Of a stretch of DNA of 60,000 nucleotides, positions 1 through 60,000 are shown piece after piece. The notes under the pieces are model-generated. The model ran no database searches. It saw nothing but the letters and a program-made list of their open reading frames with translations, and was not told the origin of the DNA. Positions within the stretch are counted from its first letter, which is position 1; the number at the start of each line of letters is the position of its first letter. The stretch is from positions 94,366,001-94,426,000 of the forward strand of contig CM059432.1 of assembly GCA_030390025.1 (NCBI GenBank), in the 5' to 3' direction. Origin of the DNA: Squalus acanthias. Taxonomy: Eukaryota. Position numbers and translations under genes: made by a program.

Positions 1-560
1 CCACAGCCCCCCCCACACCCCCCCCTCCACCACCACGATCTCTACCCCCAGCAACCACCTGCTCGCTCCTGGGCTGCAGCCTTTTTGGGAGCGTTCACCG
101 CTCGACCAGCAGCCAAGCCTGTCAGTTAGGTTGGCCTCCAGGTGGGGATTCTGCTTAACAAAAAACATGCACACCATGGAGTTAAAACTCCATGGTGTTT
201 GGGGAAACCCGGCCTTCCAGGTTTCCCGATCATTAATCCTCCCCCACCCGCTCCAAAACTCCACCCCAGTAAATATCGGTACCAATTGCTTCCCAGAACC
301 CCAAAACTATGCAACTCCTTGGGTTGAATTCTTTTCTTTCACATGGAGTTCTGGTGGGGTGGCCCCACCAAATCCACCCCGATCAGAACCCATTTCCCTG
401 GGTCGGGGGGTCATTCACTATGCAATGCGCGCTCTTGACAGGATTGCCACCACCAAGTGTGTAAGGTTTCCAAAATTTGCAGATCCCCAAAACCTAAGGA
501 AAAAGGACTTTGGAACTACCTCAGAGTGATAATATTGTATTTGGGCCTAACCTAAGAGAC

Positions 561-1736
561 TGTAAGACCAAAACCCAAGTTTTGGCATTTTAAAACATGT
601 CTAGGCCTGTAAAGGAACAAGAGGTGGGGTCAACCTCTGTAAAAGCAGTTTTGGTTATTGCAGTTAATTGCAATGTCTGGGGAACCGGGATGACCTCACT
701 CAAAGCCCCAGCAAGCATTAACATTTTGACAATAGACCCTAGGAGAAGACAGTCCCACCCAAAACAACAGGTGCTATCAAACCGATTACAGGGCCCATCA
801 GGAGACATGCATAAAGCAAATATTCTATAGAAGTCCTAGGCTCAGTCAAGAAACCCAAAACATGAGGACAATTCAAACTCCGATTAAACAACAGATCGAC
901 AGGATGGAGCTATCCTGAAACCACTTCACATATTTACTGGGTATAATTAAAGGCCCGTTCTCAACAGTTCTCCAGTTCAGCAGCTACAACAGTTACAAGT
1001 TCGAGTTCTCCAGTAACAACAGTTCAAGTTCAACAGAAGGCAGTTCTGCAGTTTCGAGTTCAATTGAAAGCCTGTTTTCAGCAGAAGTCAGTGCTGGAGT
1101 TACAGAGTTCAGGAGAAGCAAGTTGGGCAGTTAAAGAAGACAGTTCAGTAAGAAGGGAGTTCTCCAGTTCTCCAGCACAACAGTTACAGTTCTGCAAGAA
1201 GGCAGTTCCACAGCTCGGAAGAAGACAGTTTAAACAGAGGCAGAGTTCAACAGAAAGAAGTTCAACAAAGTAGTCCAACAGCTCCAGAAGCAGGCCGACA
1301 CGCAGGAAGAAACCAGAGCGACCGCCTCAGTGACCATCGGACACCTCGCGGCAACAAGGGCCTTACGAAACTTTTTACTCAAAAGACTCTAAACCCTAAC
1401 TCTCAACTGTCAAGGATTCGTTTGGTGAGCATTATCCCTGGTTCTCCAGAGTCCAACCTAGCTAGTGAAGTGGGATTGGGAGGGGTGAAGTATTCTCCTA
1501 ATGTTATTTCCCTCGCTTGTACCGAAGTGTTTCCCCACTTTTAGAGTGTTAAGAGTGTTGTCATTCGTGTTTTACCTTTTAATAAAGATTGAAGTTCTTT
1601 CATCAAACTCAGTTGTCTGCTGCACCTTTGTATCACAACTCCTAAATAAGTCCAAGGTCTAGAACCAAGAGAGTGGGAGCGATTTGAACTGCTCAGAAGT
1701 CAGAGGTAAAGCTGACACAAAACACCACCCCCTACA
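561..1736 (+). mobile_element. Probable LTR of an LTR retrotransposon/ERV
   Basis: Starts TGTAAG and ends CCTACA (TG...CA, imperfect inverted termini). TATA-like GGGTATAATTAAA near 939 and AATAAA at 1581. Followed 2 nt later by a PBS-like sequence. No matching TSD, and no gag/pol seen. Confidence 0.5.
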
Positions 1737-1738
1737 AG

Positions 1739-1755
1739 TGGGAGCTCTCCAGAAA
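1739..1755 (+). promoter_or_regulatory. Degenerate tRNA-Pro primer binding site
   Basis: TGGGAGCTCTCCAGAAA versus canonical PBS-Pro TGGGGGCTCGTCCGGGAT, immediately after the putative LTR end. Confidence 0.4.
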
Positions 1756-1944
1756 GAAAACCCTAGTGACGCATGCCGCTGTAGCACCAGAAGACGCAGG
1801 AGCATCACTTCAAAGCGAAGAAGAGCCTGAAAAATGCACTAAAGCTCCCACTGAAGCCGGCTGCCGAGAGTGAGGCCTTCAGCTGGTAAATGCTGACTCC
1901 AAATTAGACTAGGTCCTCTTCTTCTTTTCCGTGACCGTAAGACC

Positions 1945-2400
1945 ATTATTCTAGATTAGTCGCAGCGGATTGGAAGGTAGTAAATGTAACCTTGCTAGTC
2001 AAGAAAGGAGGGAGAGAAAAAACAGGGAACTACAGGCCAGTTAGCCTGACATCAGTCGTCGGGAAAATGCTGGAATCCATTACTAAGGAAGTGGTAACAG
2101 GGCACTTAGAAAATCATATGATTAGGCACAGTCAACATGGTTTCATGAAAGGGAAATCGTGTTTGACAAATTTATTAGAGTTTTTTGAGGATGTAACCAA
2201 TAGAGTAGATAATGGGGAACCAGTGGATGTAGTATATTTGGATTTCCAAAAGGCATTCGATAAGGTGCCACATAAATGGTTGTTACGCAAGATAAGGGCT
2301 CATGGGGTTGGGGAATGATATATTAGCATGGACAGAATGTATCCAAGTTTGCTGACGACACAAAGCTAGGTGGGAAAGTAAGCTGTGAGGATGACACAAA
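1945..2400 (+). mobile_element. CR1 LINE ORF2 (RT) fragment, 5' part; continues at 8512
   Basis: ORF 1992-2318 has [14 protein letters not shown] and [14 protein letters not shown]; a KFADD motif lies near 2345. Cut by Harbinger A1. Confidence 0.93.
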
Positions 2401-2760
2401 GGGGGAGACATTCGGTATCTCCCCGTTTGGGGCGCAATTATTGGCCAGGCGCAAAGTTTAGCGCCTGGTGCTAATTATCGCCTCCGACTGCAAACTTGGC
2501 TTCTATCGCCACGGAGGTGATTGAAGCGCTAAATCAGGCGCTACACACCTCTCTTAAGGCGCTAACGCCGAGGAGCGAGGCACTAACTCAGAGCGCTGGC
2601 GAAGCTCAGGTGATGTCAGTTAGCAATGGAACACAGACACACTGGCGCTGGTCAGTTCTTAAAGGGGAGGGTCGATCTTGCTCTCCAACCACACCCTGCT
2701 CATTGCAGCCTTGAATCTCGGCCTGGACAGACCTGAACTTGAATTCTTCTGCAAAGAAGA

Positions 2761-4562
2761 ATGGAGAGGCCCAGGGAACGAGCTCAGCGCTTCAGCGACC
2801 GGGCCTTGGTGGCTCTGGTTGGCGTAGTGGAGCGCCGAAGATCAGTACTCTACCCACAGAGTGGCAGGAGGCCATTGCCATGCGATTATAGAAGAGTCTG
2901 GAGGGAGGTGGCTCAGCACGTCTCCTCCAGGAGCCTGGTGCCCAGGACCCACACCCAATGTCGGAACAAGTTCAATGACCTCACTCGGGTGGTCAGGGTG
3001 CGTGGCTGCTTTTCAATACCTCTGCATCCCTCCATCTCAACTTCACTCTGTGCCCAGAGGGTTTAAAAACCCCAAATTCCCAACACTCATCCAAGACCTA
3101 TGGCCATCTCACAAAACACACAAGCACATTCCACACCTTGCGTACATTATTCAACTATGGGAGGCACATCAGGCAAGCACATGGCTGCATACATTAAGGG
3201 CTATTCAACTATGGGAGGCACATCAGGCAAGCACATGGCTGCATATTTACTCAGACGCCGACCTTTTTCTTGCAGGCCAAGCTATCTCACAACAGGCGGC
3301 AGCAGCAACGGACGGGTGGAGGGCCGGCTGAGCTGCAGACCCTCAGCGATTTGGAAGCGCTCGTGCACAGGATCGTTGCCAGCCAGGTGATAGGTGCCGT
3401 GGCCGCTGGAGCGGTCGACCCCCCTTGGGGACACCAATGGTAAGTTCATCAGCTTTCTCTCCTCTCTCATTCCACTTTCCCCTCACAACACCAGCCTTTT
3501 ACACTTTCAATCCAACTTACTAAATGTCTCCAGTCCTTGCTCCCTTACTGCCCCCCTGTCCTGACGCTAAAGCCACTCTTGTACCTCCCTGCTTTCAGAT
3601 AGTGAACCACCAGCTGACCAGCCTGTCCCTCAACCTACCAGTGGGAGCGACGCCCAGGCGAGGAGGAAGAGGAAGCCGGAGCCTCAGTGCCTGTGTCTCC
3701 CGAGGGAGCCAATGCCCACACTGGGACCACGCCTTCCCTGGAGGGGAGCAGGGGGGAAGGGTCTGATGAGGGTGAAGCTCCAGGTCTCAGTGGGCTGCAG
3801 CAACGCCATGAGGGTAGGGAAGCTCGGGGGCCAGCTGCCCGGAGGGAGAGTTGGCCAGCGAGTCCTGCTGCACTGGACGCAGAGGAGGAGCAGCTCATCG
3901 CGGAAATGAATACCCAGGCATTGAACATGCACACTCAACTCATGGGTGCAGTGGGAAGGGTGCCCGAAAGCATTGATGGACTGGCAAGGAGTGTGGAGCA
4001 CTCCGCTGCAGCACAGGCCGACGCAACGTAATGGCTTAGTGCTGCAATTCAGTCACTGGCTGCTGCGATCCGATCTCAGACTGCTCTCATGCAGTCTCAG
4101 ATTGATGTAACGCAAGCACTGGCTGCTGCCATCGTCGCTGGTTCGGCCACACTGCCCTGGGGCTCTCACGGCGCCGCAGCAGGCCAGCAATCTGTGCTCG
4201 AGCAGATTGCTCCGGATGCTGAGGTGCTGCCCCGTGGGAGTGGCAGTGTATCGGTCGAGCAGGATGACAGCATTCCTGCTCCCACCACTGTCACTTCCCC
4301 ATTGCACTTGCCACTGCCTACAACACAGCCAGCCCAGACTGCTGCCGCCCATGCAGAGTTGGTGCAGTCTGCAGCCGGGGCCTCCAGGCCCAGAGCTGGT
4401 CGAGGGCGTCCTTCAAGGGCATCTGTAGTCTCAGGATCTGACATTCAGCAGCCTTCCACCAGCCTTGCTGCAGCCACTGGGGCCCCATTATGGAGGAGCA
4501 GTAGGGTGGGAAGGGGGGAATTGCGCAAGGGAAGGAGATCGCCCTTGAAGGGCCAACCGTAG
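2761..4562 (+). pseudogene. Harbinger A1 Myb/SANT-like (trihelix) gene, 3 exons (2761-2997, 3276-3439, 3599-4562)
   Basis: Motif RFSDRAL...VWREVAQHVSSR...RTHTQCRNKFNDL; GT/AG introns shared with A3. Extra base in exon 2 and a TAA at 4029. Confidence 0.85.
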
Positions 4563-4674
4563 GAGGTCTAAATAAATGGTGGGATTATTTGTAGTAAAGG
4601 TCGAGGTTCGTCTGATAACATTTGTTTATTGTTTTGGTGTTTATCTTCAGCTTGTGAGAACCAGTTTTGTTAAT

Positions 4675-6689
4675 TAAGAACATAAGAAATAGGAGCAGGA
4701 GTAGGCCATTCGGCCCTTCAAGCCTGCTCCGCCATTCAATGAGATCATGGCTGATCTTCTGCCTCAACTCCATTCACCAGCCCTATCACCATATTCCTTG
4801 ATGCCTTTACTAGTCAGAAATCTATTGACTTCTGTTTTGAATATACCCAATGACTGAACCTCCACAGCCCTCTGGGGTAGAGAATTCCAAAGATTCACCA
4901 CCCTCTGTGTGAAGAAATTTCTTCTCATCTCAGTCCTGAATGCCCTACCCTTTATCTTGAGACTGTGGCCCCTGGTTCTAGACTCCCCAGCTAAGGGAAA
5001 CATTCTCCCAGCATCCATCCTATCAAGTCCTGTAATAATTTTGTATGCTTCAATGAGATCCCCTCTCATTCTTCTGAATTCAAGAGAATACAGGCCTAGT
5101 TTACTCAATCTCTTCTCATACGACAGTCCCGCCATCCCAGGAATCAATCTCGTGAACCTTCGTTGCACTCCCTCTATGGCAAGTATATCCTTCCTTAGGT
5201 AAGGAGACCAAAATTGTAAACAATACTCCAGGTGTGGTCTCACCAAGGCCCTATATAATTGGAGTAAGACTTCTTTACTCCTGTACTCAAATCCTCTTGT
5301 AATGAAGGCCAGCATACCATTTGCCTTCCTAATGGCTTGCTGCACCTGCACATTCACTTTCAGTGACTCATGTACAAGGACACCCAGGTCCCTTTGAGCA
5401 TCTGCATTCCCCAATCTTTCACCATTTAGTAAATACTCTGCCTTTCTGTTTTTTCTACCAAAGTGGATAACTTCACATTTATCCACATTATATTCCATCT
5501 GCCATGTTCACGCCCACTCACTGAGCCTGTCGAGATCCCCTTGAAGCCTCTTCACATCCTCTTCGCAACTGACACTGCCACCTAGCTTTGTATCATCAGC
5601 AAATTTGGAAATGTTACATTTAGTCCCCTCATCCAAATCATTGATATAGATTGTGAATAGCTGGGGCCCGAGCACCGATCCTTGCGGTACCCCACTAATC
5701 ACAGCCTGCCATCCTGAAAAAGACCTGTTTATCCCTACTCTTTGTTTTCTGTCTGTTAACCAATTCTCAATCCATGCTAGTATATTACTCCCAATTCTAT
5801 GTGCCCTAATTTTGTTCACCAACCTCTTGTGTGGGACCTTATCGAAGGCCTTCTGAAAATCCAGATTCACCACAACTACCCGTTCCCCTTTGTCTACTCC
5901 ACTAGTTACATCCTCAAAGAACTCCAATAGGTTTGTCAAACAGGATTTCCCTTTCATAAATCCATGTTGCCTCTGCCCAATCTTACTATTAGTTTCTAAG
6001 TGCCCAGTTATTGCATCCTTTATAATAGATTCCAGCATTTTCCCAACTACTGATGTGAGGCTAACAGGTCTGTAGTTCCCTGTTTTCTCTCTCCCTCCTT
6101 TCTTAAATAGCGGGGTTACATTTGCTATCCTCCAATCTACAGGAACCGTTCCAGAATCTATAGAATTTTGGAAGATGACAACCAATGCGTCCACTATTCC
6201 AATGGCCACCTCTTTCAAAACCCTAGGATGTAGGTCATCCAGTCCTTGAGATTTGTCGACTTTTAGTCCCATTAATTTTGCTAGTACTGTTTTTTTACTA
6301 ATAATAATTTCTTTAAGTTCCTCATTCTCGTTATACCCTTGGTTTTCTCGTATTCCTGGAAGGTTTTTTGTGTTTTCCTCCGTGAGGACAGAAACAAAGT
6401 ATTTATTTAATTTCTCTGCCATTTCCTCATTCCCCATTATAAATTCTCCCGTCTCTGACTGTAAAGGACCTACATTTACCTTTGCCAGTCTTTTCCTTTT
6501 CACATACCTATAGAAGCTTTTACAATCCGTTTTTATATTTTTCGCTAGTTTGTGCTCATATTCCATTTCCCCTTTCTTTATCAATTTCTTGTTCCCCCTT
6601 TGCTGATTTCTAAAAAGATCCCAATCCTCAGGCTGACCGCTTTTTCTGGCAACTTTATAAGCTTCCTCCTTTGACTTAATACTAGCTTT
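4675..6689 (-). mobile_element. 5'-truncated CR1 LINE (RT, ORFs 5508-6584 and 4764-5498) nested in A1
   Basis: RT motifs [10 protein letters not shown] and KFADD, one frameshift, TTCTTATGTTCTT tail. Absent at the homologous position of A2 and A3. Confidence 0.95.
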
Positions 6690-6883
6690 AATGATTTGTT
6701 GTGTTTGTTTCTATCAGTTTGACCTGAATAAATGACGCAGTTTGTTGAATAAAAAAGTTGTTATATTCAAAATGTACATGTTTGGCCTTTGCAATCATTG
6801 CAATCTTTGGCCGGCTATAGGGGTTGTGGGTTGCTTTCCATGATGTTGTTCTCCATGCCAGAAGCCATTTCCTCAGTAGGGGC

Positions 6884-8033
6884 CTAGAAGCAGCTTGTTA
6901 TCAGCCGTTGACGGACGGCCCCTGCAGTGGCAACATTGTGGGCCTCCCTCCCGCCTTGGTGCTGCTGCTGATCATCCTCCTCATCCTCTTCCTCCTCCTC
7001 TGGTGGTGCACCAATCCCTGGTGGCATTGCCTGGGTCCTGAGGATTGCCAGGCTATGAAGCATGCAGCATACAACTATGAAGAGGGAGACTCGCTCAGGA
7101 GAGTACTGCAGGGCTCCTCCTGAGTGGTCCAGACAGCAGAACCGTTGCTTTAGCATGCCGATCGTCTGCTCAACGATGTTCCTGGTGGCGATATGGCTCA
7201 TTATACCGCAGCTCGGCAGGGGTGTTGGGGTTACGGAGCAGTGTCATCAGCCAGGTGCAGAGTGGATAACCCTTGTCCCCGAGGAGCCAACCACTTGGCT
7301 GATGCAGTGTCTGGAAAAGCTCTGGCACACCAGTCTGGCGCAGGATAAAAGCATCGTGGCTGCTGCCAGGATAGCGGGCATTGACGGCGAGTATCAGCTG
7401 TCTGTGGTCACAGACCAACTTGACATTTAAGGAGTGGTGGCCTTTGCGGTTTCAGAAAACCTCTGCATTTTCATGCGGTGCCCGCAATGCCACATGCGTG
7501 CAGTCAATGGTGCCCTGCAGCATGGGGAAGCCCGCTATCCTAGCAAAGCCACATGCGCGTTCATGCTGTTTGGCCCGGGTCATGGGGAAAGAGATGTACT
7601 GGCGTCTCCTTTTATAGAGGGCATTTGTCACCTCCCGGATACAGCAATGGACAGCGAACTGGGAGATATTGGCGATGTCCCCAGTAGCTGCTTGAAAGGA
7701 GTCAGTGGCAGAAAAATTCAGAGCCACCTGTCACCTTCACTGCCACCGACAGAGAGACGTCCTGGTCCTCAATTGAGGCTGCAGATCTGGTTGCAGCAGG
7801 TGGCAGAGCTCGGTGACCACCTCCTTGCTGTAGCACAGCCTGCACAAACACTGCTCCTCAGACAAATAAATGTAGGAGAATTGTTCCCGGAATACCCTGG
7901 GAGGGTAAGGTCTCCTGTGCAGAGGCCTGTTGGCCCTCCTCCCTATGGCCATGTTTGCCTCTCTCTCTCTGCGTCTCTGATGCCTCCGATTCTGCAGGTG
8001 CAGGGCGACGCCCCGATTCAGTGCAGCCCCCAT
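6884..8033 (-). pseudogene. Harbinger A1 transposase (HARBI1-like DDE), frameshifted
   Basis: Fragments [29 protein letters not shown] and IVEQTIGMLKQRF spread over several frames. Confidence 0.92.
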
Positions 8034-8511
8034 AGTCTCTTCTAAATCGATGCAAGGATAATCAAATCAAAAAGAACCTGCAAAGTGCTGCTCAGTACCG
8101 AAAACTCCTTCACACAGCGTTGAATCTCTCCAGAAGTCTCTCTCTCTCTCTCAGGATCTCTCTCTCTCTCTCTCTCAGAATGCGTGGTGCAAAAATGTCT
8201 CTGACAAAAAAAGGCAGGAAGAAGCCATTTTTAAATAGCGCTCCCCCAGCCCCTTCCTGACTGCAAAACGTTCCCCTCTACCTGTCGTTGCTAGCAGCAG
8301 GCGGTAAGGCAGGGGGCGCCACTCAATATCCGGTCCGGGGCGCTGCCGGGACGTTGCACGCTCGACTGACGTCACGATCTGCAGGCGCAGGAGATTGTGG
8401 CAGTAGTGTTTAGCGCCGCTGCAAAAACTCTGGTCAATTTCGCGAGCGGCGCAAACATCGCCGCGCCTTAGGCGCAAATGGGAGGCGCTAATCAACCGAA
8501 TTTTTCACCAC

Positions 8512-9378
8512 AAAGAGCCTGCAAAGGGATATAGGCAGGTTAAGTGAGTGGGCAATAAGGCGGCAGATGGCGTATAAGGTGAGGTTATTCACTTTGGTAG
8601 GAAGAACAGAAAAACAGAATATTTTTTAAATGGTGAGAAACTATTAAATGTTGGTGATCAGAGAGATTTAGGTGTCCTTGTACAGGAAACACAGAAAGTT
8701 AGCATGCAGGTACAGCAAGCAATTAGGAAGGCAATGGCATGTTTGCGTTTATTGCAAGGGGGTTGGAGTACAAGAGTAAGGAAGTCTTACTACAATTGTA
8801 CAGGGCTTTGGTGAGACCACACCTGGAGTACTGTGCACAGTTTTGGTCTCCTTATCTGTGGAAGGATGTACTTGCCTTAGAGGCAGTGCAACAAAGGTTC
8901 ACTAGATTGATCCTTGGGATGACAGAGTTGTCCTTTGAGGAGAGATTGAGTAGTTTGGGCTTATACGCTCTGGAGTTTAGAAGAATGAGAGATACACTAA
9001 GACTGAAAGATACAAGATTCTGAGGGGGATTGACAGGGTAGGTGCTGAGAGGTTGTTTCCCCTGGCTGGAGAGTCAAGAACTAGGGGGTATAGTCTCAGG
9101 ATAAGGGGTCGGCCATTTAAGACTGAGATGAGGAGGAATTTCTTCACTCAGAGGGTTGTGAATCTTTGGAATTCTCTACCCCAGAGGGCTGTGGATGCTC
9201 AGTTGTTGAGTATATTCAAGGCTGAGATCGATAGATTTTTGGAGTCATGGGGAATCAAGGGATATGGGGATCGGGCGGGAAAGTGGATTTGAGGTAGAAG
9301 ATCAGCCAGGATCTTATTGAATGGTGGAGCAGGCGCAAGGGGCCGTATGGCCTACTCCTGCTCCTAATTCTTATGTTG
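8512..9378 (+). mobile_element. CR1 LINE 3' part (continuation of 1945-2400)
   Basis: LVRPHLEYCAQFWSP and RNFFTQRVVNLWNSLP; CR1 3' UTR and TTCTTATGTT tail. Confidence 0.94.
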
Positions 9379-11924
9379 TTATTGCTGTTTCCCCATTGCC
9401 CCAGGAAACGGTAGTAAGTGCGGCAGATGCCAAGAAAATCTGCTGGTGACCTGGGCCAATGTTCCCTTTAAGATGCGCGGCCGCACAGCACTTTGCAGCT
9501 CCCGCGCAGCCAACTCACTGGCTTTTAAATCGGCAAAACTGCGCATGTGCGGTATTTTGAATGGGCCACGCAGCCCCTTAAAGGGGTCGCGCACCCCAAA
9601 GAAATTTGAAGGGAACATTGACCTGGGCCCAGCAACCATGCCCCCATTTGCATGCGGCCAGGGTGGAAAGAGCGGCCATTCCAGCAGGGCGGGAAATCCC
9701 AGGCAGGGTGGTGACCAATATTCCCTGTAATTATTTTTTGCTCTGCCTGGCCCCTTCAAAATACAATGCATGTGTGGTTTTTACATTGAAAAGCTGACAA
9801 GCCGACTGCGCGGGTTCCCTGGAGTGCTGCGTGGTAGCGCAGCTTAAAGTGAACAATGGTGGTGACCCTGCAGTAGGCTTCAACACTAACATTTTCTAGC
9901 CCTTCTCTCCATCATTCATTCCTGTCTTCTACAATCTTGCTTTTAAAACAGAAAATTTGTGTCACCTACTGCATCCTGCCTTCTCTCCAACTCTTTTCAA
10001 GCATGGTGACATCTCTCACTATGAGTCTTGCCCTTCACTTAAGTTTTTCAATGAAGAATTCTAATGTATCTCAGATTCAGGTTCTATTCATCACTCCTGA
10101 GACACTCTTAACAGATTTCACTGTGCTCCTTGCCATCATCTGCTGTCAATATACGTTTATTAAAATGGAATGAACAGGAAAAAAAAGGAGTCTCTCAAAT
10201 TTTGGATTAAAATAAATTGTTTGGGAAACCAATTCATTTAATTACTGAGCTGCATTGCAGAGAGTACAGTATCACAATGTAAGGCCTGAACCTGACAGAT
10301 TCAAATAACATTTATTCACCTGTAAGGATGATTGCACTCAAGTATCAAAGCAATTTTTCAAAAGGTTTTCTGTGTCTGGCACAGACAGAACAGCAACCTG
10401 TGGAGAAGACACATCGAGTCATTCTCCTCGACTTTGATCAGGCCTTTCTGATCATTTGCTCAAGGTCCTGAGAAGTTGCTGTACTCATGTTGAAGCCTCA
10501 ATGCAGAGATAAAAACACAGCAAGCTAGTGGGTCATACATTTTTATTGCTGGAGTCTGCTGAAGCCTGTTTAAATAACAATATCAAATAGTGTGAAGATC
10601 TTTACTCAGCCATAATATCTCATGGTGGAGATCAAACCCCCATTACGTCAAATGTTTCTGTAACCATCCCCACTTATCATACCATAGGAAAGAAATTAAG
10701 ACAAGGTTAATAGTTCACATGCTGTCTGAGTCTCTGCTAAAATGCTTATATCACTACAAGGTTAAACAATGTCAGAATTGGCAATCATATGTAATACTCC
10801 AAAGTAAAGATCAAACATTTATTATAATAAACATCTTCAAAACTGCCTTCACTCGATTCTCTTTGTTTAATCCTATGATTTAAGCAGACATTTCACTGGA
10901 CTCCAGCAACAAAACATATGACCCCGCTGAAATTCTGGTCTAAGGTCTTACTCGAACGCTTATCCTGTCATTCTCTCCAAGATACTAACTGACTTGGTGT
11001 GCATTTCCGAACATTTTATTTTTTATTTATGATTCTCTTAAGTTGTGTTTTTTCTTTTTATCTCTAAAATATATGACCCAGTAGCTTGGTGCAATTTTCC
11101 ACATTTGGGCTTCCCAACATGAGTGACTTTTCAGTTACTTTTAGCTACAGCCACCTTGAACTAAACAATCAGGAATGAATTTCTCCACTGCTGGAGCTGT
11201 TGCTGCTAATGCCACTAAGGCAAATAATTAATTGCCAACAGCACAACTCGGATGCGGCCTGAACTCTTTGCTAGACAATAATTTAATTCCCTGCACCACT
11301 CAGATTGGCAGCTAAAAGAAAAGCCAATTTAGTGTGGGGACTATAAGACCTTTTAAACAACTTTAATAATCGTCATAAAAGAGGCTGTGACCATTTCAAC
11401 AGCTGTGGAGAACAAAAGAACAAGAGAAATTATAGGGCTAATTTTCTGAATGTGTACTCCCAGCACGGATCCTCGTTCACCAGGAGCGCATATTGGGAAT
11501 TTGCAGGGTCACTCCCCGTGGTTTTCCATGGTTTTGTGGGTGGAAAATATAGGCACATGTTGACCCTCAGAGAAAGCAGGATGGTTAGCCTCTTGCAAGC
11601 ACTGAAGATCAGTGCCATCCCACAGGAACATGGGCCGCAAATTTAATTCTGGAGGCGAGATGGGGGCGGGTCAGCAGCTTTCGGACCCGCTCCCGGATGC
11701 CACCAGCCCGCAGTTCCGATTTTTGCTTGATTGGCCTCGTTAAGGCCGACGTGCGGGTCCCTCCAGGCAATTGCTTGGAGCATGTCAGTTTCTCGCGTCT
11801 GATGACACGTTGTTTGAGTAAAAATTTAAAGGGGCCATGTTCCCTTTGCAAAAAATGTAGATGGGATGGCTTGGTGCTGTATTATCTAGAAAGGGGAGTT
11901 GACAGCAGCTGGTCTGAACACAAT

Positions 11925-12110
11925 GGGCGCGATCTTGCCAGCCCTGGGGAGGCGGGCATGGAGGCGGGACTGCCGGGAAGACTGGGCGGGCTTAACAAGG
12001 TCAATCAAGGGAAAATAGCGTGGGTTGGCCAGAAGTTGATGGAGGCAGGACTAAAACCTGACAAGTGGGAGTCCCGCCTCCAAAAGCTCCCCATTGGCAA
12101 AATCCAGTCC
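11925..12110. mobile_element. 186-bp Harbinger MITE nested in B3
   Basis: TIRs GGGCGCGATCTTGCCA / TGGCAAAATCCAGTCC and TSD AAT. Right part closely matches 48612-48741. Confidence 0.8.
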
Positions 12111-12280
12111 AATGTATTGAATGAAATTGCTGGTCCTATTATTCCAGAAACACATTTATGATTTTTTAATCTATCAATTTAGTATGTGACTAAGAAATGA
12201 GAAATATGCCAGATGTGTTCCAATCATTGGCTTAGTAAAATTAATGTTTTTTTCTCTTAAAGGTGCTGGCTGCTGCAGGA

Positions 12281-12520
12281 ATGGCAGCCCCAAAAACTAA
12301 GGCTGCACCCAGGTTCAATGAGGGCTCCCTCCATGCTCTTATGGAGGGAGTTAGAGGACGTCAGGGGGTCCTCTTCCCTGGAAACGGATGGAGGAGTCCT
12401 CCTCAGCAAACCAAGGCAGCTTGGCTGCAAATTGCTGAGGAGGTGAGTTCGAGGTCTGTGTGCAGACGCACATGGGTTCAGTGTCGAAAAAGGTTTAATG
12501 ATCTGCTGAGATCACCTTAA
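12281..12520 (+). pseudogene. B3 Myb/SANT exon 1 remnant
   Basis: MAAPKTKAAPRFNEGSL...AWLQIAEEVSSR...RTWVQCRKRFNDL; downstream exons are deleted. Confidence 0.85.
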
Positions 12521-12706
12521 GTGTGGCCGCTGTGTTCTGGGAAATGGAAGTTCAAGAGTGAGGGCTCAGGGCAAATGCCATGTAGACTGTTGGTGGTGAC
12601 ACTGAGCACAAATCACTGTTTAGTAGACAGATGATGCCTGGGGTTTTGAGAATATCGGACTTATATTCATCTCCATGTGCCAGCCACCTGTGGTTGAAGC
12701 GTAAGC

Positions 12707-13913
12707 TTACACGAATCTGGCATGGATGAGTGCATCCCTTGCCTGACGGCCAGCAATGTGGTCGTCTGCTGCTGGATTGGGCACATCCGGCCCCGCAAGG
12801 CGTTGCTCCCCGTCCTCTTCCTCATCCTTTGAGGAGGCTGTGCACTGAGCCACTTGTTCGTCCGGCAGCACTAAGCCACGCTGCTGTGCGATGTTGTGCA
12901 GGGCACAGCAGACCACGACGATTCTGGACATCCTGGCTGGTGCATACTGCAAGGCTCCTCTAGATCTGTCTAGGCATCGGAAGCGCATTTTGAGCAAGCC
13001 GATGGTTTGCTCGATGATGCTTCTGGTGGATATGTGGCTCAAATTGTACCACTCCTCAGCATCGTTTGATGGCCTCCTCATTGGGGTCATAAGGCACTTT
13101 TTCAGAGGATAGCCCTTGTTGCCAAGAAGCCATCCGGAAAGTTGGTTTGGCAGATGGAAGAGCTGAGGCACAGTAGACTGGCGCAGGATGAAGGAGTCAT
13201 GGCAACTGCCAGGGTACTTTGCGCAAACATGCATGATGATCTTCCTGTGGTTACACACCAGCTGGACGTTCAGGGAGTGAATCCCTTGCGGTTGACAAAT
13301 ACAGCTGGGTTGTGATAGGGGACCCTAATGGCTACATGTGTGTAGTCAATGACGCCCTGCACCATTGGCAAGCCTGTCATATTGGCAAAGCCAACTGTGC
13401 GCGCCGTCACACTTGGGCCATCCGTGGAGAAGTGGATGTAATTGTGCGCCTTTGCAAAGAGGGCATCGGTGACCTGCGTGATGCAAGTGTGTGCGGCCGA
13501 CTGGGAGATGCTGCTGATGATCCCTGGAAGGAGCCTGAAGCAAAGAAGTTGAGTGCGGTGGTGACTTTGACAGCAACTGGCAAGGAGTGTCCACCCGCTC
13601 CTCTGGGCTCCAGGTGTTGGTGCAGCATTGCGCAGATGTCAGTGACTACGTCTCTCGAAAGTCACAGCCTCCTTTGGCACTGATGCTCAGTCATGCTGAG
13701 AAAGCTGATCCTCTGCCTGTAAACCCTATGTTGGGGGTATCTCCGGCGGCGAGGTGCAGCCCTGCGCTGAGGCCCACTGCCCTGTGCATCGTCAGGTGGG
13801 TGAGGAGGAGGTTGGCGCTCCTGGTGCTGGTGTTGTGGCTGGTTGTGGTGCTGCTGCGGCTGTTCTTCCTCCGAATCTGACGACGAGGATGAGAGGATAT
13901 AAATATTTCCCAT
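12707..13913 (-). pseudogene. B3 Harbinger transposase, frameshifted
   Basis: [31 protein letters not shown] and [16 protein letters not shown] in different frames; catalytic GDKGY reads GNKGY. Confidence 0.9.
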
Positions 13914-14819
13914 CCCATAGCTATAGATTTCACTTGAGGCAAGAAGCTTGCAAGCGCACAGTCGAAGTGGCCTGAAATTATTCCAATCAGGTCACACTGC
14001 AGATGGCTGTCAGCTTGAACAGTCATGGTCAGTAGATTTGCAAAATCTTATCCCAAACCTCCAACAATAAGGTTGTTGCATTTGAATTTCAGCCATGTTT
14101 CAGGGGCACTTTTAAAGTGCTGCACCAATTACTACAAATCATCTCCTCCAGCAACTCATCTCCTTGCAGCTGGCCTGTTTCTGACAAGATGGGAAACAGG
14201 AGCCAGAAGCACGGAAATGGGAAACCACTATCAAAATAGGATTAGCAAGGCAGTTAACAGGCTGTTAACTGCCTTAACTACCTGTCCCACCGGTTCCAGT
14301 CGGGTCAGTTTGGGAGCGGCTGAACCGACACTCACGAAATTCGCGTGGGGGCGGGATGGAGGCGGGTTGACAGTCTGAAGCCATTTTTTCCGATTTTCGC
14401 TGCCGACCCGCCTCCAAACCCGCCTCCTCAGGGCTATTAAAATCGAGTCCATGGGGTCTTCGATTGGTGGAAAACAGCTGGCAGCTATCTAGTGAGGAAC
14501 CAAAGCTTTGCTACAAATTGCAGGGCTCCATTATTGACCCCATGACATTTTAATAGTGACAGCTGGAGCTCAGCTAAAGAATCTGGTAATGATCAGCCGA
14601 TGCTACTGTCTCATGCACATCAACCACGTTGTTCAGTCACTCTTCATCATGCTCATCTATTGAAAGCTGCTGTATATCAGTCTCCCGCTTGTTCACACCT
14701 CTCTTGATTATGGAGCAAGCAGCACACCATCACTATTTTGGACGCTTTCTTTGTGGCAAATTGCAAGGTGCTCCCTCAATTACTCCAAAACACTGCTCAC
14801 AACACGATTTTGGCATGAG

Positions 14820-15741
14820 CTTCACTATAGGGATCCTTAGCCCTAATGGTCACCCTCACCCAAGGTTCACAACTCCTCAGATAATGAAGCAGTCCATGCC
14901 CGCATGCAACAAGACCTGGACGACGTTCAGGCTTGGGCTGATAGGTGGCAGGTAACATTCGTGCCACAGAAGTGCCAGGCAATGACTATCTCCAACAAGC
15001 GAGAGTCTAACCACTGACCCTTGACATTCAATAGCATTATCATCGCCGAATCCCCCACCATCAACATCCTGGGGGTCACCATTGACCAGAAACTAAACTG
15101 GACCAGCCACATAAATACTGTGGTAACAAGAGCAGGTCAGAGGCTAGGTATTCTGTGGCGAGTGTCTCACCTCCTGACTCCCCAAAGCCTTTCTACCATC
15201 TACAAGGCACAAGTAAGGAGTGTGATAGAATACTCTCCACTTGCCTGGATGAGTGCAGCTCCAACAACACTCAAGAAGCTCGACACCATCCAGGACAAAG
15301 CAGCCCGCTTGATTGGCACCCTATCCACCACATTAAACATTCACTCCCTCCACCACCGGCGTACCGTGGCTGCAGTGTGTACCATCTACAAGATGTACTG
15401 CAGCAACTCGCCGAGGCTTCTTTGGCACCGCCTCCCAAACCCGCGACCTCTTCCACCTAGAAGGACAAGGGCTGCAGGCGCATGGGAACACCACCACCTC
15501 CACGTTCCCCTCCAAGTCACACACCATCCTGACTTGGAAGTATATCGCCGATCCTTCATCGTCGCTTCATCGTCAAAATCCTGGAACTCCCTACCTAACA
15601 GCATTGTGGGAGTACCTTCACCACACGGACTGCAGCGGTTCAAGAAGGCGGCTCACCACCACCTGCTCAAGGACAATTAGGGATGGGCAATAAATGCTGG
15701 CCTTGCCAGCGACGCCCACATCCCATAAACGAATAAAAAAA
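14820..15741 (+). mobile_element. 3' end of a second non-LTR retrotransposon family (CR1/L2 group)
   Basis: RT C-terminus ILGVTIDQKLNWTSHI...IYKAQVRSVIEYS...WNSLP; 3' UTR GCCTTGCCAGCGACGCCCACATCCC plus an A-rich tail. Confidence 0.88.
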
Positions 15742-15833
15742 GATAGTTAGAAATCCCCAGAAGGCATCCATCCAGCCTGCTATCTTCTTGGAACAGGTCT
15801 TGCATGTTGGAATCTCACAAAATAAAGAGTCAT

Positions 15834-16481
15834 GGGGGCGAAATTCGGCTCCTTTACGCCTGCCGTTAGTGTCTCTGGGGGACGCTAATGGGGCGCAAAG
15901 GGATTATTGCCATGCCCTTACCGCCCTGCGGCAGAAATTTGGCTGCACCCTACGAGGCTGCTGCGGGCGGTGTTAGCGCCAGCCTCACGGGTCATGAACC
16001 GGGCCAACCTCCGCTCGCGGGGCGGTAGTTAAAGGGGAGGTGAGGCCACGACTCGCGCCACCGTTTTCTTTTTTTGGCCGACCTCCAGGTTGGCCCTCTG
16101 TGGAGGGCCGTGGCGTGGTCCTGGCCGCCATCGCGCAGCCTGGCATCGCGTTTCGGTGCCATAGCACCACACCACCCTGGTAGCATAGTTGGGGCCATCG
16201 GAGGCCCTAGAGTGCGCAGCGGCCCTCCCCTTTAACTGAAGGGGAGGGGCGTTGAAACGTGGCAGCGCTCCGTGGAGCCTCCACAGAGCGCTGCCAATTG
16301 CGCCTTGAAATCGTCTTAGTTACCGCCCCACCAGGAAGTGGAGCGTCGACATTGTGCTCCACTTCCTGGGCGAGCGGTAAGGAGAATTTTGCGGCCGGGG
16401 CCGAACTGCCTTGCCAGGTGCAGGATGTCCCGCCTCGCCAGCGTTACCGCTCCAAAACAGGGCGCTACCGAATATCACACC
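15834..16481 (-). mobile_element. Non-autonomous Harbinger (MITE) with family A-like ends
   Basis: TIRs GGGGGCGAAATTCGG / CCGAATATCACACC and TSD CAT. Reverse complement of the right end resembles the A1 left end. Confidence 0.75.
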
Positions 16482-16793
16482 CATAGCACCTCCTAGCAGA
16501 CCTGGCCTTAACGTGAAAGATGCTCAAGTTGACATCACACACTGTTGTACACTGTCTGAATAATATCCTTTTCTATTTGTAGGGCATGACTTGGCTTAAT
16601 GGAGCCCAAATGGGACCTGTGTACAATCAGTAATGACCTGAACCCTTAAAAAGCTGCCAATATCAAAGAAGCCTCTGTCCAGTGCACAAGTGTGCATAAT
16701 GGGGTGCATGCCTCAGGACCTCGGTAACATTTTGGATGCTGATAAATGGCTCAACGTTGTCAAATCCCCATGGATTCTAAAGGATAAAATATT

Positions 16794-17579
16794 GACCTGG
16801 AATTTGCGGTCCTGATGACAGCGAACTGGTAGCGTTCGCCGTCATCTCGCCTTTGAAACTGACCGCAACTTCAGGATTTATCGCATGCGCAGCCTAATAC
16901 GGAAATCCTAAAGTTGCGGTCTGTCATTCACTGCTACTCCACAGGCTGCGCTGTCTCCCCCTCGTCCCCACCCCACAGAGCCGGCAATCAGTGAAATCTC
17001 TCAAATCAGGGAAACTGACAAAAACTATGGCTCATCCGTGTTAATTACGCTGTTAAATACCCATTAAAAGTTAGACCCTTTTGGATTAGATGTAACTATG
17101 TATTAACAGTGTATTGATTGCTAAGCAAAGGTTATGAACCTTAATAACTAATTTTAATTTTGTGGAGTGTCAACTTTATCCATTTTAATAAAAATTTTAA
17201 TTAACATTTTTAAGGAACTTTAAAATTATTATTTTTTTTAAAGTTTGTTCATCTTTATTTCAGGTTTGCCTTTTCCCCATGTGAGACCCCCAATCTTTGT
17301 TTTGCTCTCTCTAACATTTTTAAAAAGTTAGAATCAAAGGAGCTTACCCACTTCCTTGTTGGCTGTCTGTGAGAATTCCACATTTTGATTGGCTGCTTAG
17401 ACAGCTTGCCGACGTCACAGTAGCTCTTCGCTGGGAATCCCCATTAACATCTGTTGATTTCAATTACGTGTCGGAAAACCCGAAATTCTCACCACAGAGA
17501 TCATGAAATCTTTGTGTAAAGCTTACTTTGGGCCAGCAGCGAATCAAAGGCATTCGCCGCTGACCGCAAATTCCAGGCC
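16794..17579. mobile_element. Harbinger-type MITE
   Basis: 18-bp TIRs GACCTGGAATTTGCGGTC / GACCGCAAATTCCAGGCC (1 mismatch) and TSD ATT. Confidence 0.85.
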
Positions 17580-18523
17580 ATTGTGCCTGGTCACTTTAAG
17601 AGACACAAGCATAGCTATGCTCATGGTGGACTGCCCTTTCACCGGAGTGGCACAACTCAGTAACTAGCTCCCAGGGTAACCACAGGCATTACATGCAGTG
17701 CTTTACAGCCATATCCAGGTAATTGGTGCTGAGGCAGCAGACACATTGGCCCGGATTTTGCAGTCAGCGGCGAAGGGACAGTGCTCGCTAAGTGGCATGC
17801 ATGTGAGTGCACTTGTCATAATTGCTTGAATTCATATTATATACTGTAATTATGACTGTTACATGCTGTCAAATCTTAACTTTTAGATTCTGAGCTGGTC
17901 CAGGGAAATTTTAGTCTCCTTGGGCAGGTTAATTTCTTAAGTTTTTAGCTTACATATTGTCATTAAAAATGAACAGTAATATTGGAGTAGTGAAGCTACT
18001 CAAATGTTAGCAGTAGCGTTAAACTATATACCACTGGAGTTAAAAAAAAAAGTAATAAAAAAAAACACTACTTCATACCTCATCTTCTCCTTTCCTCATT
18101 CTCTCCCTTATATTTTTATTATTAACAAGTCCGATTTACCTGTTCTTATCCTTTTTTCTCTCTTAAACGCTATGTTAAAAATGATTTTCTGGGGTTGGTC
18201 GGGAAGTTAAAATTTGAAAAATTTCAAACCCGACCCCACCCGGCCACTTCCGGTTTTAACGGAGGCGGGTCAGGGCCGGGCGACCAATCCGCTCTCAGGA
18301 GGTGGGTCAGTCGGTAAAAGCTTTTAAGGAAGCTGAGTGCCTCCATATTTACAAGCTTTTTATTTTTTACCCATTTCGGCAGAGCTTCACGGGCCTCAGG
18401 AAACCTTGCACGTAAAAGTAGGCGAGAAGGGTCGGGTCCATAAGGTAAGTGCATTTACAGCACTGCTTGTGGGCCAGGAGGAGCAGGAGTATTTCTTCCA
18501 GGCCAAACAAGTTTACCTACTTC

Positions 18524-19043
18524 GATAGCAAAATACTGCGGATGCTGGAAATCCGAAATAATCCTCACCTTTCGTTTCGGCACGCTACAGCCCTCTGGAC
18601 ACAACATGGAGTTCAACAATTTCAGATCATAACCACGGCCCCTATCGTATATATGTATATTTTATTTTTTCATCCACCCTTTTGTTTGGCCCTTTTTTTT
18701 CTTCCCTCCCTGAAGCTGGCAGCTGTCCTTCATTCCACCAGCGCATTTCACACTTCATCTAGCCTCAACCTGTCACATTACCACCTCCTCTCGCCTTGAA
18801 TATCTCTTAATGTCTCTCAATGCCTCTTAATCTCTCCTGCCTTCTATACTACCACTGACCTTCCCTTTTGTTCTTTCATCCCCTCCCCCTTTTCCCAGGA
18901 TTATACTTGCTTTAAATCTATTTCATTTCCTGCTTTTTTCCAGTTCTGACGAAAGGTCTTCGACCTGAAACGTTAACTCTGTTTCTCTCTCCACGGATGC
19001 TGCCTGGCCTGCTGAGTTTTTCCAGCGTTTTCTGTTGTTATTT
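18524..19043 (+). mobile_element. Penelope-like element 3' fragment with an inverted terminal piece
   Basis: Homologous to 46360-46817; flanked by the 15-bp TSD AAGTTTACCTACTTC. 18527-18561 is the reverse complement of the element terminus seen at 30760-30797. Confidence 0.85.
18942..18978 (+). ncRNA. Minimal type I hammerhead ribozyme motif
   Basis: AGTT-CTGACGA-A-AGGTC TTC GACCT-GAAAC-GTT-AACT. Confidence 0.75.
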
Positions 19044-19457
19044 AAGTTTACCTACTTCCCTTGCTGCGATTGCCGATTCCCCCTAATCTCCCTCCACCTC
19101 AACGCTCTCCCCGCCTCCGCATCACGATCTGCCCGCCGAACGAGATCTCTCCCTCCGAACAAGATCTGCACCCCTGACCACTTTCTACACCCACCCACCC
19201 ACCCATCCACGATCTCTCCCTCCCTCCCTACCTGCTCTCTGTTCCTCGGCTCTGGCCTTGTGTCACAGGCTTGCCTGCTCAATAGGCAGGCAGCCTGTCA
19301 AACAGGTGGGCTGTTGGGCGGGAAACCTGGTGAAAAATTTTTAAATATGTCCTGCAGTTAATTTCCGCAGGACGTCCATCAAACCCGTACTTCTGGGTTT
19401 CCCATCCAGAACTCCTCCACCCCCTCCCCGTTCCCTCCCCATTATTGCAGCCCCCAT

Positions 19458-19735
19458 GAGTTCAAATCCCACCATGTTATGAAACTGAATTCAATAAATC
19501 TGGTAATTTGTCGTATAGCATCAGAAAAACGCCTTGCCAGTGACGCCCACATCCCATAAACGAATTAAAAAAAAATGTTGCCAGATTGTCATGAAGACTG
19601 AAATGATTCACTAATTCCTTCAGGTAAGGGAACCTGCCACCCCTACTTGTGACTCTAGACCGCCTTCTGAAGTGGCCTAGGAAGCCACTCCGTCATCACG
19701 CTAACTATGGATGGAAAATAAATGCAGCTCTGCCC
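19458..19735 (+). mobile_element. Degenerate tRNA-derived SINE with an inserted 45-bp LINE tail (19531-19575)
   Basis: B-box GAGTTCAAATCCC. The 3' end GGATGGAAAATAAATGC resembles the LINE tail at 15681-15700. Confidence 0.55.
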
Positions 19736-20159
19736 TCTTAGGCCAACAAATAAATAAACAAACTACCCAATTGCACCTGGACAAATAAACTCACCTGTGG
19801 CAATGGTTATCAAAAGGTATTTTTCACAAAAGATAGAGGGGAAGAATTTCAGTACAACCCTGTGTGGGGCACTATTATCGGCCGGGCGCAAAGTTTAGCG
19901 CCCGGCGCTAATTATTGCCTCCGACTGCAATCTTGGCCTCTATCGCCCCTGGAGGTGATTTGAGTGCTAAATCAGGCGCTACACACCTGTCTTAAGCCAC
20001 TAATGTCGAGGAGCGAGGCGCTACCTCAGAGCGCCACCGAAGCTCAGGTGATGTCAGTTAGCAATGGAACATGGACAGACTGGCGCCGGCCAGTTCTTAA
20101 AGGGGAGGGGCCATGTTGCTGTCCAGCCACACCCTGCTCATTGCAGCCTTGGTGACGGG

Positions 20160-21906
20160 CACTGCTCTACCCACAGAGTGGCAGGAGGCCATTGCCCCGT
20201 GAATACAGAAGAGTCTGGAGGGAGGTGGCTCAGCACGTCTCCTCGAGGAGCCTGGTGCCGAGGACCCACACCCAATGTCGTAAGAAGTTCAACGACCTCA
20301 CTCGGGTGGTCAGAGTGAGTGGCTGCTTTTCAATACCTCTACATCCCTCCATCTCAACTTCACTCTGTGCCCAGAGGGTTTAAAACCCCCAAATTCCCAA
20401 CACTCATCCAAGACCTATGGCCATCTCATAAAACACACAAGCACATTCCACACCTTGCATACATTAAGGCTATTCAACTATAGGAGGCACATCAGGCAAG
20501 CACATGGCTGCATACATTAAGGGCTATTCAACTATAGGAGGCACATCAGGCAAGCACATGGCTGCACATTCACTCAGATACCGTCCTTTTTCTTGCAGGC
20601 CAAGCTCTCTCATAACAGGCGGCAGCAGCAACGCACAGGAGGAGGATCAGCTGACCTACCGACCTTCACCGATTTGGAGGCGCACGTGCACAGGATCATT
20701 GCCAGCCAGGTCATAGGTGCCGTGGCCGCTGGAGATGTCGACTCCCTTGGGAACAGCAATGCTATGTTCATCAGCTTTCTCTCCTCTCTCATTCCACTTG
20801 TCCCTCACAACACCAGCCTTTTACACTTTCAATCCAACTTACTAAATGTCTCCAGTCCTTGCTCCCTTACTGCCCCCCTGTCCTGACGCTAAAGCCACTC
20901 TTCTACCGCCCTGCTTTCAGATAGTGAACCACCAGCTGAGCAGCCTGCTCCTCAACCTACCAGCGGGAGCGATGGCCCAGGCGAGGAGGAAGAGGAAGCC
21001 GGAGCCTCAGCGCCAGCGTCTCCCGAGGGAGCCAATGCCCACACTGGGACCACGCCTTCCCTGGAAGGGAGCAGGGGGGAAGGGTCTGACGAGGACGAAG
21101 CTCCGGGACCCAGCAGGCTGCAGCAACGCCATGGGGGTAGGGAAGCTCGGGGACCATCTCCCCGGAGGGAAAGTAGGCAAGTGAGTCCTGCTGCACAGGA
21201 CTCAGATGAGGACTGCGTCATCGCGGCCATGAATAGCTAGGCCTTGAGCATGCACACTGAGCTCATGGGTGCAATGGCAAGGGTGCCCGAAAGCATGGAT
21301 GGACAGGCTAAGAGTGTGGAGCAGTCCGCTGCAGCACAGGCCGACGCAACGCAATGGCTTAGTGCTGCAATTCAGTCATTGGCTGGTGCCACCCACTCTC
21401 AGACTGCTCTCATGCAGTCTCAGATTGATGTCACGCAAGCACTGACTGCTGCCATCCTCGCTGGGTCGGCCACATTGCCTCAGGGCTCTCATGGCGCCGC
21501 AACAGGTCAGCAATCTGTGCTCGAGCAGATTGCTCCGGATGCTGAGGTACTGCCCCGTGGGAGTGCCAGTGTGTCGGTTGAGCAGGAAGGTGCTGTCCTC
21601 TCTCAGGATGACAGCATTCCTGCTCCCACCACTGGCACTTCCCCATTGCACTTGCCACGGCCTGCAACACAGCCAGCCCAGACTGCTGCCGCCCATGCAG
21701 AGTTGGTGCAGTCTGCAGCTGGGGCCTCCAGGCCCAGAGCTGGTTGAGGGCGTCCTTCAAGGGCATCTGTAGTCTCTGGATCTGACATTCAGCAGCCTTC
21801 CACCAGCCTTGCTGCAGCCACTGGGGCCCCATTACGGAGGAGCAGTAGGGTGGGAAGGGGGGAAGTGCGCAGGGGATGGAGATCACCCTCGAAGGGCAAA
21901 CAGTAG
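20160..21906 (+). pseudogene. A2 Myb/SANT gene remnant
   Basis: Start of exon 1 deleted, exon 2 donor mutated (GT>CT near 20762), stops in exon 3. Confidence 0.85.
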
Positions 21907-22191
21907 GAGGTGTAAATAAATGGTGGGAATGTTTGTGGTAAAGGTCGAGGTTCGTGTGAATACATTTGTTTACTGTTTTGCCGTTTATCTCCGTCTTGTG
22001 AGAACTCGTTCTGTTAGTTCATGATATGTTGTGTTTGTTTCTAATTGTTTGTCCTGAATAAATGACACACACAGGTTATTAAAGAAAAAAGCTTTTGTAT
22101 TCAAAATTGACATTTTTACCCTTTGCAATCATTCCAGGTTTGACCGGCAATAGGGGGTGTGGGTTGCTTTCCATGATGTTGTTCTCCATGT

Positions 22192-23325
22192 CTAGAAGTG
22201 GCTTCTTATCAGCCGTTCACGGACGGCCCTTGCACTGGCAACATTGTGTGCCTCCCTCCCACATTGGTGCTGCTGATCCTCCTCTTCCTCCTCAGGTGGT
22301 GCACCAATCCCTGATGGCATTGGCTGGGTCCTCAGGATTGCCAGGTTGTGAAGCATGCAGCACACAACTATGAACAGGGAGACTCGCTCAGAAGATTACT
22401 GCAGGGCTCCTCCTGAGTGGTCCAGACAGCGGAACCGTTACTTCAGCATGTCGATCGTCTGCTCAATGATGGTCCTGGTGGCGAGATGGCTCTCATTATA
22501 CCACAGCTCGGCAGGGGTGTTGGGGTTACAGAGTGGTGTCATCAGCCAGGTGCAGAGTGGATAACCCTTGTCCCCGAGGAGCCATCCACTTGGGTGATGC
22601 GGTGCCTGGAAAAGGTCTGGCTCACCAGTCTGGCGCAGGATAAAAGCATCGTGGCTGCTGCCAGGATAGCGGGCATTGACGGCGAGTATGAGCTGTCTGT
22701 GGTCACAGACCAACTGCACATTTAAGGAGTGGTAGCCCTTGCGGTTTTGGAATACCTCTGCATTTTCATGCGGTGCCCGCAATGCCACATGCGTGCAGTC
22801 AATGGCGCCCTGCACCATGGGGAAGCCCGCTATCCTAGCAAAGTCACATGCGTGTTCATGCTGTTTGGTCCGGGTCATAGGGAAAGAGATGTACTGGCGT
22901 TTCCTTTTATAGAGGGCATTTGTCACCTCCCGGATACAACAATGGACAGCGAACTGGGAGATATTGGTGATGTCCCCAGTAGCAGCTTGAAAGGAGCCGG
23001 TGACATAAAAATTCAGAGCCACTGTCACCTTCACTGCCACTGACAGAGACGTCCTGGTCCTCAGTTGAGGCTACAGATCTGGTTGCAGCAGTTGGCAGAG
23101 CTCAGTGACCACCTCCTTGCTGAAGCGCAGCCTGCGCAAACACTGCTCCTTAGACAAATGAAGGTATGAGAACTGTTCCCGGAATACCCTGGGAGGGTAA
23201 GGTCTCCTGTGCAGAGGCCTGTTGGCCCTCCTCCCTCTGGCCATGTTTGCCACTCTCTCTCTGCGTCTCTGCTGCCTCCGATTCTGCAGGTGCAGGACGA
23301 CGCCCCGATTCAGTGCAGCCCCCAC
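22192..23325 (-). pseudogene. A2 Harbinger transposase, frameshifted
   Basis: ORFs 23071-23325 and 22438-23040 (AIDCTH, LGDKGY, IIEQTI). Confidence 0.92.
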
Positions 23326-24479
23326 AGTCTCTTCTAAATCGCTGCAATGAAGGTCAAATCAAAATGAACCTACAAAATGCTGCTCAGGACCCAAAACTCC
23401 TTCACACTGCGTTGAATCTCTCCAGACGTCTCTCCCTCTCAGAATGCGTGGTGCAAAAATGTCTCCGACAAAAAAAGGCAGGAAGCAGCCGCCTTTAAAT
23501 AGCGCTCCCCCAGCCCCTTCCCGACTGCAAAATGTTCCCCTCTACTTGTTGTTGCTAGCGGCAGGTGGAAAGGCAGGGGGTGCGACTCAATTTCCGGTCC
23601 TGGGCACTACTGGGGCGTTGCATGCTCGACTGACGTCACGATCTGTGGGCGCAGGAGATCGTGGCGGTAGTGTTTAACGCCGCTGCAAAATGACTGGTCA
23701 ATTTCGCGAGCGGCGCTAACATCGCCGCGCTCAGGCGCTACCTTCCTAGCGCCCTGTTAGCGCCCCCTGGAGGCTCTAACGGAAGGCGCTAAGCAACCAA
23801 ATTTTTCCCCCAGACTTTTTCTGTGGAGAACATTAACTGAAAGAAGGACCAGCAAATATCATGTAACTTTCTGATAAATGTGTTTACCTCCATATAAAAT
23901 AATTGTTCAGAATGTTGTAGTAAAGGGAGAATATTTTGAAGATTACTGTGGAAAATCTACTTTAGCTTTTATGTTCATGGAAGATCTCGCAGAAAGAGTA
24001 CTATAATATTCATCATGTACTAAATCCTGATTAATGATGTACAAGTATAACAGAGTGTTGTTACAAGGCTGTAGCACCAGAGGCGTGGAGATGTCATAAA
24101 CCCAGTGAGTAAAGATTTCTATTTTTTGTTTTTGCTTTTGCTCGTGGGGTTGTCATGGTAGACAGTGACTGTCATCTTCTACTTATGTACCACGTAATTA
24201 GGCTAGAAGTTGCAGTGGGATTTATTTTACTGGATAATACAAAGAGCAAAATCTTCTTATTGGCCCTACACAAATGGTAACAAACAAGGTGAGGAAATAT
24301 CTGACAGTAATCTGATTCAGGGTTCTGATCGTGTTACAACTACCATATCAACTCAATTGCCATTTGACATGAATAGGTTAATACCTCCATTACTATACTG
24401 GACAGAGAAATTTCTTACAAACACATTGGCACAGAACTTGCTGAACAAATAACAGCATGTGAATGACTCACGCAGTTAA

Positions 24480-25095
24480 TAATGTGCAAATCGGCCAGGA
24501 AGAGATACCCAGTGAATTACAAATCACCACAAGTTGCTGGTCAATTTGCGCCGCTCCACCATTAGCTTCGTGAAAACAGCATCACGCCCTTAACATCACC
24601 GTGATTTTCATGAATTTGCTGCATTTGTACATTAATTGCCCATTAAATTCACCACAGAAATTACGTCAAGTAATTAATAGCGCAAGTAGCCTTTTAATGA
24701 TGTGATAATTGTTAATGTCTACCAATCAACCTCTCTTTCCCAGAGAAAAAACAATTAAAGTGTGGAGTCTCATTCCTTCAGGTAGTGAATTTTTATTGGA
24801 GATTTAAAAAATGTCAAATGTTAAAATTTAATTTTTTCCCCTTACTTTTCCTTTTTGTCTCCTTTTTGTCTCTCTCATAATCCAATCTTTCTTTTCCTCT
24901 CTTTATTTCTCTTTTAATACCTCATCTGAAATTGAATTCACCCACACTAATTCACCCAGATGCCCTGGTTGCGTCGTTATCAGCTCGCACTTCCAGCAAC
25001 TTTGTGGGCAAAAAGTCTTTGAGCTGAAGGGTGCACGAACAAGTCTAACTAACAGGGTACGCCATGAGATGCACCACTCCAGCAAATTCTAGGCC
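24480..25095. mobile_element. Old MITE related to 16794-17579
   Basis: Right end GCAAATTCTAGGCC followed by ATT; similar internal AT-rich blocks. Left end unclear. Confidence 0.5.
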
Positions 25096-25834
25096 ATTAA
25101 GTGTTTGTATACCAATAAATGAAGAGCCTCATCTCAAGACAAAACATGAGACTACTGCCTTGAAATCTTTATGTCAAAATGTTCAGCTTTTGAATTGACT
25201 TTGTGCCACCTCTGGCTGCCAGGACATTCTGTGCAGCCAGTGGGGTACATTCTGACTTTGGGCGATAGTGTAACATGTGTGATAGTGAATCGGCAACCCG
25301 TTTTACATCTCTCCAGATTTTTATTTCATTAGTGCCAGTATATAATTTATAGTATAAGGTAGTCATTTTGTTTCAAGGACCTAGATTTTGCAGAGTACTT
25401 GTACCTTCCATTCACCCACATCTAGATATGGTATTTTCATTTCAATCACATTCTAGCTTTTAGCAATTATCTCTTGATCAGGTACTTTGTGTCACAGTAT
25501 TGTATTTGAATTTCAGAGCATAAGGCCTATGTAATCAGAAACAAAAAGGTAGGATGAAATCAAGTCTAAGAATGTTACTGAATAATGAGAATGTCAGTGG
25601 GTAATAATGCAGCCAACAAGTATTACAGTCACAAATTAAACAGTATCTAAGGATGGCATTATTTAAATAGGTAAATTAAAAAATGATATCATCAAATAGT
25701 ATGCAGTAAGATGAGACTACTGAAAACATCAGTTCCATTAAACCTATTAAACTGTCTTATTGGGCTCCCAAATGAATTGGTACTAGACTAAGGTAGAGAC
25801 AAACATATTCATGTGCTTGGTTTTGAAACTCTAC

Positions 25835-27205
25835 GGGCTCAATAATAACCCAGAGGCAGGTTCTGAGTGGGGGTGGGGGTGGCGCGTGGGCGATAGCGGG
25901 CGTGAAACTCGGTAGAAGTTTTGGTACGTCAGAATGTCTGATTTCAACATGGATACCTAATTATCATTTTACTTCCGGGTTTTGCATCCCCAATGCGTGT
26001 CAGCGGGCATGGCTCAATCTCAACTCGACTATTTAAAGGGCCAATTCAAAGATGGAACTTGGAGGAGTTGGGAGGGTTTGCATAGAAACGGCAATTGTAC
26101 AAGATGGACTCAGGATGCTCAAAGGCTGCACCCCGCTTTAAAGATGCCTCATTTGAAGTACTGCTGGGGGCAGTAAGGAGTACGAAGGAGATAATCTTCC
26201 CCAGCAATGGGAAGAAGAACTCTGCTGCTGTCATGAAAAATATGTGGTTAGAGGTGGCTGAGGAGGTCAGCAATAGGATTATTGTAGCCCGTACCTGGAT
26301 CCAGTGCAGGAAGCACTTTAATGACCTAACCAGGTCAGCAAAGGTGAGTACAGTTGCAGATTCACCTACATCCTGTAGTGCAGATCCCCACCTCACTCTG
26401 TCTTGTCAATCCTTATGCAATGTGATGCATCTGCCTGATTGTTGCCCTTACCAAATGCACTGCATCCATTGGGTGAACACATGTCTTACAGACAGTCGTA
26501 GGTCTGTCGTTCCCCGTTGCAAGAGAAACGAGCACAGAACACAGTCGCACATAGTGCAGCTAACACCTTCAGAGGAAGTGGCCAAGGATATCAGTGGCAT
26601 ATCTGCGTCCTTGAACATTGGAGATGGAGAGACTGGGACTTCGCAGATGCCTGATGACAGAATTAAATATCTCTGACCCACATCTCGTACAAGACTGTCA
26701 TGTGTACTTGATTTCAGCAACTAGTGAAATATAATCATTTTAATTGTGCTAAGTAGCAACATTCTTACATTGCCAGTACCAATTTATATCCATCTCTTCT
26801 CTCCTCCAGGACCTTCACACGTACAACAGCAGTCCGTGGACTTCCCAGACGACGATTTCTCAGAGGAGCTGATTCCTTCTGAGGGTGCACCGTCATAGGA
26901 CATACGCCAATCATGCACCAGTGCAGGTACGCACACTTCGGTGGATCCAGTTAGAGAGTTAGGTGGGATCTCACTCAGTGAATCACAGTTCAAAAGTGAG
27001 CAAGAGCAGTGAGTGGTGGCAGGTATAGCTGTGGAGAGTCCGTGTTGCAAGGCGCATTCCTCTCCAAGCTCTACTCAGCTGGACACAGATGCCATACCCG
27101 GGGTCCATTGATGAAAAGGATAAGCACTAAGGAGCACCAGAGAAAATGCAATGTACTGAGAGGCCTTCCACACACACTGTCCACGATTGCAGAGAGAATA
27201 CAAGA
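25835..27205 (+). mobile_element. Older Harbinger relic (B-like): left end plus Myb gene, truncated by CR1
   Basis: Left end GGGCTCAATAAT. Exon 1 at 26104-26343 reads KAAPRFKDASFEVLL...RTWIQCRKHFNDLTRSAK|GTGAGT, followed by decayed exons 2-3. Confidence 0.8.
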
Positions 27206-29802
27206 GCGTAAGAAATAGGAGCAGGAGTAAGCCATTTGGCTCTTAGTGCCTGCTCTGCCATTCAGTAAGATCATGGCTGATCTTCTACCTCAACTCCACC
27301 TTCTCACACTATCCCCATATCGCTTGATTCCTTTAATATCCAAAAAGCTATCGATCTCTGTCTTGAATTTACTCAAAGACTGAGCAGCCACAGTCCTCTG
27401 GGGTAGAAAATTCCAAAGATTCAAAACATTTCTCCTCATTTCAGTCCTAAATGGCTGACCCCTTATTCTGAGACTGTGACACCTAATTCTAGAGCAGAAA
27501 CATCCTCCCTGCATCTACCCTGACAAGCTCTTTAAGAATTTTATATGTTTCAATGAGATTATCTCTCATGCTTCTAAATTCTAGGGAATATGGGCCTAGT
27601 CTCCTCAATCTCTCCTCACAGGACAATCCCCTCATCCCAGCAATCAGTCTGGTGAACCTTCGTTGCACTCCCTCTAAGACAAGTATATCCTTCCTTAGGT
27701 AAGGAGACCAAGACTGTACACAGTACTCCAGGTGTGGTCTCACCAAGGCCCTATATAATTGCAGTAAGACTTCTTTATGCTTATACACCAATCCTTTTGT
27801 AATAAAGGCTAATTTGCTTTCCTAATTGCTTGTTGTATCTGCATGTTAACTTTCAGTGCTTTGTGTAGAAGGACACCCAGGTCCCTCTGAATACCAACAT
27901 TTCCCAATCTCTCACCATTTAAAAAATATTCTGTTTTTCTATTTTTCCGACCAAAGTGGATAACTTCACATTTCTCCAAATTGTGTTCCATCTGCCATGT
28001 TCTTGCCCACTCACTTAACCTGTCTATATCCCTTTGCAGCCTCTCTGCATCCTCCACACAACTTACTTTCCCACCTAGCTTTGTATCGTCAACAAACTTG
28101 GATACATTACATTCGGTCCACTCATCTAAGTCTTGATATAGATTGTAAATAACTGAGGCCCAAGCACTGATCCTTGCAGTTACAGCCTGCCAACCTGAAA
28201 TGACCTGTTTCTTCCTACTCTCTGTATTCTGTCTGTTAACCAATCCCCATTCCATGCTAATACATTATCCCCAATCCTATGAGCCCTAATTTTGTGTAAT
28301 AACCTGTGTGTGGTACCTTATCGAATGCTTTTTGAAAATCCAAATACACGACATCCACTGGTTCCCCCTTATCCATCCTAATAGTTACAACCTCAAAAAA
28401 CTCTATTAGATTTGTCAAACACAATTTCCCTTTCATAAATCAGTGTTGGCTCTGCCCAATCATATAATGATTTTCTAAGTGCCCTGTTACCATGTCCCTA
28501 ATAATAGATTCTGGCATTTTCCCTACTACTGATGTCAGACTAACTGGCCTATAGTACCATGTTTTCTCCCTTCCTCCTTTCTTAAATAGCGGAGTTACAT
28601 TTGCTACCTTCCAATCCGTGGGGACCGTTCTAGAATCTATGGAATTCTGGAAGATCAAAACCAATGCATCCACTATCTCTGTAGGCAACTCTTTTAAAAC
28701 CCTAGGTTGTAGGCCATCAGGTCATGGGGATTTGTTGGCTTTTAGTCCAAATAATTGCTCCAGTACTATTGCTTTACTAATACTAATTTTTTTTAAGTTC
28801 CTCATTCTCACTGGACCCTTGGTTCCCCACTATTTCAGAATATTTATGTGTCTTCTGTGAAGACAGATACAACGGGCTGGATTTTGTCAATGGGGACGTG
28901 ATGGAGGCTTAGCAGGCCAATCAAGGGTCCCTTGGATACAGGTGACGTCAGCCATTGAAATTTCATCTGTCAAGAGCTTTTGACAGATGAAATTTCAGCG
29001 GTTGACAGCTCTGTGAAGCTGTCAAACACTGACAATATGATTTCTAATGTGAGTCCCTGTACTTAGACTCAGTTAGAAATCAATCCAGCACAGAAAGCAG
29101 AGACTGCAGCTTTTGACAGCTCCGCAGCCATTCTGCTTTCTGTGCCGTGGATGTGAGGGACTCCCGACACCTTAGCCTGCAGGACAAAGTTAAGGTAAGT
29201 CCAAGTTCTTAAAACACTTTACACACACCAAACACACTTACCTCTGCACTCATGCACCCATCACTCACCTGCACACCGGACATCTCGACCCCTCCAAGCC
29301 CTCCAGACCGATGTTCGGCCTCGCTAAATCGGTGTGGTTCGGACCTGTCGGGAAGCCCACACTTCAGGGCCAAAAATAGGGATTAGGCAAAAAACTGCCT
29401 GTTAACTACCTGTTAACAGGCAGTTTATTGGCACTAATCCCCTTCCCGCCTCGGGGAGGCGGGTCCCAGCACAGGTCGGGTACCCGCCTCCTGTGAAACT
29501 GGCATGGAGGCGGGTTGGGGGCAGGATGGGTTCGGGACCCCCGAATCTGCTATTTTCCCACCCCACACGCCTTCAAACCCGCCTCCACGGGTCAGTGGAA
29601 ATTCTGCCCAAAGTATCTGTTTAATGTCTCTGCCATTTCCTTATTCCCCATTATAATTTTTCCTGTCTCTGCCTGTAAGGGACCCACGATAACTTTCGCT
29701 AATCTCTTCCTTTTTACATTCCTATAGAAGCTCTTACAATCTGTTTTTATGTATCTTGCTAGTTTACTCTCATATTCTATTTTCTCTCTCTTTATCAATT
29801 TC
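27206..29802 (-). mobile_element. CR1 LINE fragment (decayed RT), interrupted by the MITE at 28874-29609
   Basis: [13 protein letters not shown] and LVRPHLEYC; CR1 3' UTR at the left end. Confidence 0.93.
28874..29609. mobile_element. Harbinger B-type MITE
   Basis: TIRs GGGCTGGATTTT / GAAATTCTGCCC and TSD AAC/AAA. Flanks rejoin to CR1 AGATACAAAGTATCT. Confidence 0.85.
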
Positions 29803-30146
29803 ACATTTAAAGGACACATCGACTGCTTCCTCTCCTCACCCTGCTCTCCCTGATCCAGACGGCAGTTTTTATGTTCTGGTGTAGGAAAATGAGCTGTGCC
29901 AAAAATTTTGGCGTAACTTCCCATCGACTAGATCAGCATAGAAACCAGTGTAAATTTTCGCCTGTGTAACTGCAATACAGGAAATTCAAGGCCTTTCTGT
30001 CACCTTCAATTTAGTTCAATACTTTTCCCAGTTTACGCCAAAATCACTGAAAGTACTAATTAAAATCAGAATGGGTACAACTCTGGTTTCATAGCCGTGT
30101 TTCATTGCCTCTACTGTGTGTACTTCAGATGCACAATGCAGCACCC

Positions 30147-30801
30147 TTACTGTATTCGCTGCTCACGATGCGGTCTCCTCTAGATTGGGTGACCGCTTTG
30201 CGGAACACCTCCGTTCAGTCTGTAAGGGTGACCCCGAGCTTCCGGTCGCCTGTCACTTTAATTATCCGCTCCACTCCCACTCTGACCTCTCCGTCCTCAG
30301 CCTCTTACACTGTTCCAATGAAGCTCAACGTAAGCTTGAGGAACAGTACCTCATCTTTCGATTAGGCACTTTACAGCTTTCTGGACTCAACATCGAGTTC
30401 AACAATTTCAGACCATAACCTCACTCTCACATGGCAGCTGTTGATCATTCTGCCATTGCCATTTACACTTCATCTAGAGTCATCTTTTGTTTCTTAACTT
30501 GTCCCATTACCATCTCCTTTTGCCTTGCACCATCATCCCTTTTGTCTCTTAATCTCTCCTGCCTTCCATCCCATCACAGACCTTCCCTTTTGTTCTTTCC
30601 TCCCCTCCCCCCTCTCCCTGCCCCGACACTTGCTTAAAAACCCGTTACATCTCCAACTTATTCCAGTTCTGACGAAGGGTCATCGATCTGAAACGTTAAC
30701 TCTGTTTCTCTCTCTACAGATGCTGCCTGACCTGTTGAGTATTTCCAGCATTTTCTGTTTTTATTTCAGATTTCCAGCATCCGCAGTATTTTGCTTTTGC
30801 A
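30147..30801 (+). mobile_element. Penelope-like element 3' fragment (GIY-YIG C-terminus and 3' repeat)
   Basis: RLGDRFAEHL...PVACHFN...RKLEEQYLIFRLGTL..GLN; flanking direct repeat GCAGCACCC. Confidence 0.88.
30665..30701 (+). ncRNA. Minimal hammerhead ribozyme motif
   Basis: AGTT-CTGACGA-AGGGTCATCGATCT-GAAAC-GTT-AACT. Confidence 0.7.
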
Positions 30802-32146
30802 GCAGCACCCCTCCTGTTTTTTACTTTTCCACAAATTCCAACAAACAATTGTGTGTACATGATAGCATGCTCCTGCTCTCAATACAAAGCCACAGCTGAG
30901 TGCTAGGAATGGAAGCGTTCAGCTCTTAAAATCCCCCGGCAAATTCAATGCTCGGAAATAATGTCTGATTTGCTAAATGAGAAAGAAACATGAAGGGAAC
31001 AGCAAAACCAGCACCTACAGTAGGAATGTACCTGGTGACGCCACTGCTCCTGACTCCTGCAGTCGACTATCAATATTTTATGTTGCTCTGTCTCCTTTCA
31101 TAAATTATACAAGAAAAATACTCTTTAATATTCCTCTTTATCTTTCGAATATCTTTCCTTTAATGAATACAAATCATATGTTTGTTCTTCTAAAATGTAT
31201 TCATGATAATGCTTGATATCTTTTTTCAGTATTTGCAAGTCATCAAATTACTCGCTCCTCCCCATCTTAAAGCAGCCCATCTCCAGCTGACTGCACCAAT
31301 ATTGGAGAACAGTACCTGGGATACACCTGCCCATCTTTCCAAATGCACAATAACATCTCATCAACCCCATTCACTAAGATCCACATCTAACAGCTATCTG
31401 AAGTAAACGGGATTCACTGCCACCAAATGCAACGCACCAGCACAATAAATTACTGTTCTATTTGTATACAAAGTAGTGCAAAATAAGGATACTTTGGTTA
31501 CTATAAAACAAGTCTGTGAATTTGCATATTTTTAATGATTTAATGACTGTTGATATTTTTCCTGTGATTAATCCATAAGCTTTGCAAAACAATTACCATG
31601 ACATCATTATGGCTCGAGCCTTCTTAATTAGTTTCAATAGAAGAGGGATATTGATTTGCTCTGGATGTCTTACTTTAAATGTACTCTACGTAGAAGAAGA
31701 ATTGTCAGATAAAAATAATTTGCAATTTTTTAAATGAGAGTTCAAAAATATATTCATAATAATGGTGAGTGGAATGTCAAACTAAATGAACAGATACAGC
31801 AGTGCATTCCCTAAAGAACATTTCTATCGTCACTGTCCTCTGCACTAACATAAGTTTGAACTTGAGTTGGATCTGCCCTCACCAAGGTCTTGCTGAAGGC
31901 TATCACAAGCACTTGGGTATTTTCTTGTCCTCTGCCAATAATATTTTATAACAATGAAAGCTAAAATAACTTTGTCCTCTCTCATTATAATAATTTATAC
32001 AATTAATAACATTTTGTAAGTCCAACATTTTACTAGGATACATTATAAGCTGTATATTTTTGTTTCCCTTTATCATTTAAAAAAAATTCTATCCACTCTT
32101 ACCCAGTGAATACATTGGCCGGAATTTTCCCTAGCTGGGCGGGCCA

Positions 32147-32323
32147 TAAGAACATAAGAAATAAGAGCAGGAGTCGGTCATACGGCCCCTCGAGCCTGCT
32201 CCGCCATTCAATAAGATCATGGCTGATCATCGACCTCAACTCCACTTTCCTGCCCGATCTCCATATCCCTTGATTCCCCTAGAGTCCAAAAATCTATCTA
32301 TCTCAGCCTTGAATATACTCAAA
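32147..32323 (-). mobile_element. CR1-a 3' end (continues at 36604-37134 and 43628-43795)
   Basis: TAAGAACATAAGAA tail and 3' UTR; rejoins across B1 as ATACTCAAAGACTCAGC. Confidence 0.9.
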
Positions 32324-32596
32324 GGGGGCGATTTTCCCATTGGAGGCGGGTTTCAGTTTAGGGTGGGTTCCAAACCCGCCTCCACTGTCAGGTGGGAAAA
32401 ATTTGCGATTTTCCCCTAATTAGCCAGTTACTTTCAGAGGTGTGGGTTCCCCTGGGCCAATTAGTCTTTTGGGACTGAAACTCGCCCCTGCTGACGTCAC
32501 TTATCCAGCTTCATTTAGGGCTGTTTGCTGCCTTGGCTCATTCCACTGGTTTTTGGTCGATGGTGCACCACCTCCAAACTTTTATCTCATTGAAGA

Positions 32597-34605
32597 ATGG
32601 CCAGCTCCAAGGCGAGGGCCTCCCCGAGGTTCTCGGATGAGGCACTGGGTATCCTGGTTGAGGGGGCGAGAGCTTTCAGGGAGGTGCTCTTCCCCTCATC
32701 TGGGAGGAAGAGGCCTCCCAAAGAAACCAAGGCTGTGTGGGTCTAGCTGGCAAGGGATATAACCTCCAGATCAGTGTGTAGCAGGACATGGCTGCAGTGC
32801 CGTAAAAGGTTCAATGACCTTGTAAGATCAGGCAAAGTGAGTATACCTTCAGCTTGACCCTCCTTCTGCTCCCCTTCTCCTCTCATCACCAGCACACTGC
32901 AATGTCAACTTCCTCCTCCACATCCCACTTTACCCTTACAACCCTTGCACCTTTCACCATCCCTCTCACACTATGAACCCAATCACTTCACTATTCTACT
33001 ATGCTGCCCTCACACTCCCTTTCAATGTTGTGCAATGACAATGACTAACTATACTCAGGGAGGGCCCTTGGACATGGAACTTCACTCCATCTTTGTCTCC
33101 TTCTAAGCATCTATGCTCTGGACTCTCTACACTCACTCCATCATTCTCACTGCAACTCCACTTGTCTCCCTCACTGCAGGAAAAGAGAGCCCACAATAGA
33201 AGGAAAGGGCGAAGACAGGAGGAGGGCCACCTTCCCTCGCCCTTTTCACCCAGGCTGAAGAGGCGGCCATGGACATCGCCGGCGCAGAGGTGGAGGTGGA
33301 AGTGGGGGACGGACAGACGGGCGATGCAGACCAAGCTGGTGAAAGAATAGTTTTGCGTCTCTCATTTACACTGCTTGAGTGACTGAAATGGCTGCTGGTG
33401 TACATTATTAGAATGCCACTTGAGCATCTGCACTACTGCATGTGCATGCCACACTTCTGTCAAATGCCTAACCCATGCCTTTACTCCCCCACAGGACCAT
33501 CCACAGAGCCCCCCCGCCCCACCCCACTGTCGACGAGGAAGAGGCTGAGCAGCAAGACTCCTCAGGGAACCTGCAACCTCTGAGGACGCAGCGTCAGCAG
33601 ATGTAAGCGCACCCAGCACCAGCTGCAGATACACACACCTCGGTGGGACCTTCGGTTGTCGCCGTGTGTATCACATCTCACAGGTGAGCATCAGCAGGTG
33701 GTGGAGACAGGGACAGAAGTGGAGAGTCCTCGTCGGAGGTCGCAGGACTCTCCTAGCTTTGCTCCATTGCATGTGGACCCTGTGCCTCTGGGTCCATCCA
33801 GAAGGAGAGCGGTGCTGGATCTCCAGGAGCAGGTGCAGGACTCTCTGACTGGTTTTGACTCCAGGGTCACTGCGAGTGTGGGGAGGATGGAGGAGTCCAA
33901 CTCTAACATGAGCAGTGCCTTTGTGGAGGCAATGGCGTATCAACGCACCACCACGGAAAGGATGGCAATCTCCATGGAAAGGATGGCTACCTCTGTGGTA
34001 CGATGGCTACCTCTCTGGAAAGGGTGTCTACCTCTCTGGAAAGGGTGGCTAAGGTAGAGGAGAGGATGGCTACGGCCATGGAGGACCTAAGTCGCCAGAG
34101 TCTGGAAAACATGGTGAATGTTCAGAATAGACTGACATCTCTGGAGGAGCGATGCGCAGCTATTGAGCAGAGAAACCAGAGCTTTATGGAAGTCCTTTTG
34201 AGTAGGACTGCCAGTGCAGATACGGGTCCCTATGGCCCCCGTGATGTGCAGCAAGGAGCTCTCAAGCCACTTGCAAACGCTGAGGTGGACCTGGCCCATG
34301 AGAGGGAAGTTGGTGGCAGAGAACAAGGAAGTGGGGGCTCCTCTCCAAGCACTCATACTTCCATGCCACTGCGTAGCCCTTGGTCAGAGCCCCACCAGAG
34401 TCCGCACCCAACTGAGATGGGCGTCTCAGCCCCTGCACTGCCGCAGGATGAGCAGACGTTTGGCGAGCGCTCACAGGCTCAGAAACCCAGAGGACGCCCG
34501 CCAAAGGTGTCGAAGCAGGAGCAGCATGAAAGTGAGCAAGGGGCCTCCACTTCTGCTGAAGCCACAGAGGAGCACCACGTAGGAGCACGCGTACAAGAAA
34601 AATAA
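32597..34605 (+). pseudogene. B1 Myb/SANT + coiled-coil + AT-hook gene (exons about 32597-32836, 33180-33338, 33495-34605)
   Basis: MASSKARASPRFSDEAL...RTWLQCRKRFNDL with an in-frame TAG; later frameshifts; KPRGRPPK near the C-terminus. Confidence 0.82.
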
Positions 34606-34873
34606 AGCACCATTCGTCACAGGGATAGGCACTTGGGTGACTGTTTCTGTTTATTGATGAAATGCCATTCCTGTTTGAATGTATTAAAATGAGGTGATGG
34701 CAAACTGTTGGCGTGATGGCATCTGTTATTTCGGCTTAGGCAGCTCCACATTGCGGGCTCCGCGACACTTGCGTGGTCAGGTTGGTGGTCAGAGTGAAAG
34801 GAGGCCAGAGAGTCATGTCCATTGTCTATCATGTGTTAAGAAGGAGCCAAGCACATGTGCTAACATGGGCAAC

Positions 34874-36087
34874 CTATGCAAATCTGGCCAGGATGAGTAC
34901 ATCCCTTGCATCATGGGCAGCCATGTGCTCGCGTGCTGCCGCTGCTGCTGGTAGATACGCCACTGCTCAGTCCTCCTCCTCCTCCTCCTCATCTGAGGAG
35001 GCTATGAACTGAGCCACTTGCTCATCAGGAAGCTGCAAGCCACAACGCTGTGCCATGTTGTGCAGTGCACAGCAGACCACGACCATTCTGGAGGCCCTGG
35101 CTGCTGAATACTCCATCTGATCTGACAAGGCATCGGAATCGCATCTTCAGCAAGCCAATGGTTTGCTCGATGATGGACCTGGTCGAAATGCGGCTGGCGT
35201 TGTAGCGCTCCTCAGCCTCGTTAGCTGACCTGCTGATCGGCATCATTAGCCACTTCTTCAGGGGGTAGCCCTCGTCACCAAGGAGCCATCCGTTAAGTTG
35301 GTTTGGCGGATTGAAGAGTGGAGGAACACTAGAGTTCCGCAGGATGAACGAATCATGGCAACTACCACAGAACTTGGCACAAACATGCAAAATCTCCTTC
35401 TTGTGGTTACACACCAGCTGTACGTTGAGGGAGTGGAAGCCCTTGCAGTTGACAAAGATAGCTGGGTTGTGATGGGGTGCCCTAAGGGCCACATGTGTGC
35501 AGTCTATGACGCCCTGCACCATTGGCAAGCCTGCCATATTTGCAAAGCCAACTGAACGCGCGGTTAAACTTGCTTGATCCCTTGAGAAGTGGATGTAATG
35601 GTGCGCCTTTGCGAAAAGGGCATCGGTAACCTGCGTGATGCAACTGTGGGCGGCCGACTGGGAGATTCCGCAGATGTCTGCTGATGATCCCTGGAAGGAG
35701 CCTGAGGTAAAAAAGTTGAGTGCGGTGGTGACTTTGACAGCCACTGGTAAGGGGTGTCCACCCGCTCCTCTGGGCTCCAGGTGTTGGTGCAGCAGTCCGC
35801 AGATGTCTCCGACAACCTCTCGCGAAAGTCTCAGCCTCCTTTGGCACTGCTGCTCACTCATGTTGAGGTAGCTCATCCTCTGTCTATAAACCCTGAGAGG
35901 GGGGGTATCTCCTGCGGCGACGTGCTTCCATGCGCTGGTGCCTTCTGCCCTGTGCAGCATCAGGTGGGTGAGCAGGAGGTTGGCGCTCCTGCTGCTGTTG
36001 CTGCTGAGCTGCCTGGTTCTGCTGCTGCCGTGGCTGCTCCTCATCCGAATCTGAGGTCCATGATGAAAGGAAATAAATGGTTCCCAT
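34874..36087 (-). pseudogene. B1 Harbinger transposase (frameshifts near both ends)
   Basis: Core [27 protein letters not shown] and [13 protein letters not shown] lies in ORF 35025-36119; the true N-terminus MGTIYF is in another frame. Confidence 0.92.
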
Positions 36088-36603
36088 GCTGCTGGCAGAT
36101 AGCTCCATTGGGGAAGCACTCAGTCCAAGCGGGGAGAGGGTCTTCCAAGGAGGTCCCACAGTTGAGAGATAGAAGCTGCAGCACCTCCGACTTCGGTAGG
36201 CCTGCTAAAAGTGCTGAAAGACCTTTGGAACAAATGTTCTGCCACCTGCAACTGCTCCCTGATGAAAGCTCCGTTTTAATGGTGGAGCTGCAGCTGTGAG
36301 GAGGCCACCCACTTGTCAACCTGTCAGGATCAGCTGGCGTGGTTTAGGAGGGTCGTGCAACACGCACAAAATGTGGCAAAATAACAAAGGCCTTTCATAA
36401 TAGGATTATAGAGGCCCTTAACGACTATTTAAGTGTCTTAACTACCTCTCCCGACTGATGGAGGCGGGACCGAATCGCACCCATCAAACCTGCCTCCGGC
36501 AAAATTGCGCGGAGGCGGGTTCCGAACCCGCGCTCACTTTTTGTGATTTTCCCAACTATCCCGCCTCCAAACCCGCCTCTTCGGGGCTGGGGAAATCGCG
36601 CCC

Positions 36604-37134
36604 AAAGACTCAGCATGTACAGCCCTCTGGGGCAGAGAATTCCAAAGATTCACAACCCTCTGGGGGAAGAAATTCCTCCTCATCTCAGTCTTAAATGGCC
36701 TACCCCTTATCCTGAGACTATGCCCCCTAGTTCTAGACATTCCAGCCAGGGGAAACAACCTCTCAGCATCTACCCTGTAAGTCCCCTTCAGAATCTTGTA
36801 TGTTTCAATGAGATCACCTCTCATTCTTCTAAACTCCAGAGAGTATAGGCCCATTCTACACAATCACTCATCATAGAACAGTCCTCTCATCCCAGGAATC
36901 AATCTAGTGAACCTTCGTTGCACCGTCTCCAAGGCAACTATATCCTTCCTTAGATAACGAGACCAAAACTGTGCACAATACTCCAGGTGTGGTCTCACCA
37001 AGGCCCTGTACAATTGTAGCAAGACATCCTTACTCTTATACTCCAACCCCCTTGCAATAAAGGCCAACATGCCTTCCTTATTGCTTGCTGTATCTGCATG
37101 CTAGCTTTCTGTGTTTCTTGCACGAGGACACCTA
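36604..37134 (-). mobile_element. CR1-a middle part
   Basis: LVRPHLEYCAQFW and RNFFPQRVVNLWNSLP. Confidence 0.93.
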
Positions 37135-37491
37135 GGGGTAGAAATTAGGTCGCGCCCCATTTGGGGCGCAAATATCGTCCGCGCGCAAATATTAGCGCCT
37201 GGCGCTAATTATCGGCACTGACAGGAAACTTCACTTTTACCGCCCCGGGAGGTGAGTGGAGCGCTAAATTAGGCGCTGCACACCTCTCTTAAGGCGCAAA
37301 GGCCTAGGAGTGAGGCGCTAACTCAGCGCACGAGCGCAGCGCAGCTGCTGCCAGTTAGCGCGGGAACACAGACACACTGACGCCGGACACTTCTTAAAGC
37401 GGGGGGGGCCACTTGCTCCCCAGCCACACCCTGCTCATTGCAGCCTTGAATCTCAGCCTGGAGAGACCTGTAATCCATTTTGCTGCCAAGA

Positions 37492-39563
37492 ATGGAGAGG
37501 GTGAGAGAACGCGCTCATCGCTTCACCGAGCGGGCCTTGGATGCTCTGGTTGACGCAGTGGAGCGCAGACGATGCATGCTGTTCCCAGAGAGTGGCAGGA
37601 GGCCTTTGCCACGCGAGTTCAGAAGAGTGTGGAGGGAGGTGGCTCAGAGCGTCTCCTCCAGGAGCATGGTGCCCAGGACCCATGTCCAGTGCCGCAAGAA
37701 GTTCAACGACCTCACTCGGGTCGTCAGGGTGAGTGGCTTTTTCTCAATACCTCTCCATCCCTCCATCTCAACCTCACTCTATGGCCAGAGGGTCTTAAAA
37801 CCCCAATGCACAACACTCATCCAACACCTATGGCCCTTTCATCAAACACACACACACATTCCACACTTTGCATACAGTAAGGGCTATTCACCTATGGGAG
37901 GCACATCAGGCAAGACCATGGCTGCATATTGTAAGGGCTATTCACCTATGGGAGGCACATCAGGCAAGACCATGGCTGCATATTGTAAGGGCTATTCACC
38001 TATGGGAGGCACATCAGGCAAGACCATGGCTGCATATTGTAAGGGCTATTCACCTATGGGAGGCACATCAGGCAAGACCATGGCTGCATATTGTAAGGGC
38101 TATTCACCTATGGGAGGCACATCAGGCAAGACCATGGCTGTATATTGACTCAGATGCTGTCCTTTTTCTTGCAGGCTAAGCTGGCTCATAATCGGAGACA
38201 GCAGCAACGGACGGGTGGAGGGCGGCTTCAGCTGCAACCCCTCAGCGATCTGGAGGAGCGCGTCCACAGGATTGTGGCAAGCCGGGTGATCGGTCCCGTC
38301 GCCACTGGAGACGCCGACCCCGTTGTGGACAGCAATGGTAAGGTCATCACCTTTTTGTCCTCTGTCCTTCCACTTGTCCCTCACAATACCAGCCTTTGAC
38401 ACTTTCAATCCAACTTGCTAACTCGCTGCACTTATTCCTCCCTTACTGCCACCCTGTCCTCACGCTAAAGCCACTCTTGTACCTCCCTGCTTTCAGATGG
38501 TGATTCACCAGCTGAGGAGATGGTCCCTGAAGCTGCCACTGGGAGTGATGCTGCAGCTGAGGAGGAAGAGGAAGCCGGAGCATCAGTGCCACCCTCTCCC
38601 GAGGAAGCCCATGGCCACACTGGGAACACGCCTTCCCCGGAGGGGAGCAGGGGGGAAGGGGCTGATGATGGTGAAGTTCCAGGACCCAGCGGGCTGCAGC
38701 AACGCCATGGGGGGGGGAGGGAAGAACGGGGGAGCAGGGGGGAAGGGGCTGATGATGGTGAAGTTCCAGGACCCAGCGGGCTGCAGCAACGCCATGGGGG
38801 GGGGAGGGAAGAACGGGAGCCTTCTCCCCAGAGGGAGAGTATGCCAGACACTCCTAATGCAATGGACGCAGAGGAGGAGCGGATGATTGCAGAAATGAAC
38901 AGCCAGGCGGTGGTCATGCACACTGAGCTCATGGGTGCAGTGGGAAGGGTGCCCGAATGCATTGAGGCACTGGCAAGGAGTGTGGAGCACTTCGCTGTAG
39001 CACAGGCGGATGCCACACTAAAGCTTACTGCTGCAATTCAGTCACTGGCTGCCAGGAACCCATCTGAGCCTGCTCTCATGCAGACTCAGATTGAGGCCAC
39101 GCGAGCACTGACTGCTGCCATCCTCGATGGTTCGTGCACATGTCCCCGGGGCTGTCACCGCGCCGCAGCAGGCCAGCAATCTGTTCTCAGGCAAATTGCT
39201 CCGGATGCTGAAGTGCTGCCCCGTGGGAGTGCCAGTGTGTCGGGCGAGCAGGGAGTTGCTGTCCTCTCTCACGATGACAGCATTCCTGCTGCCAACACTG
39301 TCACTTCTCCACTACACTTGCCACCGCCTGTAGGACAGACTGCTGCCGCCCATGCAGAGTTGGTGCAGTCTGCAGCCGGGCCCTCCAGGCCCAGAAGTGG
39401 TCGAGGCCGGCCTTCAGGGGCATCTGCAGTGTCAGGGTCTGACAAGCAGCAGCCTTCCACCAGCCTTGCTGCAGCCACTGAGGTCCCATTACGGAGGAGC
39501 AGTAGGGTTAGAAGGGGGGAAGTGCGCAAGGGAAGGAGATCACCCTCGAAGGGCAAAAAGTAG
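37492..39563 (+). CDS. Harbinger Myb/SANT-trihelix DNA-binding protein, 488 aa; exons 37492-37728, 38175-38337, 38497-39563
   Basis: GT-AG introns (phase 0, phase 1) join 237+163+1067 nt into an uninterrupted 1467-nt frame; Myb motif VWREVAQSVSSR...QCRKKFNDL. Confidence 0.85.
37878..38147 (+). repeat. 54-bp minisatellite x5 in intron 1
   Basis: Unit TAAGGGCTATTCACCTATGGGAGGCACATCAGGCAAGACCATGGCTGCATATTG; about 2 units in A1 and A2. Confidence 0.95.
38643..38817 (+). repeat. 87-bp in-frame tandem duplication in exon 3
   Basis: GSRGEGADDGEVPGPSGLQQRHGGGREER occurs twice. Confidence 0.95.
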
Positions 39564-39857
39564 GATGTGTGCCAAAATGCTGGTCATTTTTTTATTAAAG
39601 GCCGAGGTTCATGGCCCAACTTTTGTTTAGTGTTTTGGACATTATCTCCAGGTTGTGAGAACCAGTTATGTTATTGACTGTTTTTTGGTGTTTATTTCTA
39701 TGAGTTTCTCATGAGGAATTGACACACACAGAGTTTGTACAATAAATAAGTTTCTGTATTCAAAATATACATGGCTGGTGGTTGGAATTATTGGTGCCTT
39801 GGCCGGCTTAGGGGTTGCGTGCTGGGTTGATTCGTGTTTGTAGCACTGGCAGGGGTC

Positions 39858-41018
39858 CTAGAAGCGGCTTGCTATTAGTCGTTGACGGACGGCCCTTGCA
39901 GTTTGACCATTGTGGGCCGCCCTCCTGCCTTGGTGCTGCTGCTGATCATCGTCCTCGGCCTGTTCCTCCTCTTCCTCCTCCTCCTCTTGTGGTGCTGCAA
40001 GGCCTGGTGGCATTGGCTGCGTCCTGAGGATTGCCATGTTGTGCAACATGCAGCACACCACTACGAATTTGGAAACTTGCTCAGGCGAGTACTGCAGGGC
40101 TCCTCCGGAATGGTCCAGACAGCGGAATCGTTGTTTGAGCACGCCGATTGTGCGCTCAATAATGTTCCTCGTTGCTTGTTGGCTTTCCTGGTACCGCAGC
40201 TCAGCAGGGGTGTTTGGCGCACGGAGCGGTGTCATCAGCCAGGTGCTCAATGCGTACCCCTTGTCCCCCAGAAGCCAACCAACTGGCTGATGCGGTGCCT
40301 CGAAAATTTCTGCCACAGTACTCTGGCGCAGGATGAAAGCATCGTGGCAGCTGCCCGGATAGTGGGCATTGACAGCGAGAATCACCTGTCTGTGGTCACA
40401 GACCAACTGCACATTCAAGGAATGGAACCCCTTTCTGTTCCGGAACTCCTCTGCATTCTCTCGCGGAGCACGCAAAGCCACATGCGTGCAGTCAATGGCG
40501 CCCTGCACCATGGGGAAGCCCGCTACCCTCGCAAAGCCCATAGCACGGTCATGCTGCTTGTCTGGGGTCATAGGGAAGGAGATGAAGTCTCGTCTCCTTG
40601 TGAAGAGGGCATTGGTGACCTGCCGAATGCAGCGATGCACCGCAAACTGGGAGATATTGGCGAGGTCCCCAACAGCAGCTTGGAATGAGCCAGTGGCGTA
40701 GAAGTTCAAGGCCACTGTGACCTTCACTGCCACCGACAGAGACGTCCTGGACCTCAGCTGAGGCTGCAGATCTGGCTGCAGCAGGTGGCAGAGCTCAGTG
40801 ACCACCTCCTTGCTGAATCGCAGCCTTCGCAAACACAGCTCCTCGGACATGTGGATGTAGGAGAGCTGTTCACGATATACCCTGGGAGGGTAAGCTCTCC
40901 TGTACATGCGCCTGATGGGCCTCCTCCGTCTGGCCATCATTGCCATTCTCTGTCTGCGTCTCACTCTGCTCCGATTGAGCTGGAGCAGGACGACGCCCCC
41001 AATCATTGCAGCCCCCAT
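39858..41018 (-). CDS. Harbinger transposase (HARBI1-like DDE), 386 aa, intact
   Basis: Single ORF with an HTH-like region and the D-D-E motifs AIDCTH, LGDKGY and IIERTIG. Confidence 0.93.
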   Translation of the reverse strand: MGAAMIGGVVLLQLNRSRVRRRQRMAMMARRRRPIRRMYRRAYPPRVYREQLSYIHMSEELCLRRLRFSKEVVTELCHLLQPDLQPQLRSRTSLSVAVKVTVALNFYATGSFQAAVGDLANISQFAVHRCIRQVTNALFTRRRDFISFPMTPDKQHDRAMGFARVAGFPMVQGAIDCTHVALRAPRENAEEFRNRKGFHSLNVQLVCDHRQVILAVNAHYPGSCHDAFILRQSTVAEIFEAPHQPVGWLLGDKGYALSTWLMTPLRAPNTPAELRYQESQQATRNIIERTIGVLKQRFRCLDHSGGALQYSPEQVSKFVVVCCMLHNMAILRTQPMPPGLAAPQEEEEEEEEQAEDDDQQQHQGRRAAHNGQTARAVRQRLIASRF

Positions 41019-41531
41019 CTTCTCTTTGCCAGAAAAGTAATGAGGTACAGCAACGAAAGTAGCAGCAAAGTTAGGATGAACTAGGCAAAACTACCTCACA
41101 AAGCGTTGAGTCAATGTAGAAGTCTCTCTCTCTCTCTCTCCGAATCTCTCTCTCTCTCTCAGAACGAGTGGTGCATAAATGTCGACCACAGAAAAAGACA
41201 GGAAGAGGCCCCCTTTAAATAGCGCCCCCCCCAGCCCCAGACCGATTGATAACGTTCCAGTCTTCCGGTCGTTGGAAGCGCCAGGCGGTAAGGCAGGGGG
41301 CGCCACTCAATTTCCGCTCCGGGGCGCCCCAAGGGCGTTGCACCACAGAATGACGTCACAATCTGCGCGCGCAGGTGGTCGCAGCGGTAAGTTTTAGCGC
41401 CGCCGCACAATCTCAAGTTAAGTTCTCGAGCGGCGCAAACAGCGCTGCGCCCAGGCGTTAGCGCCTTAACGCCCCATTAGCGCCCATTTAAGGCGCTAAC
41501 GGGAGGCGCAACCAACTGAATTTTTACCCCC

Positions 41532-43627
41532 TAGAATCATAGAATCATAGAAGATAGGAGCAGGAGTAGGCCACTTGGCCCCTCTAGCCTGCTCCGCCAT
41601 TCAATGCGATCATGGCTGATCATCCAAATTCAGTACCCTGTCCCTGCTTTCTCCCCATATCCCTTGATCCCTTTAGCCTTAAGAAATATATCCAACTCCT
41701 TCTTGAATCTATTTAATGAATTGGCCTCTACTGCCTTCTGTGGCAGAGAATTCCACAGGTTCACCACTCTCTGGGTGAAGAAATTCCTCCTCATTTCTGT
41801 CCTAAATGGCTTACCCCTTATCCTTAGACTGTGACCCCTGGTTCTGGACTCCCCGACCATCGGGAACATCCTTCCTGCATCTAGTTTGTCCTGTCCTGTC
41901 AGAATTTTATAAGTTTCAATGAGATCCCCTCTCATTCTTCTAAACTCCAGCGAGTATAAGCCCAATCGACCCAATCTCTCCTCATACGTCATTCCTGCCA
42001 TCCCAGGTATCAGCCTTGTGAATCTTCGCTGAACTCCTTCCATGGCAAGAACATCCTTCCTCAGATAAGGAGACCAAAACTGCACACAATACTCAAGGTG
42101 TGGTCTCACCAAGGCCCTGTACAACTGCAGCAAGACATCGTTGTTCCTGTACTCAAACCCTCTCGCTATGAAGGCCAACATACCATTTGCCTTCTTAACC
42201 GCCTGCTGCACCTGCATGCTTACCTTCAGCGACTGGTGCACAAGGACACCCAGGTCTCATTGTACTTCCCCTTCTCCCAATCTATTGCCATTCAGATAAT
42301 AGTCTGCCTTTCTGTTTTTGACACCAAAGTGGATAACCTCACATTTATCCACATTATATTGCATCTGCCACGCTTCTGCCCAATCACCCAACCTGTCCAA
42401 ATCATACTGGAGTTTCTCGGCATCCTCCTCGCAACACACACGCCCACCCAGTTTTGTGTCGTCTGCAAACTTGGAGATATTACATCTAGTTCCCTTGTCT
42501 AGATCATTAATATATATTGTGAATAGCTGGGGTCCAAGGACCGATCCCTGCGGTACCCCACTAGTCACTGCCTGCCACTCGGAAAAAGACCCGTTTATTC
42601 CAACTCTTTGCTTTCTGTCTGCCAACCAGTTCTCTATCCAAGTCAATACCTTGCCCCCAATCCCATGTGCCTTAACTTTACACGCTAATCTCTTATGCGG
42701 GACCTTATGAAAAGCCTTTTGGAAGTCCAAATACACCACATCCACTGGTTCTCCCTTATCTATTTTACCAGTTACTGTACATCCTCAAAAAATTCCAGTA
42801 GATTAGTCAAGCATGATTTACCTTTTGTAAATCCATGTTGACTTTGTCCGATCCTGTCACTGTTTTCCAAGTGCTCAGCTATTACATCTTTTATAATGGA
42901 CTCTAGCATTTTCCCCACTACTGATGTCAGGCTTATCGGTCTGTAATTCCCTGTTTTCTCTCTACCACCCTTTTTGAATAGTGGGGTAACATTAACTACC
43001 CTTCAATCCATGGGTACTGTTCCAGATTCCATCGAATGTTGGAAGATGATCAGCAATGCATCTACTATTTCTAGGGCCACTTCCTTAAGTACCCTAGGAT
43101 GTAGATTATCAGGCCCTGGGGATTTATCGGCCTTCAATCCTTTCAATTTCCCTAACACCATTTCCCTACAAATACTGATTTCTTTCAGTTCCTCCCTTTC
43201 ATTAGACCCTATGTTCCCCAACATCTCTGGGAGGTTATTTGTGTCCTCCTTTGTGAAGACAGAACCAAAATATGTATTTAATTGGTCTGACATTTCTTTG
43301 TTCCCCATTATAAGTTCCCCTGATTCTGACTGCAAGGGACCTATGCTTGATTTCACTAATCTTTTTCTCTTCACATATCGATAAAAGCTTTTACAGTCAG
43401 TTTTTATGTTCCCTGCAAGCTTACTCTCGTATTCTATTTTCCCCTTCTTAATTAATCCCTTTGTCCTCCTTTGTTGAATCTTAAACTGCTCCCAATCCTC
43501 AGGGTTACTGCTTTTTCTGGCCAATTTATATGCCCTCTCCTTGGATCTTATGCTATCCCTAATTTCCCTTGTTAGCCATGGTTGAGTCACCCTTTTTGTT
43601 TTATTCTTATGCCAAACTGGGATGAAC
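41532..43627 (-). mobile_element. CR1-b, 5'-truncated, nested in CR1-a
   Basis: (ATTCTATG)n tail; ORF2 pieces 41630-42241, 42257-42745 and 43003 onward, with [10 protein letters not shown] and KFADD. Confidence 0.95.
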
Positions 43628-43795
43628 AAATCTCTCTGAACACCAACATTTGAAAGTTTCTCACCATTTAAAAAATATTCTGCTTTTCTATTCTTCCTAC
43701 CTAAGTGAATAACCTCACATTTCCCTACATTATACTCCATCTGCCGCCTTACTGCCCACTCACTTAGTCTATCTATATCCCTTTGCAGACTCTTT
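43628..43795 (-). mobile_element. CR1-a 5'-most surviving part
   Basis: LQRDIDRLSEWA...KCEVIH...QRDL; rejoins 37134 as GACACCTAAATCTCTCTG. Confidence 0.88.
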
Positions 43796-45970
43796 AGGCT
43801 CAATTTTGCCATTGGTGGCGAGTTGGGTGCTGGTGAGGTGGTCGGCGGGTCCAGCTGCATTTTAAGGGCTCCAAGCAGCCTTTGTTCATTTTCTCTCTCT
43901 GTACTTCCTGAGTGACTACTGTGCTAAGTGTTTGCTACTCCTGAAATGTCTAGCTCAAGGCCCAAGGTCTCACCTCGCTTCGATGATGACTGCCTCCATG
44001 CTCTGGTGGAGGGAGCCAGAGCTCAAAAGGAGGTGCTTTTTCCTTCCTCTGGGAGGAAAAAACCTCCCCAGCAGACTAAAGCTGTGTGGCTGCAACTGGC
44101 ACAGGAGGTAAGCTCCAGATTGATGTGCAGCAGAACCTGGCTGCAGTGCCGAAAGAGGTTCAATGACCTTGTCCGCACAGGAAAAGTGAGTATACCATCA
44201 ACTTTACCCTCATTCTGCTCCCCATCTCCTCTCAGCACCAGCACTCTGCATTGTCAACCTACTCCTACACATCCCACTTTACCCTTACATTCCTTGCACC
44301 CTTAACCATCTCTCTCTCTCTGTACACAATCACTTCACTATTCGACTATGCTGCCCTCACATTCCCTATCACTGTTATGCAATGACAACAACTAACAACA
44401 CACAGGGAGGGCCCTTGGTATTGGGACCTCACTCCATCTTTGTGTCCTTCTATATATCTATGCTGTGGATTATCTACACTCACTCCATCATTTTCACTCA
44501 AACTCCACTTGTGTCCTTCATTGCAGGAAAAGAGAGCCCACAATAAGAGGGAAAGGGCGAAGACAGGAGGAGGGCCACCCTCAATAGCCCATCTCACCAG
44601 CGCTGAGGAGGAGGCCCTAGAGATCGTTGAAGCTGAGGAGGATCTGGAAGTGCGTGACGGACAGACAGGCGCATCAGAGCAAGCTGGTGACAGAATAGTT
44701 TTGTATCTTTCTGATTTACATTGCATGAGTGACTGATATGGCTTCTGATGCTCATACAGATTGACTTATGATCATCTGCACAATTCCATGTGCATGCTAC
44801 GTTAATATCACATGTCTAACTCAAGCCTTTACTCCCCCACAGGACCATCGACAGCCCCCTCCCCACTGTCCAGGAGGAAGAAGCGGAGCCAGAAAACTCC
44901 TCAGAGGAACCTGCAACCTCTGAGGGTGCAGCATCAGCAGAATTAAGCGCACCCAGCACCAGCGCAGAGACTCACACCTCGGTGGGACCCTCGGGACATA
45001 GAGTAGTGTTGTCACCTGGTGTATCACAGCTCACAAGTGAGCATCAGCAGATGGTGGAGACAGGGACAGCAGTGGACAGTCCTCGTCGGAGGCCGCAGGG
45101 CGCTTCCAGCTCTGCTCAGCTGCATGTGGACCCTGTGCCTCCGGGTCCATATGAAAGAGAGTGGTGCTGGAACTCCAGGAACAGCTGCAGGAGTCTCTGG
45201 CAGGTTTTGTCTCCAGGGTCACTGCAAGTGTGGAGAGGATGGAGGAGTCCAACTCTAACATGAGCAGTGCCTTTGTGGAGGCAATGGCACATGAACGCAC
45301 CACCATGGAAAGGATGGCAACCTCCGTGGAAAGGGTGGCTACCTCTGTGGAAAGGATGGCTACGGTAGAGGAGAGGATGGCTACGACCATCGAGGAAATA
45401 AGTCACCAGAGTCAGGAAAACATGGTGAATGTTCAGAATAGATTGGCATCTCTGGAGGAGCGATGGACAGCTATTGAGCAGAGAAACCAGAGCTTCATGG
45501 AAGTCCTTTTGAGTAGGACTGCCACTGCAGATACGGGTCCTCATGGCCCCCTGATGTGCAGCAAGGTGCTGTGCAGCCACTTGCTAGCACTGAAGTGGGG
45601 CTGACCCATGAGAGGGATGTTGGTGGCAGGCAACAAGGAAGTGGGGGCTGCTCTCCAAGCGCTCACACTCCCATGCCACTGAGTAGCCCTCGGTTAGAGT
45701 CCCACCAGAGTCCTCACCCAACTGAAATGGGCGGCTCAGCCCCTGCACAGCCGCAGGAGGAGCAGACTGTTGCCGAGCCCTCAGAGGCTCGCAAACCCAG
45801 AGGACGCCCGCCAAAGGTGTCAAAGCAGGAGCAGCATGAAAGTGAGCAAGGTGCCTCAACATCTGCTGAAGCCACAGAGGAAGCACCACGTAGAAGCTCG
45901 TGTAAGAGGAAGATAAAGCACAATTAGTCACAAGGGTAGTCACTTGGGTGTTCTGTTGTGTTAAATTTTT
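43796..45970 (+). mobile_element. Harbinger family B, copy B2 (left half: TIR plus Myb pseudogene 43946-45927)
   Basis: Left end AGGCTCAATTTTGCCATTGG resembles B1. Exons 43946-44185, 44527-44686 and 44843-45927 carry frameshifts; no transposase half. Confidence 0.88.
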
Positions 45971-45984
45971 GAAACTGCCATCAC

Positions 45985-46817
45985 AGCACCCCTTCCCCCT
46001 CGCCCGGCACCTTCCTGTGCAAGCGCAGGAGATGCAACACCTGCCCTTATACATCCCCCCTTCCCACTCTCCAGGGCCCCAAACACCCCTTCCAGGTGAA
46101 ACAGCGATTTACTTGTACTTCTTGCAATCTAGTATACTGTATTCGCTGCTCACGATGTGGTCTCCTCTACATTGGGGAGACCAAACGCAGATTGGGTGAC
46201 CGCTTTGCGGAACACCTCCGTTCAGTCCGTAAGGGTGACCCCGAGCTTCCGGTCGCTTGTCATTTTAATTCACCGCTCCACGCCCACTCAGACCTCACCG
46301 TCCTCGGCCTCTTGCATTGTTCCACGGAAGCTCAGCGTAAGCTCGAGGAACAGCACCTCATCTTCCGATTAGGCACTTTACAGCCTTCCGGACTCGATAT
46401 CGAGTTCAACAATTTCAGATCATAACCTCGGCCCCTACCATATATATATATTTTATCCACACTTTTGGTTTGTGCCTTTTCCCCTTTTTTTCTCTCTCTC
46501 CCTCACGGCAGCTGTCTTTCATTCTGCCAGCGCATTTCACACTTCACACTTCTGAGCCATCTTTTGTTTCTTAACCTGTCATATTACCATCTCGTCTCGC
46601 CTTGAGCATCTCTTAATGTCTCTACTTCTCACAGACCTCCCCTTTTGTTCTTTTATTGCTTCCCCCAGCCTCCCACTTGCTTTTTTATCTGTTTCATTTC
46701 CTGCTTTTTTCTCAGTTCTGACGAAGGGTCTTCGACCTGAAACGTTAACTCTGTTTCTCTCTCCACGGATGTTGCCTGGCCTGCTGAGTTTTTCCAGCGT
46801 TTTCTGTTGTTATTTTA
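45985..46817 (+). mobile_element. Penelope-like element (Neptune-type) 3' part with GIY-YIG endonuclease (to 46425)
   Basis: NLVYCIRCSRCGLLYIGET..RLGDRFAEH, preceded in frame by the Cys linker CKRRRCNTC. Confidence 0.9.
46714..46750 (+). ncRNA. Minimal hammerhead ribozyme motif
   Basis: AGTT-CTGACGA-AGGGTCTTCGACCT-GAAAC-GTT-AACT. Confidence 0.75.
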
Positions 46818-48069
46818 GTTTTTTTGCCAATTCTGTCTCAAAGTAATTGCTTTGGCTGGTATGTCAAACATGACAATAATACAAGGCATCGGACTACTAT
46901 TTGGCCTGAACAATGTCAGGACCTTTTGTCAAGCTGCCACTCAGAAGAAGAAGATTTATATCCAGACTGAGAGTAGGAAACAAACTTAAACACATTAGAT
47001 TCACTCTACAAAGGCAGTCTTTGTGAGCTTCAGTTATTTCTAGTGAGATACAATCTTCTCAACTTGTTCAGGCATTTATTCAACACCCTTTTCTCATGTG
47101 AATGGCCCGATGATAGTTTCTTTAAGTAGATCAAGTCTACTAACTGGAACACACTCTGTTGCACTTTCCCAAATCCATCAATGAATGCTGATTGTGACAT
47201 ATAACTTACTGGATACCTTTCGTTAATTTGAATTACAGACTACTTTATAATTAAACTATTGTCCAGATTTTTTACAAATAAATTGGCGATTCACAAAGCA
47301 AATACATATTTTAAAATACTATGTAACACAACCAGCAATTTACACTATACACAGCTTGAAGTCTGCAGTTCTTCAAGCTTCTCTCTGCAAACGCTTAACA
47401 AGATACTGGAGTAAATTTTCTTGTTGCACTTGGGTGTAAAAAATTGCCTGGACACAACACAGAGTGGTAAACTGGGTGGAGAGGATCGCATATGTGTACT
47501 AGAGTTCCCCAATTTTTCGTCCATTAAGTGGACTGAAAATTGGTGGGCTCTGCTGTACATACACAATTCTTCCTGTCCAATTTTCCTCTATGGGATGCAC
47601 CCAGGTAATCCTTTACACCCAAGCACAGTAAGAGGAAATTTTGCCTCAGATCTTATCTACAATGTACTGAAACTGATTAGCACCAGAACATTACTGGTGT
47701 TCTAAGAATTTTTTTCAAATGATTTCTTTCAAACAGGCAACCAAAATGTTAGCAGTCTTAACACCTTGGTCAACAATCGAATAATGGACTGCAACTGGCT
47801 ACATTTCCTTGTACAACAGCCTGCTTATTTTAACACCCGGCAATAATCAGAAACCACATTGTCATCTGCCCCATCACACCAAGATCCCATTAGATTAGAG
47901 AATTATCTACCAATAAGTCATATGAAATGTCTCTGATCAGTCATTTCATTTTTCAATACAGTGTTTAGAAACTGTTTTAGCATTGGGTTACCATCACTTT
48001 TAAAATGCATATACAGAAAAAAAATACTGTCTGCATTAAAAGCGCTATATAAATACAAGTTGTTGTTGT

Positions 48070-48741
48070 CCAACCCGCCCCCAACCCGCCTCCATGCCAT
48101 CTTCCTTGGAGGTGGGAAGGGATTAAAGCCTATTAACTGCCTGTTAACAGGTAGTTAACAGGCAGAAAATAGGATTATCCCCTTTTTGCCCTCACAAGTG
48201 CGGGCTTCCCAAAGGCTCCAAAACACGCCAGCTTAGCTCAGCGAGTACTGGGTCTGCAGGGGTCGGCGGGGGGGGGGGGGGGTGCAAAAGTGTGGTGTGA
48301 AGGTAAGTGATGGGTGCAAGAGTGTAGAGGTGAGTATCTGAGGTAAGTGCAAAGTGTTTTTAAAAGTGTACTTACCTTTGTTTTTTCCTGCAGGCTTCAG
48401 TCGGTTTGTATGCGGAGAGTCTCGGACCTCTGTGTTGCAGATGAGAGATGGCCGTTGCATTCTCAGATGCAACAAACATCTCATTTCTGTACAACAAAGA
48501 AGTTTGGTGAGGTCTTTAATGCAAGAACTCATCAAACTGCAGAGAATGTCACTGTTTGACAGCTTCACAGAGCTGTCAAACGATGACAATTCATCTGTCA
48601 AAAATTGTTAAACTGGGTGGGCTTAACAAGGTCAATCAAGGGAAAATAGCGTGGGTTGGCCACAAATCGATGGAGGCGGGACAGCGACCGGCCAAGCAGC
48701 AGTCCCGCCTCCAACGCGCCCCCATTAACAAAATCGCCCCC
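48070..48741 (-). mobile_element. B-type MITE, inverted relative of 28874-29609, left end lost
   Basis: Reverse-complement similarity to 28960-29530; right end AACAAAATCGCCCC. Preceded by an L2-like tail GCGCTATATAAATACAAGTTGTTGTTG. Confidence 0.78.
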
Positions 48742-49129
48742 TAGAATACAAATCTATCCTCAGAAGTCTGCACCAACCGATGGGAATTAGGCAGTCTCAT
48801 TCAGGGAGACTGTAAGGACAGAACGTGTGTGAGACAGAAGTGTCACGCTGGTGCAAGTCAGAGATTTTAGTTGAAGCATGATATTAATATAAGGAGCTTT
48901 TTCTTTTCAACTATTTATTTTTTCTTTCCATGACATACCTGACCTATGAGTGCTTGATGCAAGAATAAATCAGAAAAACCTCCATTTCATAGCTGACATC
49001 CTTCACCTTGATGAGTACAATACAATCCATGAAACAAGAATCAGTATTCCTAGTGCTATCAAAAAACAATTTTGTTGCTATTATTTATAAATACATTTAT
49101 TTCATTATAAAATAATGCATGTATATTCG

Positions 49130-49347
49130 TGTCAGCCTTGGACACTAGCAGAACTCTTGCCCGAGTCATAAGGTTATGGGTTCAACTCCTCCTCCAGATA
49201 TTTGAGCACACGATCTAGGTGGAAACTTCAATCTTGAGTACAGTACTGAGGGAGTGCTGCACTGCTGGAGGTGCCACCTTTCGAATGAGATGTTAAACCG
49301 AGGAACTGTCCGCTCCTCTCAAGTGGACATTTAAGATCTCATGGCAT
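49130..49347 (+). mobile_element. DeuSINE (SacSINE1/AmnSINE-like) 5' fragment
   Basis: tRNA-like head GGGTTCAACTCC, then Deu-domain-like CAGTACTGAGGGAGTGCTGCACTG...GAGATGTTAAACCGAGG. Recognised from memory. Confidence 0.7.
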
Positions 49348-49374
49348 TCAACCCAATGATTGGTGCATCTGCCG

Positions 49375-49577
49375 ATTCTCTCTCCCCCCCAACCCCATAT
49401 ATTTTTTCCAACCTTACTAAAATGTTTGTTTATCTTTAATTTCTCAGTTCTGATGAAGGGTACTCATTCAAAACAACAAAACTTGCCTTCTCTCTTCACA
49501 GATGCTGGCTGACCTATGGTGCATTTCCACCATTTTATTTTTATTTTACATTTCCAGCATTTGCAGTTTTCCTTTTT
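49375..49577 (+). mobile_element. Old Penelope 3' repeat with a decayed hammerhead
   Basis: CAGTTCTGATGAAGGG...CACAGATGCTGGCTGACC...TTCCAGCATTTGCAG. Confidence 0.6.
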
Positions 49578-51249
49578 TAGTAATCTTGTGAAAAATGTTC
49601 TGAATCATACAGGATACTATGTTGTGGAGATCCATTTTTTGTTAACTGCTGTTTTTCACCAGCAGGAGGAATGACGCTATGTCTTCTTCCTATAGGCACC
49701 TCTGGTTTGGATGGCACTGTGCCTACAGCACGAAGGAAGCCATTCGACCCTTTGAAAAAGCTTTACAATCCCACACCCCTGCACTTTCCCCACAGACCTG
49801 CAAATTTTCTGAAAGTTACTATTGAATCTGCATCTACCACCCTTTCAGGCAGTACATTCCAGATCAAAACACTTGCTGTGTAAAACAATTTTTCCTCATT
49901 CCCCCCCCCCCCCAGATATTTTGTCAATTATTTTAAATCTGTTAAAGAAATTTAAAGATATTAAAGACATCTAGCCTCATTTTTTGTGGGAGGGGTGTTG
50001 GAGAAGGGACTCTCTTAACTCCACTCCATTTTCTTTCACTATTTGCTTCACAAGTTATTCAATACATATACAGTATGCCATTTTTCGATTCACTGATTTA
50101 TAGAGTCATATGTTCCTGCTGATCCCAACAGTGAGCAACCAGACCATGGGGGAAAAAGAACTCCAATATTGTTGTGTAACAGAATATCTCCTTTCTGCAG
50201 TTTTAAAATTTCAACATTATTTTTAAATTCAAAATTAGCCTTGGGCTAACCATTTTGTGCAACCATTCATGCCCTACATGCTGTGCTCTGTAGCTATGTT
50301 AAAGAACTACCATTTTAAATATGGTAGAGTTCCTCCTTTGGTGCACTACTACGAAACTACCCTTATTTTTATTTCATATTTAAAAACCTGTTCCTTCAAA
50401 ATACATTAAATGGTTCCTCACCTAGATTACTACATAGATAATGAGCATTTTTCATTAATCCTTTTCTTCTTCACTGAATTTAACATCTTTGGTCCTATTC
50501 TGAATTTCTGTCTATTTCTGCAGGTGTGGCATGAGGCAGCAAGCCAGGTTTTAATTGTCTTCCCTGATTAACACAATATAAACATGTTCACACAGCCCCA
50601 AGGCCCTACATTTTACTTTGCTGTTGATAGGGCAGATTTGCAATTTGTTCTCATTAGTTTTATTTTAGCCTTCATAATTCAAATTTATGTTTTCTGTCAT
50701 AAATATCTGACGGCAATGCTGATATTATATTGCAATTACAAATAAAAATTATGACTAAAAGGCATAGTAGTAAGCACAACCCAATGTCAATACTGACAGC
50801 CTTATTTATAATCAAATTATGCATATGTTAGGAGCTGCTGGCCAGAACATGAACATAACAGCAGAGTAGTGTGGTTGAAAACTAATTTAGTAAGAAAAGA
50901 AAGCATTTACTGTCCATTCTTCAACTGTAATACAGTGACAACATGCCAGTTGCTGAACTGAACAGGCCCTGACAATCAACCCCCGAGGAGGAGAATCTGT
51001 CAGTACTAATATTGTACAGCTCACAGGCACACAACTTGCTCAAAGAGTTTTCTTTTCTCTATGGAAGAGCTAGACTGATGCTCAGAGCTGACAGCTAGGT
51101 ATATCTCAGCCAAACCAGCAGAATAACACCAAGAGAATGGTAATAACCCCAGCAGTCAAATTTTATTACATGGAAGCCCATGGGAAAAAAATACCAAACA
51201 GCTTGTGCTTCAGACTTTATGTTGTTCTTCCTTACATACATTACTATCC

Positions 51250-53050
51250 TCAGAGGCAGCAGTTGTCCTCTTTCGGGTCTGCACAGAGTGGGATTAAACG
51301 GAGTGGACTTGAACAGAGTGTTTTATTTGGAATTTGGAAAGAGAGGGAATTTGGAGAAGAGGGGGAAGGAATTGCTGCTTTTTGCCTACACTACTTGTAG
51401 TGCTTTGTGTTATAGGTAGATATTTAATTTCAGTACCCTTAACTTAATCTAGATCAAGTAAGTAGTCAAGAAACTACACTGTAAACTAAGTTACCTAATT
51501 AGAAATTTAATTAAATAAAGAAGGTCATATAGGGATGGCAGTGCAGGTGGTGTGCCGCAACTGCAGCATGTGGGAGTTTATGGAGAGCATTGTGATCCCG
51601 GACAACCACGTTTTTAGTAAGTGCCTGCATCTTGAGGAACTTCAGCTTAGAGTTTTTGAGCTGGAGTCTGAGGTGCAGACATTGTGGGGCATCAGGGATG
51701 GGGAGAGTTACCTGGACACTTTGATCCAGGAGGCAGTCACACCCCTTAGGTTAGGTAGTGGTACAGGTCTGGTTAGTGGTCAGGGACAGGAGGGGGTGAC
51801 TGCAACTCAGGCAGGTAAGGGGACCCCAGGTGCAGTGCTGGAGGAGCCTCAGCCTTTGCCCTTGTCCAACAGGTATGAGGTTCTTGCTGCTGTGTGGTTG
51901 AGGGAAAAGCCTGCAGGATGGATGAGCAAGCTGACCATGGCATCATGGTGCAGGAGGCCATTCAAGTGGGGGGGGGGGGGGACTGAAAGGGAATGTAGTT
52001 GTGGTAGGGGACAGTATAGTCAGGGGGATAGATACTGTTCTCTGCAGCCACAACCGGGAGTTCCGAAGGTTGTGTTGCCTGCCAGGGTTAAAGACATCTC
52101 CTGGAGGAGAACTTGGAGTAGGAGGGGGAGGATCCAGTTGCCGTGGTCCACGTAGGAACCAATGACATAGGTAGAACTAGGAATGAGGTTCTGCTGAGGG
52201 AGTTTGAGGAGCTAGGATCCAAATTAAAAAGCAGAACCTCAAAGGTAATAATCTCTGGATTGTTACCTGAGCCACGCGCAAATTGGCATAGGGACAAACA
52301 GATTAGAGCTTTAAATGCGTGGCTCAAAGAGTATTGCGGGAGGAAGAGGTTTCAGTTCATGGGTCACTGGCACCAGTACTGGGGAAAGAGGGAGCCATTC
52401 TGTTGGGACGGGCTCCACTGGGCTGGGACCAGTGCCCTGGCGAACCGAATAACTAGGGCAGTAGACAGGGCTTTAAACTAATGAAGGGGGGTGGGGGGGA
52501 GGATTCAGGAAAGAGTAAATTGAAAAGCAGCGAGAGAAATGTCAAGGCTCTAGAGCAGAGTAGAGTTTTGGGTAAAAATAAGTAGAGTGGGTCAGGAAGG
52601 GACAGAGAGAGAGTAACAAAGGTAATAAGGCAACAGTGACTAATGTGACATCAGAGAAAAAATAGAAATAAGTCAAAGCTAAAGGCACTATATCTGAATG
52701 TGCGAAGCATCAAAATAGATGAATTATTAGCGCAGATAGGAATTAACAGGTTTGATCTGATAGCCATAACGGAGACGTGGTTGCAAAGTGGCCAAGGTTG
52801 GGAACTAAATATTCCCGGATACTTAACTTTTAGAAGAGATAGGCAAAATGGAAAAGGAGGTGGGGTAGCTCTGATAATAAAAAATGGGATAAAGACAGTA
52901 GAGAGGTAGGATCTTAGCTCCGAAAATCAAGAAGTAGAATCAGTTTGGGTGGAGCTAAGAAACAGCAAGGGGCAGAAAACATTGGTGGGAGTTGTTTATA
53001 GGCCCCCAAACAGTAGTTGTAATGTAGGGCAGAGTATAAATCAGGAAATT
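51250..53050 (+). mobile_element. CR1 LINE 5' portion: ORF1 (Zn-finger/leucine zipper + SGNH esterase, 51535-52481, frameshifted) and start of the ORF2 AP endonuclease
   Basis: VVCRNCSMW..KC..LEELQLRVFELE; VHVGTND...NAWL...DGLH; LNVRSI...IAITETWL...GGGVAL. Confidence 0.9.
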
Positions 53051-53953
53051 AACAACAATGTGCATTTATAAAGCGTCATTAACGTAGAACAATGATAATG
53101 CACAAGAGGCCAGAGTTGGAGGAACATAGAGTTCCGGGAAGGATGTGAGGCTGGAGAAGGTTAGATATAGAGAAGTGTAAGGCGAGTAAGTGACGGGATC
53201 AGTTCCAGGCCGTCCCGCGGGAGTCGTATGATTGGGGTGGGGGCGCGAAAAGGTGGCAGGGGAAGCCTAATCTTTCCTTGTGGGGCCTGGAGATGCACTC
53301 ACTCCTGTTCCATCAACAAAACTAGATGCCTTTGTGGAATCATAGATATTTAATGAATTGGGCCATGGGCCTCATAGGAATTGTGATATATTAGTCCATG
53401 GGGTTATTTATAACACACCGACATATTTGACAGATGACCTTACGATTTGTAACTTCACATGATGACACATATCTTAGCATAAACTCACACAAACTCAAAA
53501 CTGAATAGATTAACTTGATTCTATAAATTGTAATGTTGCAGAATTTAATTTAATTGATTATTTATTGAACACATTGCAGTGCATGTGCAACCTAATCTGT
53601 TCTAGTGGAAGCCTGGAGGCTTAAAATCTTTTTTTAATGAAAGTGTTTGAATATTAAAGATTTATTAATACTAAATCATCCTGAGAAATTATATTAATCT
53701 CACAAAGAAAATGGACTGCTCCTAGCTTAGTGTACCCTCAAGAATTTTGATGATAACTAACCTTTTTATATTTTGTTGGTTTAAAGCTCCTAATGAGTCT
53801 TTATGATGATCACATTTAATACTGGTATGGGAGTCAAAGGAACAGGTGCAAGGTGAAGTTGCAGCATTCTGAAAGGTGTGTGTGTTTGGTAGGGTGGAGG
53901 TGGGTGGGCAAATGAAAGAGCTTTGATTGAACCTGCTATTGGATAGAGATGTG

Positions 53954-54582
53954 GAGGTAGAAATTGGACTGTGCAGCACCCACTTTACGGGTGTAAAATG
54001 GGAACAAGGGCCAATTTCGGGGACCAACGTCCAACACATTAAGAACGTCTGAAAGATGTTCGATCCGATATTGGGTTGAGCTATTTTTCAGATGTTCAAG
54101 ATGGCCGCCTAAAGCCCACCTTGCATATGCTAATGAGGGGGTAACACCTGTTTTAGGACCCCTCAGTGAAATAGGGCTGCCCTGAGTGATGCAGGTGTCA
54201 GGCCTGCTCTGCTTAGGGTTTCCAGGTGTGGATGCAGTCTAGCGAGCGGCCGCCACCAAAAGAGTTGAGAATTTTTTAGGTTTGATGTGGAGCCAGGAGC
54301 GTGAGTGCTCCTCTCAGCTCCACAGTACTCCCGAGGGCCACTGCCGGCCCACGATTCGTTCCCACTCCCATTCTCCCCCCACCATCACCACCCCCTTCCC
54401 CGAACCAACATAGCTCTTTTAAAAATGGGTTGGCTTCCTTTGGAGGCACGACAAGGTACCAGCAGTTCGCCCAAATAATGTTAATGAATCCCACAGTCTA
54501 ATTTCAGGCCGGCCTGGGGCCTCCTGGTTGGGGCAAACACTCAATTCAGGACCAACAATGGCCCTAAGGGAATTTCCACATC
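53954..54582. mobile_element. Old Harbinger-type MITE
   Basis: Ends GAGGTAGAAATT / AATTTCCACATC and a GC-rich interior with motifs shared with 18470; imperfect TSD. Confidence 0.4.
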
Positions 54583-55269
54583 ATGGTATCAAAAGGTAAA
54601 GACCTAGTTAAAAGTCTCCCCCCTCACATGTTTATCCTATTTCCATGCCGTAAACAATGTTATTTACTACATTGTGGGGAGGCTAAAAATGCTAGCCTCT
54701 AAATTCTTTGGGTTCCCTCATGGGAAAAATCTAGGTCGTGCACAACATCTACCTGCCCATTAAGGGGTCAGGGCCATTTTTAGAGTGTCCATGCAACTGG
54801 GACATCCGCCTCGGGAAAGTCGGTGTGGGGATCAGCTGCAGCACAATGGTCCTAAGAAATTGTTTCAAAAATTTTGACCATGTTTTTGACAGACTGGGCT
54901 TCTGCATTGCAACTGATCACTCTGCAATTGATTGCAGAAGGGAAACCCCAGCCGTTAAAATTAAAATGCTTCCACCACCCCATCAGTGCTGGTTGCCAGA
55001 GATACACAGACATCCCTTCTGTCCAGAATTGCTAAGGGTACAAATGAGGGAACTATGTCATTAGTGTGTGAGCATATTGTGCACCTAACCCCAAAACCTA
55101 CAGAATTTCTGAAGGGAGTAAAAGGGGCAAACACTCAGCACAATTGGGTCCTGCCCCAAATTTTACCCCCCTCCGCATCCAGACAACAGTGCCTTTGCTC
55201 CTTGAAAATGGAGGAATTTTGGGACCATCTTCAATAATTTTACTAAAAAATTCATTACAACATTTAAGC

Positions 55270-56525
55270 ATCAGTAAGAGGAGTAATTACTTAGCCTGCT
55301 GTATACAGATCTAGAATGTAACTATCTGCCACATTATACAAATCATAAATTCAAATATTAAAATTGGCAGAACACTAGCATTTGAAATTTTATAGGGACA
55401 AGTATTGCACATAGGAAGAAAAGAATGGGTGCCATACATATTCCATGAATGATCTTGAAATAGCTAAGGGGGAAAAGTTGTTAGATACCTACTGCTATCA
55501 GTAGACTCGGCTCTTAACAATCATTGTAGACTAGCAATCAACAAAGCAAACAGAATGCTGAACTGTGTAGCCAAAACAGTATATTACAAGCCAGAGAAAG
55601 TCACGCTTATACTGTATTATGTTAACTTAGGACTGGTAACACATTGAAGGGTGCCCAATAAAGTGCATCAGATACTCGCTCCCCAGAAAATCGGGTACAG
55701 GGGGTGGGGTGGTGCTGCCTGAAATGCTCAGTGCACCCAATGTGCAATTTACGACAGATTCATTAAGTCCTGACTTTCATTTAAATTAGGCACTCGCCCA
55801 GTGATGCAGCTGCAGTGCCTGTGCAGTCCTCCAGTTTCACAGTGCTTTTTTTGAACAGGTACTGAAAGAGAGGCTGTCAGCAAATTAAAATTAAAAATTC
55901 AAGCACTTCTGTCATCACCCCAGCATCAGTGACCCCATACCATATACCCCTTACCTGGTCCCCTCCTCCCCACCCCCATGCCAGGAAAGTGTCTTGATAC
56001 ACCATGGGCAGCCAGCAGCCCATCAATGCTAGCCCCAATAATGTGGTTCTGGCAATCCCCCACCCCTCCCAACCCGCCCCCACCCCCACCACCGTGAAAG
56101 ACACATCTGGAGTGCCAGTAAATTATGTAAATAAGATGACTTCACGTTATTGATCCCATGAATATTGTGTCCGATTCTGATCATTGAGACACAGGGAGAT
56201 AGTGAAAGCCTGGCAGAGAAGAGCTACAAGATTCCTGGCAGCAGAAGACTTATATATGAGGAAAGACTGAAGAAACTTGGGTTTTTCTATCTTGAAAGAA
56301 GAGGATTGAAAGGGGACTCCATAGAAGCATATAAAATAGTAAACAGCATAGAAAATAAAATCTAAATGTTAATTCAAATCAAACCAGCAAAATGTAAATT
56401 CAGGGCTGATGTCAGGAAGTTCTTCACACAAAGAGTGATGAGCACATGGAAAGGTCTCCTGGGTAGGCTAGTAGAGGCAAGAACTCTGGGAATCATTTAA
56501 GAAACAGCCAGATGTTGCAATGGGA
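55270..56525 (+). mobile_element. Ancient CR1 3' region with an insertion at about 55625-56155
   Basis: AINKANRML near 55533; YEERLKKLGFFYLERRGLKGDSIEAYKI. Confidence 0.7.
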
Positions 56526-56532
56526 AGACTGC

Positions 56533-56930
56533 CATAGAAGTTTACCACACAGATGGAGGCCATTCAGCCTACTGTGTCTGAACTTACTCTTTGCTAGAGA
56601 AGTATCAAACTAAGCGTACTATCTGGCTCTCTCCCCATTGCCATTTATCTTCCTCTGTTTCAACTGTTGATCCACTTTTCCCTTAAAAGATGCAATGGTC
56701 TCTGCCTCAACTACTTCCTGTGGCACATAATTGCTCCAACAGCTCTTTGCATAAAGAAATTTCTCCTAACTTCACTCCTCACTCTCTTATTAGAACTAAA
56801 GAATCCCCGAGAAGTGTACAGCACCGAAAGAGGCCATCCAGCCCATCGTGTTGGTTCCTGCTCTTTGCTACAGCAATCCAATACTAATCCCACTGCCCCA
56901 TTCTCTCCCAGATACTGCCTGCAAGTGCAC
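56533..56930 (-). mobile_element. Two short CR1 3'-end fragments
   Basis: RSEVRRNFFMQRAV on the minus strand; GAGGCCATTCAGCC 3' UTR motifs. Confidence 0.65.
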
Positions 56931-57479
56931 CTTTCCTCACAGTATCCCCCTCTATGTCTCCTTGTTTTCCTGCTGCTCCTATCACCTCCTTCTATGTCTT
57001 GGACTTCTGACATCATGTTTTGCCCATGATTTTCCCTGTGTTTTTTCTAAGGAGAACATGACTACGAATCTCAAGCCACAGGTGGTGACATAATTGATCT
57101 TTGGCTTCCCATCCCATATGAGGAAATTCACTGGAGCTCCTGAGGGGCGTGGGGGGAACACACCATAGGAGTTGTTGGTAACAAAGTAGTAGGAGGGCCA
57201 GTGGCAACTGTAGGTCATGTGGACCATTTGTTGTTTTTCAATCTCATAGTGTGGGAGCACACACACCCTTTGCAAGCAAACTTTCATGTTCTTTCAAGTG
57301 CAACACAACACATCAAATTTGACCTCAACCGTTCTAACCTCTCTTTCTCTTTTGCTGTAGATTGAACACAGTAAGACGCTGCTTCTACTAAAATATTGGC
57401 CCCCAATTTCTGCATTTCTTCCAGGGCACTTCTGCCGTAATTTGGAAGCAAATGCACCAGATGCCTGGGAGATAAGAAT

Positions 57480-57925
57480 AAAGAAAAGAAGAATTTGCAT
57501 CTATATAGCATCTTTCAGACATCAGGACATCCCAAAGCACTTCACAGCAAATTAAGTACTTTTGAAGTGTAGTCACTGTTGTAATGTAGGGAAACACAGC
57601 AGCCAATTCACAAATAGCAAGGTCCCACAAAAAGCAATGAGATAAATAACCAGATAATGTTTTAGTAATGTTGGTGGAAGGATAAATGCTGGCTAGGACA
57701 CTGGGAAAACTCCCTGCTCTTCATTCAACAGTTACATATATGTTATAAGGCATATATAGGATCTTGGTTTAATGTCTCACCTGAAAAAACAGCAACTCCA
57801 AGAATGCGGCACTTCCTCAATACTGCTCTGAAGTGTCAGCTTTGATTATGTGTTCAAATCATGGGGTGAGGCTTGAACACACAAACCTCAGGAACCAAGA
57901 CTGAAACTGGATACTCTGAGTCTTG
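57480..57925 (-). mobile_element. DeuSINE (SacSINE1-like), near full length
   Basis: Reverse complement of the domain at 49240-49300 plus an L2-like tail (GCTATATAGATGCAAATTCTTCTTTTCTTT). Confidence 0.75.
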
Positions 57926-58712
57926 GTCTTCATTGCCAGTTTCCAGGTGAGGGTGCCTTGTTTTGGGGTAGAACCTGTGTCCGCTCCAAGCAAGATCACA
58001 TGCATCAGAGGGACGGAAGTTTCCTTGGCCTGGCCTGGGATGCACTGACAGTTTAGTATGCAGGTGAGAACAGGTACACTGGCCAGCGGAAATAGAACCC
58101 AGCTGAGGGTGCAAGTCTGGAATGTAGCCTGGAACACCTGGAGAACATTTTTTTGAGCCCCTTATAAAGTGGGCAGATGGGGGCTAACCTTTGTCCTCTT
58201 CTGGTCCAGTGGTGCAGCGAATGACTGGCCCGTGCTGAAATTCCCACCCCCTTCTTCTGGCAGGCACCTGAAATACACTTGTAGTAGTGTACGTATCTGC
58301 CTTTGACATGCTAATGACAGACCTCCCCTGACCCCGGCATCTGGTGGGGTCAGCGACAAAGGTTCCCAGCAGGCACATCCCAGCACTTAGAATGGATGTT
58401 GAGCCCATAGATTCTCAGTCCCATCAGATGTGAGTTGGTAGCATTGTAATCCTGGCAACTATCCAGAATATGGGGAAGTTGCTAAGCACCTTGTGAAATC
58501 TGTGAGATGTAATGGAGATGTAAGGCAGAATTATATGGAGTTGGGAATGTGGGAGTTGGGCACATTCAGAAGCCACAAAGGAGATCTTTGCCTTCATTTA
58601 CTGATTTGAGAAAGTGTTGCTGATAAATTATCATCTAATCTCTCTGCTGGGAGTATAATGTAAAGCCCCTCCAGAATAATCCAGACTCAGGAATCAACCC
58701 TTTAAATTCCAG

Positions 58713-58900
58713 GGTTAGTGGTTGAGGCGCAAACTGTCAACATTCAAGATTAGATTGGCTAGGTGGATGAAAGAAAAGGGGTTGAAGGAATGTGGGTACA
58801 GGGTGGGTAAATGTGATTGGAACTTTTTGCTCGCGTGGAAGGTAAACGCTGACATGGACTGGTTGGGCCGAATGGCCTGTTTCCATGTTGTAACTTCTAT
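58713..58900 (+). mobile_element. CR1 3'-end fragment
   Basis: TFKIRLARWMKEKGLKECG; TGGGCCGAATGGCCTGTTTCC...TTCTATG. Confidence 0.75.
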
Positions 58901-59640
58901 GTATTTATATGTATACATGCTATCTATTCCCCTCATATCCTGGGAAAGCTAACGATGTGATTAAATTGAAAGTTCTCTCATTTTGTTGTAGGGAGGGGGG
59001 GGGGGCATCCTGAAATTTATAAACTGGGCAGCCTTGTTAAACAAGGCTTCCTTGTTAAACAAGGCATCAGGTACCCAATGCAGCAATGCACCACAAACAG
59101 ACTAATATTTAAGTGCTGTCCTGTGGTGTAGGAGGGTTGGCTGAGACACAGCTCATTCAGAGCTTCTTTGGTGAAGTGTAGTCTCTTCATGCGTATCTCC
59201 TGACTGGCATCTTGGAAAGAGTGCTGGAGTCTGTAAAGTTGGGTATTGGTTAGTAGGTCTTATCATCCTCCTATGATGTATTCTCAGGCATGCTTCCTTC
59301 TATTTTTCATCTTTCTGCTCTTGTTCTTCCTCCAGTGAAATTGGAAACAGAGGGATCTCCATTAGGAAACCCATGTTGAAGTTTGCATGAGGAGAATTAA
59401 TTTTCAAAAATAGTCCCAGAGGCTATATTTACACAGGTTGAAGTGAAGGGATAATTACTAGTCCTAGCCCCTTTAGGGCTACCCCAGATCAGGCGTATTC
59501 CCCAGACGTTCACTTTCAACTAAAGTTTGAGGTAGCCGAATCCTAAAGACGCTTAATTGGGTCTAAAGGTCTGGACTATCTCTCCCTAAAGGAAAGGAAC
59601 AACCTGAAGATGTTACCGTCCTCCAGATAGCACTTTTAAT

Positions 59641-60000
59641 GGCCCAAAAATTCGGCCCTTCCCGCACACTGTGTACTCACCCGTATTGCTTCCCGAAGTG
59701 CCGGTTTCCTGCATGCACTGCGCATGCGCGGGAAACCGGAACTTCCGGTATGGTGAAGGGGGCGGTTCCTAGGTGAACCGCGTGCGCGCTAGAGGCTGCG
59801 CGCACGCAGCACACTTAGATTTTTTTTCAGGTTTCTACGCGAGGGTAAGTATTGAAGATACTATGCTAATAAAAAGGAGGCGTAAGACTCCTTTTGAACA
59901 AGGTAAGTGGTTAATTAAGTATAATTTTAAATTTTTTTCAACAGGTTTATCTTTTTTAGATACTTTAAAGAAAGGTAAGTTTATTTTTATAACTTTTAAA
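59641..60000. other. CpG-rich segment: probable Harbinger-type element left end carrying NRF1/ETS/GC-box motifs, or a promoter
   Basis: AAT|GGCCCAAAAATTCGG TIR-like start; TGCGCATGCGC, CCGGAACTTCCGG and GGGGCGG. Truncated by the window end. Confidence 0.4.

Follow-up and report, generated by a model that had tools for sequence, protein, structure and literature searches.

Harbinger families in a Squalus acanthias locus share a symmetric arm motif around an A/T-rich core at their insertion sites

The window analysed here, 60,000 nt of Squalus acanthias DNA (contig CM059432.1, positions 94,366,001 to 94,426,000), holds several PIF/Harbinger families nested with CR1 LINEs. This raises the question of what, beyond a 3-bp duplication of the target site (TSD), these elements recognise in the DNA that they enter. 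An earlier note had proposed an approximately symmetric consensus, RAYAC-NNN-GTRTY, in which the arms are read and the 3-bp core varies freely. All eight paired sites and three half-sites behind that proposal were found where it had placed them, and, judging from the copies in the window, the Harbinger families very probably do prefer a shared symmetric arm motif, set around an A/T-rich core.

The elements are PIF/Harbinger (PHIS) cut-and-paste transposons of cartilaginous fish, together with their MITEs. We detected DDE_Tnp_4 in three transposases (those of elements A3, E 5.9e-38; B1, 9.4e-29; and B3, 3.1e-30) and Myb_DNA-bind_5 (Myb/SANT) in a second gene, at 37474-37728 and 26086-26349. The other PHIS traits, namely short TIRs starting with G, a 3-bp TSD and, within the window data, a target preference extending beyond the TSD, are also present. 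The best transposase homologs are shark and ray proteins annotated as "putative nuclease HARBI1," with up to 65-66% identity; the transposases of families A and B are 52% identical.

Three elements belong to family A. A1 (2401..8511) lies in the RT region of a CR1, at the site GACAC[AAA]GAGCC (TSD copies 2398-2400 and 8512-8514), and itself contains a nested CR1 at about 4675-6690. A2 (19838..23811; TSD AGA), which has an internal deletion, occupies AAGAT[AGA]CTTTT. A3 (37135..41530; TSD CTA, 37132-37134 and 41531-41533) has a Myb exon from 37474 on the plus strand and, on the minus strand, an open frame (39858..41090; 410 codons from stop to stop) for its DDE_Tnp_4 transposase. Since the TIRs of A1 and A2 are unequal by 1 nt, and CACAAA stands at both A1 junctions, the register of these two elements is uncertain by 1 base. 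Family B comprises B3 (11633..14450; TSD ATG, 11630-11632 and 14451-14453), with a broken minus-strand transposase at the site GGAAC[ATG]GGGTC; B1 (32324..36603; TSD AAA), in the 3' region of a CR1 at TACTC[AAA]GACTC, with a minus-strand transposase frame at 35025-36119; and a plus-strand element (43788..45981) whose left end at 43796 gives the half-site GACTC[TTT] and whose right end is lost. A truncated coding element (25827..26349, plus) contributes the half-site AACTC[TAC], with its TIR from 25835 and the second of the Myb/SANT exons.

Among the MITEs, one lies inside B3 (11925..12110; TSD AAT; AACAC[AAT]GTATT), one at 16794..17579 (TSD ATT; AAAAT[ATT]GTGCC; TIR match 15/16), and one in a CR1 at 28874..29609. 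The perfect arms described for the last of these stand, extend over 8 bp and derive from CR1 sequence; of its TSD copies, the right one is AAA as described, whereas the left one (28871-28873) reads AAC. Two further MITEs are absent from the earlier list: one at 24428..25095 (TSD ATT; AACAC[ATT]AAGTG), whose left end was paired by eye, and an A-type MITE at 15834..16482, whose ambiguous TSD register (CAT/ATA, ATG/ATA or CAT/CAT) led us to leave it out of the main counts and to try it in three registers. The half-site GACAC[ATT], with a TIR from 17748 (17740..17775, plus), could be the partner of the end at 25095, and the half-site AATAC[ATT], with a TIR from 32117 (32109..32142, plus), is interrupted by a CR1 at about 32143. 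A loose TIR-pair scan of the window returned mostly noise.

The 3-bp length of the TSD is backed by gapless empty-site alignments and by a contig joint. Reconstructed with a single TSD, the sites of A1, B1 and the 28874 MITE match intact CR1 copies of the window in gapless alignments. For the 11925 MITE, the joints listed for three of four sequencing runs include a paralogous empty joint, from 11923 to 12116, of exactly one-TSD length; it reads AACAC[AAA]TAATT, so its letters differ from those of the window's site. The public contigs of these four runs, aligned to 8300-17800, were swamped by LINE sequence (21,031 loose ends and 4,850 joints beyond those listed), and the matches listed yielded no TIR-end flank consensus. 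The left junction of B3 is bridged by a contig of run X5, and a match to a contig of X22 begins at 11633. Contigs of X19, from a related organism, extend 30 and 29 letters inside B3 at its two junctions, short of our 31-letter rule, so that sharing of this insertion is not scored.

Turning to the sequence of the sites, the five bases outside the TSD carry clear information. The 18 half-sites of nine paired elements (those with TIR plus TSD, the misfit A2 included) hold 3.88 bits versus 0.64±0.24 for random sites, a value reached by none of 20,000 random sets. From position -8 to -4 they read R in 16/18, A in 14/18, C in 9/18, A in 12/18 and C in 14/18. Matches to RAYAC (68/90 versus 32.4 expected under a local-composition null, with a maximum of 49 in 50,000 draws) bear out the proposed symmetric consensus, although exact RAYAC occurs at only 7 of these 18 half-sites. 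The 19 half-sites of the earlier note (A at -7 in 15/19, C at -4 in 16/19) hold 4.32 bits versus 0.60±0.23, reached by 0/5000 random sets, and three control windows farther out from them gave p values of 0.07, 0.42 and 0.41. C at -4 is found in both families (A, 4/6; B, 6/6). Position -5 varies by type, being T in 4 of 6 coding B-family ends and A in 9 of 10 MITE ends. Leave-one-out upper tails range from 0.0001 to 0.065, the last belonging to A2, whose poor fit had been recognised from the start. Apart from the counts by family and type, these statistics pool families, and all describe resident copies in one window.

The core is where the original proposal fails. As it held, none of 13 events has a TAA/TTA TSD, but the core does not vary freely: A/T occupies 35/39 positions (p=7e-7) and the middle base in 12/13 events. 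AWT cores account for 5/13 events (p=0.0013 for the ANT type) and AAA/TTT for 4/13, together 9/13. Five of the six events among MITE-type ends have AWT, and the apparent variation is due in part to the pooling of families.

One alternative is that well-fitting ends were noticed and the consensus fitted afterwards, the true preference being much weaker or confined to the core. The three half-sites may have been chosen for fit, the register could be off by 1 nt for A1, A2 and the 15834 MITE, and ends that the earlier note had not named are clearly weaker. Our held-out set comprised six B-matrix hits scoring at least 12 and new to the list, plus 24428 and 59641, which were chosen by eye. TIR-matrix hits scoring at least 9 numbered 41 (B matrix) and 58 (A matrix), and ends of unclear register near 10931, 11433, 19453, 47646, 54510, 54737 and 55170 were dropped. 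The eight held-out ends match RAYAC at 22/40 positions versus 14.1 expected (p=0.005), with C at -4 in only 3/8 (p=0.29) and the zebrafish-derived AASAC at 15/40 (p=0.19). One of them, 43796, is not sequence-independent, because its CR1 flank is common to A1, and adding the ambiguous 15834 MITE gives information p values from 0.004 to 0.079. Against such an artefact, the paired-only set retains its full information with A2 included, and the observed score was never reached under the local null. Moreover, the independent CR1-hosted and non-CR1 halves predict each other: when trained on 10 non-CR1 half-sites, the matrix places the four sites in CR1 at ranks 6/1312, 9/1857, 56/864 and 4/864, within the best-scoring 0.5–6.5% of their hosts, and the reverse training gives Fisher p=5e-7. 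The unpaired ends may simply be older or less certain, with blurred flanks. We therefore regard a selection artefact as unlikely.

Even less likely is that targeting is directed not by a base consensus but by a hairpin or cruciform into which the palindrome of each individual site folds. The 28874 site with its perfect arms would suit such a model, and arm identity does exceed that of random sites (24 versus 11.2, p=2.5e-4). However, each site's own arms match no better than shuffled arms (24 versus 21.9, p=0.27), as a symmetric consensus predicts, and A3 and the 16794 MITE match at only 1/5 arm positions yet have good matrix scores. The symmetry thus stems from the consensus and not from hairpins, and the shuffled-arm test does not support a hairpin model of target choice.

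Least probable of all is homing to CR1, whether through a tether or because copies in repeats are retained, with the motif mirroring CR1 sequence only. Five insertions do lie in CR1, two of them at one base, and A3 is in phase with a CR1 octamer tail. But five of the nine paired elements are inserted elsewhere, and a matrix from those alone finds the CR1 sites; four different CR1 positions are used; and at the A1 position all three CR1 copies that lack the motif carry no insertion. The reused base is occupied by A1 (family A) and the 43796 element (family B) in opposite orientation, with a chance probability of 0.005-0.012 for five uniform insertions. The inserted CR1 copy outscores the empty paralog in 11/12 comparisons; one empty paralog outscores the used site.

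A shared arm motif around an A/T-rich core would be expected if the transpososome has two-fold symmetry and reads a target of about 13-15 bp. Each half would favour a 5-bp arm of about R-A-Y/C-W-C, most strongly the A at -7 and the C at -4 from the element end. A spacing of 3 bp between the two cuts would bracket the A/T-rich core, which is loosely specified (AWT or AAA/TTT for the most part), and repair would produce the 3-bp TSD. The preference would be graded, such that a good arm could compensate for a poor one, and abundant repeats spelling the motif by chance, such as CR1, would become hot spots. Element-encoded proteins presumably set this preference, as for mPing, whose preference is held to be protein-encoded because it is kept in yeast (PMC2836001). 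A dimer may read the arms, the reading may be done by the transposase and not by the Myb-like protein, and the A/T core may be chosen for bending. A sequence search of solved structures returned no PIF/Harbinger transposase. The predicted A3 transposase model (pLDDT 88.6) matches only generic DDE enzymes, best piggyBac (Z 9.9, rmsd 5.0, 232 aligned) and Tn5 (Z 8.7), and is therefore uninformative on target contacts.

The motif property itself is already known, being a variant of a landing preference known in zebrafish and plants. According to PMC2836001, every characterised member of the superfamily has an extended target preference, making the surprise implied by the earlier note too high, and targets of the C|NNN|G type as well as non-TWA TSDs have been tabulated (PMC4482050). 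The likeness that the note drew to zebrafish Harbinger3_DR (NuwaI-2_DRer in Han et al. 2015) is sound. That element has a palindromic 15-bp target, AAACACCWGGTCTTT, with half-sites AACAC/AAGAC (PMC3016246), and combines DDE_Tnp_4 and Myb_DNA-bind_5 with a short TIR and a 3-bp non-TWA TSD (PMC4482050). Its arms and those of the window have in common A at -7 and -5 and C at -4. In this comparison by description, its core is CWG, the NuwaI type, versus 0/13 events here, and in the window G and A are equally frequent at -8.

Other groups resemble these elements less closely. NuwaII elements, with C|TNA|G targets, mostly GG-starting TIRs and two ORFs, include SENKUSHA1/NuwaII_TRub, whose target is C|NNN|G with the core listed as free (PMC4482050). 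The C and G fixed directly outside the TSD are shared (C at -4 in the proportions given above for paired and held-out ends), whereas here TNA cores are found in 0/13 events, information extends to -8 and the core is A/T-rich rather than free. The TWA TSD of the narrow-sense PIF/Harbinger group (Han et al. 2015) is likewise found in 0/13. In maize PIF and rice mPing/Ping/Pong, the preference covers the TSD plus 3 bp on each side (PMC2836001), a palindromic 9 bp with a TWA core versus about 13-15 bp and no TWA here. The ANT TSD of the Pangu group and bacterial IS5 is compatible with the AWT core found here, in 5/13 events and every one at MITE-type ends; the Pangu second ORF has no known motif detected (PMC4482050), whereas Myb/SANT is present in the coding elements of the window. 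What looks unreported is only that arms like those of Harbinger3_DR are combined with an AWT/AAA core. Scans for the element-end pattern gave 0 and 0 hits in viral contigs and 0 and 1 in metagenome contigs; the lone hit, with neither a TIR nor any likeness to the elements, is a chance match.

A graded arm preference would explain without a homing device why Harbinger copies in this genome accumulate at individual bases of repeats such as CR1, and identical insertion sites may accordingly be independent events. Annotation filters requiring TAA/TTA or CWG would miss these families, which add one more entry, from cartilaginous fish, to the range of PHIS target sites already known. More tentatively, arm read-out and core choice might be separable in Harbinger transposases, the arm code (A at -7, C at -4) being conserved from zebrafish NuwaI to the shark families while the core moved from CWG to AWT/AAA and -5 varies between families. 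If so, TSD-based PHIS grouping would misplace a shark clade, and the open A3 frame would lend itself to mapping which residues read about 10 bp of target.

A3 also shows how a site's reading can depend on the order of insertion. A second CR1 (41535..43629, minus), after which the host CR1 resumes at 43630, adjoins the right TSD of A3 with its octamer tail. The left side, GACAC[CTA], stands as first described; the right arm is GAATC, which equals that tail, or GATCT, depending on which element came first. If the second CR1 postdates A3, the site is GACAC[CTA]GATCT, gapless over 80 bp to 4/4 paralogs. The second CR1 has two stops and one frameshift in about 640 codons, and the A3 transposase none in 410, which only leans toward A3 being the younger. 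The GAATC and GATCT readings score alike, at 6.10 and 6.43.

Self-comparison and reading resolve the window into a mosaic made up of CR1 LINEs and TIR elements. The TIR elements are members of PHIS and have the coding layout of PIF/Harbinger, with genes for a DDE_Tnp_4 transposase and for a Myb/SANT protein; their TSDs are not of the kind that marks PIF/Harbinger in the narrow sense, NuwaI, or NuwaII. There are two coding families, A and B, which share 52% identity across 287 residues, and their TIR type is common to several MITE families. In the family A element A3 (37135..41530), the transposase, whose top homologs are shark and ray proteins, has a frame (39858-41090) open across 410 codons, which makes A3 a candidate recent copy.

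An earlier note had reconstructed insertion sites for these elements, and all eight of its paired sites and all three single half-sites (one arm with its TSD) were found in the window. For A1 (family A, 2401..8511), B1 (family B, 32324..36603), and a MITE with its left end at 28874, excision of the element with one TSD left sequence that aligned without gaps to other CR1 copies, which sets the TSD length at 3 bp. The registers of A1 and A2 (family A, 19838..23811) are good to plus or minus one base, and the 28874 MITE has AAC as its left TSD copy, where AAA had previously been read. For the MITE at 11925, inside the family B element B3 (11633..14450), a joint of one-TSD-site length occurs in contigs of three of four public runs and lies in paralogous copies, reading AACAC[AAA]TAATT. 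GAATC, proposed as the right arm of A3, is tail sequence belonging to a second CR1, and it stands if that CR1 preceded A3. With the second CR1 removed, the site reads GACAC[CTA]GATCT and is gapless across 80 bp to all four paralogs; the two readings score similarly (6.10 and 6.43), and our counts use GATCT, the poorer RAYAC match. Within 41531-41555, the right TSD of A3 lies one 8-bp unit, in phase, from the top-scoring register of the adjacent CR1 octamer tail. Similar letters follow the end at 48741.

The central claim had been a semi-palindromic target, RAYAC-NNN-GTRTY, with the flanks read, and this observation holds, all motif statistics being those of the single window. The 19 half-sites first collected carry 4.32 bits in the five bases outside the TSD (positions -8 to -4), against 0.60 ± 0.23 expected, and control windows at a greater distance show no signal (p = 0.07, 0.42, and 0.41). 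To limit selection, we restricted the count to the nine elements whose two ends are both present, a set that keeps the misfit A2 and adds the 24428 MITE. Its 18 half-sites carry 3.88 bits, against 0.64 ± 0.24, with R in 16/18, A in 14/18, C in 9/18, A in 12/18, and C in 14/18. RAYAC matches number 68/90, against 32.4 under a local-composition null whose maximum was 49. A matrix built from the five non-CR1 elements ranked the four CR1-hosted sites 6/1312, 9/1857, 56/864, and 4/864 within their host sequences after removal of the insertions, and the reverse training was likewise successful (Fisher p = 5e-7). Eight ends outside the original list, mostly unpaired and less certain than the paired set, match RAYAC at 22/40 positions, against 14.1 (p = 0.005), with C at -4 in only 3/8; the zebrafish-derived AASAC was nonsignificant among them (p = 0.19).

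The core, by comparison, does not vary freely as had been supposed. Across 13 insertion events, 35 of 39 core bases are A/T (p = 7e-7), as is the middle base in 12; AWT accounts for five events and AAA/TTT for four, and none has a TWA, CWG, or TNA core. MITE-type ends have an AWT core in 5/6 events and A at -5 in 9/10 half-sites, whereas T is the base at -5 in 4/6 half-sites of coding B ends. On these small counts, part of the apparent core variation thus reflects the pooling of different families. Palindromy is a property of the consensus: the two arms of a given site agree at 24/45 positions, against 21.9 for shuffled arms (p = 0.27).

The same preference bears on hot spots within CR1. A1 and the element at 43796 (family B, opposite orientation) occupy an identical base position in two CR1 copies, a coincidence with a probability of 0.005-0.012 for five uniform insertions, and the three CR1 copies lacking the motif at that base are all empty. 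Of 12 comparisons over four sites, 11 gave the used CR1 copy a higher score than the empty paralog. The same motif emerges from sites outside CR1, so motif choice suffices and no homing to CR1 is needed. One CR1 copy (32143-43795) took three Harbinger insertions (B1, A3, and 43796) and the second CR1, all four in a stretch that comprises roughly 870 bp of its own sequence.

Element anatomy, TSD length, and motif can be read directly from the window. We consider it highly probable, and the likeliest mechanism, that a symmetric transpososome would read a pair of 5-6-bp arms on either side of a staggered 3-bp cut falling in the A/T-rich core between them. By analogy, the element's proteins would set the preference, since mPing retains its target preference in yeast (PMC2836001). 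The protein that reads the arms may be the transposase rather than the Myb-like protein, and the core may be read by shape. The predicted A3 transposase model (pLDDT 88.6) matched only generic DDE enzymes in a structure search, and a sequence search found no solved structure of any relative.

Extended target preference is already established for the superfamily. The Harbinger3_DR motif reportedly has a 17-bp form; PMC3016246 gives a 15-bp form. PMC2836001 describes preferred targets of 9 bp for plants and 15 bp for vertebrates, and terms extended preference a feature of all characterized members. The Harbinger3_DR target is given as palindromic AAACACCWGGTCTTT in PMC3016246, with arms like those in the window; its core differs, being AWT/AAA here and CWG in NuwaI, under which HARBINGER3_DR is listed as NuwaI-2_DRer (PMC4482050). 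The same source gives C|TNA|G for NuwaII, C|NNN|G for SENKUSHA1, NNN for Harbinger-3_Aaae, and ANT for Pangu. Elsewhere, mPing excision is influenced by TSD bases, least by the middle one (PMC4561436), and Harbingers of barley show a preference for a short TAA motif (PMC5738225). Harbinger was not detected in elephant shark, the one cartilaginous fish covered there (PMC9179366). Our literature search, thin in subscription titles and without Repbase, found no publication dealing with the target sites of shark Harbingers. As far as these sources go, the pairing, in a shark, of an AWT/AAA core with arms of the Harbinger3_DR kind is a modest variant.

Several smaller features accompany these elements. 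A 54-bp tandem repeat within the Myb-like gene region of A3 has about five copies (37869-38147), against two copies in A1 and A2. In the A-type elements 2401/8511, 19838/23811, and 15835/16482, the right TIR exceeds the left by one base at the best TSD, unlike in A3, whose TIRs are equal; this is possibly a subfamily trait, or else a register error. The small element at 9457-9620 is not a Harbinger; it has 15-bp TIRs (14/15) starting with CA and an exact 8-bp TSD (9449-9456/9621-9628), and from that TSD length is presumably hAT-like. A degraded TIR element with its left end at 59641 (59641-60000) has AAT on the TSD side and a flank, CTTTT, that does not fit the motif, and a degraded palindromic TIR element of about 230 bp (47413-47641) has an ambiguous TSD. 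Another repeat family has three copies, 75-85% alike (18563-19052, 30148-30798, and 46135-46822), and positions 1-1900 hold short CAGTT-rich repeats and AATAAA, LTR-like by eye.

Follow-up and report, generated by a model that had tools for sequence, protein, structure and literature searches.

Harbinger transposons require two proteins, a DDE transposase along with a Myb-like protein that binds both the element ends and the transposase (PMC2836001, PMC9392472, PMC9710019). Harbinger3_DR of zebrafish, one of the systems compared here, was reconstructed from a consensus (Sinzelle et al. 2008, as described in PMC3016246, PMC2836001, PMC9392472, and PMC9710019). The PHIS families NuwaI and NuwaII of fish, turtle, and amphibian include potentially active fish families with both ORFs intact, and the hosts listed in the available part of that work include no cartilaginous fish (PMC4482050). 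Harbinger-Snek is present in a sea krait as 269 copies with both ORFs intact and with RNA across both genes; the available part of the report describes no cell assay (PMC8437027). Ongoing accumulation of Harbinger elements has also been reported for the coelacanth (as cited in PMC5381603). The intact-ORF copies of sea kraits (PMC8437027) and of the fish, turtle, and amphibian Nuwa families (PMC4482050) do not bear out the initial annotation of the DNA studied here, which implied that a naturally intact vertebrate copy is rare. A literature search that left most subscription journals outside its reach found no natively competent vertebrate Harbinger tested in cells. No Harbinger was found in the elephant shark, and other cartilaginous fish need examination (PMC9179366); a shark assembly paper names Harbinger as a repeat class only (PMC12498223), and the word "harbinger" occurs 0 times in PMC4255032.

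We analyzed a window of 60,000 nucleotides from Squalus acanthias, in which the 4396 bp at 37135..41530 likely represent a full-length DNA transposon of autonomous type, belonging to PIF/Harbinger (PHIS) and residing in an elasmobranch genome. It appears to have inserted where two older LINE fragments meet, too briefly ago in mutational terms (probably less than about 1% neutral change) to have lost its frames. The PHIS hallmarks present are a DDE transposase with its triad, a separate Myb/SANT gene, short TIRs starting with G, and a 3-bp TSD. The initial annotation had called this an apparently intact two-component Harbinger with TIRs, a CTA TSD, an uninterrupted 386-amino-acid DDE transposase, and a convergent three-exon Myb/SANT gene, and this description is upheld: both frames are open and the anatomy is complete. 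For comparison, we used two related elements of the window, A1 and A2, and four sequencing runs out of 20 containing related sequence (X1, X6, X17, and X19). None of the runs listed is recorded as RNA, and for organisms C-F the relation is given by word shares of 0.46-0.52. The features are as follows.

37132..37134: left TSD, 3 bp, CTA; the interrupted LINE picks up again at 43628.
37135..37146, + strand: left TIR, 12 bp, reads GGGGTAGAAATT; 11/12 versus the right end; X6 contigs leave the element before 37135.
37147..37400: left subterminal region, CpG-rich (observed/expected [o/e] 1.09), with five copies of GCGCTAA on either strand (shuffle mean 0.19, 0/500 shuffles as high; the motif, the most frequent 7-mer, was picked post hoc), candidate binding sites for the Myb protein.
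37492..37728, + strand: exon 1 of the Myb-like gene, with the Myb/SANT (trihelix) domain; Pfam Myb_DNA-bind_5, PF13873, E 1.3e-9; dN/dS 0.35 versus A1 and 0.15 versus A2.
37869..38147: 54-bp tandem repeat, 5.2 copies, in intron 1.
38175..38337, + strand: Myb-like gene exon 2; dN/dS 0.28 versus A1 and 0.24 versus A2; contigs of X17 and X19 use its splice donor.
38497..39563, + strand: Myb-like gene exon 3, with an acidic linker, a low-complexity tail, and a basic C terminus (candidate nuclear signal); frame open, without a Pfam match.
39564..39857: 3' region common to both convergent genes; AATAAA at 39741 on the + strand and at 39591 and 39691 on the - strand.
39858..41018, - strand: Harbinger DDE transposase, 386 amino acids, single exon, D176/D252/E288, unusual Q277; no internal stop; Pfam DDE_Tnp_4, PF13359, E 5e-38.
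41230..41518: right subterminal region, CpG-rich (o/e 1.22), with four copies of GCGCTAA on either strand (shuffle mean 0.10, 0/500).
41519..41530, - strand: right TIR, 12 bp, read inward from 41530 as GGGGTAAAAATT; 11/12 versus the left end; X6 loose end behind 41532.
41531..41533: right TSD, CTA, the same triplet as on the left side.

Contigs of X6 switch to foreign flanks exactly before 37135 (at least two contigs) and after 41532 (at least one contig; one right flank reads CT and then T), which confirms the termini. In addition, the LINE of the left flank (36608-37134) is interrupted by the insertion and continues at 43628, past a second LINE, so that the definition of the ends does not depend on pattern matching alone. 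The TSD is preceded by ACAC and followed by GAAT, similar to the Harbinger3_DR target consensus quoted in PMC3016246; the extended target matches that consensus at 8/15 positions, a score reached by 4.2% of the 15-mers in the window and based on few sites. Related elements in the window have the TSDs AGA/AGA and AAA/AAA.

The X6 pieces tile 3847 of the 4396 bases (88%) at 99.4% identity; the 3960 letters aligned include 23 that differ and 5 gaps. None of the transposase differences among those listed alters an amino acid. X6 consists of 184 contigs with 0.14 million letters, and its depth is zero in the two outer LINE bins, in which X1 reaches its greatest depth. Because of the small number of contigs and the lack of depth in those bins, we abandoned the idea that X6 is a genome skim from which the family consensus can be read; it rather resembles a set of clone size with one or few copies. 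Together with family-level splicing of intron 2, this 99.4% relative at another site supports the view that the copy at 37135..41530 is young in sequence terms.

The joined exons of the Myb-like gene encode 488 amino acids with a terminal stop only, and both introns are GT-AG. The splice sites are conserved in A1 (4/4) and A2 (3/4). Exon 3 is weakly constrained (dN/dS 0.51-0.94) and contains an exact in-frame 87-bp duplication at 38642-38815, which A1 and A2 lack. When the exon-1 protein was compared with longer proteins, there was a single, weak match among 158 candidates (Narcine, 50%). A1 and A2 had been regarded as broken sister copies of the element. Broken they are, with one stop, three frameshifting gaps in the transposase, and an inserted LINE in A1 and three transposase stops in A2; however, their identity of about 78% to the copy at 37135..41530, compared with 93% to each other, makes them members of a related subfamily rather than sisters.

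The dN/dS of the transposase core, 0.22 versus A1 and likewise versus A2, indicates that this protein has been under purifying selection in the past. Its predicted structure (pLDDT 88.6) gives the triad the expected placement (strand, strand-helix, helix), which is also that of the Nuwa groups (PMC4482050). Searches for solved relatives gave a low-complexity match only in the PDB by sequence and, by fold, none at E up to 0.001, with weak DDE matches only (best E 0.004). The protein matches 56 of 57 columns conserved among the 137 triad-keeping homologs (of 251), the sole mismatch being Gln277 in place of Asn near the catalytic Glu. This mismatch raises the question of whether the copy, with its open frames, could nevertheless be dead, belonging to a sub-lineage with a disabling missense change (Q277/Q280) or disabled by the 29-amino-acid Myb-like duplication, and spreading only in trans through the proteins of other copies. 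Position 277 is Asn in 127/136 triad-keeping homologs and Gln in just 2/136, both Q277 and Q280 lie in the model on helix 271-297 together with E288, and A1 and A2, which carry no duplication, have Asn and His at these positions. However, Asn to Gln is conservative, requires two base changes, and is shared by the X6 copy, which shows 0 differences across 40001-40515, arguing that it is no fresh private lesion. Moreover, Gln280 occurs in 13/136 homologs, and the duplication is in frame within a low-complexity linker. We therefore regard a dead copy of this kind as distinctly unlikely.

The best-matching named proteins all come from sharks or rays; the first of their "putative nuclease HARBI1" proteins, Pristiophorus japonicus P0001, is 65% identical across 90% of the query. 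In a tree, the transposase clusters with shark and ray proteins (100/99). The HARBI1 proteins share its Pfam family and are mostly fragments or decayed: the triad is kept in 53/120, of which 23 span nearly the whole core. Since several elasmobranch relatives look domesticated, and both frames at 37135..41530 are open with dN/dS well below 1, the locus could be thought of as a gene pair held open by host selection, as for HARBI1/NAIF1. Such genes are single copy, lack TIRs and TSDs, and keep a conserved position, whereas the locus retains TIRs, TSD, and subterminal repeats, lies within LINE debris, has a near-identical copy with other flanks, and keeps the triad that the domesticated-looking groups do not, so domestication is highly improbable.

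Concerning expression, the initial annotation had predicted two splice junctions. The joint 38337/38497 of intron 2 (38336-38496, GT..AG) is found in both RNA-like runs, X17 and X19, and in neither of the other two, X1 and X6 (the RNA-like label is an automated guess), while 37728/38175 is not found among the 16 joints listed of 80, so that intron 1 rests on conserved splice sites; record 10 of X17 continues unspliced from exon 1 into intron 1. The RNA-like contigs listed differ by about 1-9% from the copy at 37135..41530, and among those of X17 and X19 there is no transcript assignable to this locus, the transcripts seen coming mostly from its relatives. The family is abundant in the genome. 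The summed depth of X1 inside the element, about 0.17-1.3 million per bin, is not taken as a copy number, and the 57,373 contigs placed include LINE flanks. The letters of our copy at 40068, 40321, and 40919, which change amino acids of the transposase, are nearly missing from the depth of X1, X17, and X19, so that it represents a minor sub-lineage in these runs.

These data bear on whether the copy or its immediate sub-lineage is currently active, with expression in the germ line and transposition that continues within the population. All needed parts are intact, the 99.4% relative sits at another site, intron 2 of the family is spliced in two runs, and subterminal CpG is undecayed compared with the neighboring LINEs (o/e 0.16-0.32). 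Nevertheless, the subterminal CpG of the broken A1 and A2 is fairly high as well (0.65-1.06), the transcripts derive mostly from other copies, and an identical copy at another site was not found among the matches listed. In addition, when the rate of the epaulette shark is applied, the distance of 0.38-0.58% to the X6 pieces corresponds to 2.7-4.2 million generations, or 1.3-21 million across the confidence interval of that rate. Current activity thus appears unlikely. In a neutral-decay simulation with assumed CpG and indel rates, both frames, the splice sites, and the triad stayed intact in 49% of the runs at 0.25% divergence, 27% at 0.5%, 6% at 1%, and 0.4% at 2%. We consider it most probable that the copy is competent, or almost competent, in structure and is either silent or active on rare occasions.

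Harbinger3_DR of zebrafish and Ping/Pong of rice suggest, by analogy, a mechanism in which the Myb/SANT product of the spliced gene would bind the repeated subterminal motifs as well as the transposase, which it would take into the nucleus, and the DDE transposase would cut at the TIRs and insert with a 3-nucleotide stagger at a loosely palindromic target. From these systems, we infer DNA binding, protein interaction, nuclear import, and catalysis for the two proteins encoded at 37135..41530. It is conceivable, though not likely, that the unmodified proteins mobilize the element ends in vertebrate cells, which would make this a natively competent vertebrate Harbinger and an active cartilaginous-fish DNA transposon whose TSD is relaxed although its extended target is palindromic. 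The copy would be a sensible choice for an assay in cells. Should it prove functional there, the toolbox would gain a native two-component transposase whose targeting is biased by sequence, structural work would gain a substrate, and two-component transposition and target choice could be dissected without consensus reconstruction. For now, it is a further intact element of a Harbinger type for which snake and fish examples have been published. Being fully resolved and coding-intact, it helps to fill the cartilaginous-fish gap noted in PMC9179366.

Compared by description, Harbinger3_DR and the element at 37135..41530 both combine a DDE transposase with a Myb-like gene, a repeated subterminal motif, and a 3-bp TSD, and the left target flank of both reads ACAC followed by C and T (15-bp consensus quoted in PMC3016246); Harbinger3_DR, however, is a consensus with the TSD CWG, whereas the shark element is a natural open copy with CTA. 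It agrees with NuwaI in ORFs, TIRs, and size (two ORFs for DDE and Myb/SANT proteins, TIRs of 12-61 bp starting with GGG, about 4.5 kb; Han et al. 2015, PMC4482050), with a length of 4396 bp versus a NuwaI mean of about 4462. Among the target sites given there, its CTA is one base off the NuwaI TSD CWG and differs both from the NuwaII target C/TNA/G (slashes delimiting the triplet) and from the TWA of PIF/Harbinger in the narrow sense (PMC4482050). Harbinger-Snek resembles it, again by description, in being a vertebrate Harbinger whose two ORFs are naturally intact and whose family is high in copy number, but was acquired by recent horizontal transfer (PMC8437027), whereas the clustering of the lineage described here with shark and ray proteins fits a long residence.

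The element at 37135 to 41530 combines two convergent genes, one for a DDE transposase and one for a Myb-like protein, and shares the window with several other Harbingers (A1, A2, C and D).

Harbinger features of the window (window positions)
37135-41530: the element, 4396 bp
37492-37728, 38175-38337, 38497-39563, plus strand: exons of the Myb gene
41018-39858, minus strand: transposase frame, single exon, 386 aa
from 2401: A1, split by a LINE at 4675-6690
19838-23811: A2
32324-36603: Harbinger C, transposase 55% to that of the element
12713-13727: transposase of Harbinger D
12305, 26134, 43976: additional Myb exons
near 59000: faint transposase remnant

The transposase matches Pfam DDE_Tnp_4 (E = 5e-38), with D176, D252 and E288 as catalytic residues. 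The Myb gene has GT-AG boundaries at both introns and splices into a 488-aa frame with 0 internal stops; its exon 1 matches Myb_DNA-bind_5 (E = 1.3e-9), and exons 2 and 3 gave no Pfam match. The genes are separated by a 294-bp gap with AATAAA on either strand, and intron 1 contains a 54-bp tandem repeat (37869 to 38147, 5.2 copies) that has fewer copies in A1 and A2. These open frames of 386 and 488 aa confirm the intact two-component layout reported in the initial annotation, whose interpretation of it as a naturally competent vertebrate copy is partly supported.

The proposed ends of the element are likewise borne out. The termini are 12-bp inverted repeats with 11 of 12 positions identical, and CTA flanks both sides as a target site duplication (TSD). 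Contigs of the sequencing data set X6 pass from the element into other flanks on both sides (two of them ahead of 37135, one beyond 41532), which confirms the termini and shows that at least one further insertion exists. The motif GCGCTAA occurs five times in the left subterminal region, four times in the right and 0 times in the interior; these counts, left or right, were reached in 0 of 500 shuffles, an after-the-fact test given that the motif was chosen as the commonest 7-mer. It is likewise enriched in A1 and A2. TIR-like ends resembling those of this family also lie at 15834 (+) and 55169 (−), and are perhaps the termini of other Harbingers or MITEs.

Conserved residues of the transposase are almost entirely retained. 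The catalytic triad is kept in 137 of 251 homologs, and the element matches 56 of the 57 columns that are at least 80% conserved among these; against the first 120 homologs, it has 2 mismatches in 94 conserved columns, compared with a median rate of 12.8%. The sole deviation from the 57 columns is Q277 (Asn in 127 and Gln in 2 of 136 homologs). In the column of Q280, 98 of the triad-keeping homologs have His and 13 have Gln, and a predicted model (pLDDT 88.6) places both residues on helix 271-297 together with E288. Since the change from Asn to Gln takes two bases and is common to X6, Q277 is a lineage trait, not fresh decay, and may or may not be harmless. A protein search gave 358 matches, the best from sharks and rays (top 65%, Pristiophorus; top bony fish 45%), and a 39-row tree, made from three elements of the window and 36 of the 120 matches listed (picked for a spread of species), places the element inside an all-chondrichthyan group (support 100/99). 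The host is accordingly taken to be an elasmobranch. Proteins annotated as "putative nuclease HARBI1" form short-branch groups across distant sharks and rays with 100% support (P0008/P0015/P0017/P0020/P0024/P0027; P0019/P0023/P0063; P0039/P0040; P0009/P0012; P0004/P0005). Most members are without the catalytic Glu and some also without Asp residues, and the groups look like elasmobranch-specific domesticated Harbinger transposases.

Sequence of the element is present in 20 of 24 listed runs (10 studies, 6 organism labels, word shares 0.37-0.89), four of which (X1, X6, X17 and X19) are covered by our contig comparisons. A near-identical copy is represented in X6, whose 184 contigs tile 3847 of the 4396 bases: over the 3960 aligned letters of the eight listed pieces there are 23 mismatches and 5 gaps (99.4% identity), and the five inner pieces have 13 differences in 3434. 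Within the transposase, X6 has 0 differences at 40001-40515 and 39858-39928 and one listed difference elsewhere, which is silent, in a list that leaves out 39929-40000 and up to three differences of one piece; of those listed for the Myb gene, two alter residues (M263L and G447R). In a neutral-decay simulation (1000 runs, with an assumed CpG weight of 6 and 0.08 indels per substitution), everything remained intact in 49% of runs at 0.25% divergence, 27% at 0.5%, 6% at 1% and 0.4% at 2%, suggesting that the element has probably drifted by less than ∼1% since insertion. Such drift is not recent in sharks. At the shark rate of 7e-10 per site per generation given in PMC10587355, the 0.38-0.58% between the element and the X6 copy corresponds to 2.7-4.2 million generations, or 1.3-21 million across the confidence interval of the rate. 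This figure uses another species' rate, ignores CpG acceleration and gives the time since the two copies diverged from each other rather than the age of the insertion.

Contigs of the deep run X1, LINE flanks included, number 10,258 at ≥99% identity, 19,266 at 95-99% and 27,849 at 90-95%, which is compatible with an abundant family of mixed ages. The letters of the element at 40068, 40321 and 40919, which affect K317, S233 and P34 in tolerant columns, are common to X6 but nearly missing from X1, X17 and X19, so that in these three the element is a member of a minor sub-lineage. In X1, position 37269 is connected with 41193 and with 41509 by single DNA contigs, and X6 depth is greater at both ends of the element than in its interior, which hints at internally deleted, non-autonomous derivatives.

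Of the two RNA junctions proposed for checking, 38337/38497 was found: the intron 2 joint (38336-38496, GT..AG) appears in X17 (depth 488, short side 19 letters) and X19 (depth 622, 25 letters), data sets that are RNA by guess only, and is absent from X1 and X6. The Myb gene model is thereby supported at family level. Assignment of the transcripts to the element's own locus is opposed by the ∼1-9% divergence of the pieces listed for X17 and X19, by the guessed RNA label of both runs and by intron 1: its junction, 37728/38175, was not among the 16 of 80 joints listed, and one X17 contig runs unspliced from exon 1 into the intron. The model of intron 1 rests on splice sites kept in A1 and A2.

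A1 and A2 are indeed broken, as initially annotated, but are not sister copies: they are only ∼78% identical to the element, their transposases share 93% with each other, and on this basis they form a related subfamily. A2 is without ∼120 bp (at 19838-20160) including the Myb start codon, and its second donor is changed from GT to CT. The dN/dS values of the element versus A1 and A2 (transposase core, 0.22; Myb exons 1-2, 0.15-0.35; exon 3, 0.51-0.94) indicate past selection on the coding anatomy. LINEs and Harbingers lie nested in the window, where TSDs differ (CTA, AGA and AAA). A single LINE fragment at 32143-43795 is interrupted by three insertions: Harbinger C (with an AAA duplication), the element, and a second LINE at the point where the element sits. 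The left-hand LINE (36608-37134) continues at 43628, beyond the second LINE, which begins directly after the right CTA and carries two stops and a frame change. With the second LINE in place, the CTA duplication is flanked by ACAC before and GAAT after, and the target matches the consensus of the zebrafish Harbinger3_DR at 8 of 15 positions, versus 7 of 15 without it, weakly suggesting that the Harbinger inserted last.

In zebrafish and rice, the Myb-like protein has two binding partners, a subterminal motif and the transposase, the latter of which it carries into the nucleus, and both proteins are needed (PMC2836001, PMC9392472 and PMC9710019, in their available portions). By analogy, the Myb-like protein of the element would bind the GCGCTAA repeats as candidate sites, associate with the transposase and take it to the nucleus, with its basic C-terminal tail as a putative nuclear signal, and both proteins would be required. 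We consider it rather unlikely that the native pair is functional in cells, and more doubtful still that the element is active in its host at present.

The element shows the features that were tested for broad-sense PIF/Harbinger. It resembles the NuwaI group in TIR and size, but its CTA TSD fits none of the narrow subgroup definitions in the available part of PMC4482050. Intact natural two-ORF Harbingers of vertebrates are already known: Laticauda colubrina has 269 fully intact copies and L. laticaudata one expressed intact copy (PMC8437027), and 11 NuwaI and 22 NuwaII families with two intact ORFs are potentially active, the hosts of these groups including fish, a turtle and an amphibian (PMC4482050). 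Harbingers are expressed in teleosts and a newt, and their accumulation is ongoing in the coelacanth (as cited in PMC5381603). Our literature search, which had most subscription journals outside its reach, did not turn up any cell assay of a native Harbinger from a vertebrate and found those of sharks solely as a repeat class, as in the accessible text of PMC12498223. The novelty is small: an element that is resolved and intact, and comes from the cartilaginous fishes, a group whose Harbingers are named as a gap in the available part of PMC9179366.
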